From positions 128,001 to 192,000 of the forward strand of contig CAWJKZ010000009.1 in NCBI GenBank assembly GCA_963843575.1: DNA of 64,000 nt. Reading direction: 5' to 3'. Below are positions 1-64,000 of the stretch, piece by piece. The notes under the pieces were generated by a model. It saw nothing but the letters and a program-made list of their open reading frames with translations, was not told the origin of the DNA and ran no database searches. Within the stretch, counting starts at the first letter, position 1. Every line of letters starts with the position of its first letter. Source of the stretch: an uncultured Acidobacteriota bacterium. Its GTDB lineage: Bacteria > Acidobacteriota > UBA6911. Both the position numbers and the translations under genes were made by a program.

Positions 1-4
1 TTCC

Positions 5-255
5 GACTGGCCCGCGCATGGCGAGACCCAAGAGAGTTGACTTCGTCGTTCAGAGGACCGACAAGGATGAGGCCACATCCTCTTGATGGGGGAGGGAAGT
101 TTCCTGCGGTCAAAAGCAGGCGGGGCGTGACGCCGACAAGCGCTCGTGAGGGCGGGGGCCGTCCGTAAGAGAGATAGGAGGTCTCGGCAATCCGCAGCCT
201 CTGCTACTTTGAACCACTGGTAACCGAGGTCCAGCAGCAACCTTTCCCTCCAGGA
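5..255 (+). mobile_element. Probable non-coding left end of an IS110-family element (structured, bridge-RNA-like region) with no transposase following
   Basis: The motif order GGCCCGCGCATGGCGAGACCCAAGAGAG...GACAAGGATG...CCTGCGG...GCAGGCGGG...GACAAG...GATAGGAGGTCTCG...GCAGCCTCTGCTAC resembles leaders I recall upstream of IS110 transposases (recalled, not searched). Self-complementary segments: GGAGGGAAGTT (~91) with AACCTTTCCCTCC (~239), and GGTCTCGG (~180) with CCGAGGTC (~224). Confidence 0.45.
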
Positions 256-418
256 TACTCCGTGTATGTTCGGTGCAAGGTCAACCATCAGCTCGCGCCG
301 AATCAGGTTCAGGGTCTGCGGTATTCGTGAGGTCTGATCCAAACGAAGCAACTGCAGCCTTTTCCGGCGGATTCGAGATGACCGGATTCGTGCCGCCTGA
401 GCCTTGGATTTGAGAGTT

Positions 419-1879
419 CTACCGCTCATGTTCAGGACTCAAGTTGCTCAAAGAATCCTCAATCCCGATCCGGCCGGAACGTGCTGCCTTCAGGGCGACG
501 ACTACGTCGGTCATCGAGGTTTCCGCTCCGACGTTTCCGGGGAAGACGATATAGTTCATCCCGGGGAAGCGCGAGCCTGCGCCAAGGTGCCAGACCGGAA
601 CGCCGGGAATGATCTGCCCCGCAACGACTGCCCTCTGAACACCCAGGGCCTTCGCCGCGATGTCGTTTGATGTGATGCCCCCTTTCGCAAGGATATAGCG
701 GGGCTCGGCAGAAACACCGCTCACGGTCTCGATAAGGGCTGCCGCGACGCCGGCCTGCATCCGGATGCTCTCCTCCGCCGTCTCCCCCCTCACCAGCTCG
801 CGGCTAGTGTAGATCACCGTATCGCGATTGCCATGCATGGCCTGGTTCACCCCTTTCGTCACCCTCTCGATCTCGACCTTCCTGTCGCCGGAAAAGAGCC
901 GACTGACGTCCAACTCGACCCCGTGAACGCCGCCATGCCTCAGCAGGTGCATCAGCTGGCGCGTAGACATGGGCACGAAGGAGCCGACGACGACGAGGCC
1001 ACAAGCTCTTTGCACAGCAGGGAAATCCGATGAGGTTAACAGCGGGCGAGGAGTAAGACCGATGAGCGCCGGTATCAGGGCGGCGGCCGTCCGGAAGAGG
1101 AACCGCCGCCCCTGCTTCATAGCCCGGAAGACGGCCAGCGCGACGACATCCATGTCACTTCGCTCGCAGGCGTTGACGACGCAGAAGCTGCCGTCCGGAA
1201 ATCCTCCAAGTTTCCTCGCAACAATTCCTGGGCCTCCCTTGCGGATATCGTCCAGGGAGACGGAGCAGACATCCTCCCGTGCGACGGCGCCCCCGGTCTT
1301 CTCACAGACGTAGTCTCTCAAGTTTGAAAACGTGAAACCAAACGAGGGATCCTTTGCATAGGGGGTATCGGCCGCGGGGACCAATACGTCTCCGTCCTTC
1401 ACGTAGTGGATATCGTCGATAGTAAGACGTCCCCCCTCGAAGAAGGCGGGCACGCAGAGCGTCACAGCATTCTGCCACCCGAATTCCGCCTTCAGAGTAT
1501 CGATCTCGACTCGGAAGTGGCCGCGCAGCGTCGAGTCGCTGCGGCTCATGACCATGAATCGCCGGTTCGCTCGTGATGCGGCCTGCACCATGTTTCGGGC
1601 AACGTCGCGGTTCAGCGCCGCGGCCTCGGGGGCGGGCAGGCTTCTGCTGTTCGTGAGAATGAAAAAGACCGGGCTGCGCTCGAACTCCGCCGCCAGGACC
1701 TCGACAGGCCAGGCCGTGAGAATCGGGATGTCGTGGACGGTCTGACATCCCGTCGGGTCGTCGTCCATGATGACCAGCGTCGTATCGGCCTCGGCGAAAG
1801 CCTCACGGATCGACGGAACCAGGTCTTCCCTCCAGGGAGCCGGGAGGCTGCGCATGATTTCGGAACAGGGTATTCGCAT
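419..1879 (-). CDS. Four-carbon acid sugar kinase family (DUF1537; OtnK/DtnK/OiaK-like)
   Basis: 486-aa ORF with DDDPTG, SRSDSTLRGH, AKGGITS and PGNVG motifs. Confidence 0.9.
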   Translation of the reverse strand: MRIPCSEIMRSLPAPWREDLVPSIREAFAEADTTLVIMDDDPTGCQTVHDIPILTAWPVEVLAAEFERSPVFFILTNSRSLPAPEAAALNRDVARNMVQAASRANRRFMVMSRSDSTLRGHFRVEIDTLKAEFGWQNAVTLCVPAFFEGGRLTIDDIHYVKDGDVLVPAADTPYAKDPSFGFTFSNLRDYVCEKTGGAVAREDVCSVSLDDIRKGGPGIVARKLGGFPDGSFCVVNACERSDMDVVALAVFRAMKQGRRFLFRTAAALIPALIGLTPRPLLTSSDFPAVQRACGLVVVGSFVPMSTRQLMHLLRHGGVHGVELDVSRLFSGDRKVEIERVTKGVNQAMHGNRDTVIYTSRELVRGETAEESIRMQAGVAAALIETVSGVSAEPRYILAKGGITSNDIAAKALGVQRAVVAGQIIPGVPVWHLGAGSRFPGMNYIVFPGNVGAETSMTDVVVALKAARSGRIGIEDSLSNLSPEHER

Positions 1880-1964
1880 GGCGCCTTCTTCGAGTGCTTC
1901 GAGTCTCTCGAGGGAGCAGTAGATTCACCCCCAAAGCAGCCAAGACTCAAAAATCTCAAGGGTA

Positions 1965-1995
1965 CATAGTATGATATGTAATACATCATACTATG
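1965..1995. promoter_or_regulatory. Palindromic candidate operator in divergent promoter region
   Basis: CATAGTATGAT-N9-ATCATACTATG, perfect 11-bp arms, AT-rich in a high-GC background. Confidence 0.7.
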
Positions 1996-2013
1996 AGGTA
2001 AAGGAGCTCAGCA

Positions 2014-3333
2014 ATGTCCCGAAAGCGGATTCGCACCATCGTTCCTGTCGTGCTTCTGGCCTTCATGGGCGCGGTCACAACGGCGGTTGCCCAGACGGGC
2101 GTGTCGTTTCCCCTGCGGGTCAGCGAGGACAGAAGACACCTGGTCGACAGCAGAGGCGTGCCGTTTTTCATGAACGGCGACAGTCCATGGGAGATCAGCT
2201 GGCAGCTGACGAAGGAGGAAGCCGAAGCCTACCTTGAAAACCGGCGCCAGAAGGGGTTCAACACGGTGCTTGTCGACACCGTCCCGTACACCGAGTGGTC
2301 CGACCATCTCACCCAGACAAACCGCTACGGACATGCCCCCTTCCCGAGTACCGGGGACCTCGGGCAGCCCAACGAAGCGTACTTCAGGGATCTCGACGCG
2401 GTCGTCGAGGCTGCCGCCAGGAAAGGCATGCTGGTCCTGTTGTGCGCGGCGGATCTGGGCTCCAGCGACATGTGGCGGCCGCAGTACATCTCGAGCGGGG
2501 TGGCGAAGTGCGGCGAGTATGCCCGTTTCCTCGGCCGGCGCTTCAGCCGGTTCGACAACATCCTCTGGGTGCTCGGAGGTGATCGCGACCCTCATGGAGT
2601 CTTTGCCCATGTGGAAGAGATGGCCAGGGCATTGAGGGAGACGGCGCCGAAACATCTGATCACCTATCACGCGGGGGCGAAATCGAGTGGAATGTTCTTT
2701 CAGCCAGCGGATTGGTTCGATGTGAACATGTCCTACGGTTACCGCGACCCGCACGGCTTCGTGTCCGAGGACTACAAGAGAACACCGGTAAAGCCGGCCT
2801 TCCTTGGAGAAAGCGGATACGAGGGTGAAAACCTGGACGGGAGAGGCGGCAGCCCCCACCGCGTCCGGCGGCAGGCCTACTGGTCGGTTCTCTCCGGGGC
2901 GTTTGGCCACCTTTACGGTTCGGCGGCCTGGACGATGAAACCGCTCTGGAAGGACTGGATGGATTCGCCCGGCGCATTCCACATGTCTCACCTCGGCGCG
3001 TTTTTCCAATCGCTGCCCTGGCACAAACTTGTCCCCGATTTCGGGCGCAGCGTGATCGTCGAAGGCAACGAGGAGGGGAGCACGGTGGCGACTACGGCGC
3101 GGATACCCGACGGCAGTCTTGCGGTCAGCTACCTGCCGACGCCGCGGCGCGTCACTGTCGACCTTTCCCTGTTCAACGGCAAAGTGGAGGCGCGCTGGTT
3201 TGACCCGACCTGCGGGAAATACTTGCCGGTTGCCAATTCGCCGTTTGAAAACAAAGGCAGCCGCACCTTCACCACCCCCGAGAAGAACTCCGCCGGGGAC
3301 GGCGACCTCGTCCTTGTCCTTTCGGCTCTGTGA
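2014..3333 (+). CDS. Secreted DUF4038/GH140 apiosidase-like glycoside hydrolase with C-terminal putative collagen-binding domain
   Basis: Signal peptide; FPLRVS..RHLVD..GVPFF.NGD.PW, YLENRRQKGFN, W.LGGD, RRQAYW..LSGA.GH.YG, WFDP..G...DLVLVL. Confidence 0.85.
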   Translation: MSRKRIRTIVPVVLLAFMGAVTTAVAQTGVSFPLRVSEDRRHLVDSRGVPFFMNGDSPWEISWQLTKEEAEAYLENRRQKGFNTVLVDTVPYTEWSDHLTQTNRYGHAPFPSTGDLGQPNEAYFRDLDAVVEAAARKGMLVLLCAADLGSSDMWRPQYISSGVAKCGEYARFLGRRFSRFDNILWVLGGDRDPHGVFAHVEEMARALRETAPKHLITYHAGAKSSGMFFQPADWFDVNMSYGYRDPHGFVSEDYKRTPVKPAFLGESGYEGENLDGRGGSPHRVRRQAYWSVLSGAFGHLYGSAAWTMKPLWKDWMDSPGAFHMSHLGAFFQSLPWHKLVPDFGRSVIVEGNEEGSTVATTARIPDGSLAVSYLPTPRRVTVDLSLFNGKVEARWFDPTCGKYLPVANSPFENKGSRTFTTPEKNSAGDGDLVLVLSAL

Positions 3334-3367
3334 CAAGAACAAAAGCTTATAGATACGCTCACGTTCC

Positions 3368-3498
3368 CAGAACGCGGATTTGCGCTGATTCACGCGGAAG
3401 TTGACTCGGTGACAGGCCGCGCCCGGCATTCCTCCCGCGAACTGCCGGGTGCGACAGATCCGCGTAAATTCGTAAAATCCGCGAAAATCCGCGTTCTG
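3368..3498. repeat. Palindromic element with ~9-bp periodic (CGCGGATTT-type) arms between convergent genes
   Basis: 14-bp perfect terminal inverted repeat CAGAACGCGGATTT / AAATCCGCGTTCTG; internal hairpin GCGCCCGGCA / TGCCGGGTGC. Confidence 0.75.
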
Positions 3499-3560
3499 CT
3501 GTTTTAACCGGTGGCCAGCTCCATCCCAAGAATTCGTTAGCGTGTTCATGAAATCGGGTA

Positions 3561-4826
3561 CTAAGAACGCATCGTTGCGTTCTTCACCAATGGGCGGGCG
3601 CGGACACCCAGGAATGCGATGTACGCCAGCGGCAGGAAAAGCACGAGCATTCCGGCGCGCAGGCCTGCCACGTCCGCAATCCTCCCTATGAGCACAGGCC
3701 CAAACGCTCCGCCGACGGCGCTGGAAAACAGTATTCCCATGAGCGCTCCGTGGTGCTTCTCCAGCGAATTGAGTGCGAGCTCGGCGATGAGCGGCCACAG
3801 CACGGAAAGGAAGAGTCCGACGAGCGGAAAGAAGATCAGTGCCATCGTTCTGTTGCCCAGGATCGCGCAGGAGAAGCATCCCAGCGCAAGCAAGCTGGAG
3901 ACCGTCACCACGCGCCGGCTTTCGAATATTTTGATTAGCAGCATTCCCCCCGCGCAGCCGGCCGTAAGCAGAGTCCAGAACCACGACAGCGTTCTTGCGC
4001 CCGTGGTTTCGGGGTCGCAGCCGTGGTATGCCTTCAGGAACTGCGACATCCAATTCGCGTTACCCTGCTCGCAAGCCGAATAGCAGAGAACGCCGCAGAC
4101 GAAAAGCAGGACGGTAGGGTTCTTCAACAGCCCGAGATAAACCTGGAGCGAACCGGCACGTTCCTCTTCCGTCAACTGCACGCGGGGAAACTTCACGAAA
4201 ATCAGCACGCCAATAGTCACAGCGAGCACGGCCGAGAAGATCCAGTATAGGGAAACCCAGTTGAACGATCCCTGCACCAGCCTGCTCAAGCCTTTGCCTA
4301 CAAGGCCCCCGCTCCCGGGGGCGGCGAGCCTCTGAACCGCCATCGAGTAGACGTGAGGGCTGAGCATCGAGCCGAGGCCGTACATCATATTGGTCAGCAC
4401 CGTGAAAAACGCCAGGTTCTCGCCTCCGCACGCGCTCTTCAGCAGGGGATAGAGCGGTATCTGCCCGGCAGCCAGCCAGCAGCCCACCAGGAATAATGAA
4501 ATCAGCACCACCGGATATTGGGGCCGTATTGCGAACGAAAAAGTCCCCGCGAACGCCAGAACGAAGGAGGCAACGACAACCTTTTTGGCCGAGAGCTTCT
4601 CGGTAAGGATGCCGGCGGGAATGGAGATTACGCCGAAGGCGATGAAATAGGAAAAAGGGAGCAGGGCAGCGAGCGTGTAGCTCAGACGCAGATCCCGGAT
4701 CATGTCCGGCAGCAGGGCCCCGACTGCATTCGCGATGACCCCTGTCTCGAACAGTATGCAGTTCAACAGCACTACGACGAAGTAGTTAATCCGCGGTTTG
4801 GGCGCCGCCGCTGGCAATGGGTTCAT
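3561..4826 (-). CDS. MFS sugar transporter (fucose/glucose-galactose permease-like)
   Basis: 421 aa, about 12 hydrophobic segments, SIPAGILTEK and GGA.GP..IG.IAD..GLR motifs. Confidence 0.85.
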   Translation of the reverse strand: MNPLPAAAPKPRINYFVVVLLNCILFETGVIANAVGALLPDMIRDLRLSYTLAALLPFSYFIAFGVISIPAGILTEKLSAKKVVVASFVLAFAGTFSFAIRPQYPVVLISLFLVGCWLAAGQIPLYPLLKSACGGENLAFFTVLTNMMYGLGSMLSPHVYSMAVQRLAAPGSGGLVGKGLSRLVQGSFNWVSLYWIFSAVLAVTIGVLIFVKFPRVQLTEEERAGSLQVYLGLLKNPTVLLFVCGVLCYSACEQGNANWMSQFLKAYHGCDPETTGARTLSWFWTLLTAGCAGGMLLIKIFESRRVVTVSSLLALGCFSCAILGNRTMALIFFPLVGLFLSVLWPLIAELALNSLEKHHGALMGILFSSAVGGAFGPVLIGRIADVAGLRAGMLVLFLPLAYIAFLGVRARPLVKNATMRS

Positions 4827-4974
4827 ATTAATCCGATCTTCGCTTACCGGAGCTGGAGGCGACAGAGCGAAATGGCATTCCGGGATTTCTTTGCGAGATC
4901 GACGGCATCCTCGTCCGTCCTATGAGCGTCCTCACCCAGGAACGATGTTTTTCCGCCCCATTTTACGCCCTGCT

Positions 4975-5000
4975 TGTCATAATATGTGTGATGTATGATA
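4975..5000. promoter_or_regulatory. Candidate operator (TGTAnGA-type heptad motif)
   Basis: TGTCATAATATGTGTGATGTATGATA in the divergent MFS/GH140 intergenic region. Confidence 0.55.
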
Positions 5001-5236
5001 GGATAACCGGCGTCAGCAGATCTACTACCTTCGCTGGGGCGATCCGCAATACCGGGGAGACAGTCCCATGAATCGAAGACGTTTCCTTGAGCCCCGGGGG
5101 GGGCGGAACCGTAATCCTTCCCTTCGGGCCGCGCTTTTCCCGGCCCCGCCGTCCTGTTCTGTTCAACCCGTAAACCCGGCTCGCGAGAGTGCCTTGCAGG
5201 CATGCCACAAAAACCAAGAATTCACGAGGGATCAAC

Positions 5237-6652
5237 ATGTTCGGGAAATTACTCGTCCTGTTGCTGGCCGCGTCCCCGGCGATTGCCGGTCCCGCATATC
5301 CCCTGAAGGTGAGCGCCAACAAGCGCTACCTGGTCGATCAGCGAGATGTCCCGGTGTTTCTCAACGGTGACACCGCGTGGTCGCTGATCGCGCAGGTCTC
5401 CAAGGAAGACGCCGAGCTCTACTTGCGTGACCGCGCCTCGAGGGGCGTCAATTCGATAATCGTCACCTCTCCCGAGGTCTACTACTGCAGCAACTGCCGG
5501 GACAAGGACGGTCCTCAGAATTTCTACGGCGACAGCCCGTTCAACAAAGTCAACGACTTCACCACTCCGAACGAGGCTTACTGGAAGCATGCCGACTGGG
5601 TCATCAGGAAAGCAGCCGAGTACGGCATCCAGGTCCTGCTCTGCCCCTGCTACACCGGCTTCCAGAAGAACAAGGACGGCTGGTGGACCGACGACTGGGA
5701 GAAGAGGAATTCCGTCGAGGACTGCGCCTGGTATGGAGGCTGGGTCGGTAAACGCTACCGGGACTTTCCGAACATCGTCTGGGTGATGGGAAACGACCGG
5801 AACCCCGGCGAGTTGTTCGGCAGAATCGACGCGATGGCCAAAGGGATCAGGTCGGAGGACGCGAATCACCTGTTTACCCATCATTCGCGCAGCGGTATGT
5901 CGTCAGCGGATCCCGCCGTTTGGGCGCCGCAGCCGGTTCCGTCCTGGCTGACACTGAACGGCACCTATGACTATCCAGGCGATGCGGCGCCGAGCGACTG
6001 GATGTACGTCAGATCCTACGCCGACTACAACCGCAACCCGGTAATGCCTTTCTACCTGTTCGAGTCGCATTACGAATACGCCAAGAGTTGGGGCAACGGC
6101 ACGATCCAGGGAATCCCGCTCAACGTCAGAAAAGAGGCCTACCAGTCCGCCTTCTGCGGTTCGACCGGGCACCATTACGGGAACAACGCGATCTGGGGAA
6201 TGAATTCCGTGCCCGATTATCAGCCGGGCTGCGACCTGCCGTGGAAGGAGCATTTCAAGGATCCCGGTACGTCGGTTCTTTTCATAGGGAAGCTGTTGAA
6301 CTCCAGGGCTTGGCACACCCTCGTGCCCGACCAGGATCACACGGTCATGACCGCCGGCTACGGTTCCGGGAGTTCCTACGCCCCATGCGCCAGGACTACC
6401 GACGGTGCGACGATGATGGCGTTCATTCCAGACTCGCGTTCTGTGACCATCGACATGGCGAAGATTTCAGGTAAAGCAGCCAAGTGCTGGTGGTTCAACC
6501 CGCGTTCAGGCGAAAGCCGTCCCATCGGCGACTACCCGACTTCCGGCAAGAAAGACTTCCGTACGCCGGACAACAACGACTGGGTGCTGGTCATCGATGA
6601 TGCGGCAAAGAAGCTCCCGGCCCCCGGCGCAACCCCGAAGGGGAAGCAATAG
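5237..6652 (+). CDS. Secreted DUF4038/GH140 apiosidase-like protein
   Basis: ATG at 5237 after GAGGGA; signal peptide; YPLKVS.NKRYLVDQ..PVF.NGDTAW; WWFNP.SG; DWVLVIDDA. Confidence 0.85.
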   Translation: MFGKLLVLLLAASPAIAGPAYPLKVSANKRYLVDQRDVPVFLNGDTAWSLIAQVSKEDAELYLRDRASRGVNSIIVTSPEVYYCSNCRDKDGPQNFYGDSPFNKVNDFTTPNEAYWKHADWVIRKAAEYGIQVLLCPCYTGFQKNKDGWWTDDWEKRNSVEDCAWYGGWVGKRYRDFPNIVWVMGNDRNPGELFGRIDAMAKGIRSEDANHLFTHHSRSGMSSADPAVWAPQPVPSWLTLNGTYDYPGDAAPSDWMYVRSYADYNRNPVMPFYLFESHYEYAKSWGNGTIQGIPLNVRKEAYQSAFCGSTGHHYGNNAIWGMNSVPDYQPGCDLPWKEHFKDPGTSVLFIGKLLNSRAWHTLVPDQDHTVMTAGYGSGSSYAPCARTTDGATMMAFIPDSRSVTIDMAKISGKAAKCWWFNPRSGESRPIGDYPTSGKKDFRTPDNNDWVLVIDDAAKKLPAPGATPKGKQ

Positions 6653-6709
6653 GTACTTTGAGTCTTGGAAGCCTTTGTGAAGAGGTGAAACGGATGGGGG
6701 CGACAAGAC

Positions 6710-7870
6710 ATGGAATACTCCCGACAGGAATCCATCGTTGAAGCATACAAACCAGCGCTTGGTCGCAAGCGCTGCGACCTGATGACGCCGGCCCTGATAC
6801 TCGACCTTGACGTGGCACAGCAAAACATCCAGTGCATGGCGGAGCGCCTTCGCGACCTGCATGTCAACCTTCGCCCGCACGTAAAGGCGCACAAGTGCGC
6901 GGAGCTTGCCAGGCGGCAGATCCAGGCCGGGGCGATCGGAATCTGCACGGCAACCGTATGGGAGGCCATTGCGATGAGCCGGGCCGGCATTGAGGACATC
7001 TACATCGCAAACGAGGTCTGCGGCTGGGAGAAGATTTCCGCGCTGGCGCGCGAGGCTGCGCTCCGGCACATCGGTGTCGCAGTCGACGATCCCTGCAACG
7101 CGGCGGAACTCTCCGATGCGGCGCGCTGTGCGGGAAGCACACTGGACGTGCTGATCGAGGCGGATGTCGGCATGGGCCGCGGCGGAGTCCGGTCCGTCAA
7201 AGAAGCGCTCACACTGGCCGACTGCGTTACCAGACTTCCCGGTCTGTGCCTGCGCGGCATTCAGGCCTACGAAGGACACTGCATGCTGGAACGCGACCGG
7301 ACCGTGCGGACCCGAAAGGCCGCGGAAGCGATGGGCGTTGCCGCCGAGGTCATCGAAGCGTTGTCTGGGGCGGGATTCGCTTGCGAGACCGTGTCCGCCG
7401 GCGGCACCGGAACTTACGACATCACCGGCAGGGACCCGCGGGTGACCGAGATTCAGGCGGGATCGTACGTGTTCATGGACAACTTTCACGGCAGCCTCGT
7501 GCCGGGCTTCTCGCGGTCGCTCACGGTGCTTGCGACCGTGGTCATCCAACACGATCGCACGATTGTGCTGGATGCGGGCCTGAAATCCATCGGTGTCGAT
7601 GAAGCGCTTCCCACGATGGTGCCCTATCCTTTCTACCGCGCCGAGTTCCATGAGGAGCACGCGCTTTTTACCGTCGATGACCGGTGCGGGCTGAAGCGGG
7701 GAGACACGGTCGAGCTCATCCCAGGCTATGCCCCGACGACCGTGAATGTCTATGATGTGTACCATGTGGTCGAGGACGGGATAGTGACCGGAATCTGGCC
7801 GGTAGCACCACGCGGACCCGGGCACGCAGGCTGGTCAGCATCTTGGCCGCCGGCGGGGGACGCACAGTAG
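6710..7870 (+). CDS. DSD1/D-threonine aldolase family PLP-dependent enzyme (fold type III)
   Basis: TPALILDLD, LRPHVKAHK (PLP lysine), GIQAYEGH, GGTGTY, EIQAGSYVFMD, EEHA. Confidence 0.9.
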   Translation: MEYSRQESIVEAYKPALGRKRCDLMTPALILDLDVAQQNIQCMAERLRDLHVNLRPHVKAHKCAELARRQIQAGAIGICTATVWEAIAMSRAGIEDIYIANEVCGWEKISALAREAALRHIGVAVDDPCNAAELSDAARCAGSTLDVLIEADVGMGRGGVRSVKEALTLADCVTRLPGLCLRGIQAYEGHCMLERDRTVRTRKAAEAMGVAAEVIEALSGAGFACETVSAGGTGTYDITGRDPRVTEIQAGSYVFMDNFHGSLVPGFSRSLTVLATVVIQHDRTIVLDAGLKSIGVDEALPTMVPYPFYRAEFHEEHALFTVDDRCGLKRGDTVELIPGYAPTTVNVYDVYHVVEDGIVTGIWPVAPRGPGHAGWSASWPPAGDAQ

Positions 7871-7902
7871 ATAGTTCGTATTTCGCCCCAGGAGGAGAGA
7901 CC

Positions 7903-9381
7903 ATGCAATTGCCCGCGCTACGTCTGCTGAGCCGCGACGAGTTGGAGAGGATCCATCAGGCAGCGTTACGTATCCTCGACGAGGTCGGGATTCTGCTCGA
8001 GCACACCGGGGCACAGGATCTTCTCGAGGGCGCCGGGGCTCGTGTCGATCGGGCGACCAACCGCGTGTACATGCCGCCCGATCTCGTGGAAGCGAAAAGA
8101 GTCCTCATCCCGAAGCGCTTCACCTATCACGGCCGGACGCCGGAGTACGACTACACCGCCGCGCTGGACGGCGACATCGGCGGCCGGAGTTCGGGGGGCC
8201 CGCCCTACTATATCGACCCGGTGACCGGCGCTGCGCGCCGGGCCAATATCGCCGACTGGCGCGATTTCTGCAAAGTTACGGACGCGCTGCCCAACATAAC
8301 GGCCACCGCTAACCAACACTGCGGCGACGTGCCGGGTCTGACGTCCGACCTGTACAGCCTCAGGACCATGCTGGAATGCCAGCGCAAGTGCTCGGTTCAC
8401 GGTGCGGCGACGGTAACGAACCTCCGTTACCAGATCGAGATGATGCTTGCGGTGCGCGGCACACGCGAGGCGCTCGCAGAGCGCCCGATGGTTCACCACA
8501 TGGTCCCACCGGATAATCCGCTTTTCCTGCACGAAGACCTCGTCGCACAGATCCTTTTGGCCGTGGAGTACGGGCTGCCGATGGACATGCCCGTGATGTC
8601 GATCGCGGGCGTCTCGTCCCCCGCAACACTGGCCGGCACACTCGCCCAGAACCTGGCCGAAGAACTCGCCGCCACCACCCTTGTCCAGACCGCCCGGCCG
8701 GGACACCCGCAGGCCTTTTTCATCGACCCGATGGTGGGGAACATGAGGACCGCGGAGGCGCTGGGAGGAGCACCGGAATCCGCGCTCCTTCTCGGTGCTA
8801 TCTGCCAGCTGGGCACCGAGCTGTTCGGGGTGCCCACCGAAGCCATCGGTTTCGTCAGCGACGGCTTCACAGGGGCACAGACCATGTTCCACAAGGCGCA
8901 GAACCTCATTTTTCAGGTTCTGTCCGGCGGCAAGCTCATCGTCGGGGCGGGTACCGTCGAGAGCATCATGGCCCTCAGCCCCATACAGCTGGTCATCGAC
9001 GACGAACTCATCGCGATCGCCAGGCGCTGGCTCGAGGGGATCAAGGTGGACGAGGAGTCGCTCGCCGTCGACACGGTGGCACGAGTGGGGCCGCGCGGCA
9101 GCTACCTGGCCGATGCGCACACGGTCTACGCGATTCGCACGCGGCAACTCGTCACTCTGCAGCTCGCCGAAAGGGAGAGCCGCCGCCAGGTTTGGGAAGC
9201 CGCGGGGAAGAAAACTTTGGAGTCGAGGGCAGCAGAGAAGGCGCAGTCGATCATCGAGCGCCATGAGGTCCCGCCTCTCCCCGATGAAGTCCGGAGAGAG
9301 CTGGCCGTCATTCTAAAGAAAGCCGACATACAGGTCGCGGGGGCCGACGGCAGCGCCGCCTCGACGCCGGCAGGAGCTTAA
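7903..9381 (+). CDS. Trimethylamine methyltransferase (MttB) superfamily protein, no pyrrolysine codon
   Basis: LLS..ELERIHQAAL.IL.EVGI, G.SSPATLAGTLAQ..AE.LA, GAG.VES...LSP.QLVIDDE, VGPRG.YL, HEVPPLPDEV; no in-frame TAG; RBS AGGAGG. Confidence 0.9.
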   Translation: MQLPALRLLSRDELERIHQAALRILDEVGILLEHTGAQDLLEGAGARVDRATNRVYMPPDLVEAKRVLIPKRFTYHGRTPEYDYTAALDGDIGGRSSGGPPYYIDPVTGAARRANIADWRDFCKVTDALPNITATANQHCGDVPGLTSDLYSLRTMLECQRKCSVHGAATVTNLRYQIEMMLAVRGTREALAERPMVHHMVPPDNPLFLHEDLVAQILLAVEYGLPMDMPVMSIAGVSSPATLAGTLAQNLAEELAATTLVQTARPGHPQAFFIDPMVGNMRTAEALGGAPESALLLGAICQLGTELFGVPTEAIGFVSDGFTGAQTMFHKAQNLIFQVLSGGKLIVGAGTVESIMALSPIQLVIDDELIAIARRWLEGIKVDEESLAVDTVARVGPRGSYLADAHTVYAIRTRQLVTLQLAERESRRQVWEAAGKKTLESRAAEKAQSIIERHEVPPLPDEVRRELAVILKKADIQVAGADGSAASTPAGA

Positions 9382-9412
9382 CTGAGGTGACAGACGACAA
9401 AGGAGACGTGAC

Positions 9413-10195
9413 ATGGGTAAGGGTACTGGCAGGGTTGCCGGGAAGCGAGCCATCGTTACAGGGGCCGGCAGCGGCATCGGGCGGGCGACCGCGATTTTGT
9501 TTGCACGCGAGGGTGCCAGGGTCGGGCTGATCAGCCGGCGCGAATCGATGTTGCGCGAGGTGGAGTCGGTCATCGCGGAAGAGGGCGGGGAATCTCTGGT
9601 TCTGCCGTGCGATGTCTCGAAACAAGATCAGGTCGCCGGCGCCTTCGCGGCGGTCGAGGAACGCTGGGGAGGCGTGGATGCCTGCGTTGCGGTTGCGGGC
9701 ATCGAACGCTGGGCGGAGGGAGACGACCGCGTCGACCGCCTGGAGCTCGCGGTCTGGCAGGAGATCATCGACATCAATCTGACCGGGATGTTCCTGACTC
9801 TGAAATGCGCGGTCCGCGCCATGCTGAAGATCGGAGGCGGGGCTATCGTCGTAACAGGCTCGCCGACCGGCCTGTACGGTTTTGCGGCAGGCGAAAATGC
9901 TTACAGCGCCAGCAAAGCTGGCTGTCATGGACTCGCCCGGGTCCTCGCGAACGAAGTCGCCCCGGAGCACATCCGGGTAAATATCGTCGTGCCGGGATTC
10001 ATCGAGGCCGGGGTCAACGAGAAATTCATGCGAGAGAACCCACAGGGAGTGGAGGACTATTGTCGGGCCACTCCCATGCGTCGTATAGGGCAACCTGAAG
10101 AGGTCGCACCGATGAACCTCTTCCTCTGCACCGACGAGGCATCGTTCACTACTGGCGGCTACTTTGTAGTGGACGGCGGTTATATCGCAATCTGA
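9413..10195 (+). CDS. Short-chain dehydrogenase/reductase
   Basis: TGAGSGIG, YSASK, IRVN...PG motifs. Confidence 0.92.
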   Translation: MGKGTGRVAGKRAIVTGAGSGIGRATAILFAREGARVGLISRRESMLREVESVIAEEGGESLVLPCDVSKQDQVAGAFAAVEERWGGVDACVAVAGIERWAEGDDRVDRLELAVWQEIIDINLTGMFLTLKCAVRAMLKIGGGAIVVTGSPTGLYGFAAGENAYSASKAGCHGLARVLANEVAPEHIRVNIVVPGFIEAGVNEKFMRENPQGVEDYCRATPMRRIGQPEEVAPMNLFLCTDEASFTTGGYFVVDGGYIAI

Positions 10196-10226
10196 GGTCT
10201 ATCTACAAACAAACAAGGAGGCAGCG

Positions 10227-11183
10227 ATGCTGAACAGAAGTCTTTTACCACCTGAACCAAAGGAACGCATCATCTACGTGAACGGCGAATTTCTGCCGCA
10301 AAGCAAGGCTCTCATCTCGGTGCTCGATCACGGCCTGATGTACGGAGACGGCTGTTTCGACGCGTGGTGCGGCAGGAACGGGTTCATCTTCCAGCATGAG
10401 ATGCATACACAGCGGCTGTTCCGGTCGATTCGTGCGTTGAAACTCGATCGCTGGATGAAGATGACCTATGACGAAATGTTCAACGCGATCATCGAAACCG
10501 TGCACCGCAACGTGGTCACCGATTTCTACATCAAGGTGCTGGTGACCCGCGGCATCAGTTCCGAGCCGGTCATCAACATGCGTGACTGCAAGGAGGCGAG
10601 CGTCATTATTTATGCCCGCCCGACCATCTATGAACAAGACATGAACAAGATGGAGACTCAGGGCATGCGGATAAAAGTCCTGTCCACCCGCCGCGTGTCG
10701 CATGAAGCGCTCGATCCGAAGGTGAAGAGCCTGAACTACCTGAACATCGTCATGGGCAAGCTCGAGGCCTGGGACAGCGGTTACAACGACGGCGTGATGC
10801 TCGATTCGAACGGCTGGGTGGCGGAATGCCCGGGCTACAACATCATGGGTATCCGAGGCAACAAGCTGTTCACGCCCTCGCACGAACTGCTGGAGGGGAT
10901 CACCAGGGCGTCGGTGATGGAGATGGCGCGGGATCTCGGGATGGAGGTCGAGACGGGGTTCTATTCCGCTATGGAATTCGCGATGGCCGACGAAGTGTTC
11001 ATGACCAACACCGTTTCCGGCGTGGCGCCCGTGACGGAGATCGACGGCTGGAAGGTCGGCAGCGGCAAGCCGGGGCAGCGCACGATCCAATTCGCCAAGA
11101 CCTATCTGAGCTGGTTGGAAAGCGGCCGGCACGGCACCCAGTGCTTCCCCGAAGCCTGGCAGGACGCCGCCACCGCGCGCTAA
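10227..11183 (+). CDS. Class IV aminotransferase (branched-chain/D-amino acid family)
   Basis: ISVLDHGLMYGDG.F, KSLNYL, LEGITR, ADEVF.T. Confidence 0.9.
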   Translation: MLNRSLLPPEPKERIIYVNGEFLPQSKALISVLDHGLMYGDGCFDAWCGRNGFIFQHEMHTQRLFRSIRALKLDRWMKMTYDEMFNAIIETVHRNVVTDFYIKVLVTRGISSEPVINMRDCKEASVIIYARPTIYEQDMNKMETQGMRIKVLSTRRVSHEALDPKVKSLNYLNIVMGKLEAWDSGYNDGVMLDSNGWVAECPGYNIMGIRGNKLFTPSHELLEGITRASVMEMARDLGMEVETGFYSAMEFAMADEVFMTNTVSGVAPVTEIDGWKVGSGKPGQRTIQFAKTYLSWLESGRHGTQCFPEAWQDAATAR

Positions 11184-11223
11184 AAATACTCATCAGTGTC
11201 TTTGGGGTGAACCAAGAAATAGG

Positions 11224-11346
11224 CGGACGCGGATTTCACGGATGCACGCGGATTTTTGTTTCTACGAATGCGCGACAACAGGGCGCGCTTGAGAAAGCCG
11301 CATCCTGAGCTGAATCCAACCACTCCAATCCGTGAATCCGCGTCCG
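11224..11346. repeat. 9-bp-periodic palindromic element between convergent genes
   Basis: 12-bp inverted repeat CGGACGCGGATT / AATCCGCGTCCG plus TCACGGAT / ATCCGTGA. Confidence 0.7.
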
Positions 11347-11360
11347 AATGTCTTTCCGAT

Positions 11361-12999
11361 TTAGTTTTCTGACCTGAGAGTGAGGACCCAATCATTGGGG
11401 TCGGGCATGCTGAAGGATTGGGATGCGCCGCCTTTGACGGTGCCGAGCGTGGTTTCCCGGCCCGTTCGCGGATCGAACCTGAGGACGTGGTAGCTGCCGG
11501 AAGGAAGGTTGAGGGCAAAGGATCCGCCCTTTGCGGCGTAGACGACGTACTGACGGCCCGGTTCCGCCAGCACGTAGGTTCGCTCCCCCGAGGTCAACAG
11601 TTCGTTGTGACTGGACATGGTCCAGTACCGGATTTCCTTCGCCGTGAAGAAGTCGACCATTCGCTTGATGTCCCCGTATTCCTCCGGAGCGTCGTACCAG
11701 TCCCCGGTGATCTCCACGTGGCCCATGCCGTCCGGGGTGATCCTCATGTCCCCGGCGCTGCCGTATCCACCGGCCGTCGCGATGCCCCATATGGCCCCCC
11801 GCAACTTCGTCCGGTTCATATCGACCCGGATTCGGAGCGGCGGGTTGTGCTGGCCGAAATAGCCGTACTCGTCGTTGACGACGGGCATGTTGTGGCCGAG
11901 GTTGGAGACGATGCCGGCGTTCCCCCACGCGTCGCCTTCGTCGTACTTCGGGTTCCAGCCGCCGTACTGGAGGCAGGCATAGCTGGGCCAGTTCGACTGA
12001 AAGAACGCGAAACCGGCGCGGATCGGTCCTTCGCCCTGTCCCGGGTGAATCGACAGGGCGCGCAGAGATCCGCCCTCCGCCGCCCACGGATCCGTCTGTC
12101 GCACGATGGCGCCCATGCGCTCGAAATCGGATTTCGCCTGCGGATGCGTTCCCTTGTACCGTCGGCGAGAGATCCCACTCATTGCACATGCACCAGATCA
12201 CGTTGGAATAGGCGGCGTACCGGGCGACCACGTAACGCACGAACCGGTCGTTCTGGTCGGGAAGACCGAACATCCTATTGGCCGCGTAGGGATTCGCGAT
12301 AATCAGGTCCGCTACCATCCCGCTGGAGTCCATGTATTGCACCATTTCGTCCAGCTTCCGCCAGTACGGCAGATTCAGGCGGTCGCGGTCGGGGTTCTGA
12401 GCGTCGCCCAGGTACGGCTGGGCGTCGCGGTAGTTGTTGAACTCGACGTTGCACGTGTAGGAATTCTGCGCGTAGACGTGCATTCGAATCTTGTTCATCC
12501 CGTACTTGAGCGAGTTCGCGACCGAAGTCTTCCAGTTGTCGTTGGCGAGCGCAGCCTGGATCCAGTCGTAATAGGTTTGCCCCCACATGAAGTACCGCGT
12601 CCCATCGTCCCAGACGAAGCTGTAAGGATGCTCCCTGTCGATGCGGAGGAACCCGTGCTTCCCGGCCTTCGGCGCGACGCAGGTAAGTTTCCCGGTTTTG
12701 CCGTTCAGGCCCGGGTCGGCGGAACTGGTCTGGTACGACCAGTTCCCTTCGACTGTGGGCGTGAAGCGGAGCTTGAAGGCGTTGTCGCCGTCCCAGAATC
12801 CGGTCAATGTTCTGGTGACACCTCCCGGCCCGGCGAAACTGGCGCTGACGGTTGCCGCAGGATCCGTGTAGGGATTCGGATATGTCCGTTCGGCCTTGAG
12901 CGTGATTTCGTAGGTTGACCATCGGGCCACCGACTGAGCCATCGCCGGGGAAGGGACAATTGCAGGAAACAGCAGCAAGGCGAGCGCGGGCATGCACAT
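11361..12999 (-). CDS. Secreted DUF5060 + DUF4038-type glycoside hydrolase, frameshifted near 12165
   Basis: N-part: YPNPY, GFWDG...KLRFTP..EG.WSY, IWCMCNEW. C-part in another frame: PVVNDEYGY, RFDPRTG, DWVLTL. Confidence 0.8.
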
Positions 13000-13033
13000 G
13001 AGAGCCTGTTTCGACAGATCTCCTCCTGCGGGT

Positions 13034-14008
13034 TCACGCCATCACGCGGCGTATCGCTTCAATAATGTCTTCGTCGTCGGGCAGGACCTCGCGCTCGAGG
13101 ATGGGCGCGAAGGGGATGGGCGTGTCCTTTGCCGCGACCCGCTCGATGGGTGCATGGAGATAATCGAAGGCAAGGTAACCCACGCGCGCGGCGATTTCAG
13201 CGCCGACGCCGCCCGTCAGGTTGGCCTCGTGCGCCACCACCACCCGCCCGGTCTTGCGCGCGGACTCCGCCATGGTTTCCACGTCCAGCGGGGAGACGGT
13301 GCGCGGGTCGATCACCTCGACGGAGATACCCTCGTCTTCCAGCCTGGCGGCCGCCTTGAGCGAGAAGTCCACCATGTCGCTGACGGCGATTACGGTGACG
13401 TCCGTCCCCGGCCGCACCACGGCGGCTCTGCCCCACGGCACGAAGTACGGCTCCTCCGGCACCTCGCCCTTGACGTTGTACAGCATCTTGTTCTCAAAAA
13501 CGATCGTCGGATTCGGATCGCGCACGGCGGTCTTCAGCAGGCCCTTGGCATCGCGCGGGTTGGACGGCATCGCGACCTTTATCCCCGGGATGTGCATGAA
13601 CCAGGCTTCGAGGCACTGGCTGTGATGCGCCGCTGCCGAGCGCCGGCCGCCCGTGGTGGTGCGGATGGTCAGCGGGAGAGAGAGCTTGCCGCCGAACATG
13701 AAGCGCATCTTGGCGGCCTGGTTCAGGACCTGGTCCATGGCCATGCCGAAGAAGTCGCTGTACATGATTTCTGCGATCGGCCGCAGCCCGGTCGCGGCCG
13801 AGCCGATCGCGGCGCCGATGATCGCCATCTCGGAGATGGGCGTGTTGCGGATACGCCTCGGGCCGAATTCGTCCAGCAGTCCCAGCGTGACCTTCAGCGA
13901 GCCGCCGAACTCGGCAATGTCTTCTCCGATGAGGTACACCCGCTCGTCGTTCTGTAATTCTTCGCGCAGCGCCTGGCGAACTGCGTCACGATAGGTCATC
14001 AGAGCCAT
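13034..14008 (-). CDS. 2-oxoacid/acetoin dehydrogenase E1 beta subunit
   Basis: TYRDAVRQAL, RNTPISE, GLRPIAEIM, AAHHSQCLEAW, EVIDPRT. Confidence 0.92.
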   Translation of the reverse strand: MALMTYRDAVRQALREELQNDERVYLIGEDIAEFGGSLKVTLGLLDEFGPRRIRNTPISEMAIIGAAIGSAATGLRPIAEIMYSDFFGMAMDQVLNQAAKMRFMFGGKLSLPLTIRTTTGGRRSAAAHHSQCLEAWFMHIPGIKVAMPSNPRDAKGLLKTAVRDPNPTIVFENKMLYNVKGEVPEEPYFVPWGRAAVVRPGTDVTVIAVSDMVDFSLKAAARLEDEGISVEVIDPRTVSPLDVETMAESARKTGRVVVAHEANLTGGVGAEIAARVGYLAFDYLHAPIERVAAKDTPIPFAPILEREVLPDDEDIIEAIRRVMA

Positions 14009-14995
14009 GTTACGCCTCCAGGACAGAAGGGAGTGAATATGTCGGTGCACGCCTCGGCGGGATCCGGCAGCGGGCTCTTCTCCGCGAACTCGATGGCCGC
14101 CTTCAGCTCGTCGGCCACGCGGGCCTCGATCTCGTCCAGCGTCCTGTCGAGAACGCCGTCCCCGAGAAGCACCTTCCGCCAGCGGGCGACGGGCAGAATC
14201 CCGGCAGCTCTGAAGTTCTTCTTTCGACCGGTAGCTCTGGTTGTCGGCGTCATGGTGGCCGCTCCAGCGGTGGTCTTGGCTTCGATCAGGGTTGGGCCGC
14301 CGCCGGAGCGGGCTCGCGCTACGGCTCTCGAAGCAGCCACATACACCGCGCCCACATCGTTACCGTCCACAATTTCCGCCGGGCATGTCGTAGGAGAGGG
14401 CCCGCGTGGCGATGTCCTTGATCTTCTGGTGCTGGCGCCGCGGGGTTGATTCGGCATAACCGTTGTTTTCGCACACGAACACCACCGGCAGACTCCACAC
14501 CGAAGCCAGGTTCATCGATTCGTGGAACGTCCCGGTATTGGATGCGCCGTCACCGAAGAAGCAGACGGCCACATAGTCCAGCCCCAGGTATTGCGCGGTG
14601 AGCGCAGCCCCGTTCACGATCGCCAGTCCCGCTCCGACAATGCCGTTCGCGCCGAGCATCCCGAGATCCGGCTCGGCAATGTGCATCGAGCCGCCTTTGC
14701 CCTTGTTGTAACCCGTGCGCTTGCCGAACAGCTCGGCCATCGCCTTGTCGAAGCGCCCCCTTTGGCGATCAGATGACCGTGGCCGCGGTGCGTGCTGACG
14801 ATCTTGTCGCCGGGCCGAAGCGCACCGCATACGCCCGACGCCACCGCTTCTTCGCCGATGTACGTGTGCAGAAACCCCGGGATTCTCCCACGTGCGAACA
14901 GGTCCAGCACCGCCTGTTCGAACTTGCCGGATTCGGACCATCGTCCTGTACAGCTCGAGTTTGGTACCGGAGGGAATCTCACCGTAGCCACCCAT
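13999..14995 (-). CDS. 2-oxoacid/acetoin dehydrogenase E1 alpha subunit, several frameshifts
   Basis: Pieces in different frames: GFLHTYIGEEA, STHRGHGH, GKGGSMH, GDGASN.GTFHES.NLA, VDGNDV, GPTLIEAKT. Confidence 0.85.
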
Positions 14996-15087
14996 TGCCT
15001 GCCTCTCTGCGTTTCGACCCGTTGGACACCAAGCACGCCAACATACGATTTTCGTTGCTTTTACCACCAATCATGCCGTACTGTCAA

Positions 15088-15116
15088 TGTCATATCATAC
15101 GTAATATGTCCTACAA
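15088..15116. promoter_or_regulatory. Candidate operator (TGTAnGA-type heptad motif)
   Basis: TGTCATATCATACGTAATATGTCCTACAA; the reverse strand reads TGTAGGA..CGTATGA. Confidence 0.55.
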
Positions 15117-15146
15117 GAAATCCGAGGACTGGTGGAGGAAAGCGCC

Positions 15147-16611
15147 ATGAAAGCGCCGCTTCGTCTTTTGTCGGAGGAACAGCTCCAGGCTATTCACAAC
15201 GGGTCGCTGGAGGTCCTTGAACAAACGGGAATGCTTGTCGACCACGACCGTGCGCGTGAGATATTGCAGGGGGCCGGGGCAGAGGTCGATCACGATACAA
15301 AGATAGTCAGGTTCCCCCGTTCGCTTGTTGAAGCGAAGTTGAAACAGGTGCCGCGCACAGTCACGTATCACGGCCGCACGCCCGAATTCGATTTCACTGT
15401 GGCAGCCGGCGGGGACATCTACTCGCGCGTCCCCGGGGGCGCCACGAACTATATCGATCTGAGAACCGGCGAGAACCGCCGTGCTCGTCTCGCGGACTGG
15501 GCGGAATTCGCCCGGCTGGTCGACGCCCTGCCCAACATCCACTCGGTGTCGACCCTTCACTGCGGCGATGTGCCGCTGGCCACGGCCGACATCCACTCGA
15601 TGCGGACGCTGCTGGAAAATCAGCGTAAGTGCATTGTTCACAATGCGTTCAGCATCCGGAATCACACCTATCTGCTCGAACTGGCCATCGCGGTGGCCGG
15701 CGACCGCGAGGCGCTGGCGAAGCGGCCGCTTTTTCACCACATGCTGTCCCCGATCTCACCGCTGTTTCTCAACGAGGACGACACGGCGCAGCTGCTTCTT
15801 GCCTGCGATTACGGGATCCCGACGGACATCCCGATCATGCCCACGACAGGCTACCACGGCCCCCATCACTCTTGCCGGTACCCTCGTTCTCGCCAACGCC
15901 GAATACCTGGGCACGATGACGCTGGCGCAGATCGTACAGACCGGGGCACGTGATGCCTTATTTCACGGACCCGGTCGTCGCCGATATGCGCTCGGCGGCG
16001 ACCGCTCTTTGCCGCCCCTGAAGTCGGGTCTCCTGGTCGCCGCGATCGCGCAGCTCGGCTCCGAACTCTACGGCCTCGCCCCTGAAGGGATCGGTCTTCC
16101 GGCGGACGGCTACATCCCGGAGCAGACCCTCTTCCACAAGGCGCAGAACACTATCTTCCAGTGCATGGCGGGCGGGAAACTGATCATCGGCGCGGGCTCG
16201 ATCGCCGGGGTCATGGCGCTCAGCCCTGCGCAGCTCGTGATCGACGACGAGATCATGCACATCGCGCGGCGCTGGGTACGCGGTATCCGGGTGGACGAGG
16301 AGTCCCTTGCCGTCGACGTGATCCACAGGGTGGGACCGCGGGGGCACTTCATCACCGAAGATCACACGCTCGCGCATCTGCGCACAGGCGAACTGATTTC
16401 CACGACGATATTCGATCGCGACCGGTTCGAAGCCTGGCAGCAGAAGGGCTCGAGAACGCTGATCGACAAAGCGCGCGAAAAGGGTCTCGAGTTGCTGTCG
16501 AAACACCAGGTTCCGCCCCTGCCCGGCGAGGTCCTGAGGGAATTGGACGCCATAGTGAAACGAGCCGACGGGGAGCTGGCAGGCCAACCCGCCGCTTCCG
16601 CACACGCCTGA
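15147..16611 (+). CDS. Second MttB-superfamily methyltransferase, frameshifted near 15850 (possibly again near 15950-16015)
   Basis: Paralogue of 7903-9381 (TYHGRTPEFD, HCGDVP, HHM..P..PLFL.ED); C-half in ORF 15481..16611 (ALSPAQLVIDDE, VGPRGHF). Confidence 0.85.
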
Positions 16612-16628
16612 AAGGAAGGAGATCTTCG

Positions 16629-17264
16629 ATGGACGAGACCCTGAAGGCAGTTTTCGAAGCGGTTTTGAGCGGGGATGCCGCTGCCGTGAAAAATGGGGTA
16701 CAAACGGCACTGGCCAGCGGAGTGGACCCGGCTGACATCCTCAACGACGGCCTGATTGCCGCGATGGGTGAGGTGGGCCGCCGGTTTGAATGCGGCGAGT
16801 ATTTCGTCCCCGAGATGCTGATCGCGGCGCGTGCCATGAAAGGGGGCATGACGCTCCTGAAACCGCACCTTCTTCAGGCGAACATCCAGCCGGTCGGCAA
16901 GGTGGCGATCGGCACCGTACGCGGCGACCTGCACGATATCGGCAAGAACCTCGTCGGCATGATGCTCGAAGGCGCGGGATTCGAGGTCATGGACCTCGGG
17001 ACCGACGTCGCACCTGAAAAATTCGTTGCAGCGGCGCAGGCCGGCGTCAACGTGGTAGGGCTCTCGGCCCTGCTGACCACCACGATGCCCAACATGCGAA
17101 TGACTGTTCAGGCGCTCAGAAGGGCCGGGCTGCTCGACAAGGTCAAGGTGATGGTGGGAGGTGCTCCGGTTACCGAACAGTACGCCCGCGAGATCGGTGC
17201 ACACGCGTATGCGGCCGACGCCAGCCGCGCCGCCGCTCTCGCCAAATCGCTGGTCTCCCAATAG
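16629..17264 (+). CDS. Corrinoid (cobalamin-binding) methyl-accepting protein, MttC/MtbC type
   Basis: GEYFVPEML..A, GTVRGDLHDIGKNLV (DxHxxG), GLSALLTTT, VMVGGAP; RBS AGGAG. Confidence 0.93.
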   Translation: MDETLKAVFEAVLSGDAAAVKNGVQTALASGVDPADILNDGLIAAMGEVGRRFECGEYFVPEMLIAARAMKGGMTLLKPHLLQANIQPVGKVAIGTVRGDLHDIGKNLVGMMLEGAGFEVMDLGTDVAPEKFVAAAQAGVNVVGLSALLTTTMPNMRMTVQALRRAGLLDKVKVMVGGAPVTEQYAREIGAHAYAADASRAAALAKSLVSQ

Positions 17265-17334
17265 TCTTCGAGCCCTGGAGCCATCTTGGAGTTTGGACAA
17301 GAATACTTCAAACATCCTTAGCCGGGAGAAACCA

Positions 17335-18948
17335 GTGAGAAAGCTCCTTGTCCTGCCGTTGCTGTCGTGCCTGCCTCGTTCCGTGTGCTTACGCTCAGAT
17401 CCAGGTGCCGCGGTGGTCCGTCCATGAGATCACCCTGGCGGCCTCGGGAACATATGCGAATCCGTACACTGAAGCCGGCGTGACTGCCATCTTCCGCGGA
17501 CCCGGTGGTATCGCCCGCACGGTGTCCGGATTCTGGGATGGCGGGGCAACTTTCAAAATCCGTTTTGCTCCGACCGTGCAGGGCAAGTGGTTCTGGTCGA
17601 CGGCTTCCCGCTGACCCCGGCCTCGACAAGCGTTCAGGCGAAATTACATGCACGGCGCCACGGCCCGGCCGACACGGATTTCTGCGGCGCGACCAGGCCC
17701 ACCCCTACAGCTTCGTGTGGGACGACGGCACACGTTACTTCATGTGGGGGCAGACCTACTACGACGTTATGCTGAACCTTCTGGCCGGCGGCGGCTGGAA
17801 GGCGGGGGTGGACAATACCGCGGCACACGGCATGAACAAGATCCGTCTCCATGTTTTCGCCCAGAAGGATTACAAAACCGGTGTCGAGGACATGACCTAC
17901 CCGCAGGCGGTCCCGTACGGCGGCACCTTCTCCAGTCTCGATCGCGATCGCCTGAATATCGCGTACTGGCAAGGACTGGACGAGTACGTCCGGTACGTGG
18001 ACTCCAGGGGACTGATCGCCGACCTCATCCCATTCAATCCTTACGGCGACAATGTCATGTGGGGCACCCAGGAACAGGACGAACGCTATCTCCGCTATAT
18101 CCTCGCCCGGTACGCGGCGTTTCCACACGTGATCTGGTGCGTCTGCAACGAGTGGAACTACTCCACGAGGCCCCAGTCCTACTTCGACCGCATGGGAGAG
18201 ATCATACGGAACGAAGACCCCTGGATTAAAGAAGGACCCAACCTCCGCGCGCTGTCGATCCACCAGGGAACCCGCATCGAGTTCAATTTCTTCCGCTCCG
18301 CGTGGCCGGTGCACTCGATTGTTCAGTACGGGGTCCGGAACAACGTGCAGAACACGCGTCCCGAGACCGACGAAAGAGCCGAAGACGCGATACTACAACG
18401 GCGACGAGTGGGGGAACGCGAGCATCGTCGTAAACCTCGGGCACGACATGCCCGTCGTGAACGACGAATACGGTTACCTTGGCGAGAAGACTCCGATCGA
18501 ACTGACCCAAGTACAACATCGACATGCCATGTGGGGCATTGCGGCGGCGGGTGGGTACGGATCTGTGGGCGACTTCCGCCGGCCGCCCACGGGGAATCCT
18601 GAGATCACCGGCGACTGGCTGGATGCGCCCGAATACGACGACATCCAGCGCATTGTGAGGTTCTTCGATACGAAAGGGCTCGAGTACTGGAAGATGGCCA
18701 GCCACAACGAACTGAAAACCGCGGGCGAACGCATCTATGTGCTCGCGGAACCCGCACGGCAATACCTGTTCTATGCGGCAGTGGGCGGCCCCTTCGCCGT
18801 CAATCTCGCGCCAGGGACATATTCCGTCCGCCGCTACAACCCGCGCACGGGCGAGGACGTTTCGTTGCCGGATCAGCCCGGCGGCGGCCCGGTCTCGTTC
18901 ACCGTCCCCGACACCAACGACTGGGTGATCTACCTCAAGCGGAAATAA
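17335..18948 (+). CDS. Secreted DUF5060 + DUF4038-type glycoside hydrolase (close paralogue of 11361-12999), frameshifts near 17370, 17610 and 18360
   Basis: YANPY, GFWDGG, HPYSFVWDDGTRYFMWGQTYYD identical to the paralogue, PVVNDEYGY, NDWVIYL. Confidence 0.8.
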
Positions 18949-18958
18949 AAGCAAAAAG

Positions 18959-19059
18959 CACGGCAGAGGCGCAAAGCGCCGAGAGCCGCAGAGTCGAAAG
19001 TGTATTGTTGTTTAAGTCTGTCCTCTGCGTTTGTCAGCGATCTCGGCATCTCTGCGGTG
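18959..19059. repeat. CGCAGAG-type periodic palindromic element between convergent genes
   Basis: CACGGCAGAG...GCCGAGAGCCGCAGAG / CTCTGCG...TCTCGGC..CTCTGCGGTG; overlaps the stop of the 19034 gene. Confidence 0.65.
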
Positions 19060-20411
19060 GGGATTGACTAGGATTCTGGCTCCCGCCTGGGGCGGGGCGG
19101 TTCTTTGCGGCGTCGTCAAGCACGAGTAACCAGTCGCCCGGGCCGGGAGTCTTGAATTCCCGGAAGCCCTTCTGACCGATGCCTCCCGCTTCTGTCGACT
19201 TCCCGCTCCGCGGATCGAACCAGTAACCCCGAACCTTCTGTCCCGACAGCCGGTTCAGGTCGATCGTGACCGTGTGCTTGTCGGTCATATAGACGATCAG
19301 GGTGTCCCGCGCCGCGGTTGCCGCGGCCTGCACACCGTCGTCGTTGCCGAAGTCTCCGTGGCCGCGCACGACGAACACGTGGTCGATATCGGGCTGCAAC
19401 TCGTACCACGCCCTTGATTCGAACAGTGTGCGGACGTGGGTCATGTAGTGCGATCCGGGAAGTTCGAGCGCCTTCTCCCAGCCGTAGCCGCAGAACCAGA
19501 GCGGCTTGTTACCGAACAGGTGGCCAGCCGCGCCGGCCAGCACCGCCCGGTACGGGTAGCGTCGGACGTCGTCCGCGGTTCTCTTCCCGAAGTCTTCCTC
19601 GTAGTGCGTCTCGATCAGGAAGGTGGGCCTGTCGGGATGGCGCGCCCGGTCGTACAGAATGCGCCAGGCCACCGGGCCGTAAGTGTAGGAGCTGTTGAAG
19701 TCGAGCCAGCCCTCGCCGGCGAAGCGCTCCAGCGCAGCGGTGTTGCTCGCCCAGTGTGCGGTGTGCAGGTGCCCGGGAGCGGATTCGCGGATACCCTTTG
19801 CGACGGCGCGCACCTCATCGGGCACTTCGTAAGGATTGCGGTCGCCGCCGTGCACCCAGATGATGTTGGCGAATTTCGCATAGCGTTTGCCGATCCAGCG
19901 GCCGTAGGTGAGACACTTGGCGGGCCCGTTTTTCTTCATCAGGTCGATGTAGCCGTCCTTGCCGGCGCCGATGTAGGCCGGGGTGACCATCAGGAGGAAT
20001 ATCCAGTTCTACCGCTTTTTTGAACACCCGGTCGACATTGGCCCAGTAGGGCTCGTTTGGCTGCGTCATGTCGTCGTTGACGAACGGGTGATTGCCGTAC
20101 CTGTCCGGCGGATAGCTGGGCTTGCCGTCGGGCGCATACGCGTCGGGCTCGGACACGAGCAGAGTATTGAATCCGCGGGTGCGCCTGTCCTCCATGTAGC
20201 GCACCGATTCTTCGTAGGTGAGATTGTGGGTTATGGACCAGGGTGTGTCCCCGTTGATGAAGAACGGTTTGTTGTTACTGTCGACGAAGTAACGTCCGCT
20301 GGAATGTATCTTCACCGGAAACGCCGGGCGTTCCGCCCCTGCCGCAACGGTGGAGAGGACCAGCACGGTGGCGATCACAGCCAGCACGAAACGGCTCTTC
20401 TGAAGAGTCAT
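19034..20411 (-). CDS. Secreted DUF4038/GH140 apiosidase-like protein, frameshift near 19995
   Basis: FPVKI.SSGRYFVD..KPFFINGDTPW; WVHGGD, WFDPRSG and DWLLVLDDA in the second frame. Confidence 0.82.
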
Positions 20412-20425
20412 ACAGCACCTCCGAT

Positions 20426-21016
20426 TTATGGCTTCGCGTTCTGAGTCTGCAGAGTTCTTCGGACCCTGGAAATACCCTCGGCCAACGCCTGCTGGTAGAT
20501 CCACAGGTCTGCCACATAAACCAGGAACCTGTACCCTTTGAGGGGAGCCGCCGCCAACTCCTCCAGGTCGAGAGACCCAAAGCCCGCCGCCTTGCCGTGC
20601 CTGGCGCAGGCGTCGAGCACCCGGTCCGCCGCACGCAGGAACACGGGATTCTGGACGAAAGTCATGGCGGAGGCGGCCATGGGCCGGCGGACGCCGTTCG
20701 GCGCGTTCGTGACCATGATTCCGGCGTCAGTGCAGGCTTGGACATCGATGCCATCGTACCCCGCGCCGTAGCGCGCTACCAGCACGAGCCGGTCTGCGCC
20801 TTCCAGCGATCGTGCCGTCACGCGCGGTCCTTCGACCAACAGGCCATCGCGACCGGCGACGTCTTCGGGACGCAATTCGGGTACTTTTTGAGAAAGGTAA
20901 TCCCATTCGACGTTCCTGGAGCCTTCGAGCAGACCCAGTCCGAGATCCCCGAACACGGAGACCCCGTCGTTGCGCAGGAAGTCGCGGGTAATGCCGATGC
21001 GGAATTTCCCGTTCAT
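20426..21016 (-). pseudogene. In-frame chimera: N-terminus of a D-2-hydroxyacid dehydrogenase fused to the C-terminus of an HpcH/HpaI-type aldolase
   Basis: ARYGAGYDGIDV.ACT.AGI.VTNAP stops before the NAD-binding domain, then NPVFLRAADRVLDACARHGKAAG...GYRFL...AD. Confidence 0.65.
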
Positions 21017-21936
21017 AGGTTCACGTCCCGGGCGGCTGCCGCACTAACGGCGCCCTGGTTTGCGGGGCCGGTCTCGATCGCAAGCATGACCCCCGCGACG
21101 AGGGCGAACACGATGCCAAGCCCCTTTATCCAATCAATGGGCTCGTGATACACAAAGACGGCTGCCAGGACGGTTATGACCGGATAAAGCTGAACGAACG
21201 GGCTGACGACGGTCGCCTTACCGTGCCGGAAGGCGGCGTAGAGGGTCAGGGTCCCGATTCCCATCAAGACGCCGATTACAAGGCTGATCACCCCGGGCAC
21301 AGCCGGTATGCTCCACGACAGCGATTTCTCCGTGAGTACCAGGTATAGGGCCACAAGTATGAAGGAAACAGTGTAGACCACCGTCGAAAGCTCGTCGGAG
21401 ATGTGGTAAGTCGCGGCTTTCTGTGTGGTCAGCGCAACTCCGTATGAGAGCAGGCAGAGCAGCGTGAACAGCATCCATGGAGCGATCAGCTTCGTCTCTT
21501 TTAGAGAGGCCCCCGGCTCCGAGACCATGTTGAGGAGGACGATGGCCGCCAGAGCGAGCACAATACCTGTTCCCTGGAATTTGTTGATCCGCTCCTTGAA
21601 GAGAAAGGGAGCCACCATTACGGGCAGCAGCGGTATGGCGGTCAGCGGGAAGACCAGGCTTGGAGGCCCATTCTCGGCCAAAGAGCGGTACAGCATCAGA
21701 TTCCCCACGGCGGACGCGACGCCGCAGCCGGTCGCAAAGAGAATGCCCCTTCCATAGTTCGTGGCCTTTTTCAGCTTCTTGGAAAATAGCAGAAGTATCG
21801 CGAAAGGCACCAGCCCGACAGTCGAGAGGATCTGGACCATATAGGCGGACAGGTCCCTGGTCGCGATCGGGGCGATAAGGCTCCAGATCCCGAACATCAG
21901 CATCGCCGTAGTGCAATAGATCAACCATTTGGGCAT
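21013..21936 (-). CDS. EamA/DMT family transporter
   Basis: Ten hydrophobic segments, two repeats ending LFKERI / VYHEPI. Confidence 0.88.
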   Translation of the reverse strand: MPKWLIYCTTAMLMFGIWSLIAPIATRDLSAYMVQILSTVGLVPFAILLLFSKKLKKATNYGRGILFATGCGVASAVGNLMLYRSLAENGPPSLVFPLTAIPLLPVMVAPFLFKERINKFQGTGIVLALAAIVLLNMVSEPGASLKETKLIAPWMLFTLLCLLSYGVALTTQKAATYHISDELSTVVYTVSFILVALYLVLTEKSLSWSIPAVPGVISLVIGVLMGIGTLTLYAAFRHGKATVVSPFVQLYPVITVLAAVFVYHEPIDWIKGLGIVFALVAGVMLAIETGPANQGAVSAAAARDVNL

Positions 21937-21963
21937 AGGTGCTCCTGATTCGCTACGAACAGA

Positions 21964-22848
21964 TCAAACCCCGGCAGTCGTCTTCTCCATACTGAGCACC
22001 ACGCCGGCCAGGATGGCGGCGACGATGCCGGTACCCCTGAGCAAATCGATGGATTCCTGGAACAGCGGCACCGCCGCGAGGACTGTGATGACCGGGTACA
22101 GCTGCGAGTAAGGAGTGACTATGCTCGCCTTGCCGTTCCTGTAGGCGGCAAACATCGTCAAAACCCCTCCTCCCATCAGCACGCCGATAACCAGACTCAG
22201 CCAGCCGGCCCGCACCGGGATGTCCCAGTCCAGGCTCGTGTCAGTGCAGGACAGAACGAGCGCGAGCACGATGAACGAACCCGTGAACGCCACCGTCGAG
22301 AGCTCTTCGGAAATGAAGTAGGTGGCGCCTTTCTGGGTGAGAAAGGTCAGCCCGAAAAGTACGAGCGATGCGACGGTGTACATCATCCAGGTGGACCGGA
22401 ACCCTGAACCGGCCTCTTGCGGTGACGACGGTGTCGCATTCAGCAGGACTATGGCGACCAGGGCCGCAACTATGCCGAGAGCCTGTATGCCGCGGATCCT
22501 TTCGTTGAACAGAAAAGGGGCGGCAACCACCGGTACGAGAGGGGCCAGGCTTATGATCGGGAACACCAGGGAAGCCGGGCCGTCGTGACCCAGGGCGTCG
22601 TAGAGCAGGATGTTTCCAATGCCGCCCATGAGGCCGGTCGCAGAGGCCAGAAGCAGTCCTTTCCAGAGGTGTGTGAACTTCCTCACCTTGGGAGAAAACA
22701 GGAGTGCGATCGCGACGGGTACGAGCCCCGCAGTCGACATGATCTGGATCATGACACCGGACATATCCCGGCTCACGAGCGTCGAGAGCAGGCTCCAGAC
22801 GGCCCAGATCAGCATTGAAATCGTCGCATACACAAACCACTTCGGCAT
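21964..22848 (-). CDS. EamA/DMT family transporter (tandem paralogue)
   Basis: Same MPKW start, QKgATY.IS.ELSTV, GKA..V.P..QLYPVITVLAA. Confidence 0.88.
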   Translation of the reverse strand: MPKWFVYATISMLIWAVWSLLSTLVSRDMSGVMIQIMSTAGLVPVAIALLFSPKVRKFTHLWKGLLLASATGLMGGIGNILLYDALGHDGPASLVFPIISLAPLVPVVAAPFLFNERIRGIQALGIVAALVAIVLLNATPSSPQEAGSGFRSTWMMYTVASLVLFGLTFLTQKGATYFISEELSTVAFTGSFIVLALVLSCTDTSLDWDIPVRAGWLSLVIGVLMGGGVLTMFAAYRNGKASIVTPYSQLYPVITVLAAVPLFQESIDLLRGTGIVAAILAGVVLSMEKTTAGV

Positions 22849-22890
22849 ACGTCCCGTTCCATCGCTTACATTTTCGTTGCGGCGCCGGCT

Positions 22891-24270
22891 CTACCGCTGC
22901 GGCGGGTCGGTTTCCAGGATCAGCACCCAGTCGCTGTCGCCGCCTTTGTTCTTACCGGGCGGCACGAAGTCGCGGTTGCCCTGATTCGGTAGGAGGTCCT
23001 CGTCGATACGGACCACATCTCCACTTGTTGGGTCAAACCACTGCCCCACAGTGGGAGCTGCGAGACGGCTCATCTGGACAGTGATCGAGCGCGCGCTGGG
23101 CATGTAGACCATCACGAGTTTGCCATCGCTCGAGCGTGCCGCAGTCGCGTAATCCTCGCCGCCGGGGGTGCTGCCGGCGTTGAAAAATCCGCGCCCCGCG
23201 ATGACGACGTTGTGGCCCCAGTCCGGTTCCAGAAGGTGCCACGGCCGGCCGAGAAATGCGCCGTTCAGCACGCCCATGGCCCGCGCTCCGGGATCGTTGA
23301 GACGCTCCAGCCAGCCTTTAGGGTGGGAATAGGTCGCACGGTGGCCATAGATGTGGCCGCAGGCCCCGCCCAGGTAGCTCCACCAGGCCTGGCGTCGGAT
23401 AAACTGCGCCGGCGCATCGCGTTCCATCTCATAGGCGCTTTCGCCCATCACAAAAGGCATTGCGGGCTGTGCAGACCACGCCTGGTAGTTGGCGAAGTAG
23501 ACGTGGTGGCGCTCGCGCCCCTGCATCGCCGGGTAGTAGTTGTACGTCATGTTGAGCGAGAGCCACTTCGCGTCGGGGATCCGGTCGCGAGCGGAGTAGT
23601 CGGACGCGGTGTGGTACGTGTGGATATGGTTGGGATCGGTCTCGGCGATCCCCTCGCACATCAGGATGCTGCGCCGGGTTTCGTTGTGATCCCCGCCTCC
23701 GACCCAGACGATGTTGGGAACATCCTTGTAACGACGCCCGATCCAGCGGCCGAATTCGCGGCATTTCTCGTCGGTGTTGGGTGGAGCCTCGAGAATCTCG
23801 GTCCAGCCGTCGCGGCAGCAGCCCAGGTAATGGGTTGAGACAAAGAGGACGAAACCGCGTTGGGTGCATTCCGCAAGCATCCGATCGATGCGCTTCCAGT
23901 ACGGCTCGTTGGGCTTCGACACGTCCCGGTCGATGAAAGCGTGCTGCCCCTCGAAATCGGGCTGATCGCCGGCGAGCAGGCGTCTGGCATCCCCTTCGCC
24001 GTAGGCATCGGGAACGAACTGGCAAAGGATCGTATTGATCCCTTTCGCCTTGCGATCGTCCAGGTAGGCGCGCAACTCATCCAGCGAAATCGCAAACAGC
24101 ACGCGCCAGCCGGCCTCGCCGTTAACGAAAAAAGGGACGCCGCGCTGGTCCACCAGGTGCCGGCGATTCCCGCTGACCTTCAGCGGGAATGTTGCCGGAG
24201 CTGCCGAGATAGAAAGCTGCAGCGCCAAGACCGCGACCGCCGTCAACAGGATCTTCGTTTTGCTATTCAT
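22891..24270 (-). CDS. Secreted DUF4038/GH140 apiosidase-like protein
   Basis: FPLKVSGNRRHLVDQRGVPFF, WVGGGD, RRQAWW, WFDPTSG, DWVLILE. Confidence 0.85.
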   Translation of the reverse strand: MNSKTKILLTAVAVLALQLSISAAPATFPLKVSGNRRHLVDQRGVPFFVNGEAGWRVLFAISLDELRAYLDDRKAKGINTILCQFVPDAYGEGDARRLLAGDQPDFEGQHAFIDRDVSKPNEPYWKRIDRMLAECTQRGFVLFVSTHYLGCCRDGWTEILEAPPNTDEKCREFGRWIGRRYKDVPNIVWVGGGDHNETRRSILMCEGIAETDPNHIHTYHTASDYSARDRIPDAKWLSLNMTYNYYPAMQGRERHHVYFANYQAWSAQPAMPFVMGESAYEMERDAPAQFIRRQAWWSYLGGACGHIYGHRATYSHPKGWLERLNDPGARAMGVLNGAFLGRPWHLLEPDWGHNVVIAGRGFFNAGSTPGGEDYATAARSSDGKLVMVYMPSARSITVQMSRLAAPTVGQWFDPTSGDVVRIDEDLLPNQGNRDFVPPGKNKGGDSDWVLILETDPPQR

Positions 24271-25618
24271 TCCGAACTCCGAAGGGAAAGCCTTTCAGAA
24301 CCCAATACAGGAGACCCAGGAAACACCAGCCGAAACCAAGCTTCATGGCGGCAGGACGACAGGCTGAACCAGATATAGGTGCAGACCACGAGGCCGGCTG
24401 CGGGCGCGAGCAGGGAGATCACTCGCTCCGACCGCAAGCCGGTATCGCCGCCAGGAGCGCAAGAGAGCCGAAAGGTTCACAAAAATGAAACCCAGGCAGG
24501 CACCGAAGTTAACGAACTGCGCCGCCTCGTCCAGGTTCATCACCAGAGGCCCGAGCGCCGAAAGCGCGCCCAAGAGAAGCACGGAGTACAACGGCGTGTT
24601 CAGCGTCGGGTGGATATAGCTGAATATCCTGCGCGGTAGCCGTCCCTCGCGCGCCATCCCGAACAGGAGCCTGGAGGCGCTGGCCTGGCTCGTGACGGCG
24701 CTGGTGAAGGCCTGGCCGACCACCAGCGCCGCTATGGCGGCGAAGAGTGCCGGGCCGCCGACGATCCGTCCGATTTCGCTGAACGCTGTTTCGGACGCGG
24801 GGATCTGGCGCCAGTCCGGACCAGCAAGCGCCCCGAGATAGGTCAGCAACGTGAATGTGCCGCCGCAGATCAGGCACGTGGCGATGGTCGCGAGCGGCAC
24901 GTCGCGCGGTGCGTTCCTGGCATCCTCCGCCAGCGTGGAGATGCCGTCGAATCCCAGGTACGAGAGCACGGCGATTGCGAATGCCGAGCGCGTCGCTCCC
25001 GAGGTCGAAATCCACCGGATTGAAGAACGGCTTGAACGAGACCAGCGTGCCCGCACCGGTGCCCGACAGCAGGGAGGTGATCGCAGCCACGACGAACCAG
25101 ACGACCGACAGGGCGAGCACGATCGTCCAGATGATCGTAAAACGCGCCGTGACCTCGATCCCGCGCAGGTTGATCGCGGTGATGAGAGCGGCCCACCCGA
25201 TGACCCACGCCCAGTGGGGCACCGACGGGAGCGAGCCGTCCCACGGTGGCGCTTATGATCACGACCGAGATGATCGGCATCAGGACATAGTCGAGCACCA
25301 TGGCCCAGCCCGCGAAGTAACCGGCGATCGGGTGCACTTCGGCAGAGGCGTAGGCATACGCCGAACCGGCATTCGGATGCGCTCGGACCATCCTGCCGTA
25401 ACTGATCGCCGTGAACACCATTGCGACGGCGGCGAGCACGTAGACCAGACGCGAAATGACCGCGCGAGTTCGCCGACACCGATCCCGAACATGGCGTAGG
25501 GGGCCGTCGGCCCCACGAACGCGACTCCGAAAAACGTCAGCGCCCCGAGACCGAGGACCGGACGGAAGGCCGGGCTGCCGGTCTGCGTCGAAGCTGTGCT
25601 CTTCCCGCGATCCGCCAC
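24263..25618 (-). CDS. APC-family amino acid/polyamine permease, multiple frameshifts
   Basis: Pieces: HPNAGSAYAY, GWA..LDY.L.P, LSYLGFDGISTLAED, SRLLFGMAREGRLP. Confidence 0.8.
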
Positions 25619-25621
25619 AAC

Positions 25622-26644
25622 TCACACCCTCACGGTCGATCCGGCCGCCGACGATTCGTAGCAGAGTTCCAGCAGCTTGAGGGTCTTTATGTTGTCCTCC
25701 GCGGTGGTCTCCGCCTCTCCTTCGCCCCGCAGGGCCGACAGCAGGTCCCGGTGGCAGTCGACGATGCTCGACGTGCTCACTTCGTACGCCGGATCACCCC
25801 ACGAGTAGCGCACGGGCGGGTGGCGGCGCGCATGGGTCCCGTTAGCCGTGGTGACCCGGATCCAGTAGTCGGGCGCGAGTTCCGCCGATCCGCGCTGCCC
25901 TTCGACAAAGATGGACGTCTGAATGTAGTGATCGCGTTCGACCGGGATCCGTGCCAGCGCGACCTCGATGACCACGGTCATGCCGCTCTGCATGCGCATC
26001 ATGATGGTCGCCATGTCCTCGCCCTTTATGTCGGGCTGGACCTTCGTTGCATGGCAGTAGAGCGTTTCCACCTCGCCGAACAGGAACCGCGCCGTATCCA
26101 GGAGATGGACGCCGGTGTCGGCCAGAAGGAGACGTTCCAGCTCTTTGAGAAAGGGCTGATTCACGTAGTCGTCCACGCCCGAGATCAGGCTCAGAGTGGC
26201 CCGCGCAGGGCGGCCGATGTCACCCGAATCCAGAACGGTCTTGAGCGCCCTGATAGGCGTCTGCCAACGCCAGTTCTCGTGGATGAGCAGCGGAACGCCT
26301 GCGGTCCGGCACGCGTCCATCATGTCCTCGCACTCGGCGAGGGTCGGCGCCATCGGTTTCTGGCAGATGACCGGCAGCCTGCGCGCCGCCGCGAGCTTGA
26401 CGAAGCGGCCGTGCGACGCGTTGTCGGTGATGATGTCGATGAAGTCGACCTGTTCGCGGTCGAGCATCGCTTCCGCGTCGTCGTACACTGCCGGGATCCC
26501 GAACCGCGCCGCCAGCTCCTCCGCCTTCGATTTCGTTCTGTTGTAGATGGCCACGCAACGGGCGCCCGGTATTTCCTTCCACGCCCCGATCTGGAACTGC
26601 GCCCAGAAACCGGCCCCCAGGATCGCAAACTTCAGTTCTGACAT
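25622..26644 (-). CDS. apsD: Gfo/Idh/MocA oxidoreductase, D-apiose dehydrogenase-like
   Basis: ICQKP (Q rather than the usual E), HENWRWQTPI, QP.L...ER....D.G.H.LD.ARF, IKGED.ATI, DN.KT..L.E..YES match the ApsD sequence as I recall it (not aligned). Confidence 0.7.
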   Translation of the reverse strand: MSELKFAILGAGFWAQFQIGAWKEIPGARCVAIYNRTKSKAEELAARFGIPAVYDDAEAMLDREQVDFIDIITDNASHGRFVKLAAARRLPVICQKPMAPTLAECEDMMDACRTAGVPLLIHENWRWQTPIRALKTVLDSGDIGRPARATLSLISGVDDYVNQPFLKELERLLLADTGVHLLDTARFLFGEVETLYCHATKVQPDIKGEDMATIMMRMQSGMTVVIEVALARIPVERDHYIQTSIFVEGQRGSAELAPDYWIRVTTANGTHARRHPPVRYSWGDPAYEVSTSSIVDCHRDLLSALRGEGEAETTAEDNIKTLKLLELCYESSAAGSTVRV

Positions 26645-27801
26645 GCGCTTCTCTCCAAAGGGTAGCGACCGTGACGACGCACCGCCTTGGCCATCGACAC
26701 GATGTTCTCTGGCGGAACGTCCGGCTGTATGTTGTGGACCGAGGCGACGACGAAACCTCCTCCGGGACCAAGATCGAGTATCCGCCGCCGGACCTCCGCC
26801 TCGACGTCGGAGACAGACCCTGAGGGGAGCACCTTCTGGGTGTCGATGCCGCCCCAGAACGTTAGGCGGTCGCCGAATCGCGCCTTGAGTGCGGCAGTGT
26901 TTCCCATCGCCGAAACCTGAACGGGGTTGATCGCGTCGACGCCGATCTCGATCAGATCATCGAGCAGGCCGGTGATGTTGCCGCAACTGTGATAGAAGAC
27001 TTTCGCCTCCGTCTTCGATTTGACGAAATCGAAATAACACTTGTACACCGGCTTCAGCAACCGCCGGAACGTCGAAGGAGACATCAGGAGGCCCTGCTGC
27101 GTGGCGAGATCGTCGGCGGTGCGGAACACCTGGATATAGCGCCCTGCGGCTGCCAGGAACCGACCCGTGCCGGCGGTGTTGATTTCGAGCAGCTTCGACA
27201 TGAGCGCTTTGATGAATTCCGGGTTCTCCGCGACGTCGATGAGGATCCGCTCGAAACCGCGCATGATGAAGGCGAGCTCCCAGAAACTCTTGAATCCGCC
27301 GTCGGCCATGATCGCATAGGGTGTGTTCTCGTAAAGCGCGCGCGCCTCGTCGGCCACTCCCGCGGTGAAACCCGGATCCAGAGGGTCGGGCCAGGGATAC
27401 CGGTCGATGTCTGCGATCGTTGCTTCCGCCAGCGGGTGCCCGACGGCCTCCCAGTAGTACGCGTCGTCGGAATAGAACACTTGCTTCCAGGTGACGCCCC
27501 AGGGATCGATGTTCGTGCCCGGTGGAGAGGGCGGGGGTACCCAGGACGATGGTCCTCTTGAAGTAAGGGCGCGGGTGTCGCTGCCGAGGCGCACGGCGAC
27601 GGACTCGTCGACGCGCACGAGGCGGAACGTGTCGTCCATCATCTGCGTCGGGGCGGCGATGCCAAGGTGCTGCTTCAGGCGCTCGTAACCTTCGGCGAGG
27701 ATCGTCGTGCTGTAGCCCCCGCCGATGTCGATGGGCACGCGGTCCGGTTCCCGGTGGTTGAGGGCACGCATCACTCTTTCGCGCGGCGTCATCTCGCCCA
27801 T
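26632..27801 (-). CDS. Uroporphyrinogen decarboxylase superfamily protein (MtaA/CmuA-like, possible second-step methyltransferase)
   Basis: MTPRERV..ALNH.EPDRVP.D.GG, YHSCG, FWGGIDTQ, HNIQPDVP.EN. Confidence 0.85.
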   Translation of the reverse strand: MGEMTPRERVMRALNHREPDRVPIDIGGGYSTTILAEGYERLKQHLGIAAPTQMMDDTFRLVRVDESVAVRLGSDTRALTSRGPSSWVPPPSPPGTNIDPWGVTWKQVFYSDDAYYWEAVGHPLAEATIADIDRYPWPDPLDPGFTAGVADEARALYENTPYAIMADGGFKSFWELAFIMRGFERILIDVAENPEFIKALMSKLLEINTAGTGRFLAAAGRYIQVFRTADDLATQQGLLMSPSTFRRLLKPVYKCYFDFVKSKTEAKVFYHSCGNITGLLDDLIEIGVDAINPVQVSAMGNTAALKARFGDRLTFWGGIDTQKVLPSGSVSDVEAEVRRRILDLGPGGGFVVASVHNIQPDVPPENIVSMAKAVRRHGRYPLERSACQN

Positions 27802-27844
27802 GGTGAACTCCAGAGTGCGGAGGTTCTGACAAAACCCGCCGATT

Positions 27845-27940
27845 CGAGGCGCGGCGATCGCAGAGAACCACAGACAATAACCTCGTAACAATGGGCTTTT
27901 GAGTCTGCGATCCTCTGCGGCCCCTGCGTCTCTGCGGTGA
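27845..27940. repeat. CGCAGAG-type periodic palindromic element
   Basis: GATCGCAGAG.ACCACAGA ... TCTGCGATCCTCTGCGGCCCCTGCGTCTCTGCGGTG. Confidence 0.6.
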
Positions 27941-27993
27941 GTTCTTGCCTTCTCACAGCTACGTGAAGACTAACTATGTGCTTCAGTTGGAAG

Positions 27994-29379
27994 CTACCGT
28001 TTGGGGGCTTCCAGGATCAGGACCCAATCGTTGTCACGGGTGCCATTGTCCCCCGGGGTGACGAATTCCCGAAGTCCAGCATTCGGAAAAGGCGAATCCG
28101 TTATCCGTGTGAAGCTGCCCGTGGCGGGACTGAACCATTGCGCCGTCACCTGCCCGTGCAACCGGCTCATGTCGATGCGGAGCGTGCGGGTGGCGGCGTT
28201 GGTGGGGGGCACGTAGGCCATTACGAGACCGCCGTCGGCCGAACGGGCCGCTGTTACATAGTCCGCCTGCTCGAAGACGCCATACCCGGCGGTGACCGTT
28301 TCATGGTTTTGATCCGGAACCAGCATGTGCCAGGCACGCGACGCAAATATGGACGCCAGCCGACTCATGTCCCCGTTCGCAGGAGAGCCGACGCCGTTGG
28401 GGCCGTCCCAGCCGGGGCGGAAGGGCCAGACCGGATGGTTTCCGAAGAAATGACCGGCACAACCGCTGAGAACGGCCCAGTATGCCTGACGCCGCAGCCG
28501 GCCGCGATCGGACGTGTAAGTACCGCCGTACGTCGAACCGGTAAGATCCTCGTACCTGGCCTCGATCAAGTAGTTGGGTCTTGCGTCACGGCGATTGTAT
28601 TCCCTGAGAGACATCTTGTACGGCTCGTCCGGCGTCCCTCTTCGGCCGAGGTCGTCTCCCGTGTAGACGCCATTGAGTTGCAGGTACGGGGCGAACTTCG
28701 CGTGATCGAGTGAGGTCGTCGATCGGACTCCGTGGTAGCTGTGGAGCTTGTCCGGGTCCTGCTCTTTGATGCCGAGCAGGATCTCGAGCGCATGGGACAC
28801 GCCGGCGGTGTTTTCGGGCGGACTGTAGTCTCCCCCATGCACCCAGATGATGTTCGTGAAATTCCGATAGCGCCCGCCCAGGAAGCGCCCGTATTCGCGG
28901 GATTTTCGCGCGCCGTTCGCGTTGAGTTCTTTCCAGAATCCCTCGTCGCCGCCTCCCACTCCGAAGTAGCAGGGGAAGAGAAAGACGAGTATGCCGTTCT
29001 CTTCGGCTTTCCGGAGCACCCAGTCCGCATGCTTGAAATAGCGTTCGCTCGGCGTGGAAAAGTCGCCGGGAGTGAGAAACGGTCCCACGCCTTCCAGGTT
29101 ATTCGGGGGATTGTCGGCGAACTTGTGCTCGAGGAGATTCACTATCAGAGCGTTGTAGCCAGACCTCGCCCTCTCGGCCAGGTACCGTTCCGCGTCCGCC
29201 CTGTTGAGTTGCACCAGCAGGGACCATGCCGTATCTCCGTGGATGAAGAAAGGGGAGCCGTTCCTGTCGACGAGATACCGGTGATCGGCACTCAGCTTCA
29301 CCGGCAGCCTCGGGGCGGTCGGGGGATGGGACAGTGCGAGGCCGGCGTATACCGCGAAGAGGAGCACAAGGGAGTTCAT
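27994..29379 (-). CDS. Secreted DUF4038/GH140 apiosidase-like protein
   Basis: RYLVDRNGSPFFIHGDTAW, WVHGGD, RRQAYWAVLSG..GHFFGN, DWVLILE. Confidence 0.85.
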   Translation of the reverse strand: MNSLVLLFAVYAGLALSHPPTAPRLPVKLSADHRYLVDRNGSPFFIHGDTAWSLLVQLNRADAERYLAERARSGYNALIVNLLEHKFADNPPNNLEGVGPFLTPGDFSTPSERYFKHADWVLRKAEENGILVFLFPCYFGVGGGDEGFWKELNANGARKSREYGRFLGGRYRNFTNIIWVHGGDYSPPENTAGVSHALEILLGIKEQDPDKLHSYHGVRSTTSLDHAKFAPYLQLNGVYTGDDLGRRGTPDEPYKMSLREYNRRDARPNYLIEARYEDLTGSTYGGTYTSDRGRLRRQAYWAVLSGCAGHFFGNHPVWPFRPGWDGPNGVGSPANGDMSRLASIFASRAWHMLVPDQNHETVTAGYGVFEQADYVTAARSADGGLVMAYVPPTNAATRTLRIDMSRLHGQVTAQWFSPATGSFTRITDSPFPNAGLREFVTPGDNGTRDNDWVLILEAPKR

Positions 29380-29397
29380 CCGTATAATCCAATGGCG

Positions 29398-29439
29398 AAA
29401 AAAGCCCGGCCGGGTTCCATAAGAAACACCCGGCCGGGC
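29398..29439 (-). terminator. Rho-independent terminator after the TonB-dependent receptor
   Basis: 12-bp GC stem GCCCGGCCGGGT / ACCCGGCCGGGC followed by T6 on the minus strand. Confidence 0.8.
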
Positions 29440-29445
29440 AGTGGA

Positions 29446-32400
29446 CTAGAAGATGGCCTTGAAGACCATCTGGACCGAGCGCATCGGGTAGAAACTGCTC
29501 GCCCGCGCAAACGAGGCGGACGTCAGCGATGCGGATGCTCCGGAAATATTGACGTGGTTCAGGATGTTTGATGACTGCAGCTGGTACTGCAGCGCAAGCC
29601 GCTCGCCAATGCGGAATTTCTTCCCGAAAGACAGGTCGAAGCGGGTGTAACCCGGTCTGTGGAAGTTGTTCCGGGGAAGTGTGCCGATGCGGATGTCTCC
29701 CGCGCTGGGAAGCGGGAAGATGCTCGCGCTCATGGCGCCGTTCATCCATTCAGACTTGCTGAAGGACGTGGGCACATTCGAGGTCGGCATATCGGGGCGG
29801 TCGCTGCGCTGCCCGTCGGCATTGAAGTCGCCGCCGTCGCCGTACCTGGAACCCGTTGTGGGGTTGAAGTATGGCCCGGACTCGATGTTGGCGATCCCGG
29901 AGAGCTGCCATCCTCCGAGGAATGTGCCCACCACATCGTTGCGTCCGCGGAACATGGGGAGATCCCACACCGCGTTCATCTTAATGCCGTGAGTAGAGGA
30001 CTCGTCGCGTGCCCAATCCAGTTCAGGATGGAACACTTCGGTGACGCCGCCATAGTTGGTGCGGCCATTGTGGTAGCTGTAGGAACCAGTCATTTGCCAT
30101 CCGTGGGCCAGTCGTTTGCTCAGCTCAAAGACCATGCCGTGGTAGATTCGCCGGCCGCCATTGTAATTGAGGTTGATCGAACCGTAGTGCGGGTTGATTC
30201 GATCGATGTTGCCGTCGAGGAGATCCCCGGATACCCGGTTGGTGTTATACGAAAGAAGATCGTTCGTGGACCGCCGGTAGTGATAGGCAACGGTGGCGGC
30301 CAGGTTCGTCAGGACCTGCCGCTGATAGGCGACGTTTACATCGTATACGGTCGGGGAAGCCAAGTCCCTCGCGTAGCCGGTGATCGTCGGCTGCGTGCCC
30401 TCGAATACTCCCCAGTTGGAGTCTATCCCGGGTCCGACAAGGTTGGGATTGATAGGGAAGTTCCGTGTCCCTTCCGGTGCGATGCCGTAGACGATGGGGA
30501 TCCCGTAGTCGGGTCCGGCGTTGAGCGTCGACGAGATGGGCGGGTTCCCGTAGAAGTTGCGGTAGAGGTTAAGGGAGTTGAATTCGTCATGCAGCAGGAA
30601 CAGCCCGGCGCGGATCACATTCTTACCCGTGCCTTTGGGATCCCACGCCATGCTGATCCGCGGGCTGAAGTTATTCAGGTCTTTGTCGAAACTCGTGGTA
30701 ACGGGCTTGTTCGCTACCGTTGTGACCCCCTGCGGATTGACTTGGCTATTGGTAAAGAGCGGGCCGTAGGTATCTCTCGGCTGCTGCATGCCGTCGAGTT
30801 TGTGGGGAGCGTAATAATCCCACCGGAGGCCGAGGTTCAGGGTCAGGCCGTGGCGTACCTGCCAGGAGTTCTGTGCGAAAAACGAAAGCTGCATGTTCCT
30901 GGCTTCCACGAACGGGTTCCTGAGCTCACCAGTTGCCGCGTCGACACTCCTGATCTCCGAATACGGGTTGTCATTGGCAAAGTCAATGGCACTCGCAAAC
31001 GTGTAGGCCGGAGTGTCGCCGTACAGGTAAGCCGGGTCGGTCAGATAGACGCGACGCCAGCTGCCGCCGAATTTCCAGGTCTGCGCCCCGCGGTTCCACG
31101 AGAAGGTGTCGTTGATCGAGTATACTTTCGCATCCTGGACCTCATAGGAGTAGCTGCACGCACCGGAGAACGTAGACGGGAAGCTGATACCGTCTTCGGT
31201 CTGGATACAGGGGACGTTGTACCGGTCCTTTTTGAACCGCCAGTCCCAGTTCGGGCCGTGCATTCTCGAGAACCGGAGTTCGTTCAGGGCGCTGGTTGTG
31301 AACGTGCGGACGTAGGCGAGGCTGACAAGGTCAGCCCCGGTCTTTTGCGCGTAATCCATGGTCGGGCGGACGTCCAGCTGGCTCTGATCGTTCCGGGTTC
31401 TCCAGAACGAGCCGTAAATCCTGTCTTTTGCGCTTCTGCTCTGGTAGTCCGCGCGACCGTTGTACTGGTTCCCCTGACGGTCGCTCGGGCGATCCATCGT
31501 GATCGTACCGATGTCCATGATTCCGTCATTGTTGAGATCGACCAGGTTGCGATCCGCATACTTGAAGGGGGGGTCGCTCGCCATCACTTTGGCGGCAACT
31601 GAGTTCGGACTCTTCGAGGTCACCCAGTCCTTGAACGCCTGCGTCTCCACGATGACATCCGAACCGCCGGGAGCCGATCTCTGTTCGCGCAAGCCTTCAT
31701 AGGCTCCAAAGAAGAACAGGCGATCCTTGATGACGGGGCCGCCAACCGTGCCGCCAAAGAAACGCTGGTACCAGGGGCCGACGTCTTCGGCCTTCGCGTT
31801 AAATGGCAGAGCGTTGAAGGTGTCGTCCAGGAAGGTGAAATGTCCGGTGCCGTGAATGTTGTTGGTGCCGCTCTTGGTCACCATCTGCACCTGGACGCCG
31901 CTGAGAATCCCTTCCTCCGCAGAGGTGGGGTTGGTGGAGACACGCATTTCTTCAACGGCATCAGGATTGGGGGTAAAGGCCAGGTTCCAGGAGGTGGCGT
32001 CGCCGTAGTGCATGGCTACGCCGTCCACGAAAAACGCCGCCTTATTCTCGTTTCCGCCACTGGAAAGTGCGGGGGAAGCAAGGGACTGAAGACTGTCGCA
32101 GCATTGGCCCATCCGTCCTTCTTCGGCCTTTGACTGCACTCCAGGCGTCATGGCCGTGAGCCACATGAGACCGCGCCCCATCGCCGGCAGTGATTCGATC
32201 TGCTTCGTGCTCACGACCTCGGAGATTCTGGACTCCGTCATCTCGATCTGGGGCGCCTCCGAGGAAACCTCGACCGTCTGTTCTGCTGCGCCCACCTCCA
32301 GTGTGGCGTCGATCTGCAGTGTTGCCTGTGCATTCAGTTCAATGCCTTTCCGCACCATCGTCTTGAAACCAGGTTGTTCGACCCGGATCTCGTAAACGCC

Positions 32401-32631
32401 GGCAAGCAGGTCAGGCACGCGATAGTAACCGTCCGCGGCAGACGCGACTGTTCGTCCGAGCCCGGTGGCGACATTCGCGACTTTGACCGAAGCGCCGGGG
32501 ATGACTGCGCCCGACGCGTCTGTGATACGGCCCTGGATCACGCCGGTGACCTGTGCGAACCCCGTCGTGCAGGCCACAAGCATCAATAACAGAACCGCCA
32601 CAGAGATAGGGGACCACCTAACACTCTTCAT
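29446..32631 (-). CDS. TonB-dependent receptor with N-terminal carboxypeptidase-regulatory-like domain (Oar/Acidobacteria type)
   Basis: ATG 32631 after AGGAG; G.ITDASGAVIPGA.V, TKSGTN..HG, GGP..KDRLFFF..YEG, LTLNLGLRWD, C-terminal aromatic residue (KAIF). Confidence 0.92.
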   Translation of the reverse strand: MKSVRWSPISVAVLLLMLVACTTGFAQVTGVIQGRITDASGAVIPGASVKVANVATGLGRTVASAADGYYRVPDLLAGVYEIRVEQPGFKTMVRKGIELNAQATLQIDATLEVGAAEQTVEVSSEAPQIEMTESRISEVVSTKQIESLPAMGRGLMWLTAMTPGVQSKAEEGRMGQCCDSLQSLASPALSSGGNENKAAFFVDGVAMHYGDATSWNLAFTPNPDAVEEMRVSTNPTSAEEGILSGVQVQMVTKSGTNNIHGTGHFTFLDDTFNALPFNAKAEDVGPWYQRFFGGTVGGPVIKDRLFFFGAYEGLREQRSAPGGSDVIVETQAFKDWVTSKSPNSVAAKVMASDPPFKYADRNLVDLNNDGIMDIGTITMDRPSDRQGNQYNGRADYQSRSAKDRIYGSFWRTRNDQSQLDVRPTMDYAQKTGADLVSLAYVRTFTTSALNELRFSRMHGPNWDWRFKKDRYNVPCIQTEDGISFPSTFSGACSYSYEVQDAKVYSINDTFSWNRGAQTWKFGGSWRRVYLTDPAYLYGDTPAYTFASAIDFANDNPYSEIRSVDAATGELRNPFVEARNMQLSFFAQNSWQVRHGLTLNLGLRWDYYAPHKLDGMQQPRDTYGPLFTNSQVNPQGVTTVANKPVTTSFDKDLNNFSPRISMAWDPKGTGKNVIRAGLFLLHDEFNSLNLYRNFYGNPPISSTLNAGPDYGIPIVYGIAPEGTRNFPINPNLVGPGIDSNWGVFEGTQPTITGYARDLASPTVYDVNVAYQRQVLTNLAATVAYHYRRSTNDLLSYNTNRVSGDLLDGNIDRINPHYGSINLNYNGGRRIYHGMVFELSKRLAHGWQMTGSYSYHNGRTNYGGVTEVFHPELDWARDESSTHGIKMNAVWDLPMFRGRNDVVGTFLGGWQLSGIANIESGPYFNPTTGSRYGDGGDFNADGQRSDRPDMPTSNVPTSFSKSEWMNGAMSASIFPLPSAGDIRIGTLPRNNFHRPGYTRFDLSFGKKFRIGERLALQYQLQSSNILNHVNISGASASLTSASFARASSFYPMRSVQMVFKAIF

Positions 32632-32940
32632 AGTTCTCCTTTTCTGTCTTCCGTTTCGCTCGCTGCAAGGCCTCCCGTGACCCGGTTCGAATCCTGGCAA
32701 AGTACCGCGATGTGAACCGCCTGGTCCGCACCGGACGTAAAGCAGTTTCCGCCGCGTGTCATGGCCTGGGCGTATGCTGGGATCGAGATCTGGACCGGGC
32801 CCTTCGCGCCAGTCCTGATTCTGGTTCTTTCCCGGCAGGCGGGGGACTTTCCGATAGCAAGGGGGTTGAACGCACACCGGGGGCAAGAGGTTTGTCCCCT
32901 TCCGCCGTGCATCGGATCGTCATAGATGGACCAGCCCGGC

Positions 32941-32963
32941 TTGTAAGATGTCTAATGTATGAT
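32941..32963. promoter_or_regulatory. Candidate operator upstream of the TonB-dependent receptor
   Basis: T-TGTAAGA-TGTCTAA-TGTATGA-T, three heptads. Confidence 0.6.
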
Positions 32964-33181
32964 CTATTCGAGATGCAGCCACAAGTCAACTGAAATTTTC
33001 TAACAATTGTTGGAGTGCGGCGGCTCGACCTGAGCTTAGCGTACCATCTCGAGGGGAAACTTGAGGCGGATATCGACAGTCGCCCGGCGGCACCTCGGCG
33101 CCGCCCGCTTGAAGCAGCCGGACACCCGTCAGAACGTCAGCGGTCTCTGTCTGCTCAGAATTTTTCTGTGGCAAAGAATTT

Positions 33182-33204
33182 CGTCATATGTAAGATGTCA
33201 TATT
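33182..33204. promoter_or_regulatory. Candidate operator upstream of the transketolase operon
   Basis: CGTCATA-TGTAAGA-TGTCATA-TT heptads. Confidence 0.6.
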
Positions 33205-33231
33205 AAGACCATACCACTGGGAAGGGACTAG

Positions 33232-34284
33232 ATGAGCAGCGGAGCGATTGACTCACTGGACAGCGCTTCATTCTGGAGACCGTTCCGAAGAGATTCGAGA
33301 CGACGTTACGACTGCCTCCCTCATCACGCCGAATACCCCGAACTGCTGCGCAGCTCGGAGATTCTCGCCTACCTGATCCGGAGCTACACGACCTGGGAGA
33401 TGACCTGCGCGGCGCTGGGACACCCGGGCGGAAGCTTTTCGGAGGCCGAGTGCCTGGCCGTCCTTTTCAATTACGTGCTGCGCTTTGACGCGAAAGATCC
33501 GCAGTGGTCGATGCGGGATGTGTTCTACCTCTCGAAATGCCACGCTGCGCCGGCGCTCTACACGTCTTTGGGGTTGTTTGGGTACTTTCCGATCTCGAGG
33601 CTGAAGCTCTATGGCGCCTGGGGCTCGGGACTTGAATCGCATCCGGACAGCCTGGTGACGCCCGGAATCGAGGTCAGCGGAGGCTCTCTTGGCCAGATCC
33701 CGGGTGTGGCGGTGGGGCGGGCTCTCGCTATCCGTCAGAACGGACCGGATCACGGAGACCGGATGGTCTACGCAGCCCTGGGTGACGGTGAGTGCAACGA
33801 AGGTTCGGTGTGGGAAGCATTCATGGCGGCGGGCCACTACAGGCTGGACAATCTCGCGTTCATCATCGATTACAACAAGGTCGAGGCGAAGGGTTTCCTC
33901 AGCCAGGATATGGGCCTGGAGCCCCTCGCGGATAAGCTGCGTGCCTTCAACCTCGACGTGTACGAAACGCAGAACGGCCACGACGTCGCCGAACTCGTGC
34001 AGGCATTCGACCGAATGAACGCACAGCGGCGCGGCAGGCCGCAGGCACTCATCCTGAACACGATCAAGGGCAAGAAGGTGCGCGAATGCCAGTACAACCC
34101 GAACTGGCACACCTCGGCGCCGCGAGATGCGGCCACGGCCGGAATGTGGCTGGAGGAACTCTGGGACCAGGATGGCCGCAGGCTCGGTATTCCCGAGGAA
34201 TTTCACCGCGCCCTGACCCGCGCCATCGAGATTGTCCCCCCGGTGCACGACAATCCCGACCAGATCCTGGACAGGCAGGCCTAG
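33232..34284 (+). CDS. Split transketolase, N-terminal (ThDP-binding) subunit 1
   Basis: GHPGGSFS, LSKCHAAPALY, SGGSLGQ, GDGECNEG..WEA...DYN. Confidence 0.88.
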   Translation: MSSGAIDSLDSASFWRPFRRDSRRRYDCLPHHAEYPELLRSSEILAYLIRSYTTWEMTCAALGHPGGSFSEAECLAVLFNYVLRFDAKDPQWSMRDVFYLSKCHAAPALYTSLGLFGYFPISRLKLYGAWGSGLESHPDSLVTPGIEVSGGSLGQIPGVAVGRALAIRQNGPDHGDRMVYAALGDGECNEGSVWEAFMAAGHYRLDNLAFIIDYNKVEAKGFLSQDMGLEPLADKLRAFNLDVYETQNGHDVAELVQAFDRMNAQRRGRPQALILNTIKGKKVRECQYNPNWHTSAPRDAATAGMWLEELWDQDGRRLGIPEEFHRALTRAIEIVPPVHDNPDQILDRQA

Positions 34285-34293
34285 GAGACCGAA

Positions 34294-35289
34294 ATGGCCC
34301 AGTTCTATCTGCCTGACAGAAACCGGACAAAGGAAATGCGATACCGGATGGGCTTTGCGCTGGCCGATCTGGCTTACGAATACCCGAAGATCGTCGCCCT
34401 GGACGCGGATCTCCGCAGCTCCACCGGACTGCACATCTTCGAACATTTTCACCCGGCGCGCCTGATCAAGGTCGGTATCGCCGAGCAGAATCTCATTTCC
34501 GTTGCGGCCGGCTACTCGCAGGAAGGGTACATTCCCTTCCCGTGCACGTTCGACGCTTTCAGCCGACGCTTCATGGATCAGCTCTACATCACCGTGGCAT
34601 ATAGCAACTTCAACGTGAAGGTGCTTGGTGCCTACGCCGGCCTGTTCACCGGAAAGTCAGGCGCCACTCACCAGAGCGATAAGGAACTCGGTTTTCTGCT
34701 GCGCGTCCCGAATCTTGTGGTGATCGAGCCCGGCTGCACCCTCGAGTTGGCGCAGGCTCTACGGATCGGAGTGGAAACGCCGGGGCCGTTCTACTTCCGG
34801 ATTGTCCGGTGCGAAGTGGAAGCGAATGAGGTGTTCGAGGGTTACCGATTCCAGGTCGGCAAGGGCGTAACCGTGCTCGACCAGGGGAACGATGTGGGGC
34901 TGGTCACGACGGGTTACATGATCAAGACCGCGCGCCTCGCCGCTGGAAAACTCGCTCAGGAGGGGCTGGGCGTGCGCATCGATCATCACCCTAGCCTGAA
35001 ACCGTTCGACCGCGATCTCCTCTACGACATGGCGAAGAAGGTTTCCGCCATCGTGACCCTCGAAAATCATTGCGTGAGTGGCGGGCTCTATTCGCTGGTT
35101 GCGGAGGCGCTGGCACAGCGAGGCATAGGAGTGCCCGTGGGAGCGATCGGCACTGACCCGAACGATTTCATTCACACGGGGCACGTGAACGATCTGCTTC
35201 ATCGTTACCGGATGACATCGGACGACGTGGTTACGGTCGCGCGCGAGACCGTGGGCGGACGGCGTGCGTCCGCGGCAGGGGCTGTCTGA
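34294..35289 (+). CDS. Split transketolase, C-terminal subunit 1
   Basis: LDADL..ST, GIAEQNL, GATHQ, LKPFD, TLENH. Confidence 0.88.
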   Translation: MAQFYLPDRNRTKEMRYRMGFALADLAYEYPKIVALDADLRSSTGLHIFEHFHPARLIKVGIAEQNLISVAAGYSQEGYIPFPCTFDAFSRRFMDQLYITVAYSNFNVKVLGAYAGLFTGKSGATHQSDKELGFLLRVPNLVVIEPGCTLELAQALRIGVETPGPFYFRIVRCEVEANEVFEGYRFQVGKGVTVLDQGNDVGLVTTGYMIKTARLAAGKLAQEGLGVRIDHHPSLKPFDRDLLYDMAKKVSAIVTLENHCVSGGLYSLVAEALAQRGIGVPVGAIGTDPNDFIHTGHVNDLLHRYRMTSDDVVTVARETVGGRRASAAGAV

Positions 35290-35314
35290 GCTGAACTGGA
35301 GGGGGGGCAGAAGA

Positions 35315-36276
35315 ATGACGCTGGAGCAGCCCGTTCTGATTGAAATGTATCGGCGCATGCGCCGCATCCGCGAATTTGAACTGGCGGCGATCGACCTGTT
35401 CAAGCGGGGGCAGGTCAAGGGCGCCATTCACGCCTGCATCGGACAGGAAGCAGCCGAGGTGGGCGTGTGCATGGCGCTGCGCCGCGACGATGTGATCGCC
35501 GGCACTCACCGCAGCCACGGGCACAACCTTGCGAAGGGGGCCGATCCGGCCAGAATGATGGCGGAGATACTCGGCAAGGCAACCGGATACTGCAAAGGGC
35601 GCGGCGGTTCGATGCACATCGCGGCATTTGAGACCGGGAGTCTGGGCGCGCTGGCGGTGGTCGGATCCGGAATTCCGCTCGCAGTCGGCGCTGCCCTGGC
35701 GTTCAAAATGCGAGGCGAGGACCGCGTGGCTGTTCCTTTCACGGGCGATGCCGGGTGCAATACCGGGAACTGGCATGAAGGCCTGAACCTCGCGGCCATC
35801 TGGAGTCTGCCGGTGGTGTTCGTGCTGGAGAACAACCACTACGGCGTTTCCACGAACATAAAGGATGCGGCGCGAATGTGTGACCTCTCGCTGCGGGCCC
35901 AGGCCTACGGCATCCCCGGAGTTCGAGTCGATGGATTCGACGGACCTGCCGTCTATCGCGCCGCCGCGGAGGCCGTGACGCGCGCGCGGCTGCGGCCAGG
36001 GGCCCACCCTTCTGGTGACGGAATGTTATCGCTTCGAGGGGCATTACGCGGGAGAACCGGAGGTTTATCGGAGCCGCGACGAAGTTGCCGAATGGCGCCG
36101 AAAAGACCCGCTCCCGCGGTTTCACGCATACCTGGTCGACAACGCGACGGTCCCGGCGGATATCCTCGACCGGATCGACGAGGAGGTCAGGGAAGAGATC
36201 GCCGGCGCGGTCGAATTCGCAAAGGCGAGCCCCGAGCCCGATCCCGGGCACAGCCATGGATTACATCTACGCGTGA
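35315..36276 (+). CDS. 2-oxoacid/acetoin dehydrogenase E1 alpha subunit 2, frameshifts near 35990 and 36245
   Basis: GQEA, THRSHGH, GRGGSMH, GDAGCN.G.WHEGLN, then YRFEGH in another frame. Confidence 0.85.
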
Positions 36277-36288
36277 AGGAGCGCATGG

Positions 36289-37360
36289 ATGGCCGAAAAA
36301 GACTCTGTTTCTCTAGGTGCAGTAAAGTCGGCACTCCCGCCCGACCTCGTCGTGCAGGTTGAGCCGGGCACCCCTGCAAAGGAGTTGTCCTACCAGGAAG
36401 CAATCCGCGAAGCGCTGCGAGAAGAGATGGTGCGGGATCCGGGGGTGTTCCTTTTAGGGGAAGATATCGGAAAGCACGGCGGCGCGTTCGGTGTCACACG
36501 GACGCTGTTCGACCAGTTCGGCGCCGATAGGGTTCGCAACACTCCCATTTCCGAAAACACCATCGTGGGGACGGCAACGGGTGCGGCGCTGGCGGGACTC
36601 CGGCCTGTGGCCGAAATCATGTTCGTCGATTTTTCAGGCCTGGCGATGGATCAGATCTGCACGCAGGCGGCCAAACTGCGCTTCATGACGGGCGGGCAGT
36701 GCAGGGTTCCCTGGGTGCTGCGCATGCCGCAGGGGGGCGGGGCCGGGAAATCCACGGCGGCACAGCACTCCCAGAGCCTGGAAGTCTGGTTTGCGCACAT
36801 CCCTGGTTTGAAGGTGGTGCTCCCCTCCACACCGTACGACGCCAAGGGACTCGATGAAGGCCGCCATCCGGGATGACAACCCGGTGATCTTTCTGGAACA
36901 GAAATTCCTGTACGCGTTCCGTGGCCTTGTGCCGGATGGCGACTACGTCCTGCCGCTGGGCCGCTGCGACGTAAAAAGGACCGGTACGGACGCTTCCGTC
37001 GTGGCCTCGGGTTACATGGTGTGGCACGCGATGATGGCCGCTCGCATTCTGGAAAAGGAGGGGGTGAGCGTCGAAGTCGTTGATGTTCGAACGATCAGCC
37101 CTCTCGACGAGGAGACCATCGGGAATTCGGCGTCCAAAACCGGCCGCGTTGTGGTTGTAGCGGAAGCGTGTCGTCAGTACGGTCCCGCAAACGAATGGGC
37201 CATGGTGGCTATCGAGAGAGCTTTTGATTATCTCAAGGCGCCGGTAATACGCGTGACCGGCCGTCATACGCCGGTCCCGTTTGCCAACAGCATTGAGACC
37301 GGCTGCTGGCCTGACACCGAAGACGTCGTAAACGCCATTCGGAAGCTTGTGTCGTACTGA
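36289..37360 (+). CDS. 2-oxoacid/acetoin dehydrogenase E1 beta subunit 2, frameshift near 36852
   Basis: [28 protein letters not shown]; continues as [13 protein letters not shown]. Confidence 0.87.
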
Positions 37361-37381
37361 TACGACGCGACGGAGCACCTT

Positions 37382-38218
37382 ATGGTAGCCAAAATCAAGA
37401 TCGCTTCAATGGTGGGTGCGCCCGACCTGGAATCGCCAACTCTGGCGCCTTTCAGCAGCGACCTGTCGGCTGCATTCGCACGGCTTGCGGCCCTGGGGTA
37501 CGACGGCGTGGAACTGATGACCAAGGACCCGTCCCAACTGGACGGTTCCTGGATCCGGCGCTGCCTGACCAAGAACGGGCTTCGTCTCTGCGGCTTGTGC
37601 AGTGGTCACATTTATGGCGAAGATCAAATGGGCCTTGTGCGCCCGGATCTGACCGTCGATCCCGACGCGAGGAGGCGCCTGGAGGAGTTCGTCGACTTCG
37701 CCTCGAGGTGGTTCGGCGCCGGAACTCTCGTGAACATCGGCCGTTCCCGGGGTGTGGGCGACCCGGACAGAATGGACAGGACGCTGGACACGGCCGCCGG
37801 GGCTATGCGCGAGCTGGCGGAATACGCGAGACCGCGAGGCGTAGGGTTGGTGCTCGAGCCCATCCGGCGGAACGAGGTCAACTTCGTGCACTCGACGCAG
37901 GACGGCCTCGATCTGGCGCGCCGCGTCAATCACCCGAATTTTGGCCTTATGGTCGACACGTATCACATGTACTGGGAGGATAAGGACCTCTATGCGAGCC
38001 TGTGCCAGGGCATTCCTCTTATCTGGCACATCCACCTCTCGGACAACAACCGTTGCTGGCCGGGTAGCGGCGATATCGATTACGAGCGCGTGTTCAGGAT
38101 TCTGCGGGAAACTCACTATTGCGGGTTCGTCTCGATGGAGGTCCGAATCTGGCCGGACGGAGATGCCGCGGCGCGCTCCGGCATAGAACACATTCGGCAG
38201 TTCATCCACAAGGACTGA
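37382..38218 (+). CDS. Sugar phosphate isomerase/epimerase, TIM barrel (AP_endonuc_2; IolO-like)
   Basis: GYDGVEL, LEPI.R.E, DTYHM, HIHLSDNNR..PG.G.ID, SME. Confidence 0.88.
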   Translation: MVAKIKIASMVGAPDLESPTLAPFSSDLSAAFARLAALGYDGVELMTKDPSQLDGSWIRRCLTKNGLRLCGLCSGHIYGEDQMGLVRPDLTVDPDARRRLEEFVDFASRWFGAGTLVNIGRSRGVGDPDRMDRTLDTAAGAMRELAEYARPRGVGLVLEPIRRNEVNFVHSTQDGLDLARRVNHPNFGLMVDTYHMYWEDKDLYASLCQGIPLIWHIHLSDNNRCWPGSGDIDYERVFRILRETHYCGFVSMEVRIWPDGDAAARSGIEHIRQFIHKD

Positions 38219-38224
38219 AATCGT

Positions 38225-39454
38225 ATGGCAACGGAAGTGTTCATCCCGAAAATGACCGACCACATGGAAGGTGCGATCCTCAACCGCTGGCTGGTTCACG
38301 ATGGCGAACACGTGGAACAGGGACAGCCGATCCTGGAGGTGGAGACCGACAAGGCTTCTGCGGAAGTCGAGGCGCCGGCGAGCGGCATTCTCGCCGGCAT
38401 TCGAGTGGAGGAGGGAGCCGAAGTCCCGGTGGGGACCGTAATCGCGTACATCCTTCAGCCCGGTGAAGCTGTGCCGGACCCCGGTGCATCTTCGGCCACT
38501 CCCGGATTGGGGGCCGCCGTCGCGGAGTCTGCCTCGGACGTTCGGGTGCCCGAGCCTGTTGAGTCCACAACCCAGGCCGAGGCCGGAGCGGTGAGAGCGA
38601 CCCCGGTTGCGCGAAGGGTCGCCCGCGAACTCGGGATCGATTTGCGCCTCATAAAAGGAAGCGGGCCGCAGGGCCGCATCAGAGAAGAGGATGTCCGGGC
38701 GGTGCTTGATGCGGGTTCCCGCGCACCGGCTGCCAAACCGGAGGCTGCCCCGGCCACGGTGGCGAGCCCGGATTGGATTGAACTTTCCCGTGTGCAACTC
38801 GCGACAGGCCGCCGGATGGTGGAGAGCGTTCAGACTGCGCCGCATTTCGCTCTTACGGCCACCGCCGATGTCACCGAGACGCTGCGTTGGCAGGCAAATG
38901 TCTCAGAACAGATTCTCGCCGCAACCGGATCCAAGCTGACGATCACCGCGGTACTGGTGAAGGTGTGCGCTGCGGCGCTGCGCCGGTACCCGCGCGCAAA
39001 CGTTTCGTTCGACGCTGGGCGGCTGCGTCTGCATTCCCAAGTGAACATCGGCGTCGCCATCGGTACGGGCGAGGGCCTTGTTGTTCCGGTCATCAAGGAT
39101 GCAGACACGCAGACGCTGGCGGAAGTGGTCTCCCAGCTCGAACGACACCGGGCCAGAGCGCAGTCGAAGCAGCTCAGCCTCGAGGAGCTCAGCGGAGGCA
39201 CCTTCACGATCTCCAACCTGGGCATGTACGGCATAGACCAGTTCACTGCCATCCTCAACCCGCCCGAGAGTGCAATCCTGGCCGTGGGCCGGACCAGGAA
39301 GACACCTGTAGCGATAGCCGACGAGACGCTCGCACTCCGCACGCTCATGACCCTGACCCTGTCCATCGACCACAGAAGTCTCGACGGTGTTCACGGTGCA
39401 AGATTGATGAACGAAATCAAACAACTCTTGGAGGCGCCTGCGGGATTGGTGTAG
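38225..39454 (+). CDS. Dihydrolipoamide acyltransferase (E2)
   Basis: Lipoyl ETDKA; PSBD ATPVARRVA..GID...GSGP.GRI; GTFTISNLG; catalytic DHRSLDG. Confidence 0.93.
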   Translation: MATEVFIPKMTDHMEGAILNRWLVHDGEHVEQGQPILEVETDKASAEVEAPASGILAGIRVEEGAEVPVGTVIAYILQPGEAVPDPGASSATPGLGAAVAESASDVRVPEPVESTTQAEAGAVRATPVARRVARELGIDLRLIKGSGPQGRIREEDVRAVLDAGSRAPAAKPEAAPATVASPDWIELSRVQLATGRRMVESVQTAPHFALTATADVTETLRWQANVSEQILAATGSKLTITAVLVKVCAAALRRYPRANVSFDAGRLRLHSQVNIGVAIGTGEGLVVPVIKDADTQTLAEVVSQLERHRARAQSKQLSLEELSGGTFTISNLGMYGIDQFTAILNPPESAILAVGRTRKTPVAIADETLALRTLMTLTLSIDHRSLDGVHGARLMNEIKQLLEAPAGLV

Positions 39455-39546
39455 AAGGTCTTTAGTATTTCCTAACGGCAAGCACACAGGAGGTTCATAC
39501 GAGCTTATTTCCCACAATCGGTACATCGGAACGGCTGGCGGACAGA

Positions 39547-40230
39547 GTGGCAGCCGAGATTCAGAAACTGATTTCCCGACGAGACCTGCTTCCCGACACG
39601 AAGCTCCCTTCTGAACGCGAACTATGCGAGCAGTTCGGCGTGAGCCGGACGGTCGTGAGGGAAGCGGTCCGTATGCTGGTCAGCAAGGGTCTGCTCGACA
39701 CGCAACGGGGCAGGGGAACAGTGGTATGCCGAATGACGAGCGATCAGATATCCGAGCCGCTCTCCATGCTGATGGCGACTCAGGCCGATCGATTTTCCGT
39801 AGAACACATCCACCAGGTCCGGTCCATCCTGGAGGTGGCCGTCGCACGGCTCGCCGCTCGCCAGGCCACCGACGAAGACCTGGCCCAGCTGCGCGTCCTG
39901 GTGGGCAAGATGGAGCAGTTGGATCCGCACGGCGAAGAATTTGCCGTGCTGGACACCGACTTTCACACGCTGCTGGCCCAGACCACGCACAATCCGTTCC
40001 TTGCTGTGCTGATCAACGCCACCCGGGACGTCATGCAGACCATCCGCCGCCGTGTCCACGATTACGAAGGCCTGGGCCAGATGGTCATCGCGGATCACGG
40101 TAAGATCGTGGAGCACATTGCGGCCCATGACGAGGACGGTGCGGCACGCGCCATGAGCGTGCACCTGGAGCATGCCCTGCAGATTCAACGTCTCCTGATC
40201 AAAGAGTCAGAAGGGAACAACGGAGAATGA
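39547..40230 (+). CDS. FadR/GntR-family transcriptional regulator (true start probably ~39497)
   Basis: KLPSERELCEQFGVSRTVVREA, FCD domain D..FH, H..I...I..HD...A...M..HL; the frame stays open upstream as SLFPTIGTSERLADR. Confidence 0.92.
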   Translation: MAAEIQKLISRRDLLPDTKLPSERELCEQFGVSRTVVREAVRMLVSKGLLDTQRGRGTVVCRMTSDQISEPLSMLMATQADRFSVEHIHQVRSILEVAVARLAARQATDEDLAQLRVLVGKMEQLDPHGEEFAVLDTDFHTLLAQTTHNPFLAVLINATRDVMQTIRRRVHDYEGLGQMVIADHGKIVEHIAAHDEDGAARAMSVHLEHALQIQRLLIKESEGNNGE

Positions 40231-40249
40231 GACGAGCGAAAACCTGCGA

Positions 40250-40335
40250 ATTGTTACGGGGGTCACTGACAATCTTCGGAGTCCTTTAAGTCCTTCGAGT
40301 TTTGGAGGTGAGTTCGACGGCTCACCTCCAAGGCT
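40250..40335. repeat. Hairpin/REP-like or IS-end remnant
   Basis: TTGGAGGTGAG-TTCGACGG-CTCACCTCCAA perfect 11-bp stem; nearby TTACGGGGGTCACTGACA. Confidence 0.4.
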
Positions 40336-40424
40336 CCAGGCACTCGTAGAATCTCGAAGAGCCAGGGAGACCTGGTTCGGAAATTCCCCCACGTCGTCAT
40401 GAAACTTCACCAGGAGCACCGATT

Positions 40425-41759
40425 ATGCGCACTTTGAACGAATCCGCCGCACTGAATGAACGCGCACTCAAGGTGATGCCGGGGCAGCATAGCAATCTCC
40501 CAGGTTACGAGCTGTTCAAACCCATATATATCGTGCGTGGGCAGGGGGCACACCTGTGGGACGTCGACGGCAACGAGTACCTGGACTACATGTCCGGCCT
40601 CGGGGCCGGCATGTTCGGCTACGGCAACCAGGAACTCCTGCAGGCGGTAAAGAACCAGATGGACACGCTCTATTACCTGGATGCCGCCCGTCGCAACCCG
40701 CTCGAAATCGACCTCGCCGAAAAGATCGTGCAGCACGTCCCGTCTGCGGAGCAGGTGCGCTATCTATTGTCGGGGACCGAGGCCGTACAGTTGGTGATCC
40801 GGCTCGCACGCGCCTATACGGGCCGCAATCTTTTCCTCCGCTTCGACGGACATTATCACGGCTGGGTCGACAACGTGCTCGGCGGCAATGTCAATACTAG
40901 CTTGGATGAGCCGCCGCACGGGTTCGAAAAGGAAGGCGACATCTTCCGGACACACGGGCGTGACCCGCTCGCACTGAAGCAATCGTTCAAAATCCCCTGG
41001 AACGACATCCAGCACCTCGAGCGCGTGCTGGAGAAATGGGGAGAGCAGATCGCGCTGGTGATCATGGAGCCTGTCAACTGCAACGGCGGATCATGCTGGC
41101 CCAAACCCGGCTACCTGCAGCGCGTTCGCGAGCTCTGCGACGAGTACGGCATCGTGCTGTGCTTCGACGAAATCATTACTGGGTTCCGCATGGGCCTCGG
41201 CGGGGCGCAGAGCGTCGTCGGCGTGACACCCGACCTGACCACTTTCGGCAAAGGGATCGCAGGCGGCATCCCTTTCTCTGCCGTCGCGGGCAAAGCGAAA
41301 ATCATGAATCTTCTGCTCGAGCGCAAGGTCGTGGGTGCCGGCACCTTCAACGGCTACCCACTCGGGGTCGCTGCCGCGCTGGCGAGCATCCGGCTGATGG
41401 AAAAGGACAACGGCGCATTCTACGCGCAGTGGGACGAAAGGCAGGTTCGGCTGACGGCGGGCCTGATGGAGATCGCGCGCCGCTACAGCACGCCGATGCT
41501 GCTGCAGGAGGTGCGCGGCTGTGTTTTCTACCAGTTCACTGATCTGCCGATCGCCCACAACATGGGCGAGTGGATGGAAAAGTCGGATCACGCGAAGCAG
41601 GAGCGATTCCGAACCGAGTTGTTCCTGACCGGCGCCTTGATACTGTTCCGCGGCCGTTGGTTCGTCAATGGGGCACTCACCCAAAGGGACACCGAAAAAA
41701 CGCTGGAGCTCACCGACGCAGCGATGCGCAAGATCTGCAGCGCCGCGGCAGCACAGTGA
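40425..41759 (+). CDS. Class III PLP aminotransferase (glutamate-1-semialdehyde aminomutase-like)
   Basis: WDVDGNEYLDY, SGTEA, YHGW.D, FDEIITGFR, PDLTTFGKGIAGG, GTFNG. Confidence 0.9.
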   Translation: MRTLNESAALNERALKVMPGQHSNLPGYELFKPIYIVRGQGAHLWDVDGNEYLDYMSGLGAGMFGYGNQELLQAVKNQMDTLYYLDAARRNPLEIDLAEKIVQHVPSAEQVRYLLSGTEAVQLVIRLARAYTGRNLFLRFDGHYHGWVDNVLGGNVNTSLDEPPHGFEKEGDIFRTHGRDPLALKQSFKIPWNDIQHLERVLEKWGEQIALVIMEPVNCNGGSCWPKPGYLQRVRELCDEYGIVLCFDEIITGFRMGLGGAQSVVGVTPDLTTFGKGIAGGIPFSAVAGKAKIMNLLLERKVVGAGTFNGYPLGVAAALASIRLMEKDNGAFYAQWDERQVRLTAGLMEIARRYSTPMLLQEVRGCVFYQFTDLPIAHNMGEWMEKSDHAKQERFRTELFLTGALILFRGRWFVNGALTQRDTEKTLELTDAAMRKICSAAAAQ

Positions 41760-41780
41760 AATCAGAAAGGTACCGACGTC

Positions 41781-42668
41781 ATGCCGTACCACTGCGAGTC
41801 CCTGATTAGGGATATTTCCGCCAGAGCCCAGGAGTTCCGGATCCAGGTGCTGCGTATGGTCTGGGAGAGCCAGAGCGGCCACCTCGGCGGCGCGTTCTCG
41901 TGCGCGGAGATAGTGGCCGCGCTTTACTTGCACCACCTCAAAGTGGACCCATCCAGGCCCGACTGGCCGGAGCGGGACAGGTTCCTGTTCTCCAAAGGTC
42001 ACGCATGTGCGTTGCTGTATACGGCCCTTGCTCACCGAGGGTTCTTCCCCATGGATGAATTGCGTACCTTTCGCAAGCTCGACAGCCGTCTGCAGGGACA
42101 CCCCGAGCGCCAGAAGTGTCCCGGGGTGGAGATCCCAGCTGGCCCCCTTGGTCATGGCATCGCCGTCGGCGTCGGCATGGCACTTGCGCTCAGGGGCGGC
42201 GGCAAGCCGTCTTCTCTGAGCGCCCCGTCCGCGCGAGCGGCGGCGGGAAAGGTTTACGTCCTGCTCGGAGACGGCGAGATCAATGCCGGCGTCGTCTGGG
42301 AAGGCGCCATGGCCGCCCACAAGTTCAGGCTTGGAAACCTAACGGCGATTCTGGACTACAACGGTATCCAACAGACTGGGGCAACGGCTGACGTGATGCC
42401 CATCGATGACGTCGCGGAAATCTGGCGCGCTTTCGGGTGGCACGTTCAGGAAATCGACGGTCACAACGTGGGGGAAATCCTGAACGCGTTGGATCGCGCC
42501 GACGAAGTCCACGCGAAGCCGGCCATCATCATCGCCCGCACGGTCAAGGGAAAAGGCGTCAGCTTCTTTGAGTATGATCACCGCTGGCACGGGATGGTGC
42601 CGAACGCCGAGCAGTTCGAGAAAGCGCTGCTCGAGTTGGAGGGGGGGCTTTGTCAATGGCAGAACTGA
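41781..42668 (+). CDS. Split transketolase, N-terminal subunit 2
   Basis: SGHLGGAFS, RDRFLFSKGH, LQGHP, GPLGHG, GDGEINAG. Confidence 0.9.
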   Translation: MPYHCESLIRDISARAQEFRIQVLRMVWESQSGHLGGAFSCAEIVAALYLHHLKVDPSRPDWPERDRFLFSKGHACALLYTALAHRGFFPMDELRTFRKLDSRLQGHPERQKCPGVEIPAGPLGHGIAVGVGMALALRGGGKPSSLSAPSARAAAGKVYVLLGDGEINAGVVWEGAMAAHKFRLGNLTAILDYNGIQQTGATADVMPIDDVAEIWRAFGWHVQEIDGHNVGEILNALDRADEVHAKPAIIIARTVKGKGVSFFEYDHRWHGMVPNAEQFEKALLELEGGLCQWQN

Positions 42669-43615
42669 TCCCCATGCGCAAGGCTTACGGGGAGGCCCTT
42701 GTCGCACTCGGGGCAGCCAATCCCAACGTGGTAGTTTTGAGCGCCGACGTCGCCAACTCGGATTTCAGTTACATGTTCGGAGAGGCCTACCCCGACCGGT
42801 TTTACAACGTCGGGATCGCGGAACAGAGCCTCGTTGACGTGGCGGCCGGACTGGCCTATGCGGGAAAGATACCGTTCGCGAACACGTTTGGCATATTTTT
42901 GGCGACACGCGCACTGGAGATGGTCCGTACGCATCTGTGTTACGGCCAGGCAAACGTGAAATTGATGGCGGCCTACGCAGGACTGTCGGATTCCTTCGAC
43001 GGCCCTACCCATCACTCCATTACGGATATCGCCATAATGAGATCGCTCCCGAATATGACGGTGGTTGTGCCGGGAGATGCGGCGGCCGTCGCGAAACTTC
43101 TGCCCCAGGTGGCGGCATGGAAAGGTCCCGTGTATTTCCGGTTGAATCGGAACGAGGTCCCGAAGGTATTCGACGATGACTACAATCCGCAGATCGGCAA
43201 GGGCGTCGTCCTGCGACCCGGAACCGATGTGACCCTGATCGGCTGCGGGCTGATGGTTAGCCGTTGCCTGGAGGCAGCGGATCAGCTGCTCCGGCAGAGG
43301 ATAAACGCGCGCGTCGTCGAATTGCACACGATCAAGCCGCTGGACGCGGAAACCGTGCTCAAAGCGGCCCGCGAGACAGGCGCGATTGTCACCGCAGAAG
43401 AGCACAGCATTATCGGCGGGCTTGGCGGGGCTGTCGCGGAGTTGTTGAGTGACTCCTGCCCCACTCCCGTAAAGCGCGTCGGAATAGAAGACCGGTTTGC
43501 CGAGTCCGGACCCTATCACGCCCTGCTGGACCGGTATGGCATGAGCGTGGGCCGAATAATCGACGCCGCCCGCGCCGCGTTGTCGCATCGAACACTGCGG
43601 GCCGGATCGGCATAG
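42656..43615 (+). CDS. Split transketolase, C-terminal subunit 2
   Basis: GIAEQ, DGPTHHS, TIKPLD, TAEEHSIIGGLG. Confidence 0.9.
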   Translation: MAELIPMRKAYGEALVALGAANPNVVVLSADVANSDFSYMFGEAYPDRFYNVGIAEQSLVDVAAGLAYAGKIPFANTFGIFLATRALEMVRTHLCYGQANVKLMAAYAGLSDSFDGPTHHSITDIAIMRSLPNMTVVVPGDAAAVAKLLPQVAAWKGPVYFRLNRNEVPKVFDDDYNPQIGKGVVLRPGTDVTLIGCGLMVSRCLEAADQLLRQRINARVVELHTIKPLDAETVLKAARETGAIVTAEEHSIIGGLGGAVAELLSDSCPTPVKRVGIEDRFAESGPYHALLDRYGMSVGRIIDAARAALSHRTLRAGSA

Positions 43616-43651
43616 AACCTTTCGTCCGTTTGCGTGATTTCCGGTTTGCCG

Positions 43652-44491
43652 ATGAAGCTGGCATTGGCCACCCACACTTCCGATGTGTCCACCGCCCCCG
43701 GCGTGGCATTGCTCTCCGGTTCCTTCCCCGCACGCCTGAGCAAAGCCCGTAGAATCGGCTATGACGGCGTGGAACTGATGGTCGCGCGCCCTCGGGAGCT
43801 ACTCCCTCCGCGCCTTCGGGCCGAGATCGATGCGGCGGGGCTGCAGATCTGCGCGGTTGCCAGCGGGCCGGTGTTCATGCTGGATCGATTGTCTCTCCTG
43901 GCTGAAACCGCGCAACGCGCCCGCGAGGCCGAAGTGCGTCTGCACGAACTGATATCCCTGGCCGCCGCTATCGGGGCCCCTCTGGTTACGGTGGGCAGTT
44001 TTCGCGGACGCCTGGCCTGGGCCGGCGGGGCTTCGGCGCGAGCCTCACTGAAGTCCGTGTTGTCCAGAGCCGCGGATCACGGTGCCGGCTGCGGCGTGCG
44101 GCTAGTCCTCGAGCCTCTGAACCGGTATGAGAGCGACGTTGTCAACACCTGTGCCGAGGCTCTCGCCTTCATCGCTGAAACCGGACACGATCACCTCGGC
44201 GTTCTGCTGGACACTTTCCACGTCAACATCGAGGAAGCGTCGATCCTCGCGTGCTTCCGCGAAGCCCTGGCCGCGGGCAAACTGTGGCACGTCCATCTGG
44301 GAGACAGCAATCGCCGTCCCCCCGGACAGGGGCACATCGACTTTGAATCGATAGTCCGGACCCTGCAATCGGCCGGGTATGACGGCTGGCTCTCGGCGGA
44401 GCTTCTGCCGTTCCCGGATCCCGACGGCGCAGCGGAAGCAACACTGACACACATGCGGCGAATCACACAAACTGCAGAGGGCAGGTCATGA
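43652..44491 (+). CDS. Second sugar phosphate isomerase/epimerase (IolO-like)
   Basis: GYDGVEL, LEPLNRYE, DTFHVNIEE, HVHLGDSNRRPPGQGHIDF. Confidence 0.88.
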   Translation: MKLALATHTSDVSTAPGVALLSGSFPARLSKARRIGYDGVELMVARPRELLPPRLRAEIDAAGLQICAVASGPVFMLDRLSLLAETAQRAREAEVRLHELISLAAAIGAPLVTVGSFRGRLAWAGGASARASLKSVLSRAADHGAGCGVRLVLEPLNRYESDVVNTCAEALAFIAETGHDHLGVLLDTFHVNIEEASILACFREALAAGKLWHVHLGDSNRRPPGQGHIDFESIVRTLQSAGYDGWLSAELLPFPDPDGAAEATLTHMRRITQTAEGRS

Positions 44492-44787
44492 CTGCGCTTC
44501 CGGTGACCAGGTCGCAGATCGTCGCACGCCTCACTGAGAACAACATCCCGTTTGTCGAGATGCCTCTCCGGCAACAGGACTTGAACCGGCGTGGCGATTC
44601 CATATGCGTGTACAACGACGACGGAGGCATCGGCGAATTCGGGGAGATCGAATGCATGGGGCAGGCCGTCGGGTGGAACGGCCGGACCTCCTCCACCGAC
44701 ACGCTTGCGCTCTGGTGCTATGTCGGCCGGCTCCCGGATCTCCAGCTCATCGGCCGTCACCTGCTTGGAATCGAGGTTGCGTTATGA
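44488..44787 (+). pseudogene. Probable internally deleted remnant of a DUF6786-like protein
   Basis: Coupled to both neighbours by ATGA overlaps; short N-terminus joined to SICVYNDDG..GEFGEIEC.G...LW.YVG C-terminal motif (family recalled). Confidence 0.5.
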
Positions 44788-45452
44788 ACAAGCTCCTGGT
44801 GCTCGTCCACACCGTGCGGCCGTTGATCCCGGAATTCGACCGGCTGTGCGCCGAGCTGCTGCCTGGTGTGCAAGTGATGCACATTCTCGATGAACCGCTT
44901 CTAGCCCGCATCCGTCAGCGCGGGTCGCTTGGTCCCGAGGACGCCGAGCGGTTGCAGGAGCACGCCGGGATTGCCGGGCAAGTCGGGGCGGCAGCGGTGC
45001 TGGTCACGTGTTCGACAGTTTCGCCGTGTGTCGACGGCGTTCGACAGGGTGCGGGGATTCCAATCGTCAAGATCGATGAAGCCATGATGAGCGAGGCCGT
45101 GCGGGCCGGCACGCGCATCGGGGTCCTCGCCACGGCACGCACCACGCTCGAACCGACCAGGCAAAGGCTTGTCGCAAGAGCCGCGGCTTGCGGGAAGAAA
45201 ATCGAGCTGGAGGTGATTTATGTGGACCACGCACTGGACGCGCTGCTGCGCGGAGACGGGCCGACTCACGACTCGCTGGTTCGGGAGGCCGTGGTCGGCC
45301 TCGCCGGCAGGGTTGATGCAGTGGTGCTTGCACAGGCTTCGATGGCGCGGGTCAAGGCAGTGCTGGCCGACGGCAGTGTCGGCATCCCGATACTCTCCAG
45401 CCCTCATCTTGCGCTCGCGTCCGTGCGCGCCCTGGTAGGCACCGGGCAGTGA
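44784..45452 (+). CDS. Asp/Glu/hydantoin racemase family protein
   Basis: LVHT, ILDE.LL, VTCST, KIDEAM, VLAT..TTL.PT, LAQASM. Confidence 0.8.
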   Translation: MNKLLVLVHTVRPLIPEFDRLCAELLPGVQVMHILDEPLLARIRQRGSLGPEDAERLQEHAGIAGQVGAAAVLVTCSTVSPCVDGVRQGAGIPIVKIDEAMMSEAVRAGTRIGVLATARTTLEPTRQRLVARAAACGKKIELEVIYVDHALDALLRGDGPTHDSLVREAVVGLAGRVDAVVLAQASMARVKAVLADGSVGIPILSSPHLALASVRALVGTGQ

Positions 45453-45485
45453 ACGAATACCGGGGGAATGGTACCAGGAGGAATC

Positions 45486-45770
45486 ATGAGCTCATTGCGG
45501 ATCCTGTCGGATGAACAGCTCAGGAGCATTCACGATGCGTCATTGACTGTCCTGGAAGAAACCGGCATGGAGGTCGATCACGAACAGGCGCGCGAAATCC
45601 TTCGAGCCTCCGGCGCCGTTGTCGACCACGATCGGAAGATGGTCCGGTTTCGGCCGGTTACAGGGCACCCCCAACTGCCGCAGGACGTCTCGCGCGAACT
45701 CGAGCGCATTGTTGCGTCTGGCGATCAGGAACTGGCCGGGAAGGCCGCGGCCTCGCAGCAGCGAGATTGA
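45486..45770 (+). pseudogene. Third MttB-family gene collapsed by in-frame internal deletion
   Basis: First ~57 aa match 15147 (LSdEQL..IH..SL.VLE.TGM.VDH..AREIL...GA.VDHD.K.VRF); last ~35 aa match its end (LP..V.REL..IV...D.ELAG..AAS). Confidence 0.85.
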
Positions 45771-45816
45771 GCTCCGTCCGGGAAATCCGCATGCGGCCAC
45801 TCGTAAAGGGGAGAGC

Positions 45817-47748
45817 ATGGAATCCAGAAACATTCTGTACTATGGCAGTCCGGAGCCCTTGCCCTCGCCGCGGCCTCTCCAGGCGGGGCCGCTGAGCCTC
45901 AATTATGAGAATGGGGACCTCCGGAGCATCCGCCTGGGTGAGCGTGAGATCGTGCAGCGGATCTACATGGCTGTCCGAGACCGCGACTGGGGCACCGTGC
46001 GGAACGAAATCAGCGGTGAAGCCGTAGAAGCGGGCGAGGACTGGTTTCGGATTTCCTACCATTCTGAAAACCGCCGGGACGAGATTCACTTCAGGTGGGA
46101 CGCAGTGATTACCGGCACGAGCGAGGGCACGATCCAGTTCTCTTTCGACGGTCTGGCGGTCACGTCGTTTCTCCAGTCCCGGATCGGCCTGTGCATACTC
46201 CACCCCATGCTCGAGTGTGCGGGTCAATCCTGCAGGGTCGAACGCGCAGACGGCCCGGTCCGGACGGGCGTCTTTCCGGTCTATATCACATCAGCACAGC
46301 CGCTGGAGCCCTTCGCGGAGATGACCACCTTGTCGTACCCCGCAGGCGAAGACACGACGGTGGAATTGCGGTTCACCGGCGATCTGTTTGAGATGGAGGA
46401 CCAGCGGAATTGGACCGATGCGTCGTACAAGACGTTCTGCACCCCCTTGAGACTTGGCAGTCCGCGGCCGATCGAATCGGGTACCAGGGTGAATCAGTCG
46501 GTGACCCTACGGTTGTCCGGCAGGCGGCCTCACGCCAGGAGCAAAGCGCCTGCTCGCCAGATCATATCGATCTCTGTGGATCGCTCCGCCGAAACTCCTC
46601 TCCCTCGCATCGGACTGTGCGCCCCTTCCCACGGTACTCCAGCGACCGAACGGGAGCTGAACCGGCTGCGCGCCCTGAACCTGTCGCACCTGAGAGTCGA
46701 TGTCAGACCGTCGGAACCCGGGTGGCAGGAGCGCCTGCACCGCGTAATTCCCGAGGCACGATCTCTGGGAATCCCTCTTGAAGTAGCCCTCCACCTGTCC
46801 GGTAATGCGGGTGCGGAACTTGACGAGGTTGCTGCGAGGATCGAGAATGCTCGCGCCAGCGTGAGTCGCTGGATGGTGTTTCACGTGGAGGAGATCGTCC
46901 CCTCAGATAAGTGGATTGCGCTCGCGCGTGAGAGACTGGGCGCTTCGCAACGTGGTGCACTGATCGGCAGCGGTACCGACGCCGATTTCTGCGAGATCAA
47001 CAGCCGGCGGCCTGCCCATAACGGGTCCGGGTTCCTGACCTATTCGCTCAATCCCCAGACACACGCGTTCGACAACGCATCGCTGATCGAGACTCTTCCC
47101 GTCCAGGCATTGACAGCCCGGACCGCAAGGCTGTTCGCTGGGCGACGGCCGATTCTTATCGGCCCAATCACCCTCAAGATGCGCTTCAACCCATACGCGT
47201 CGGCACCGCCCGTTACAGGTCCCGGAATATTGCCGCCGCAAGTCGATCCGCGTCAGATGTCGCTCTTCTGCGCGGGATGGACGCTCGGGAGTGTGAAGTA
47301 TCTCGCCGAAAGCGGCGAAGTGGAAGGGATCACCTATTACGAAACAACCGGGTGGCGAGGTGTGATGGAAACAGAACAGGGATCTCCTCCCGAGTTGTTC
47401 CCGTCCGCGCCGGGTACGGTCTTCCCCGTATACCATGTTTTCGCGGCACTTGCAGGCTTCACGGGAGGAGAGGTGCTCCGGACAAGGTCGAGCCTGCCAA
47501 CAGGCGTGGATGCGCTGACTCTGAGAAAAAGGGGAAGCATGCGGATGCTCGTAGCGAATGTCAGCCCCACGACACACCAGGTGCGGATCGGGGACTTTGA
47601 CCGTGTCTGCTGCAAGTTCCTTGGCGAAACATCGATGCCCGCTGCGCTGCAGGAACCGGAGGAATTCTGGAGCAGAACCGGTGTCATTCTGCAACAGCCG
47701 TGGCTCGAGATGATGCCATTCGGCCTGGCTATCCTGGATATCCGGTAG
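45817..47748 (+). CDS. apnL: D-apionate lactonase-like protein
   Basis: AGPLS...ENGDLR.I, VRDRDWGT, G.CILHP, GD.FEMEDQRNWTDASYKT, HAFD..S..ETL, DPRQ..LF.A.WT.G (recalled ApnL signatures). Confidence 0.75.
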   Translation: MESRNILYYGSPEPLPSPRPLQAGPLSLNYENGDLRSIRLGEREIVQRIYMAVRDRDWGTVRNEISGEAVEAGEDWFRISYHSENRRDEIHFRWDAVITGTSEGTIQFSFDGLAVTSFLQSRIGLCILHPMLECAGQSCRVERADGPVRTGVFPVYITSAQPLEPFAEMTTLSYPAGEDTTVELRFTGDLFEMEDQRNWTDASYKTFCTPLRLGSPRPIESGTRVNQSVTLRLSGRRPHARSKAPARQIISISVDRSAETPLPRIGLCAPSHGTPATERELNRLRALNLSHLRVDVRPSEPGWQERLHRVIPEARSLGIPLEVALHLSGNAGAELDEVAARIENARASVSRWMVFHVEEIVPSDKWIALARERLGASQRGALIGSGTDADFCEINSRRPAHNGSGFLTYSLNPQTHAFDNASLIETLPVQALTARTARLFAGRRPILIGPITLKMRFNPYASAPPVTGPGILPPQVDPRQMSLFCAGWTLGSVKYLAESGEVEGITYYETTGWRGVMETEQGSPPELFPSAPGTVFPVYHVFAALAGFTGGEVLRTRSSLPTGVDALTLRKRGSMRMLVANVSPTTHQVRIGDFDRVCCKFLGETSMPAALQEPEEFWSRTGVILQQPWLEMMPFGLAILDIR

Positions 47749-47814
47749 AAACGGGCTTGCTGCGTGCCGTCTGCGCAGCCGTCCACCGGCCTGTGCAGTA
47801 GTTACCCATGTACG

Positions 47815-49386
47815 TCAATCTGATCCGCTCGGCAAGGCCAGGTAGAGCACCGCATCTCCCGCGAACGGAGCTCTGAGCGAACGCCTGGCTCCCCCCTGCA
47901 GCCGGCCGCCCTTGCTTGCCACGCCTGTCCGTGGATTAAACCACTCCGCGACCAGCGGTCCCGGAGCGGCCGACAGGTCCACCGTCACATCCCCGCCCTG
48001 GGGCAGGTAGATCAAGTAGTCCTTACCAGGATTCGCCAGACAGTACGCTGGAGAGGACAAATCAGCCCGCGGTGCCATGGCGGCCAGATTGACTCTCCTG
48101 GCGTAGCTGAGGGTCTGCCCCATCGCCTTGCGGGCAGCCGCCAACCCTGCACGCGGATCGGCCATGGGATCGGTTTGATGGATCTCCATCAAGATGGGAT
48201 TGTAGCCACGCGTGAAGCTCTTCCACACCCAACTCCTGGAATAATCCGCATCGTCCGCAAAGTTCAGCCACCCCAGGTGATCTGTATCGTAGATGATGAC
48301 TTTGCTTCCATCCGTCGCGACAGGGTCAAGCACCGCCTGGCCGAGTTTCTGTGCCTCTCCGCGACCCGCAAGATTGCGGGGGGAGATCCAGTCGGACGGA
48401 CCGGAAAATAGCCAGGAATTGTCCCCCTCGTTGATGGCAGTCATGCCCACAGGATGCTGTTTGGGCTTCCCGCGCTCGTACTCCTTTATGAAGCGGACGA
48501 AATGGTATTGCCACTCCGATGGCTTGGAAAGGTATAGGTCCTCGTTGGCGATTTCAAATAGCACGTTGTCCAGGTCGTTGACCGTGTCGACCACCTTTCG
48601 AACATAGTTCTCCTGGATCCGTGTAATCGCCGGGATAGCCAGGCTGTGCACTTCCTCGCCCTCTCCGTTGCCGTTCGGGTCGCCGTGGATGCCGTTAATG
48701 TTATTGTCGTTGTGGAACATGTGGTACTTGAATACCCGGCGGGTCTTCAGGTAATCCCACACGCTCCACCCTTGAAACAGCATCACCGAAACATAGATGC
48801 CGCGGTCCCGGGCGTCGATAACGCGCGAGCGCAATCGATCGAAGTACGCCTGATTCGTTTTTGCCAGATCGAACTTCAATCCCCCGTCGCTGGATTTCCC
48901 GGGACCGGTGCGCTCGAAAGGCATGGGCTCTGCGTAATAATCGTCCGGCGACCCCGGGCTGTCATCCGCCCGGGGGCTCTCCCACGCCCACATCCGCATG
49001 AAGTTGTGATTGTGAGAACTGAGAAAATTCAGGTAAGCGTTATAGTCGAATCGAACACGGTCCCGAGGGGGCGAATACTCCTGGAGGCTAGCCCAGGTGT
49101 GCGAGCCGGTAAGATAGATCGCTTTGCCGCTGCCGTCCGTGAAATAACGCGGATTTGTCGGGTGAACGCGCAGAGGGCCCCGGGCTTTTTCTGCCCCGGC
49201 AGATGTGATCGTGAAGATTCCGGCAAGCAACACAGCCGCAGCAAACACCGATAGCTTCCGGCACAGGAGCCCTCGCTCAAACTCGTGCGGTGTGCAGCGT
49301 CCCTTTTGGGATCGACTACAGACGATCCCGTGAGTACGGTCTGTCAGGTTGATGGTGGGCATCAGTGGGTCATCCGTGGGTTCCAT
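47815..49386 (-). CDS. Secreted DUF6298/DUF4038-related glycoside hydrolase with putative collagen-binding C-terminus (start uncertain; signal-like segment near 49260)
   Basis: GPLRVHPTNPRYFTDGSGKAIYLTGSHTW, NVLFEIANE, DTDHL, WFNPRTG, APF.GDAVLYL. Confidence 0.8.
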   Translation of the reverse strand: MEPTDDPLMPTINLTDRTHGIVCSRSQKGRCTPHEFERGLLCRKLSVFAAAVLLAGIFTITSAGAEKARGPLRVHPTNPRYFTDGSGKAIYLTGSHTWASLQEYSPPRDRVRFDYNAYLNFLSSHNHNFMRMWAWESPRADDSPGSPDDYYAEPMPFERTGPGKSSDGGLKFDLAKTNQAYFDRLRSRVIDARDRGIYVSVMLFQGWSVWDYLKTRRVFKYHMFHNDNNINGIHGDPNGNGEGEEVHSLAIPAITRIQENYVRKVVDTVNDLDNVLFEIANEDLYLSKPSEWQYHFVRFIKEYERGKPKQHPVGMTAINEGDNSWLFSGPSDWISPRNLAGRGEAQKLGQAVLDPVATDGSKVIIYDTDHLGWLNFADDADYSRSWVWKSFTRGYNPILMEIHQTDPMADPRAGLAAARKAMGQTLSYARRVNLAAMAPRADLSSPAYCLANPGKDYLIYLPQGGDVTVDLSAAPGPLVAEWFNPRTGVASKGGRLQGGARRSLRAPFAGDAVLYLALPSGSD

Positions 49387-49773
49387 ATGGGTTACACCGC
49401 GACGAAACTCGAACGAAATATGGATCGAAATCGACGAGAAGTAGGCAGCTTCTATTGGAACACAGTAATCATGCGGCATCAATCGGTTTTTACGCATTCG
49501 GCGTTGCCCCGTCGGGCGTTTCCTTCCCCGGTTGAACGAGCTCATTCGCGGGAAGCGAGCCCTGTAATTGATATGCCGCTAACGACCATCCGCCGCAACG
49601 CTGTTTCTCGCCGCGACCGTCGGCCGCAAAGGCGGAGACGACGAACTTGTCGGTTACGACGAATGCGATAGCCACGAAGGCCGCCTGGCTGTCTTGTAGT
49701 GTTCCCGGTCCCGGAAACCACACGCCGTCTCCTTCACCATCTGGAGCTTGCTGTTCAATCCATCGGTCGACGC

Positions 49774-49928
49774 GCCCTCTGTGCCAATAATGGTGAGACC
49801 CCTGCTCCCTGTTGAATTAATGTAGAGGGCGGGGAGAAAGACGGAGATGGAAGCAACCGTGGTGATGAGAGGAACCGGGGGGCTGGTTGCCCCGGCGCGG
49901 AGTGACAGCGAGCGGAGCGAGCTGTCAC
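49774..49928 (+). mobile_element. Possible left end and first codons of an IS3-like element
   Basis: CCCTCTGTGCCAATAATGGTGAGAC terminus-like motif, then GGAG-ATG and a GAGCGGAGCGAG (ERSE) hairpin; resemblance recalled only. Confidence 0.35.
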
Positions 49929-49930
49929 GT

Positions 49931-50140
49931 GTGTGACTGGCATGGCCAGGAGATCGGAGGTGAGCACCAGCAGGCGCAAGTCCTGTCCCCGGGCCCTGAC
50001 GAAGGGAACCCGACAGGGCGACGAGATGGCCGTGAAATCTCCATGGTCTTACCCAGCGAGACCTGCCGGGTCCCGCGCAAGCGGTAGACCGTAGAACGAG
50101 AGGACGAACGATGGGAGTGATCATCCGTCACGATCACGGA
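49931..50140 (+). ncRNA. 5' remnant of a group II intron (IIC-like); domain I shortened, no RT, no domain V/VI
   Basis: GTGTGACTGGCATGG 5' splice-site consensus; GCAAGTCC, CTGACGAAGGGAACC and TCTTACCCAGCGAGACCTG (50047) domain-I landmarks; starts just after hairpin GTGACAGC / GCTGTCAC. Confidence 0.6.
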
Positions 50141-50189
50141 TGCGTGATCGGTGCGCTCTGCCCGCTGCAATAAGATGGTGGCGCAGGGT

Positions 50190-51740
50190 TCACGATCGAT
50201 CGAGCATCATGACCGTGAAGTCCTCGAACTTCCGTTTGCCGAAATAGGCGATAGGACGATAGCGCACGTTCGGCGGCAGGATCATCTCCGGCCTCTTCCC
50301 GTAAAGCACGGCATAGTCGGGCTGCAGGCGGGCCATGACGCGTAGGTGGTTCATGCGCTCCCTGCGTGAAAGACCGCGGGTCACAATCCCGGAAACGTCG
50401 ATGACCTTGAAATCGGTGAAGTAGGCGAAGGTTCCGACCTCGCTGAGCGCGACCGACGCGTTCCTGGGCAGGTTTTCCTTCGCCCAATCGGCGATGCCGC
50501 GGTAGGTGTCGTAGCGCGCCCCGTTCCAATACGCCGTGTCCGTGGTCGTGAGCTCCCGGACGAGGTCGGTCGTGCGGAGGGCGCCGTACGCGGCGACTAG
50601 CAAAAGGATCGCCGCGGCCGCCCCGAGCCGCAGTCCGGGCGACGCGGGCCGCCGGGCGGCCAGCAGGCTCGTGACTGTGAGGAAGCCGATGGCCGCCGAG
50701 GCCAGCATAAAGAACCGGCCGGAATAGAATTCCCAATTGTGGCCCTGGAACGATCCTATGAAGCTATACGCCAGGATCAACAGCCAGGGGTAGAGCAGCA
50801 GCGCGTAGGCGCAGGACAGGCGCTGCCGCAGATGCGGGTTGAGCAACGCCAGCGCGCTGAAGACCACCACCAGGATGTGGCCCGGCAGCGCGGGGTGGCG
50901 GGCGAATCCCCATGCATCGGCTGCGCCGAGGCGCGTGATGTAGTCGGCGGCGTTCACGAAGAACGGCGCGAATCGGCTCAGCCCGGACTTGGCGGACAAC
51001 GAATTGGGTACGAGCTCGCCGTAATAGAGCAGCGCGAAGCCCTCCCACAACGCACCGACCGCGGCGAACCAGGCCAGGTTCGTCGGCCTGCGCGTCTCTC
51101 GCGTCATCAGCAGGACCGGCAGAACCAGCAGCAGGGAATCGGGACGCACCAGGCAGGCGAGGGCGCCCATGACGTTGGCCGCCCGGCCCCGGCCGGCCTG
51201 GGCGGTCAGAACGAACGCGAGTTGAACCGTGATCAGCAGGTTGCTCTCCAGCCCGTAGTTGCCGTGCATGGTCCGGTCGAGCAGGAAGAGCAGGCCCAGG
51301 CACAAGGCCATGGGGCGCGGGAGCAGGCCCGCGCCGAGCCGGTAGAGGATCACCGCGGAAACACCGACCCAGACGAAGGCGGCCGCGTGCGCCGCCCGCG
51401 CCGTTTCCGTGCCCAGGAGCGTCAATCCGCCCAGCAGCAGGGTCTGCAGGGGAGAGGTGAACCCCCAGACCCGCTCCCCCTCGTTGAAGACCAGCCCGAA
51501 GCCGCGCGCGAGGTTGCGGGCGTATTGAAAGCTTATGTACGCGTCGTCGTTGGCTACCGGTTGATGCCGCGCGACGACAACCAGCATGGACGCCAGCCAG
51601 AGCAGGGCGGCGGTCCCCATGACGGCGTCGGCCACGCGGATCGTCCGGCCGGCGACGACGACACGATAGCCCTCGTCGAGCGGAATGGCCGGAGCGGACA
51701 CAACCGCGCGCGAGGGTCGTCTGGACTTCCTGGGACGCAT
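50190..51740 (-). CDS. GT-C fold membrane glycosyltransferase (AftB-like)
   Basis: [49 protein letters not shown]. Confidence 0.82.
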
Positions 51741-51833
51741 TTCAGCGTTCTTTCGCGTTTGGAACCACGGCAGGTTTCCCGAGCCTCACCTAGAAGTCAG
51801 GCAACTCTCGACCGCCTCCGCGCCGGCCGGCGA

Positions 51834-53776
51834 TTATCGGGCCCCGTCCATGAGAAGCAACCCGCCCGAGATTCGTCCCGCTGGATCGATCGGACCCGGT
51901 TTCGATCTCGGGGCAGCCGTCGCCCGGATACCGGGCCCCGGCTGCCCGTTCGAGCTCCGAGAGACGCGGCCCCCGGGGGCCGAGATTGCGCTCCCCGCTT
52001 CGATCCGGGCCTTCTCCCACTCCTCGGGGTCGTGCCGCCAGATCTCGGTGTCGAGCATGGCCTTGGCGCCGAAGGGCTGCTTGTAGACGACCCGGTTGAC
52101 GATCTTGTCGGACGCGGCCTTGCCGCCGCTCTTGCCCTCCAGCAGCCAGAAGTACTCGTAGTCCTGGAGCCCGCGGCGCTGCGCTTTCAGCCGGATGCTC
52201 GGGATCGGCTGGTCGTAGCCCATCACCTGACCCCGGTAGATCAGCTGGCCCGAGCCGTTGTATATGCGTTCCGGCTCCTTGAAGTTTTCCGCCTCGTACC
52301 ATGCGGCGAAGGCGTTCCAGTCGAATTCCCACTCCACCCAGCCGGAGCGGTACTTCCAGCCGATCCAGCCGATCGCGCGGTTGACGAGCAGTTCCAGGTC
52401 GAGGAAGGTGTTCGAGCCGCACCCGGAGTTCTTCCGCTGTTCGTAGATCATCGGGCCGTAAAACCAGGTGTCGACCCCTCGCTGCCGGTACCGGGCGACG
52501 CGGTCCGGATCGTATTCGACCGTGTGGCACACCAGGAGCTCGACCTCGGCGGCGAGCTTGTCCATCACCGCCGGCTCGTATCCGCCGTCGATGCGGTACT
52601 TGAACCAGCCCCGTCCCATCGCGTCGTGGAGGAGGCGCCCGTAGTAGATCATCTTCTCGTACGACTCTTCGTTGTAGGACTCGTCGAGGCCGTTGAGGAA
52701 CGCGATCTTGGTGACCTTGCGCCAGTGCGGGTCGGCATCCAGGTGGGCGCGGATCTGTCGCCCGGTCTCCTTCCAGACCGCTTCGTACTCGGGCGTCCGG
52801 CCCGCGGCAGGGAGATCGACCGGCCAGGCGGTGCCGTGCTTCTTCTTCACGTCGAACGGGAGCATGACGTGGTCGAGCGGCAGCCCTATCCCGGTCCCCA
52901 GTACCCGTGCTTGCCGGTGAAGGCGGTGCCGTCGAGGTAGCGCGACAGACGGCGGTCGTATGCCGTCCAGTCGATCTGAACACGGGTGCCGTCGACCTAC
53001 AGGTCGGGGCGATAGGCGTAAATCAGCGGCAGGAATCGATGCTGGTGGGCAAGCTGGTAGTAGAGCAGTTCCTCTGCCGCGGGCATGCCCTTCATGGAGC
53101 CGTTCCAGATGTCGCCCGGGAGGTGGTTTTCCTGCGGGAGCGCGAAGTCCCACACGTCGAGCGTTACCCGGAGGCTGTCCCTGCCCCCCTGCCAGGAGAC
53201 GTTCACGTTGCCCGAGTAGCGCCCTGGAGGCGCCGCTCCGCGGTCGTACGGCACGAAGATGTCCACCCACACGGCATGATTCCGCTGGCTGGGTATGTTG
53301 TTGTGCAGGTCGGGTATCGAAAACGGGAAACCGCTGTTCAGCCCGGCCTTCCGGTAAGGCATGAGGGCGTCGGGATACCAGTCGGGCCCGAGGGAAGTCT
53401 TTTCGTAGCCGGTGGACGGACGGCGCACCTGCGTGTACCACTCCTTGAACAGGGCGACGTTGGGCCCCGCGAGCCGTGCACCCTGGGCATGCGCCAATCC
53501 GATGGGCTGTACATCGATGGCGTCGCGCGGCCCGTCTGTTTCCACGATGACCTGGAAGGCGACAAACTCGTTGCGCGCGGCCTTCAGTGAAATGGTCCTT
53601 GCGGTGGCATCCCACACGGTACTGCCGGCGCGGGCATCGGGGTTGCCTTCGAAAACCTTCCCGGTGACCGGGCTGACGCGCACCCAGTCGCCCGCAGCCC
53701 ACACCCGTACCCCTGAATCCTGGGCCGCTGCGGCTGTCGCCGAGGCAATCACGGCCAGGCAGATTATCCGGAACAT
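51834..53776 (-). CDS. Secreted GH123-like / DUF4091 domain protein, frameshifted near 52920-53000
   Basis: L.AARNEFVAFQ, WYPDAL.P, VWVDI.VP, VWDFALP; C-part GSGQLIY.G, PSIRLK..RRGLQDYEY. Confidence 0.75.
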
Positions 53777-54001
53777 AGCGGTCCTCTATAGCGAACTGTG
53801 AACACGATTGACGGCAAATGCCGGGCAGCCATTGGAATCTGGCTTCTTACTTTGAGTCGAATGAAGCCCGATCAGGCTGGATCGGTCCTCCGGATCCCAA
53901 AGACGCAGCAACGGCGTGCCGGACAGGTTTCGATTCTAATACCAAAGCAGGCTGCGGATTCCACGGAACAGTGAAATCCGTGCCCTGCAATCCCGCGAGA
54001 T

Positions 54002-54370
54002 TCAGGCGTTTGCGAAATTCTTTGCGTAGCGCGGCTGGTAAAGCTGGATTGAAAAGCCGCCCGGTGCTCTGAAATGGGTCACGAGGCCGTAGCCGCGGTC
54101 CTCGATGTCTCCGACGAATTCGACCCCTTTGGCCTTCAACTCGGAAACCGTTTGGCAAATGTCGTCGCAGTAGAACGAGACATCGTGCGTGCCGGAGGGG
54201 GCGCCGTCGGTGTCACTCGCCGGGTGGCAGCCCATGTCGGCTTCCGGCACCTCGAATATGAGCCAGCCGTCACCCACATCCGTGGCCCGGAACTGAAGCT
54301 TGTCGCGGAGAAAGGCGCGCAAGGCCTCCGGTTCCGACGTGTAGAACATGGCATGAACCCCTCTGATCAT
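54002..54370 (-). CDS. VOC/glyoxalase family protein
   Basis: MIRGVHAMFY, DVGDGWLIF, SFYCDDI..TV.ELK.KGVEF. Confidence 0.85.
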   Translation of the reverse strand: MIRGVHAMFYTSEPEALRAFLRDKLQFRATDVGDGWLIFEVPEADMGCHPASDTDGAPSGTHDVSFYCDDICQTVSELKAKGVEFVGDIEDRGYGLVTHFRAPGGFSIQLYQPRYAKNFANA

Positions 54371-54427
54371 GTAGCCTCCCGTGCAGTGGCGCGCGGCGCG
54401 GAAAACGCCCGGACGCTCACGATCCAA

Positions 54428-54727
54428 TTAAAGCACAAGCGCCCCCGCCGGTCGAATCCCCTGCGGGGCGTTGGAGTCATCTTTCGCGCACGCATCGGAC
54501 GGTTCTATCTCGACGCTGTCGGGACCGGCGATCGCGGCGGTGATGGTCTCGGGTGGTTGCCCCATCCGGATGTGGAGTTGGCCGTCCCTCACCGTGCAGT
54601 GGTCCGTGTGGGCGGGATCGTCCCGCTGCGCGGCGTCGAAATCGACATGTCTCCAGTCACCCGCAGGCGCCCGTGCGAAATCGAGGCGGCGGTATGCCCG
54701 GCCGTCGGCGATCCTGTCCGGACACAA
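54428..54727 (-). CDS. Hypothetical protein or fragment
   Basis: 99-aa ORF, no recognisable motif. Confidence 0.25.
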   Translation of the reverse strand: MCPDRIADGRAYRRLDFARAPAGDWRHVDFDAAQRDDPAHTDHCTVRDGQLHIRMGQPPETITAAIAGPDSVEIEPSDACAKDDSNAPQGIRPAGALVL

Positions 54728-54829
54728 TCCTCGGACTGGTGTCGGAACGCCGCGACAGGAACGCGGCGCCGACAGGCTTCGGCAGAGACGCCGGTCCGCT
54801 TGTCACGATGTAGGTCGGGCGGCGCCCGC

Positions 54830-55349
54830 CTTCAGGCAACAGAAGGAATTCGGCCACCTCGTCGTCGCCCTGGCGATCTCGGTGTTCGCCATATTCCTGG
54901 CGCTGGTGATGCAGTTCAATCACGCCGTCAAGCCGTTCCTGGTGTTCGCGGCCGTGCCCTACGGGGTCGTGGGCGCGGTGATAGCGCTGGCCACGATGGG
55001 CACGCCCTTCGGGTTCATGGCCTTCCTTGGGATTATCAGCCCGGTCGGCGTGATCGTGAGTCACGTGATCGTGCTGTTTGACTTCATCGAGGAGGAGCAC
55101 GAGAAAGGAGAGCCCTTCCGGCAGGCCGTGCTGGACGCGGGCATCCAGCGCCTGCGCCCGGTCATGATCACGGTGGGGGCGACGGTGCTGGCGCTGTTCG
55201 CCCTGGCGCTCCACGGCGGGCCCTTGTGGCAGCCCCTCTGCTACGCGCAGATCGGCGGCCTGGCCGCCGCCACGTTCGTCACCCTGCCGCTGGTGCCCGT
55301 GATGTACGCGATTTTTGGCTTCGACCCGAAGATCGTGAAATGGGATTAG
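54830..55349 (+). pseudogene. C-terminal fragment of an RND (AcrB-family) permease
   Basis: LVMQFN...KP, GF.AFLG...GVIV.H.IVL.DFI, RLRPV.IT, W.PL....IGGL; no start and no N-terminal ~850 aa. Confidence 0.8.
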
Positions 55350-55486
55350 CTGACCGTTCCGGAGCGCAAGCAGCGAAAACGAATTAATGGTCAGCGTCCG
55401 CGCGCGCCGCTGGTGTCGACCTCATTGCGTCTCTCGCCGAAAACGCCGCTCCGGCGCTCGGAGCGCGGCTTGAGCCGCGCGTCCGT

Positions 55487-56032
55487 CTAGTCCGCGGACC
55501 GGATCAGGTCCTCGGTTTTGGCGGCGGCGAGCTTGCCGAGACGGTGGCAGACTTTCGCGTCGGTCCGCCCCAGGCGGATTTCAGAGCAGTGCAGCGGAGC
55601 CGTGGAGACCCACCACTGCCAGAACTCCCGGGCCTTACGGCCACAGATCTCTTTCGCCGCCTTTCTCTCCAGCTTCAGGTCGCCGGCATAAATGCCAATC
55701 GCCATGTGCCCGGCGGTGAGGAAGCCGCAGAGGTCTTTGTTGTTCAGTCCGCCCCCAAAGGCGCCGGCGAACCAGATCAAGTCCTCGGATTTCTTCATAT
55801 GTCGCAAGGCAACTGCCAAGCCGGATTCCGCTCAGCTGAATCCCTTGCCGAAGAAGTTTTCTACGTCTTTAGCCATCGCAGACTTGTTCACGATCGCGAG
55901 CTCTTCGGCGGACAATTCCTCCCGCAGATCGGGGCCTTTCGGCGGGGATTTTTCTTGCAGCCCGCAGGCACACGCAAACCGCGCCCCACAGAGGAGCAGC
56001 GGCGCGCTGCGGAGGATTTCTCTCCTGCGCAT
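55487..56032 (-). CDS. C-GCAxxG-C-C family putative redox protein with in-frame UGA (probable selenocysteine) and twin-arginine-like leader
   Basis: ORFs 55832..56032 and 55487..55819 are in one frame across TGA 55832-55834: KGFS-U-AESGL, then FGGG....DLCG.L, C and C. Confidence 0.78.
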
Positions 56033-56162
56033 ATCAATTCTCCCTGTTATGAAATCAGCCTATCACAGCAACTGGCAGGATGTGTGCGCAACTGACGGGA
56101 TCCGCACGCAAACGTCAACCTCCCGTGCGACGCAACTCGAAAGCGAGACGGCACCTCAAACG

Positions 56163-56561
56163 TCAACCGGCGAGAATCTTCAACCACACCTGGCGGGTGC
56201 GGGGGCCGTCAAACTCGGCGAGGAAGATGCCTTGCCAGGTGCCGAGCTGAAGCTTCCCCGCCGAAATGAAAACGAGCTGGGAGGCTCCGCTCAGGCTGGA
56301 TTTGACGTGCGCCGCGGCGTTCCCTTCCGAGTGCTCGTAGTTGTCACGCCAGGGCACCGCCTTCTCGAGCGCGCTCAAGACGTCGGATCGGACACTCGGA
56401 TCCGCGTTCTCGTTGATCGTTATGCCGGCGGTGGTATGCGGAACGAAAAGATGGCAGACGCCCTCCTGGATATTGCTGTGAGTCACGAAGCGCTCCACCT
56501 CGCCCGTTATATCCACCAAGCAGGCATGGCTGGGTGTTCGAATCTGTATCTGTTCGAGCAT
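56163..56561 (-). CDS. yjbQ: YjbQ/UPF0047 secondary thiamine-phosphate synthase family
   Basis: PHTTAGITINENADP.V, H.EGN..AH.K, LGTWQGIF..EFDGPR.R. Confidence 0.92.
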   Translation of the reverse strand: MLEQIQIRTPSHACLVDITGEVERFVTHSNIQEGVCHLFVPHTTAGITINENADPSVRSDVLSALEKAVPWRDNYEHSEGNAAAHVKSSLSGASQLVFISAGKLQLGTWQGIFLAEFDGPRTRQVWLKILAG

Positions 56562-56819
56562 CGTTCCCTCCTCACCCATCGTATCGGAACCGCCGCCGGA
56601 ACGACAATCCTTCAGGCCGGACGACAGAGTCCCGCCAGCTCCAGCACGAGCTCTTCGCGGTAATGCTCTGAAACGCGCAGCCTTCGAGGTGATGCATTCG
56701 GCTCACCCCAGAACGCTTCAAGGGTTCGCGGCGGTCTCCCGCTGCGCCAGGAAGTCGTGGCTGGACCCGGAAATCGATCTAAAATAAGGTCCCCTGCGTG
56801 AGGCCGTCCATCTTTAACG

Positions 56820-56960
56820 AACGGGTGAGCCTATGCCGACAGGGTAGCGTCTTTGTCGAAATCGGCGACCGGCGCGGCAGCTTCCCCGGGATGCTCGAGT
56901 CGCGCACGTTCCGGGTCGTTTTCGCGACCGCAGATCACGGCATCGGCGGCGGGCTCACAA
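56820..56960 (+). pseudogene. Possible C-terminal fragment of a GH31 (DUF5110) glycosidase
   Basis: IGDRRGSFPGMLESRTFRVVF....HG.G. Confidence 0.5.
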
Positions 56961-58389
56961 GGGACGCGGGCAGGGAAGCCAGCGCGCTCCCGCTGCACGT
57001 GCCGATGCTCCCCAGCACGGCCACCGGGAGGTTGGACTGAATGCGCAAGTATCCGCTCTGCATCTCCTTGTCGACCAGGCCGACAAACCTCGCGGCCGGG
57101 GAGAGGGAGATCGTGCGGGGTGGGGCGGCAAGCCGTCCCTCCGCGTCCAGCAACTCCACCGTGACATCTGTCTGGACGGTCAACAGCTCGTTCGGATTCG
57201 CTATCGCGTAACCCGTGAAATAATCGTTATTGCTGACGACGAAGGGCAGCGTCCATGCCAGGGATGCTGCCGTGGTGATGGGACACAGCATCGCGGCCGC
57301 GTTGCCATCGGAATGGATGTCGACATCGCCGATGACCTGGAACGCGCTTCCGCCGGCCGCGCGGATTCGAATGTGCCCTGTGATCAACGGGGGCGGGAAG
57401 ACGGCGGGAACCACGACGCGGAACAGCGACAGGACATCCTCGCGAATTCCTCCCCCTGGTTCCAGGCTCCGGCGCGCGATGCTGCCGATGCCGTTGCCGC
57501 GATCGTCCAGCGCCTGCAATTCCAGATCCAGCGGGGTATCGCCGGGGTTGATCAGGTTCAACACCGAGCGATACAGCGTGGCGCTCCCGGCTGCGAAGTG
57601 GCCTGCCAGCGCCAGCGACACCGGGACAACCTCCCCGGCCGCCCGGCCCCGAAGCAGGCGGCGGCTGAGAGGGGTTTCGACCTGGAGCCAGGACGCCAGC
57701 CCCGCGTCCGAGAGCACCTTCATGGAGCCGTCGAAAGTCCGGCCCCCCAGGTTGTTTGACGGTAGCGCGTCCCGAAAAGACTCTGAGACACGAATCGTCC
57801 GGCTGCCGGAGCGTGGGATCGAGAGTGCCAGGCTGCCGGCGGTGCGGCCATCCATGCCGATCAGCTCCAGCCGCGCGTTGGCCGCCGCATTGCCTGGATT
57901 CACGAAGGTGGCGAGAGTGTCCGTGTGATACAGCTCGAGGAATCCCGTGTTGACGGCGATGTGTTCGAGGAAATTTGCCGCGGCCGGCTGCGACACCGGC
58001 TCAGTGCCATCCAGGATACTGTCTGTTCCCGATGTCAAATAACCGAGCAGTCCGGGCTCCGCCGATTCGATCCGGATCCAACCGTCCGGCGGTTCACGAG
58101 GGAGGCCCAGGATTTCCCGGACCAGGAGGGCGCGCTGGGCGCCCGGAAGAAGAGATACACTTCCCGTCCTGACGCCGGTCCCTTCCGCATTTGTCCAGGT
58201 GACCGTCGCCTCGTTCGCGGTCCTCGCCGTGTTCACCAGCGACAGGCCGACAAATTCGTTTTCGCCCGAGTCGAAGATCGGAAAGAGTAAAGACAGCGAA
58301 GGGTCTACCGCCGGTGACGGCGCAATGCCGGCCGCAAGCCAGCAGAGGATCCAGGCGCCGAACTGGAGGATCTTCCGCGAGATGTCCAT
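56935..58389 (-). CDS. Secreted hypothetical protein with repeated beta-sandwich-like modules (Acidobacteria type)
   Basis: Signal peptide; four repeats of the T/S-G-x-A/S-L/I-x-N-P ... L.P...G.(I/L)RI pattern. Confidence 0.7.
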   Translation of the reverse strand: MDISRKILQFGAWILCWLAAGIAPSPAVDPSLSLLFPIFDSGENEFVGLSLVNTARTANEATVTWTNAEGTGVRTGSVSLLPGAQRALLVREILGLPREPPDGWIRIESAEPGLLGYLTSGTDSILDGTEPVSQPAAANFLEHIAVNTGFLELYHTDTLATFVNPGNAAANARLELIGMDGRTAGSLALSIPRSGSRTIRVSESFRDALPSNNLGGRTFDGSMKVLSDAGLASWLQVETPLSRRLLRGRAAGEVVPVSLALAGHFAAGSATLYRSVLNLINPGDTPLDLELQALDDRGNGIGSIARRSLEPGGGIREDVLSLFRVVVPAVFPPPLITGHIRIRAAGGSAFQVIGDVDIHSDGNAAAMLCPITTAASLAWTLPFVVSNNDYFTGYAIANPNELLTVQTDVTVELLDAEGRLAAPPRTISLSPAARFVGLVDKEMQSGYLRIQSNLPVAVLGSIGTCSGSALASLPASLVSPPPMP

Positions 58390-58611
58390 CGATCTGTTTC
58401 CGTTCGAATTCGGTGATAGGTGCTCTTTCCCCAATTGGTGTGATGAAAGTGTAGCGTGTTACCCAATGAGACTCAAAATCCCGCGTTCTGGTTCAATGGG
58501 CGGCGCGCCCAGGGATCCAGACACTTGCCCGCACAGCCCGAGCGCGTGTAGAGTCGCCCAATAAATCTCACGGATCCTCCGTGCAATCTGTGACAACGCG
58601 GGAGCTGCGAT

Positions 58612-59925
58612 ATGACAACCATCGGTCGGAGGGCGTTCGTCGGAGGGGCACTGGGGTCGGCTACGGCACTCTGGGTCAAGGCCGCACCGAGTGAAAAGGT
58701 CATCATCGGTGTCATGGGCACCGGCGGACGAGGCACGTACCTCGCCACCGCCTTCGCCCGGCGCGCCGACGCGGAGGTCGCCTACGTCTGCGATGCGGAC
58801 GCGCGTCGTGCGTCCAATGCGAAAGCTGCGGTAGCCGGCGTCCAGGGGCGCGAGCCCGTTGCGGTCCAGGACTTCCGCCGCATCCTGGAGGACCGGAGCG
58901 TGGATGCGGTCGTAAACGCGACGCCCGACCACTGGCACGGGCTGGGCACGATCCTGGCTTGCCAGGCAGGAAAGGACGTCTTTGTCGAAAAGCCGCTGGC
59001 GCACAACATCCGGGAAGGCAGACAGATGATCGCCGCGGCCCGGAAGTTCCGGCGTGTAGTCCAGGTCGGTACCCAGACCCGCAGCGCAGCCTATGCTCGG
59101 GAAGCCGTCGAGTACTTGCGCTCCGGTGCGTTGGGCGAGATCCGGCTCGTGCGCGTGTTCAACATGATGCAGCACGACATGATGAAGCGGGTTCCGGATC
59201 AGGATCCGCCTTCGGAGCTCGACTACGAGATGTGGTGCGGGCCCGCGGCCAAACCCCCTTACAACCCCGGGCGTTACTGGCTGAACTTCTTCGAATACAG
59301 CTGCGGGCCGATTCCAGGCGATGCCGTGCATCAGCTGGACCTGGCGCGCTACCTGCTGAATGACCCGGGACCGCCGCGCTCCGTGTCGCACAGCGGCGGT
59401 ATTCTGGTGCTGAAGGACGGCCGCGACACCCCGGACACGCAGGTGGCCGCCTTCGACTACGGCGGCTTCCGGCTGCTGTTTGAGTCTTCCCTCTGGACGC
59501 CGTATCTCACGAAGACGCCGATGGAACTGCGCGACCGCGATCGCTTCCCGGACTGGCCTTTTAACGGCACCCGCATAGAACTGCTCGGCACCCTCGGCTT
59601 CATGTACGTGGGGCGGCACGGCGACGGCTGGCAGGCGTTCGACTCGAAGGGAACTCTCGTCCGGTCGCGCTACGGGCGGCAGGGCGACCGGGAGCACCAG
59701 GACAATTTCCTCGAATGCGTGCGCACCCGCCGGGAGCCAAACGCGGATGTGGCGATCGGCCACCAGTCGACCCTGCTCTGCCACATGGCCAACGTTGCCT
59801 GGCGCACGGGCAACCGCACGCTCGAGTTCGACGCGGAGAGCGAAACCTTCAGGGAGGCACCGGAGGCGAACCGCTACCTGAGCCGCATCTACCGTGCGCC
59901 CTGGAAAATACCCGAGGGTCTGTAA
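58612..59925 (+). CDS. Tat-exported Gfo/Idh/MocA oxidoreductase
   Basis: GRRAFVG leader, GTGGRG, ATPDHWH, EKP, QVGTQ.RS. Confidence 0.9.
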   Translation: MTTIGRRAFVGGALGSATALWVKAAPSEKVIIGVMGTGGRGTYLATAFARRADAEVAYVCDADARRASNAKAAVAGVQGREPVAVQDFRRILEDRSVDAVVNATPDHWHGLGTILACQAGKDVFVEKPLAHNIREGRQMIAAARKFRRVVQVGTQTRSAAYAREAVEYLRSGALGEIRLVRVFNMMQHDMMKRVPDQDPPSELDYEMWCGPAAKPPYNPGRYWLNFFEYSCGPIPGDAVHQLDLARYLLNDPGPPRSVSHSGGILVLKDGRDTPDTQVAAFDYGGFRLLFESSLWTPYLTKTPMELRDRDRFPDWPFNGTRIELLGTLGFMYVGRHGDGWQAFDSKGTLVRSRYGRQGDREHQDNFLECVRTRREPNADVAIGHQSTLLCHMANVAWRTGNRTLEFDAESETFREAPEANRYLSRIYRAPWKIPEGL

Positions 59926-59936
59926 AAACCCCGGCG

Positions 59937-60698
59937 TCACTTTCTGCCGCGTCGCCGGGCTTCTTCGACGAGCCGCAGGTTCTCGGCGTGGTTCAGGCGA
60001 TACGGTTCCTTTTCGTACATCGACGTGTCGCCCCGCCGCAGCGCCTCCAGGTAGGCGATGTTGGCCCGGATATCGTCGTGGGTCAGCAGGTCTCCGTGTC
60101 CGGGCACGATGGTCGCACAGTCGTAGGCCAGGCAGTTTTTCAGGCTGTCGAGGTGCGCGTCGAGGTTTCCCGGGTCGACGCAGGAAGGAATCGGCCGTTC
60201 GGCGTTGTCGCCCGCGACGAGGACCCGGTCGCGGCGGTCGTACAAGGAGATGGAATCGGGGGTGTGGCCGGGCGTGAAGAAGAGTTCCGCGTCGAATTCC
60301 GGCAGGTCCAGGCGCTTTTCGAACGTCACCGTCGGCGGCAGCAGCCTGATTTCGCCTCTCCGCCAGCAGGCGTACTCCGCCAGGTCGGCCTCGCCGCGTG
60401 CCTCGAGGCGCTCCCGGCAGAGCCGGTGGCCGATGATGCGGGCGGCCGCGAACAGGCAGTTGCCCCACACGTGGTCCCAGTCGGCGTGGGTGTTCACGAC
60501 CACGACCTCCTCCCGGCCGCGCAGGAGGCCGGGAAGTGCCGGCCGCAGGGCGTCCGGGCCGAGATAGGTGTCGCAGACCAGGAGCCTCCGGCCCGCCTCG
60601 AGCGTGTAGACGTTGGTGGTCGTGCCGAAGCGCGAGGCGACCAGGTCGTCGAAAGTAAACACCCGGCCGCGGCTGCCGACCGAACGCGATATGAACAT
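59937..60698 (-). CDS. MBL-fold metallo-hydrolase
   Basis: THADWDHVWGN, TPGHT.DS, AGD, PGHG. Confidence 0.9.
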   Translation of the reverse strand: MFISRSVGSRGRVFTFDDLVASRFGTTTNVYTLEAGRRLLVCDTYLGPDALRPALPGLLRGREEVVVVNTHADWDHVWGNCLFAAARIIGHRLCRERLEARGEADLAEYACWRRGEIRLLPPTVTFEKRLDLPEFDAELFFTPGHTPDSISLYDRRDRVLVAGDNAERPIPSCVDPGNLDAHLDSLKNCLAYDCATIVPGHGDLLTHDDIRANIAYLEALRRGDTSMYEKEPYRLNHAENLRLVEEARRRGRK

Positions 60699-60731
60699 TC
60701 CATCCCTCCTGCTGAATGTTGGGCTGCGACG

Positions 60732-60757
60732 GTGGGCCGCGTCGGCCCGACGCGGCC
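60732..60757. repeat. REP-like palindrome
   Basis: GTGG followed by GCCGCGTCGG-C-CCGACGCGGC. Confidence 0.5.
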
Positions 60758-60807
60758 CTTTTCTGTCTTTAACCCTGCCGGGGCTGCGGTTCCCTCCAAC
60801 CGCCCTG

Positions 60808-61071
60808 TTACGGTCGTGCCTCGGCCCGTAATAGCAGCACCCAGTCGCGGCGCGGGTCGGCCGGGGGGTGACCCACCTCGACCCAGTCCTTGCCGCCGGC
60901 CGTCAGCCTCGTGACCGATCCGGACTGCAGCGCCCCGCCCTTGCGCGGATCGTACCAGCGGACCTAGTACGTGCCCAGTTCGCCCGTGACGGCGACGCCG
61001 GGGGCTTGCGCCCGCGCCGCCGCCGCGGAAATGGCTGCCAGGATTACGGCCGGGGCAAATCGCTTCGGCAT
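60808..61071 (-). pseudogene. Collapsed DUF5060/collagen-binding-domain glycoside hydrolase gene with internal TAG (not in the ORF track)
   Basis: MPKRFAPAVILAAISAAAARAQAPGVAVTGEL joined in frame to GTY*VRWYDPRKGGALQSGSV...PPADPRRDWVLLL; TAG at 60964-60966. Confidence 0.75.
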
Positions 61072-61103
61072 GAATTCCTCCTCCGGCAAAATGCAACAAT
61101 ACA

Positions 61104-61215
61104 ACAAGTGGGTCCGGGCTTCAGCCCGGACGCCTTTTGATCTGATCTATGTGGCAACGGGCGCGCGCTATAGCGACCGCAAACAGCGTCCGGGCTGAAG
61201 CCCGGACCCACTTGT
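61104..61215. repeat. REPIN (inverted doublet of GTGG-type REP)
   Basis: Perfect 30-bp inverted repeats ACAAGTGGGTCCGGGCTTCAGCCCGGACGC (61104-61133, 61186-61215), each internally palindromic. Confidence 0.85.
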
Positions 61216-61296
61216 GATTCCTGATGATATGCCCCGACATTAGGGCATCTCACCTTACAGATTTAAGTATCTAATAGATTTTGCCTCCCTGCGTCT

Positions 61297-61422
61297 AAGC
61301 CTCCAGACGGCAAATCCGCGATCGACAGCGGCAGGGTCAAAGAGCGGTGCGTCGAATGCCACGGCCCTGGGAAGCGCAAGGACGTCCGGAGGGTGCATGA
61401 GGTAGGAGGCTCAGATCACTGA
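61297..61422 (+). pseudogene. C-terminal fragment of a c-type (probably multiheme) cytochrome
   Basis: Start-less frame KPPDGKSAIDSGRVKERCVECHGPGKRKDVRRVH with CxxCH at 61348-61362. Confidence 0.55.
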
Positions 61423-61555
61423 ACCGTTGGACAGCCTCCGGCTTTTTCCCCGTCTCTCCTTTCGCCTCCGCTCCAGCCCACTTTCCGCTTTATGTCCTGC
61501 TTTACCTAATGTACAAAGTTGCTTCCAACTACGCCGTATTCAAAAGGGGTGTCTC

Positions 61556-61684
61556 GTGTACATCGATTGGATGACGTGGAGTGTCTGGAGCTTCGGACTG
61601 GCCCTCCTTCTGTACTGGTGTTTCGAGACCATCCGGGAATTCAAGGCGCTTTTCTCCAAGCGCAGGAAAAGGGAGACACTGTAA
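61556..61684 (+). CDS. 42-aa small membrane protein
   Basis: GTG after AAAGGGG; one hydrophobic helix then a basic tail; TAATG coupling to the kinase. Confidence 0.6.
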   Translation: MYIDWMTWSVWSFGLALLLYWCFETIREFKALFSKRRKRETL

Positions 61685-62655
61685 TGGATATTGTGGTCGT
61701 CGGCGAACTCAATGTCGATCTGGTGTTGACCGGACTCTCCTCGCTTCCGGCCTACAAGGAATTGCGGCTCGCCAGGGACATGAGGTTCACGCTTGGCAGT
61801 TCCTCCGCGATATTCGCGTGCAACGCGGCCCGCCTGGGTGCCAGCGTCGGCTTTGTCGGCAAAGTGGGCGATGATGAATTCGGCGACTTCATGCTGCGCA
61901 GCCTGCGCCAGAGCGGCGTCGAAACGTGCAGCATCATCCGGCATCCGGGGGGGCGAACCGGCATCTGCGTCTTGATGTCTTTCCCCGACGACTACTCGAT
62001 GGTGAGCTTCCCGGGTATCCGCGAGACCTTCCGGCTCGACGAGGTCGACTTCGACTACGTGAAGACCGCCCGGCACCTGCACATGTCGAGCTTCTACCTC
62101 CAGCCGGCCCTGCGGCCGGGCGTCCCGGAACTGTTCCGCCGGGCGAAGGAAGCCGGGATGAGCACGTCGCTCGATCCGGATCAGGACCCGGCAGGCCGTT
62201 GGAACGGAGGCCTGCGCGATGTGCTGCCCTACGTGGATCTCTTCCTCCCAAACGAGCAGGAGGCCATGGGAATATCCGGCGCCCCGGACCTCGACGCCGC
62301 CGTCAACGCACTGCGCGCGCCGGGCCGGACGATCGTCGTGAAGCGTGGCGCCGCCGGAGTCCTGCTGGCCACGGGCGACAAGACCGTCAGGGCGCCGGGC
62401 TTCCCGGTCCGCGCATTGGACACGACGGGTGCGGGGGACAGCTTCAACGCCGGCTTCGTTTTTCGATTCCTGCAGCGAGCCGGGATGGACCAGTGCGTCA
62501 CCTGGGGCAACGCGTGCGGCGCCCTCTCTACGCGGGCGCTGGGGGGAACTGCGGGCTTCCCATATCCCGCGGACGTCGAACGCTTCGTGACCGAGCGCGC
62601 TGCCGAGGCGGACGCGATCAGGGAGGCGTTCCTGTCGATGAGAGAGCCGGCATGA
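61684..62655 (+). CDS. PfkB-family carbohydrate kinase
   Basis: VVGELNVD, G.VG.DEFG, PNEQEA, DTTGAGDSFNAGF. Confidence 0.92.
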   Translation: MDIVVVGELNVDLVLTGLSSLPAYKELRLARDMRFTLGSSSAIFACNAARLGASVGFVGKVGDDEFGDFMLRSLRQSGVETCSIIRHPGGRTGICVLMSFPDDYSMVSFPGIRETFRLDEVDFDYVKTARHLHMSSFYLQPALRPGVPELFRRAKEAGMSTSLDPDQDPAGRWNGGLRDVLPYVDLFLPNEQEAMGISGAPDLDAAVNALRAPGRTIVVKRGAAGVLLATGDKTVRAPGFPVRALDTTGAGDSFNAGFVFRFLQRAGMDQCVTWGNACGALSTRALGGTAGFPYPADVERFVTERAAEADAIREAFLSMREPA

Positions 62656-64000
62656 TAGCGATCGATTACGTCACAGTCGTGGTGTTTCTCGCGGGTATGC
62701 TCTGGCTGGGTTCGCGTTTCTACCGCTGGATAGGCAGTCCGGACGACTTCTATGTCGCCGGCCGGCAGCTCACCCCCTTCATGCTGGCGGCCAGCATGAC
62801 CACGGCGAACATAAGCCTGTTCAGCCTCATCGGGGTGAGCGGCACGGCATATCAGAGCGGCATTTCGATAATCTGGCTGACCTGGACGGGCAATATGGCC
62901 CTCGTGCTCAGCGGGCTGTTCGTGATTCCCGTTCTGCGCAGGCTGCGGATTCGAACGATCCCGGAATTCCTGGAAATGCGCTACAACGGCGGCGTGCGTA
63001 TCCTCGTGGGTGTTCTCTGGGTGTTCCGTCTTGCGTTCTGGATCGGAGTCGTGCTTTACGCGGGCGTCACCGCGGCGCAGCGGCTCACCGGGATTCAGTC
63101 CTTTACCCTCTGGGTTGTCGTATTCTCACTCATCGTCGTGATTTACACGACCGCGGGCGGCATGTGGTCCATTGTGTTGACCAACAATGTCGGTTTCATG
63201 CTGATGATGAGCAGCGTCCTTCTGATACTGCCGATGGCGATGATGGCGGTGGGATGGTGGCCCGGCCTGACGGCGAACCTGCCGGCGGGCCATCTCGATT
63301 TTCTCACGCAAGCCGGGAAATACAATTGGAAAACCGTCATCGCATTCCTCCTTCTGGGGATCCAGTGGGCGACGCTGGACCAGGGACTGCTGCAGTCGGC
63401 GTTTTCCGCGCGCGACGCCCGTGTCGTTTCCAAGGGCATGGTTCTGTCGGGATTCATGATCACGCCATTTGCGTTTCTGTGGATCACTCCCGGGCTCGCG
63501 GCCCGCATTCTTTACCCGGGGCTGCCGACGGCCGAAATGGCGGTCCCCACCCTGATCGTGCACCTCCTGCCGGCGGGAATCCTGGGATTTGTGACCTGCG
63601 GCTTTCTGGCGTCGGGACTGTCGACTATTGGCTCCAACCTTGCCGCGGCAGCCACTCTTACCGCAAACGACATCTACGGCCGCTATCTGAACAAGAAGGC
63701 GTCGCCGCGCCAGCTGCTGATCGCTGTCCGGCTGGCAACCGTGCTGGCCGGGATTCTGATGATAGCCATAACGTACCTCGTCCCTTACATGGGCGGGGCC
63801 GTGGATGCGTACCTGACGATCATAAGCATCATGGACATGCCGCTTTTCGTCATAGCGATCCCGTTCGGCCTGCTGTGGAAGAGAGCGAACTGGCAGGGTG
63901 CGATGGCGGGATACCTTGCGGGCTCCATCGCCGGCGCCGTTCTGAGGTTCGGATTCCATTTGGATGTCGCACCGGTGACGATCCTCAGCGGCGCCGTGGC
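62652..64000 (+). CDS. Sodium:solute symporter family protein (runs off the window end; not in the ORF track)
   Basis: ATGA overlap; MIAIDY...DDFYVAGR, TIPEFLEMRY, YTTAGG, A....NDIY. Confidence 0.9.
   Translation, partial: MIAIDYVTVVVFLAGMLWLGSRFYRWIGSPDDFYVAGRQLTPFMLAASMTTANISLFSLIGVSGTAYQSGISIIWLTWTGNMALVLSGLFVIPVLRRLRIRTIPEFLEMRYNGGVRILVGVLWVFRLAFWIGVVLYAGVTAAQRLTGIQSFTLWVVVFSLIVVIYTTAGGMWSIVLTNNVGFMLMMSSVLLILPMAMMAVGWWPGLTANLPAGHLDFLTQAGKYNWKTVIAFLLLGIQWATLDQGLLQSAFSARDARVVSKGMVLSGFMITPFAFLWITPGLAARILYPGLPTAEMAVPTLIVHLLPAGILGFVTCGFLASGLSTIGSNLAAAATLTANDIYGRYLNKKASPRQLLIAVRLATVLAGILMIAITYLVPYMGGAVDAYLTIISIMDMPLFVIAIPFGLLWKRANWQGAMAGYLAGSIAGAVLRFGFHLDVAPVTILSGAV

Follow-up and report, generated by a model that had tools for sequence, protein, structure and literature searches.

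A ~51-kb gene island in the genome of a soil Acidobacteriota bacterium is tentatively read here, at a probability of about 0.45, as an apiose-type island in which a conserved but uncharacterised module replaces the published steps from ApnO to a RuBisCO-like protein. The island covers positions 1–49545 of the window (the whole 64,000-nucleotide stretch of contig C9 that was analysed) and, with one further GH140 gene to its left, spans ~C9:126.5–177.5 kb, comprising at least six transcription units. It is a real catabolic island, restricted to a single genus among the genomes sampled, and is also held by a same-genus sister genome, G001. Its connection with apiose is one of association, and its downstream chemistry is so far undescribed. 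Scanning 50 window ORFs with Pfam and NCBIfam models (Table 1) bears out the gene content given in the initial annotation, which had described a ~49-kb apiose-type island with a new branched-sugar route under one shared operator-like motif. The TonB-dependent receptor, the DUF1537 kinase and two split transketolases were all matched, the two TIM-barrel epimerases are ketose-epimerase-like PF01261 proteins, and the E1/E2, PLP and B12 methyltransferase genes correspond to two E1 pairs, one E2, three PLP enzymes and a corrinoid set. The new route is only partly supported, and the motif does not extend over all units.

Table 1 Genes and operator-like sites of the island (window coordinates)
Feature	Position	Strand	Remarks
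DUF1537 (four-carbon acid sugar kinase family) kinase	419-1879	-	PF07005 170 bits, PF17042 125 bits
Operator-like AT-rich site 1	1962-2000	.	11-nt inverted repeat CATAGTATGAT / ATCATACTATG, 9-nt spacer
GH140 paralogue, signal-like N-terminus	2014-3333	+	PF13204 231 bits; 152 bits to PDB 8t9w apiosidase
MFS transporter	3561-4826	-	PF07690
Operator-like site 2	4975-5010	.	TGATGTATGATA
GH140 paralogue	5189-6652	+	PF13204 213 bits
PLP enzyme, alanine-racemase fold, BhcC/D-serine-dehydratase-like	6710-7870	+	PF01168, PF14031; NF045642 243 bits vs cut-off 690
MttB-superfamily methyltransferase	7843-9381	+	PF06253 246 bits; TIGR02369 331 bits vs cut-off 525
SDR oxidoreductase	9413-10195	+	
Class IV (branched-chain or D-amino-acid) aminotransferase (AT-IV)	10227-11183	+	PF01063
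GH140 paralogue, DUF5060 N-domain, two frames	11361-12999	-	1-nt indel vs G001 at 12161
E1 beta	13034-14050	-	2-oxoacid/acetoin-type dehydrogenase
E1 alpha, three frames	14065-15070	-	2-oxoacid/acetoin-type dehydrogenase; intact in G001
Operator-like site 3	15080-15115	.	
Second MttB gene, two frames, break near 15852	15132-16611	+	intact in G001
Corrinoid (B12-binding) protein, MtgC-like	16629-17264	+	PF02310, PF02607; NF047996 207 bits vs cut-off 370
GH140 paralogue, frame-broken	17334-18948	+	PF13204
GH140 paralogue, frame break at 20000	19034-20504	-	intact in one G001 copy
D-2-hydroxyacid dehydrogenase fragment	20426-21016	-	PF00389, partial model
EamA-family transporters, two	21013-22848	-	
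GH140 paralogue	22891-24270	-	PF13204 200 bits
Amino-acid/APC-type permease	24343-25621	-	six 1-nt indels vs G001
ApsD-subfamily Gfo/Idh/MocA dehydrogenase	25622-26644	-	265 bits to PDB 5uhw
URO-D/MtaA-CmuA-family methyltransferase	26632-27891	-	PF01208 105 bits; TIGR01463 63 bits vs cut-off 235
GH140 paralogue	27994-29379	-	PF13204 214 bits
TonB-dependent receptor (TBDR)	29446-32886	-	CarboxypepD_reg + OMP_b-brl_4
Operator-like sites 4 and 5	32940-32975; 33180-33215	.	TGTAAGATGTC common to both
Split transketolase TK1, N + C subunits	33232-35289	+	
Second E1 alpha (break near 35991) and E1 beta (break at 36853)	35264-37360	+	both intact in G001
PF01261 TIM barrel, IolO/ketose-3-epimerase-like	37382-38218	+	NF041099 179 bits vs cut-off 300
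E2 dihydrolipoamide acyltransferase	38225-39454	+	
GntR/FCD regulator	39547-40230	+	
Class III aminotransferase (AT-III), GSA-aminomutase/GntE-like	40425-41759	+	
Split transketolase TK2	41781-43615	+	
PF01261 TIM barrel	43634-44491	+	closest solved relative TM0416
Asp/Glu-racemase-family protein (Rac), one conserved Cys	44604-45452	+	real start probably M61
Third MttB gene, remnant	45486-45770	+	1.18-kb internal deletion relative to G001
ApnL-family lactonase paralogue	45817-47748	+	NF049900 full length
Distant GH140-like/DUF6298 protein	47815-49545	-	marginal PF13204

The glycan-directed part of the island is dominated by GH140 genes. Eight secreted GH140/DUF4038-type enzymes had been proposed; seven of these reach the PF13204 (GH140) cut-off and the eighth, which also carries DUF6298 and Collagen_bind_2 domains, is marginal (20.8 bits vs cut-off 26.5), while signal-peptide-like N-termini, judged by eye, are present in six. 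The eight are only 20–38% identical to one another. A ninth gene, outside the window (C9:126536–127990), adjoins the DUF1537 kinase and scores 322 bits against the apiosidase PDB 8t9w. Transporters of the inner membrane are of three kinds (MFS, EamA-family and amino-acid/APC-type).

The dehydrogenase and lactonase genes were assigned to their families as initially annotated. The ApsD-like protein falls in the Gfo/Idh/MocA subfamily of PDB 5uhw (265 bits vs ≤79 bits for other solved members), and the ApnL-like protein, whose true start is the one first proposed, matches NF049900 over its full length (E 7e-95; 319 bits vs cut-off 750) and keeps 63/63 columns of ≥95% conservation in the family. 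Both genes lie in separate operons, 19 kb apart. The same genome nevertheless carries, contrary to what the initial annotation would lead one to expect, a canonical ApsD-ApnL-ApnO locus on contig C12, beside ABC transporters and with a BtpA-family protein and an FGGY kinase; its ApnO scores 302 bits against PDB 5t57. The island genes are therefore paralogues (58% identity for ApsD, 43% for ApnL), and the ApnO missing from the island does not alone demand a new route. Our searches agree that the window holds no recognisable ApnO, RuBisCO-like protein or FGGY kinase; in the remaining genome (88% complete) ApnO was found on C12 only, and a RuBisCO-like gene was not found anywhere. In G001 (only ~81% complete), neither ApnO (protein search and PF16896, with a positive control run) nor a C12-type locus was found. 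Since no ApnO accompanies the island in G001, the single copy on C12 is probably dispensable, though it may assist in trans.

Among the genes for further carbon processing, the DUF1537 kinase is present in one copy in the genome and matches named kinases weakly (DtnK model, 82 bits vs cut-off 450). Each split transketolase is accompanied by a ketose-epimerase-like TIM barrel. TK1 has orthologues of 65–82% identity in 80 metagenome loci and is 37% / 31% identical to AptA/AptB of E. coli SE15, and proteins 73–84% identical to TK2 are widespread; the best SE15 match of TK2 is AptA (40%, 195 bits vs 157 bits for TktB). Taken as pairs, the island transketolases (37–38% and 31–37%) are no closer to AptA/AptB than is a third pair on contig C19 (44% and 35%). 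The N-terminal part of the Rac ORF is a remnant of a 357-aa gene deleted here. As the first MttB gene has no in-frame stop, it encodes a non-pyrrolysine enzyme, and the methyltransferase and transaminase genes together hint at methyl or amino groups on the substrate or on a moiety linked to it.

On this gene content, the GH140 enzymes would act on imported oligosaccharides of plant type to free D-apiose or a closely related branched furanose, and the ApsD-like and ApnL-like enzymes would convert the freed sugar to an aldonate. Its carbon could then pass through the kinase, the racemase-family protein, an epimerase and the transketolases, with E1/E2 oxidising a ketol fragment, and would thereby bypass the published steps from ApnO to the RuBisCO-like protein.

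An AT-rich motif with the core GTATGAT occurs in four divergent promoter regions (1880–2013, 4827–5188, 15071–15131 and 32887–33231). GTATGAT was counted seven times in the window (3.07 expected), and five of these copies lie inside the four intergenic regions, which together measure ~0.9 kb. The sites are conserved in G001, and at site 1 the flanks diverge. No motif was found upstream of the 40425–47748 operon, which includes the ApnL-like gene, or upstream of 47815–49545, which confines the supposedly island-wide operator to the four regions. The GntR/FCD protein, whose gene is followed by a hairpin with an 18-bp stem, is a candidate binder that would recognise the GTATGAT motif.

Indels of 1 nt, most likely assembly errors, break up at least nine genes so that each is read in two or three frames. 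Within the ApnL operon two genes have lost an internal segment in this genome, and internal deletions relative to G001 measure 775 bp and 1.18 kb. That these changes are all real and the island is a decaying, largely non-functional remnant is nonetheless highly improbable: frame-changing indels differ between the two genomes and are mutually exclusive (of 51 clusters inside genes, the window has an additional base in 26 and lacks one in 25), 169 of 197 gaps in the alignment to G001 are single bases, and genes broken in the window are intact in G001, whereas for the TBDR and AT-III genes it is the G001 copy that is broken and the window copy that is intact.

The genes beyond ApsD and ApnL had been expected to be conserved neighbours, which holds for some but in a minority of unrelated contigs, near ApnL or transketolase orthologues. 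ApsD-like homologues adjoin ApnL in 26 of 80 ApnL loci, where MttB (2), BhcC-like (2), URO-D-like (1) and transketolase (4 or 5) genes are rare; the 80 TK1 loci, often short (50/80 under 9 kb), contain E1 in 0, ApnL in 1, DUF1537 in 7 and GH140 in 4 cases. Gene order is TK, TK, TIM, TIM, Rac, GntR, ApnO, ApnL in locus L059 and GntR, TK1, TK2, TIM, Rac, ApnL in L104. TK1 and TK2 occur with AT-III, AT-IV and SDR genes of 55–66% identity in L118, L122 and L124: AT-III orthologues (61–66%) adjoin TK1/TK2 in these three, SDR orthologues (55–63%) do so in L118, L122 and L123, and AT-IV orthologues (60–67%) were found in L029, L122, L123 and L124. L029 further combines GFO and ApnL genes with a URO-D-like orthologue (65%) directly 3' of ApnL and AT-IV (67%), and L087 holds TBDR, three GH140-type, BhcC-like, ApnL-like, MttB and SDR genes as well as a Rieske oxygenase. 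Contig C19 of this genome bears a looser second set (TK, AT-III, E1, URO-D-like and MttB genes), in which window GH140 and ApnL queries found no match.

This scarcity of co-occurrence with ApnL or TK1, like the C19 set, would fit an accessory region in which receptor and GH140 enzymes only liberate apiose for the ApsD-ApnL-ApnO set on C12, and the other operons serve unrelated functions (betaine-type demethylation, D- or hydroxy-amino-acid catabolism, an acetoin-type dehydrogenase, transketolases). The completeness of the C12 locus, the IS110 and DDE transposases bordering the island on its left side, its GC content (0.612 vs 0.641 for the genome) and the orthologous ApnL copy found, among 40 relatives, in a same-genus genome only all point the same way. 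We consider such an assembly unlikely, as the kinase/GH140, MFS/GH140-MttB, E1/MttB2 and TBDR/TK1 units have the motif in common, the URO-D-like gene shares 13 nt with the start of the ApsD-like gene and has its orthologue behind ApnL in L029, the TK2-TIM-Rac-ApnL order returns in L104 and L059, and G001 holds the island with no C12-type locus found.

It is likewise doubtful that the substrate is something other than apiose, namely another sugar or sugar acid carried on glycosides. In that reading it would be broken down by the diverged ApsD-like, ApnL-like and GH140 paralogues, the corrinoid methyltransferases and a conserved set comprising TK1, TK2, epimerase, racemase-family protein, AT-III, AT-IV and SDR; a methylated or aminated sugar is one candidate, and another is an amino-polyol that transketolase would cleave after its transamination to a ketose. 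The family tree places the island ApnL on a long branch (0.7), so its substrate may differ; none of the five members of its sister clade, which is weakly supported (SH-aLRT 88), has an ApnO or ApsD neighbour, and MttB and BhcC-like neighbours occur, besides the Rieske oxygenase, in L087. The in-window GH140 proteins are far from solved apiosidases, the aminotransferases are the best-conserved TK1/TK2 partners (60–66% identity), and the TIM barrels resemble ketose 3-epimerases rather than a known apiose isomerase. But a solved apiosidase is a close match to the ninth GH140 protein, encoded beside the kinase; the island has both an ApsD-like and an ApnL-like gene, the pair that defines the oxidative apiose route; ApnO and ApnL directly follow TK-TIM-Rac in L059; and the analyses yielded no nameable candidate substrate.

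Known GH140 apiosidases include BT1012 of Bacteroides thetaiotaomicron (PDB 3kzs/5msy) and PDB 8t9w. Like the island's enzymes, they have a PF13204 catalytic domain, a Collagen_bind_2 C-domain and signal-like N-termini, and their genes likewise adjoin an outer-membrane TonB-dependent receptor. The island differs in having nine paralogues, most of them distant from solved enzymes and of predicted specificity, and, compared with a Bacteroidota PUL, in being an Acidobacteriota-type receptor locus without SusD. The oxidative D-apiose/D-apionate pathways reportedly go back to Carter et al. 2018 in Nat Chem Biol. They run through ApsD, ApnL and ApnO, followed by OiaK with the RuBisCO-like OiaT/OiaX or by OiaC-LerK (Watanabe et al. 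2026, PMC13753588). Like them, the island has a dehydrogenase of the ApsD subfamily, a lactonase of the ApnL family and a DUF1537 kinase, and the ApsD-ApnL-ApnO trio is complete on C12; the island itself has diverged ApsD/ApnL paralogues and lacks ApnO, with no RuBisCO-like protein found in the genome. Its accompanying transketolases, E1/E2, PLP enzymes and corrinoid methyltransferases are not known to belong to any published route. The D-apiose transketolase pathway (MetaCyc PWY-8089) uses ApsI, AplK and AptA/AptB, and in E. coli SE15 its cluster is given as ECSF_RS02670-02715 (PMC13001218). Common to both are split transketolase pairs adjoining PF01261 TIM-barrel genes, with AptA as the top SE15 match of TK2. 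The island has two pairs instead of one, one of them sharing an operon with E1/E2, its TIM barrels are ketose-3-epimerase-like, and it has no FGGY kinase, the class of SE15 AplK; the genome's best AplK-like gene is on C24 and its best AptA/AptB-like pair on C19. MttB/corrinoid/MtaA-type systems, such as the glycine betaine system MtgB-MtgC (nomenclature of the NCBIfam models NF047996 and TIGR02369), resemble the island in their non-pyrrolysine MttB homologue, MtgC-like corrinoid protein and MtaA/CmuA-family protein; every island score is below the equivalog cut-off, and here the genes sit within a glycan and sugar-acid island. With acetoin/2-oxoacid dehydrogenase complexes the island shares E1 alpha/beta (two pairs) and a lipoyl-bearing E2; unlike these complexes it has no E3, and one set shares a transcription unit with genes for a split transketolase and a ketose-epimerase-like protein.

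The catabolic island is real and covers about 51 kb, from the left end of the window to position 49545 plus a ninth GH140 gene to the left. Coding frames were picked by third-position GC, and scans of 50 ORFs against Pfam and of 20 ORFs against NCBIfam bore out the gene inventory of the initial annotation. The island harbors a TonB-dependent receptor together with MFS, EamA and APC-type transporters, one DUF1537 kinase, two split transketolases (TK1 and TK2), one E2 and two E1 alpha/beta pairs (E3 is missing from the island), two PF01261 TIM barrels that are closest, among named proteins, to ketose epimerases of the IolO/TM0416 type, PLP enzymes (class III and class IV aminotransferases and a BhcC-like enzyme), an Asp/Glu-racemase-family protein, a GntR/FCD regulator, and a methyltransferase set of two MttB genes, an MtgC-like corrinoid protein and an MtaA/URO-D-like protein. 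Its GC content is 0.612 versus 0.641 for the source genome (6.68 Mb, 27 contigs, 88% complete). Transposase genes of the IS110 family and of the DDE type, along with a CarboxypepD_reg receptor fragment, lie just left of the island and its ninth GH140 gene, consistent with an accessory region. Rfam searches at gathering thresholds identified no riboswitches or other RNAs, and there were no tRNAs. Hairpins of CGCGGAT-type heptads occupy two intergenic places (inverted repeat I12; arms of 23 nt, 91% complementary), and a TCTGCG-rich short repeat (...CTCTGCGGTG) flanks two genes of the minus strand on one side each, in two good copies that are 75% alike. The limited literature collection searched gave no description of an island of this kind.

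Positions of the features discussed (plain numbers are window positions; C9, C12 and C19 are contigs of the source genome, L011 and L013 fetched loci)
Feature	Position	Detail
Transposases, receptor fragment	C9:118800-121500	L011:10793-13543
Ninth GH140 gene	C9:126536-127990	just left of window; PF13204 276.5 bits
DUF1537 kinase	419-1879	
Promoter region with motif	1880-2013	
GH140 gene	2014	above PF13204 cut-off
CGCGGAT-type hairpins	3334-3560, 11184-11360	
Promoter region with motif	4827-5188	
GH140 gene	5189	above PF13204 cut-off
GH140 gene	11361-12999	above PF13204 cut-off
Promoter region with motif	15071-15131	
GH140 gene	17334-18948	above PF13204 cut-off
TCTGCG-rich repeat	19024-19059, 27904-27939	
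GH140 gene	19034-20504	above PF13204 cut-off
GH140 gene	22891	above PF13204 cut-off
ApsD-like gene	25622-26644	Gfo/Idh/MocA
GH140 gene	27994	above PF13204 cut-off
Promoter region with motif	32887-33231	
TK1	33232-35289	split transketolase
GntR/FCD regulator	39547-40230	
Hairpin	40273-40360	
Operon	40425-47748	aminotransferase, TK2, TIM barrel, racemase-family, ApnL-like
TK2	41781-43615	split transketolase
775 bp missing in window	near 44573	L013:6866-7939 on the same-genus side
Racemase-family gene	44604-45452	
Third MttB gene, remnant (1.18 kb missing in window)	45486-45770	L013:8622-10095 on the same-genus side
ApnL-like gene	45817-47748	
Marginal GH140-type gene	47815-49545	
GH123-like gene	51834-53776	right of island
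AcrB-type pump ORF	54471-55349	right of island
ApnO	C12:232065-232892	276 aa; 302 bits, E 3e-89 to PDB 5t57
Second transketolase set	C19:223800-262400	

Eight GH140-type genes had been counted in the window. Seven pass the PF13204 gathering score of 26.5 bits (44.7-230.7 bits), whereas the eighth remains marginal at 20.8 bits. Sequence comparison with solved apiosidases covered two genes, of which the ninth, outside the window, is closer (322 bits to PDB 8t9w and 251 bits to 3kzs/5msy) than the gene at 2014 (152 and 121 bits, respectively). By family match, and for these two genes by likeness to solved apiosidases, the GH140 genes of the island appear apiosidase-like.

The ApsD-like gene matches PDB 5uhw over its full length with 265.5 bits, compared with 79 bits for the next best solved relative; its closest solved relatives, 5uhw-5uib/5ui9, are a Gfo/Idh/MocA oxidoreductase from Agrobacterium radiobacter (organism and fold as read from the entry). 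The ApsD-like call thus holds at the level of the subfamily, and it rests on 5uhw being ApsD (D-apiose dehydrogenase), as we take it to be; the family assignments of ApsD and OiaC are likewise assumed. The ApnL-like gene, whose real start is at 45817, aligns with model positions 3-593 of 595 in NF049900 (D-apionate lactonase; 318.8 bits, E 7.1e-95) and keeps all 63 columns that are conserved at 95% or more among 76 homologues, which supports the original call. Both this protein and the copy beside ApnO on contig C12 (321.9 bits) miss the equivalog cut-off of 750 bits, and because the C12 copy fails too, a threshold this strict cannot settle membership for proteins of this phylum. No solved homologue of the ApnL-like protein was found, and NF049901 and NF049899, the neighboring accessions considered as ApsD, ApnO or Apt models, proved to be unrelated families. 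A quick tree built from 78 ApnL homologues places the window copy together with its orthologue from a same-genus genome (G001) on a long branch (0.7) that is weakly joined (SH-aLRT 88) to locus L087, from another Acidobacteriota MAG, and to two actinobacterial sequences. Neither ApnO nor an ApsD-like gene lies within 10 kb in any of these five clade members; in the window, the ApsD-like and ApnL-like genes lie 19 kb apart in separate units.

The initial annotation had pointed to the lack of ApnO, a RuBisCO-like protein and an FGGY kinase in the window as a sign of a new route. Searches for ApnO, PF00016 and FGGY confirmed all three absences in the window. A PF00016 search of the whole genome, 88% complete, likewise found no gene of the RuBisCO-large family (OiaT/OiaX type), and the seven FGGY matches all lie off contig C9, the best AplK-like gene being on C24. 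ApnO, described as a KARI-like oxidoisomerase in PMC13753588 (which lists B9JK75, F8GV06, Q6D8V3 and C0CMQ7 as characterised members) and identified by name with PDB 5t57 (bioRxiv 10.1101/2020.08.24.261826), is present in a single genomic copy on contig C12. A lone PdxA gene on C10, considered as ApnO candidate, was dropped once ApnO proved KARI-like. The C12 locus also encodes an ApnL paralogue (43% identical to the island copy, 322 bits to NF049900) adjoined by a Gfo/Idh/MocA paralogue (58% identical to the island ApsD-like protein, 302 bits to PDB 5uhw), along with two sugar ABC systems, a BtpA-family protein, an M29-like protein and an FGGY kinase. Judged by sequence, C12 carries the canonical ApsD-ApnL-ApnO set and the predicted ApsD and ApnL genes of the island are paralogues. 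Because of this locus, the missing ApnO in the island is weaker evidence for a new route: a step missing from one window is not a pathway missing from the genome. A 14-sequence DUF1537 tree was star-like (weak support of 83, long-branch warnings), and OiaK-type and TK1-associated kinases did not separate in it.

At least nine genes can be followed only by switching between two or three frames, namely three GH140 genes, both E1 alpha, one E1 beta, the second MttB, a permease and probably a 2-hydroxyacid dehydrogenase. G001 is syntenic across the island at 88-95% DNA identity. Every break in the window corresponds to a single-base indel relative to G001, where the gene is intact (second MttB, both E1 alpha, second E1 beta, one copy of the GH140 gene at 19034); the reverse is true of the receptor and class III aminotransferase genes, which are intact in the window and broken in G001. 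Using the intact C19 paralogue as query, the break in the second E1 alpha was located in the window and not in G001. Single bases account for 169 of the 197 alignment gaps, and in 51 frame-changing indel clusters inside genes the window has an extra base in 26 and a missing base in 25. As the breaks are single-base indels, with reciprocally intact and broken genes in the two genomes, we read them as assembly errors. Decay of the island by pseudogenisation was rejected, since the breaks differ in G001, are single-base and run in both directions. Public run X1 (Logan contigs, share 0.06), compared over window positions 12000-21000, lists neither a piece bridging the break sites nor an indel at them and is silent on this point. 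Two larger gaps, immediately upstream of the ApnL-like gene, are real structural differences: compared with G001, the window has lost 775 bp from a 357-aa ORF without family and 1.18 kb from a third MttB gene. Right of the island, a GH123-like gene is split over two frames and an ORF comprises the last ~160 residues of an AcrB-type pump, both probable further assembly errors.

The genes had been placed under one shared operator-like motif. Its core, GTATGAT, occurs in AT-rich sites of four divergent promoter regions (~0.9 kb) that contain five of the seven copies in the window (3.07 expected; at least seven in 1 of 100 shuffles). The 11-nt inverted repeat of site 1 is perfect, and the sites are kept in G001 even where the flanks diverge. 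The shared motif therefore stands for these four out of at least six promoter regions, whereas no site is present at the operon that ends with the ApnL-like gene. A genome scan with TGATGTATGATA at up to two mismatches gave 67 matches, 4 in the island; the pattern was made from those very sites, so the count is circular and lends no support. The GntR/FCD protein may bind the motif. The 194-nt spacer between its gene and that of the class III aminotransferase contains a strong hairpin (18-bp stem; -73.1 kcal/mol and z -3.07 for the spacer), probably a terminator parting two units. The island is probably co-regulated in large part.

Conservation of the extra genes as neighbors was assessed at 80 ApnL-anchored loci, fetched from 598 relatives, and at 80 TK1-anchored metagenome loci, 30 of which span at least 9 kb. 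Within 10 kb of ApnL we counted ApsD-like genes at 26 loci, ApnO at 22, GH140 at 12, DUF1537 at 6, transketolase at 4 or 5, MttB and BhcC-like genes at 2 each, and a URO-D-like gene at 1. TK1 is accompanied by racemase-family genes (19), GntR (12), DUF1537 (7), class III aminotransferase (5), GH140 (4), SDR (4), TK2 (3 or 4), class IV aminotransferase (3), URO-D-like (2) and ApnL (1), with E1 at none. The extra genes thus do recur at ApnL and TK1 loci, but only at a minority of them, many short. Five loci (L104, L113, L118, L122, L124) repeat, with identities of 50-83%, the window set of TK1, TK2, TIM barrel, racemase-family gene, both aminotransferases (class III and IV) and SDR. Around ApnL, L059 combines two transketolases, two TIM barrels, a racemase-family gene, GntR and ApnO; L087 a receptor, three GH140-type genes, BhcC-like, FGGY, Rieske oxygenase, MttB and SDR; L029 a Gfo/Idh/MocA gene with URO-D-like (65%), class IV aminotransferase (67%) and E1 alpha (79%); and L080 GH140, BhcC-like and SDR. 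The racemase-family proteins beside TK1/TK2 orthologues form a single-Cys subfamily (25 of 25 aligned, the window and 24 homologues, L013-L182), with the Cys in (T/S)CS(T/S) and a common AQxSM motif at what is presumably the site of the second catalytic Cys in two-base racemases.

An ApnL homologue is present in 9 of the 41 genomes searched (source genome counted, unpublished G040 included), and an orthologue of the island copy only in G001 (93%), which carries the island. In G001 (~81% complete), protein and PF16896 searches with a working positive control detected no ApnO, and no C12-type locus was found. L040, and probably L063, has a RuBisCO-like gene flanked by ApnL and DUF1537. Two Verrucomicrobiota MAG contigs (L049, L050), from genomes that yielded no RuBisCO-like gene, combine ApsD-like, DUF1537 and ApnL genes with genes for an ApbA/PanE-type reductase, a phosphotriesterase-glyoxalase fusion, an FAA hydrolase and an ABC transporter; the set may represent another non-canonical apionate route.

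We favor a variant downstream route with an apiose-type substrate, at a probability of roughly 0.45. The link to apiose is suggested by the GH140 genes, one of them close to a solved apiosidase, the ApsD-subfamily dehydrogenase and the intact ApnL-family lactonase. The initial annotation had named, as grounds against a new route, a canonical set elsewhere in the genome combined with extra genes that are not conserved neighbors; the first half is what C12 holds. The variant route nevertheless remains plausible because the transketolase, racemase-family, aminotransferase and SDR set recurs near ApnL/GH140 in unrelated lineages, because the URO-D-like methyltransferase is tightly coupled to ApsD and ApnL genes, and because no ApnO was found in the sister genome. 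That such a route serves another sugar is a less likely alternative.

A bolder and rather unlikely reading is an undescribed, conserved catabolic pathway of several phyla, in which two split transketolases, a ketose-epimerase-like TIM barrel, a single-Cys racemase-family member, class III/IV aminotransferases, an SDR and an ApnL-like enzyme would convert a branched sugar to pentose-phosphate intermediates. Its substrate would be GH140-released apiose or an aminated or methylated relative; no ApnO, RuBisCO-like or FGGY kinase step would be needed, and some lineages would also bring in a DUF1537 kinase and a methyltransferase system of the corrinoid type. Should the transketolase, racemase-family and aminotransferase module indeed follow an ApsD/ApnL entry, functions would be assigned to several widespread, highly conserved, unnamed enzyme subfamilies, TK2 among them: its homologues are named only “transketolase”, with thousands at 73-84% identity. 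With an aminated or methylated substrate, the island would point to corrinoid-dependent methyl transfer being linked to GH140 enzymes for the first time.

A known counterpart for comparison is the apiose cluster of E. coli SE15, whose genes are named one by one in PMC13001218. Its AplK is an FGGY kinase, which the island cluster lacks. Its route uses ApsI; the PF01261 barrels of the island have IolO/TM0416 and ketose 3-epimerases as nearest named relatives. TK2 is 38% and 37% identical to AptA and AptB, TK1 37% and 31%, and a third pair on C19 44% and 35%; in SE15, TK2 scores 195 bits to AptA and 157 bits to the next match, a full-length (699-aa) transketolase. On these identities and scores, TK1 and TK2 are possible AptAB members. 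The C19 pair, the best AptA/AptB-like one in the genome, belongs to a looser second set with class III aminotransferase, E1 alpha, E1 beta, URO-D-like and MttB genes and no matches to the window GH140 or ApnL queries.

Apiose marks plant pectin (RG-II, apiogalacturonan) as a signature sugar, and soil Acidobacteriota are major, poorly understood degraders of plant polymers. Four bacterial apiose routes are established, from Proteobacteria, Actinobacteria and gut anaerobes; if the transketolase, racemase-family and aminotransferase module truly continues the ApsD/ApnL entry, it would constitute a fifth downstream solution for this sugar.
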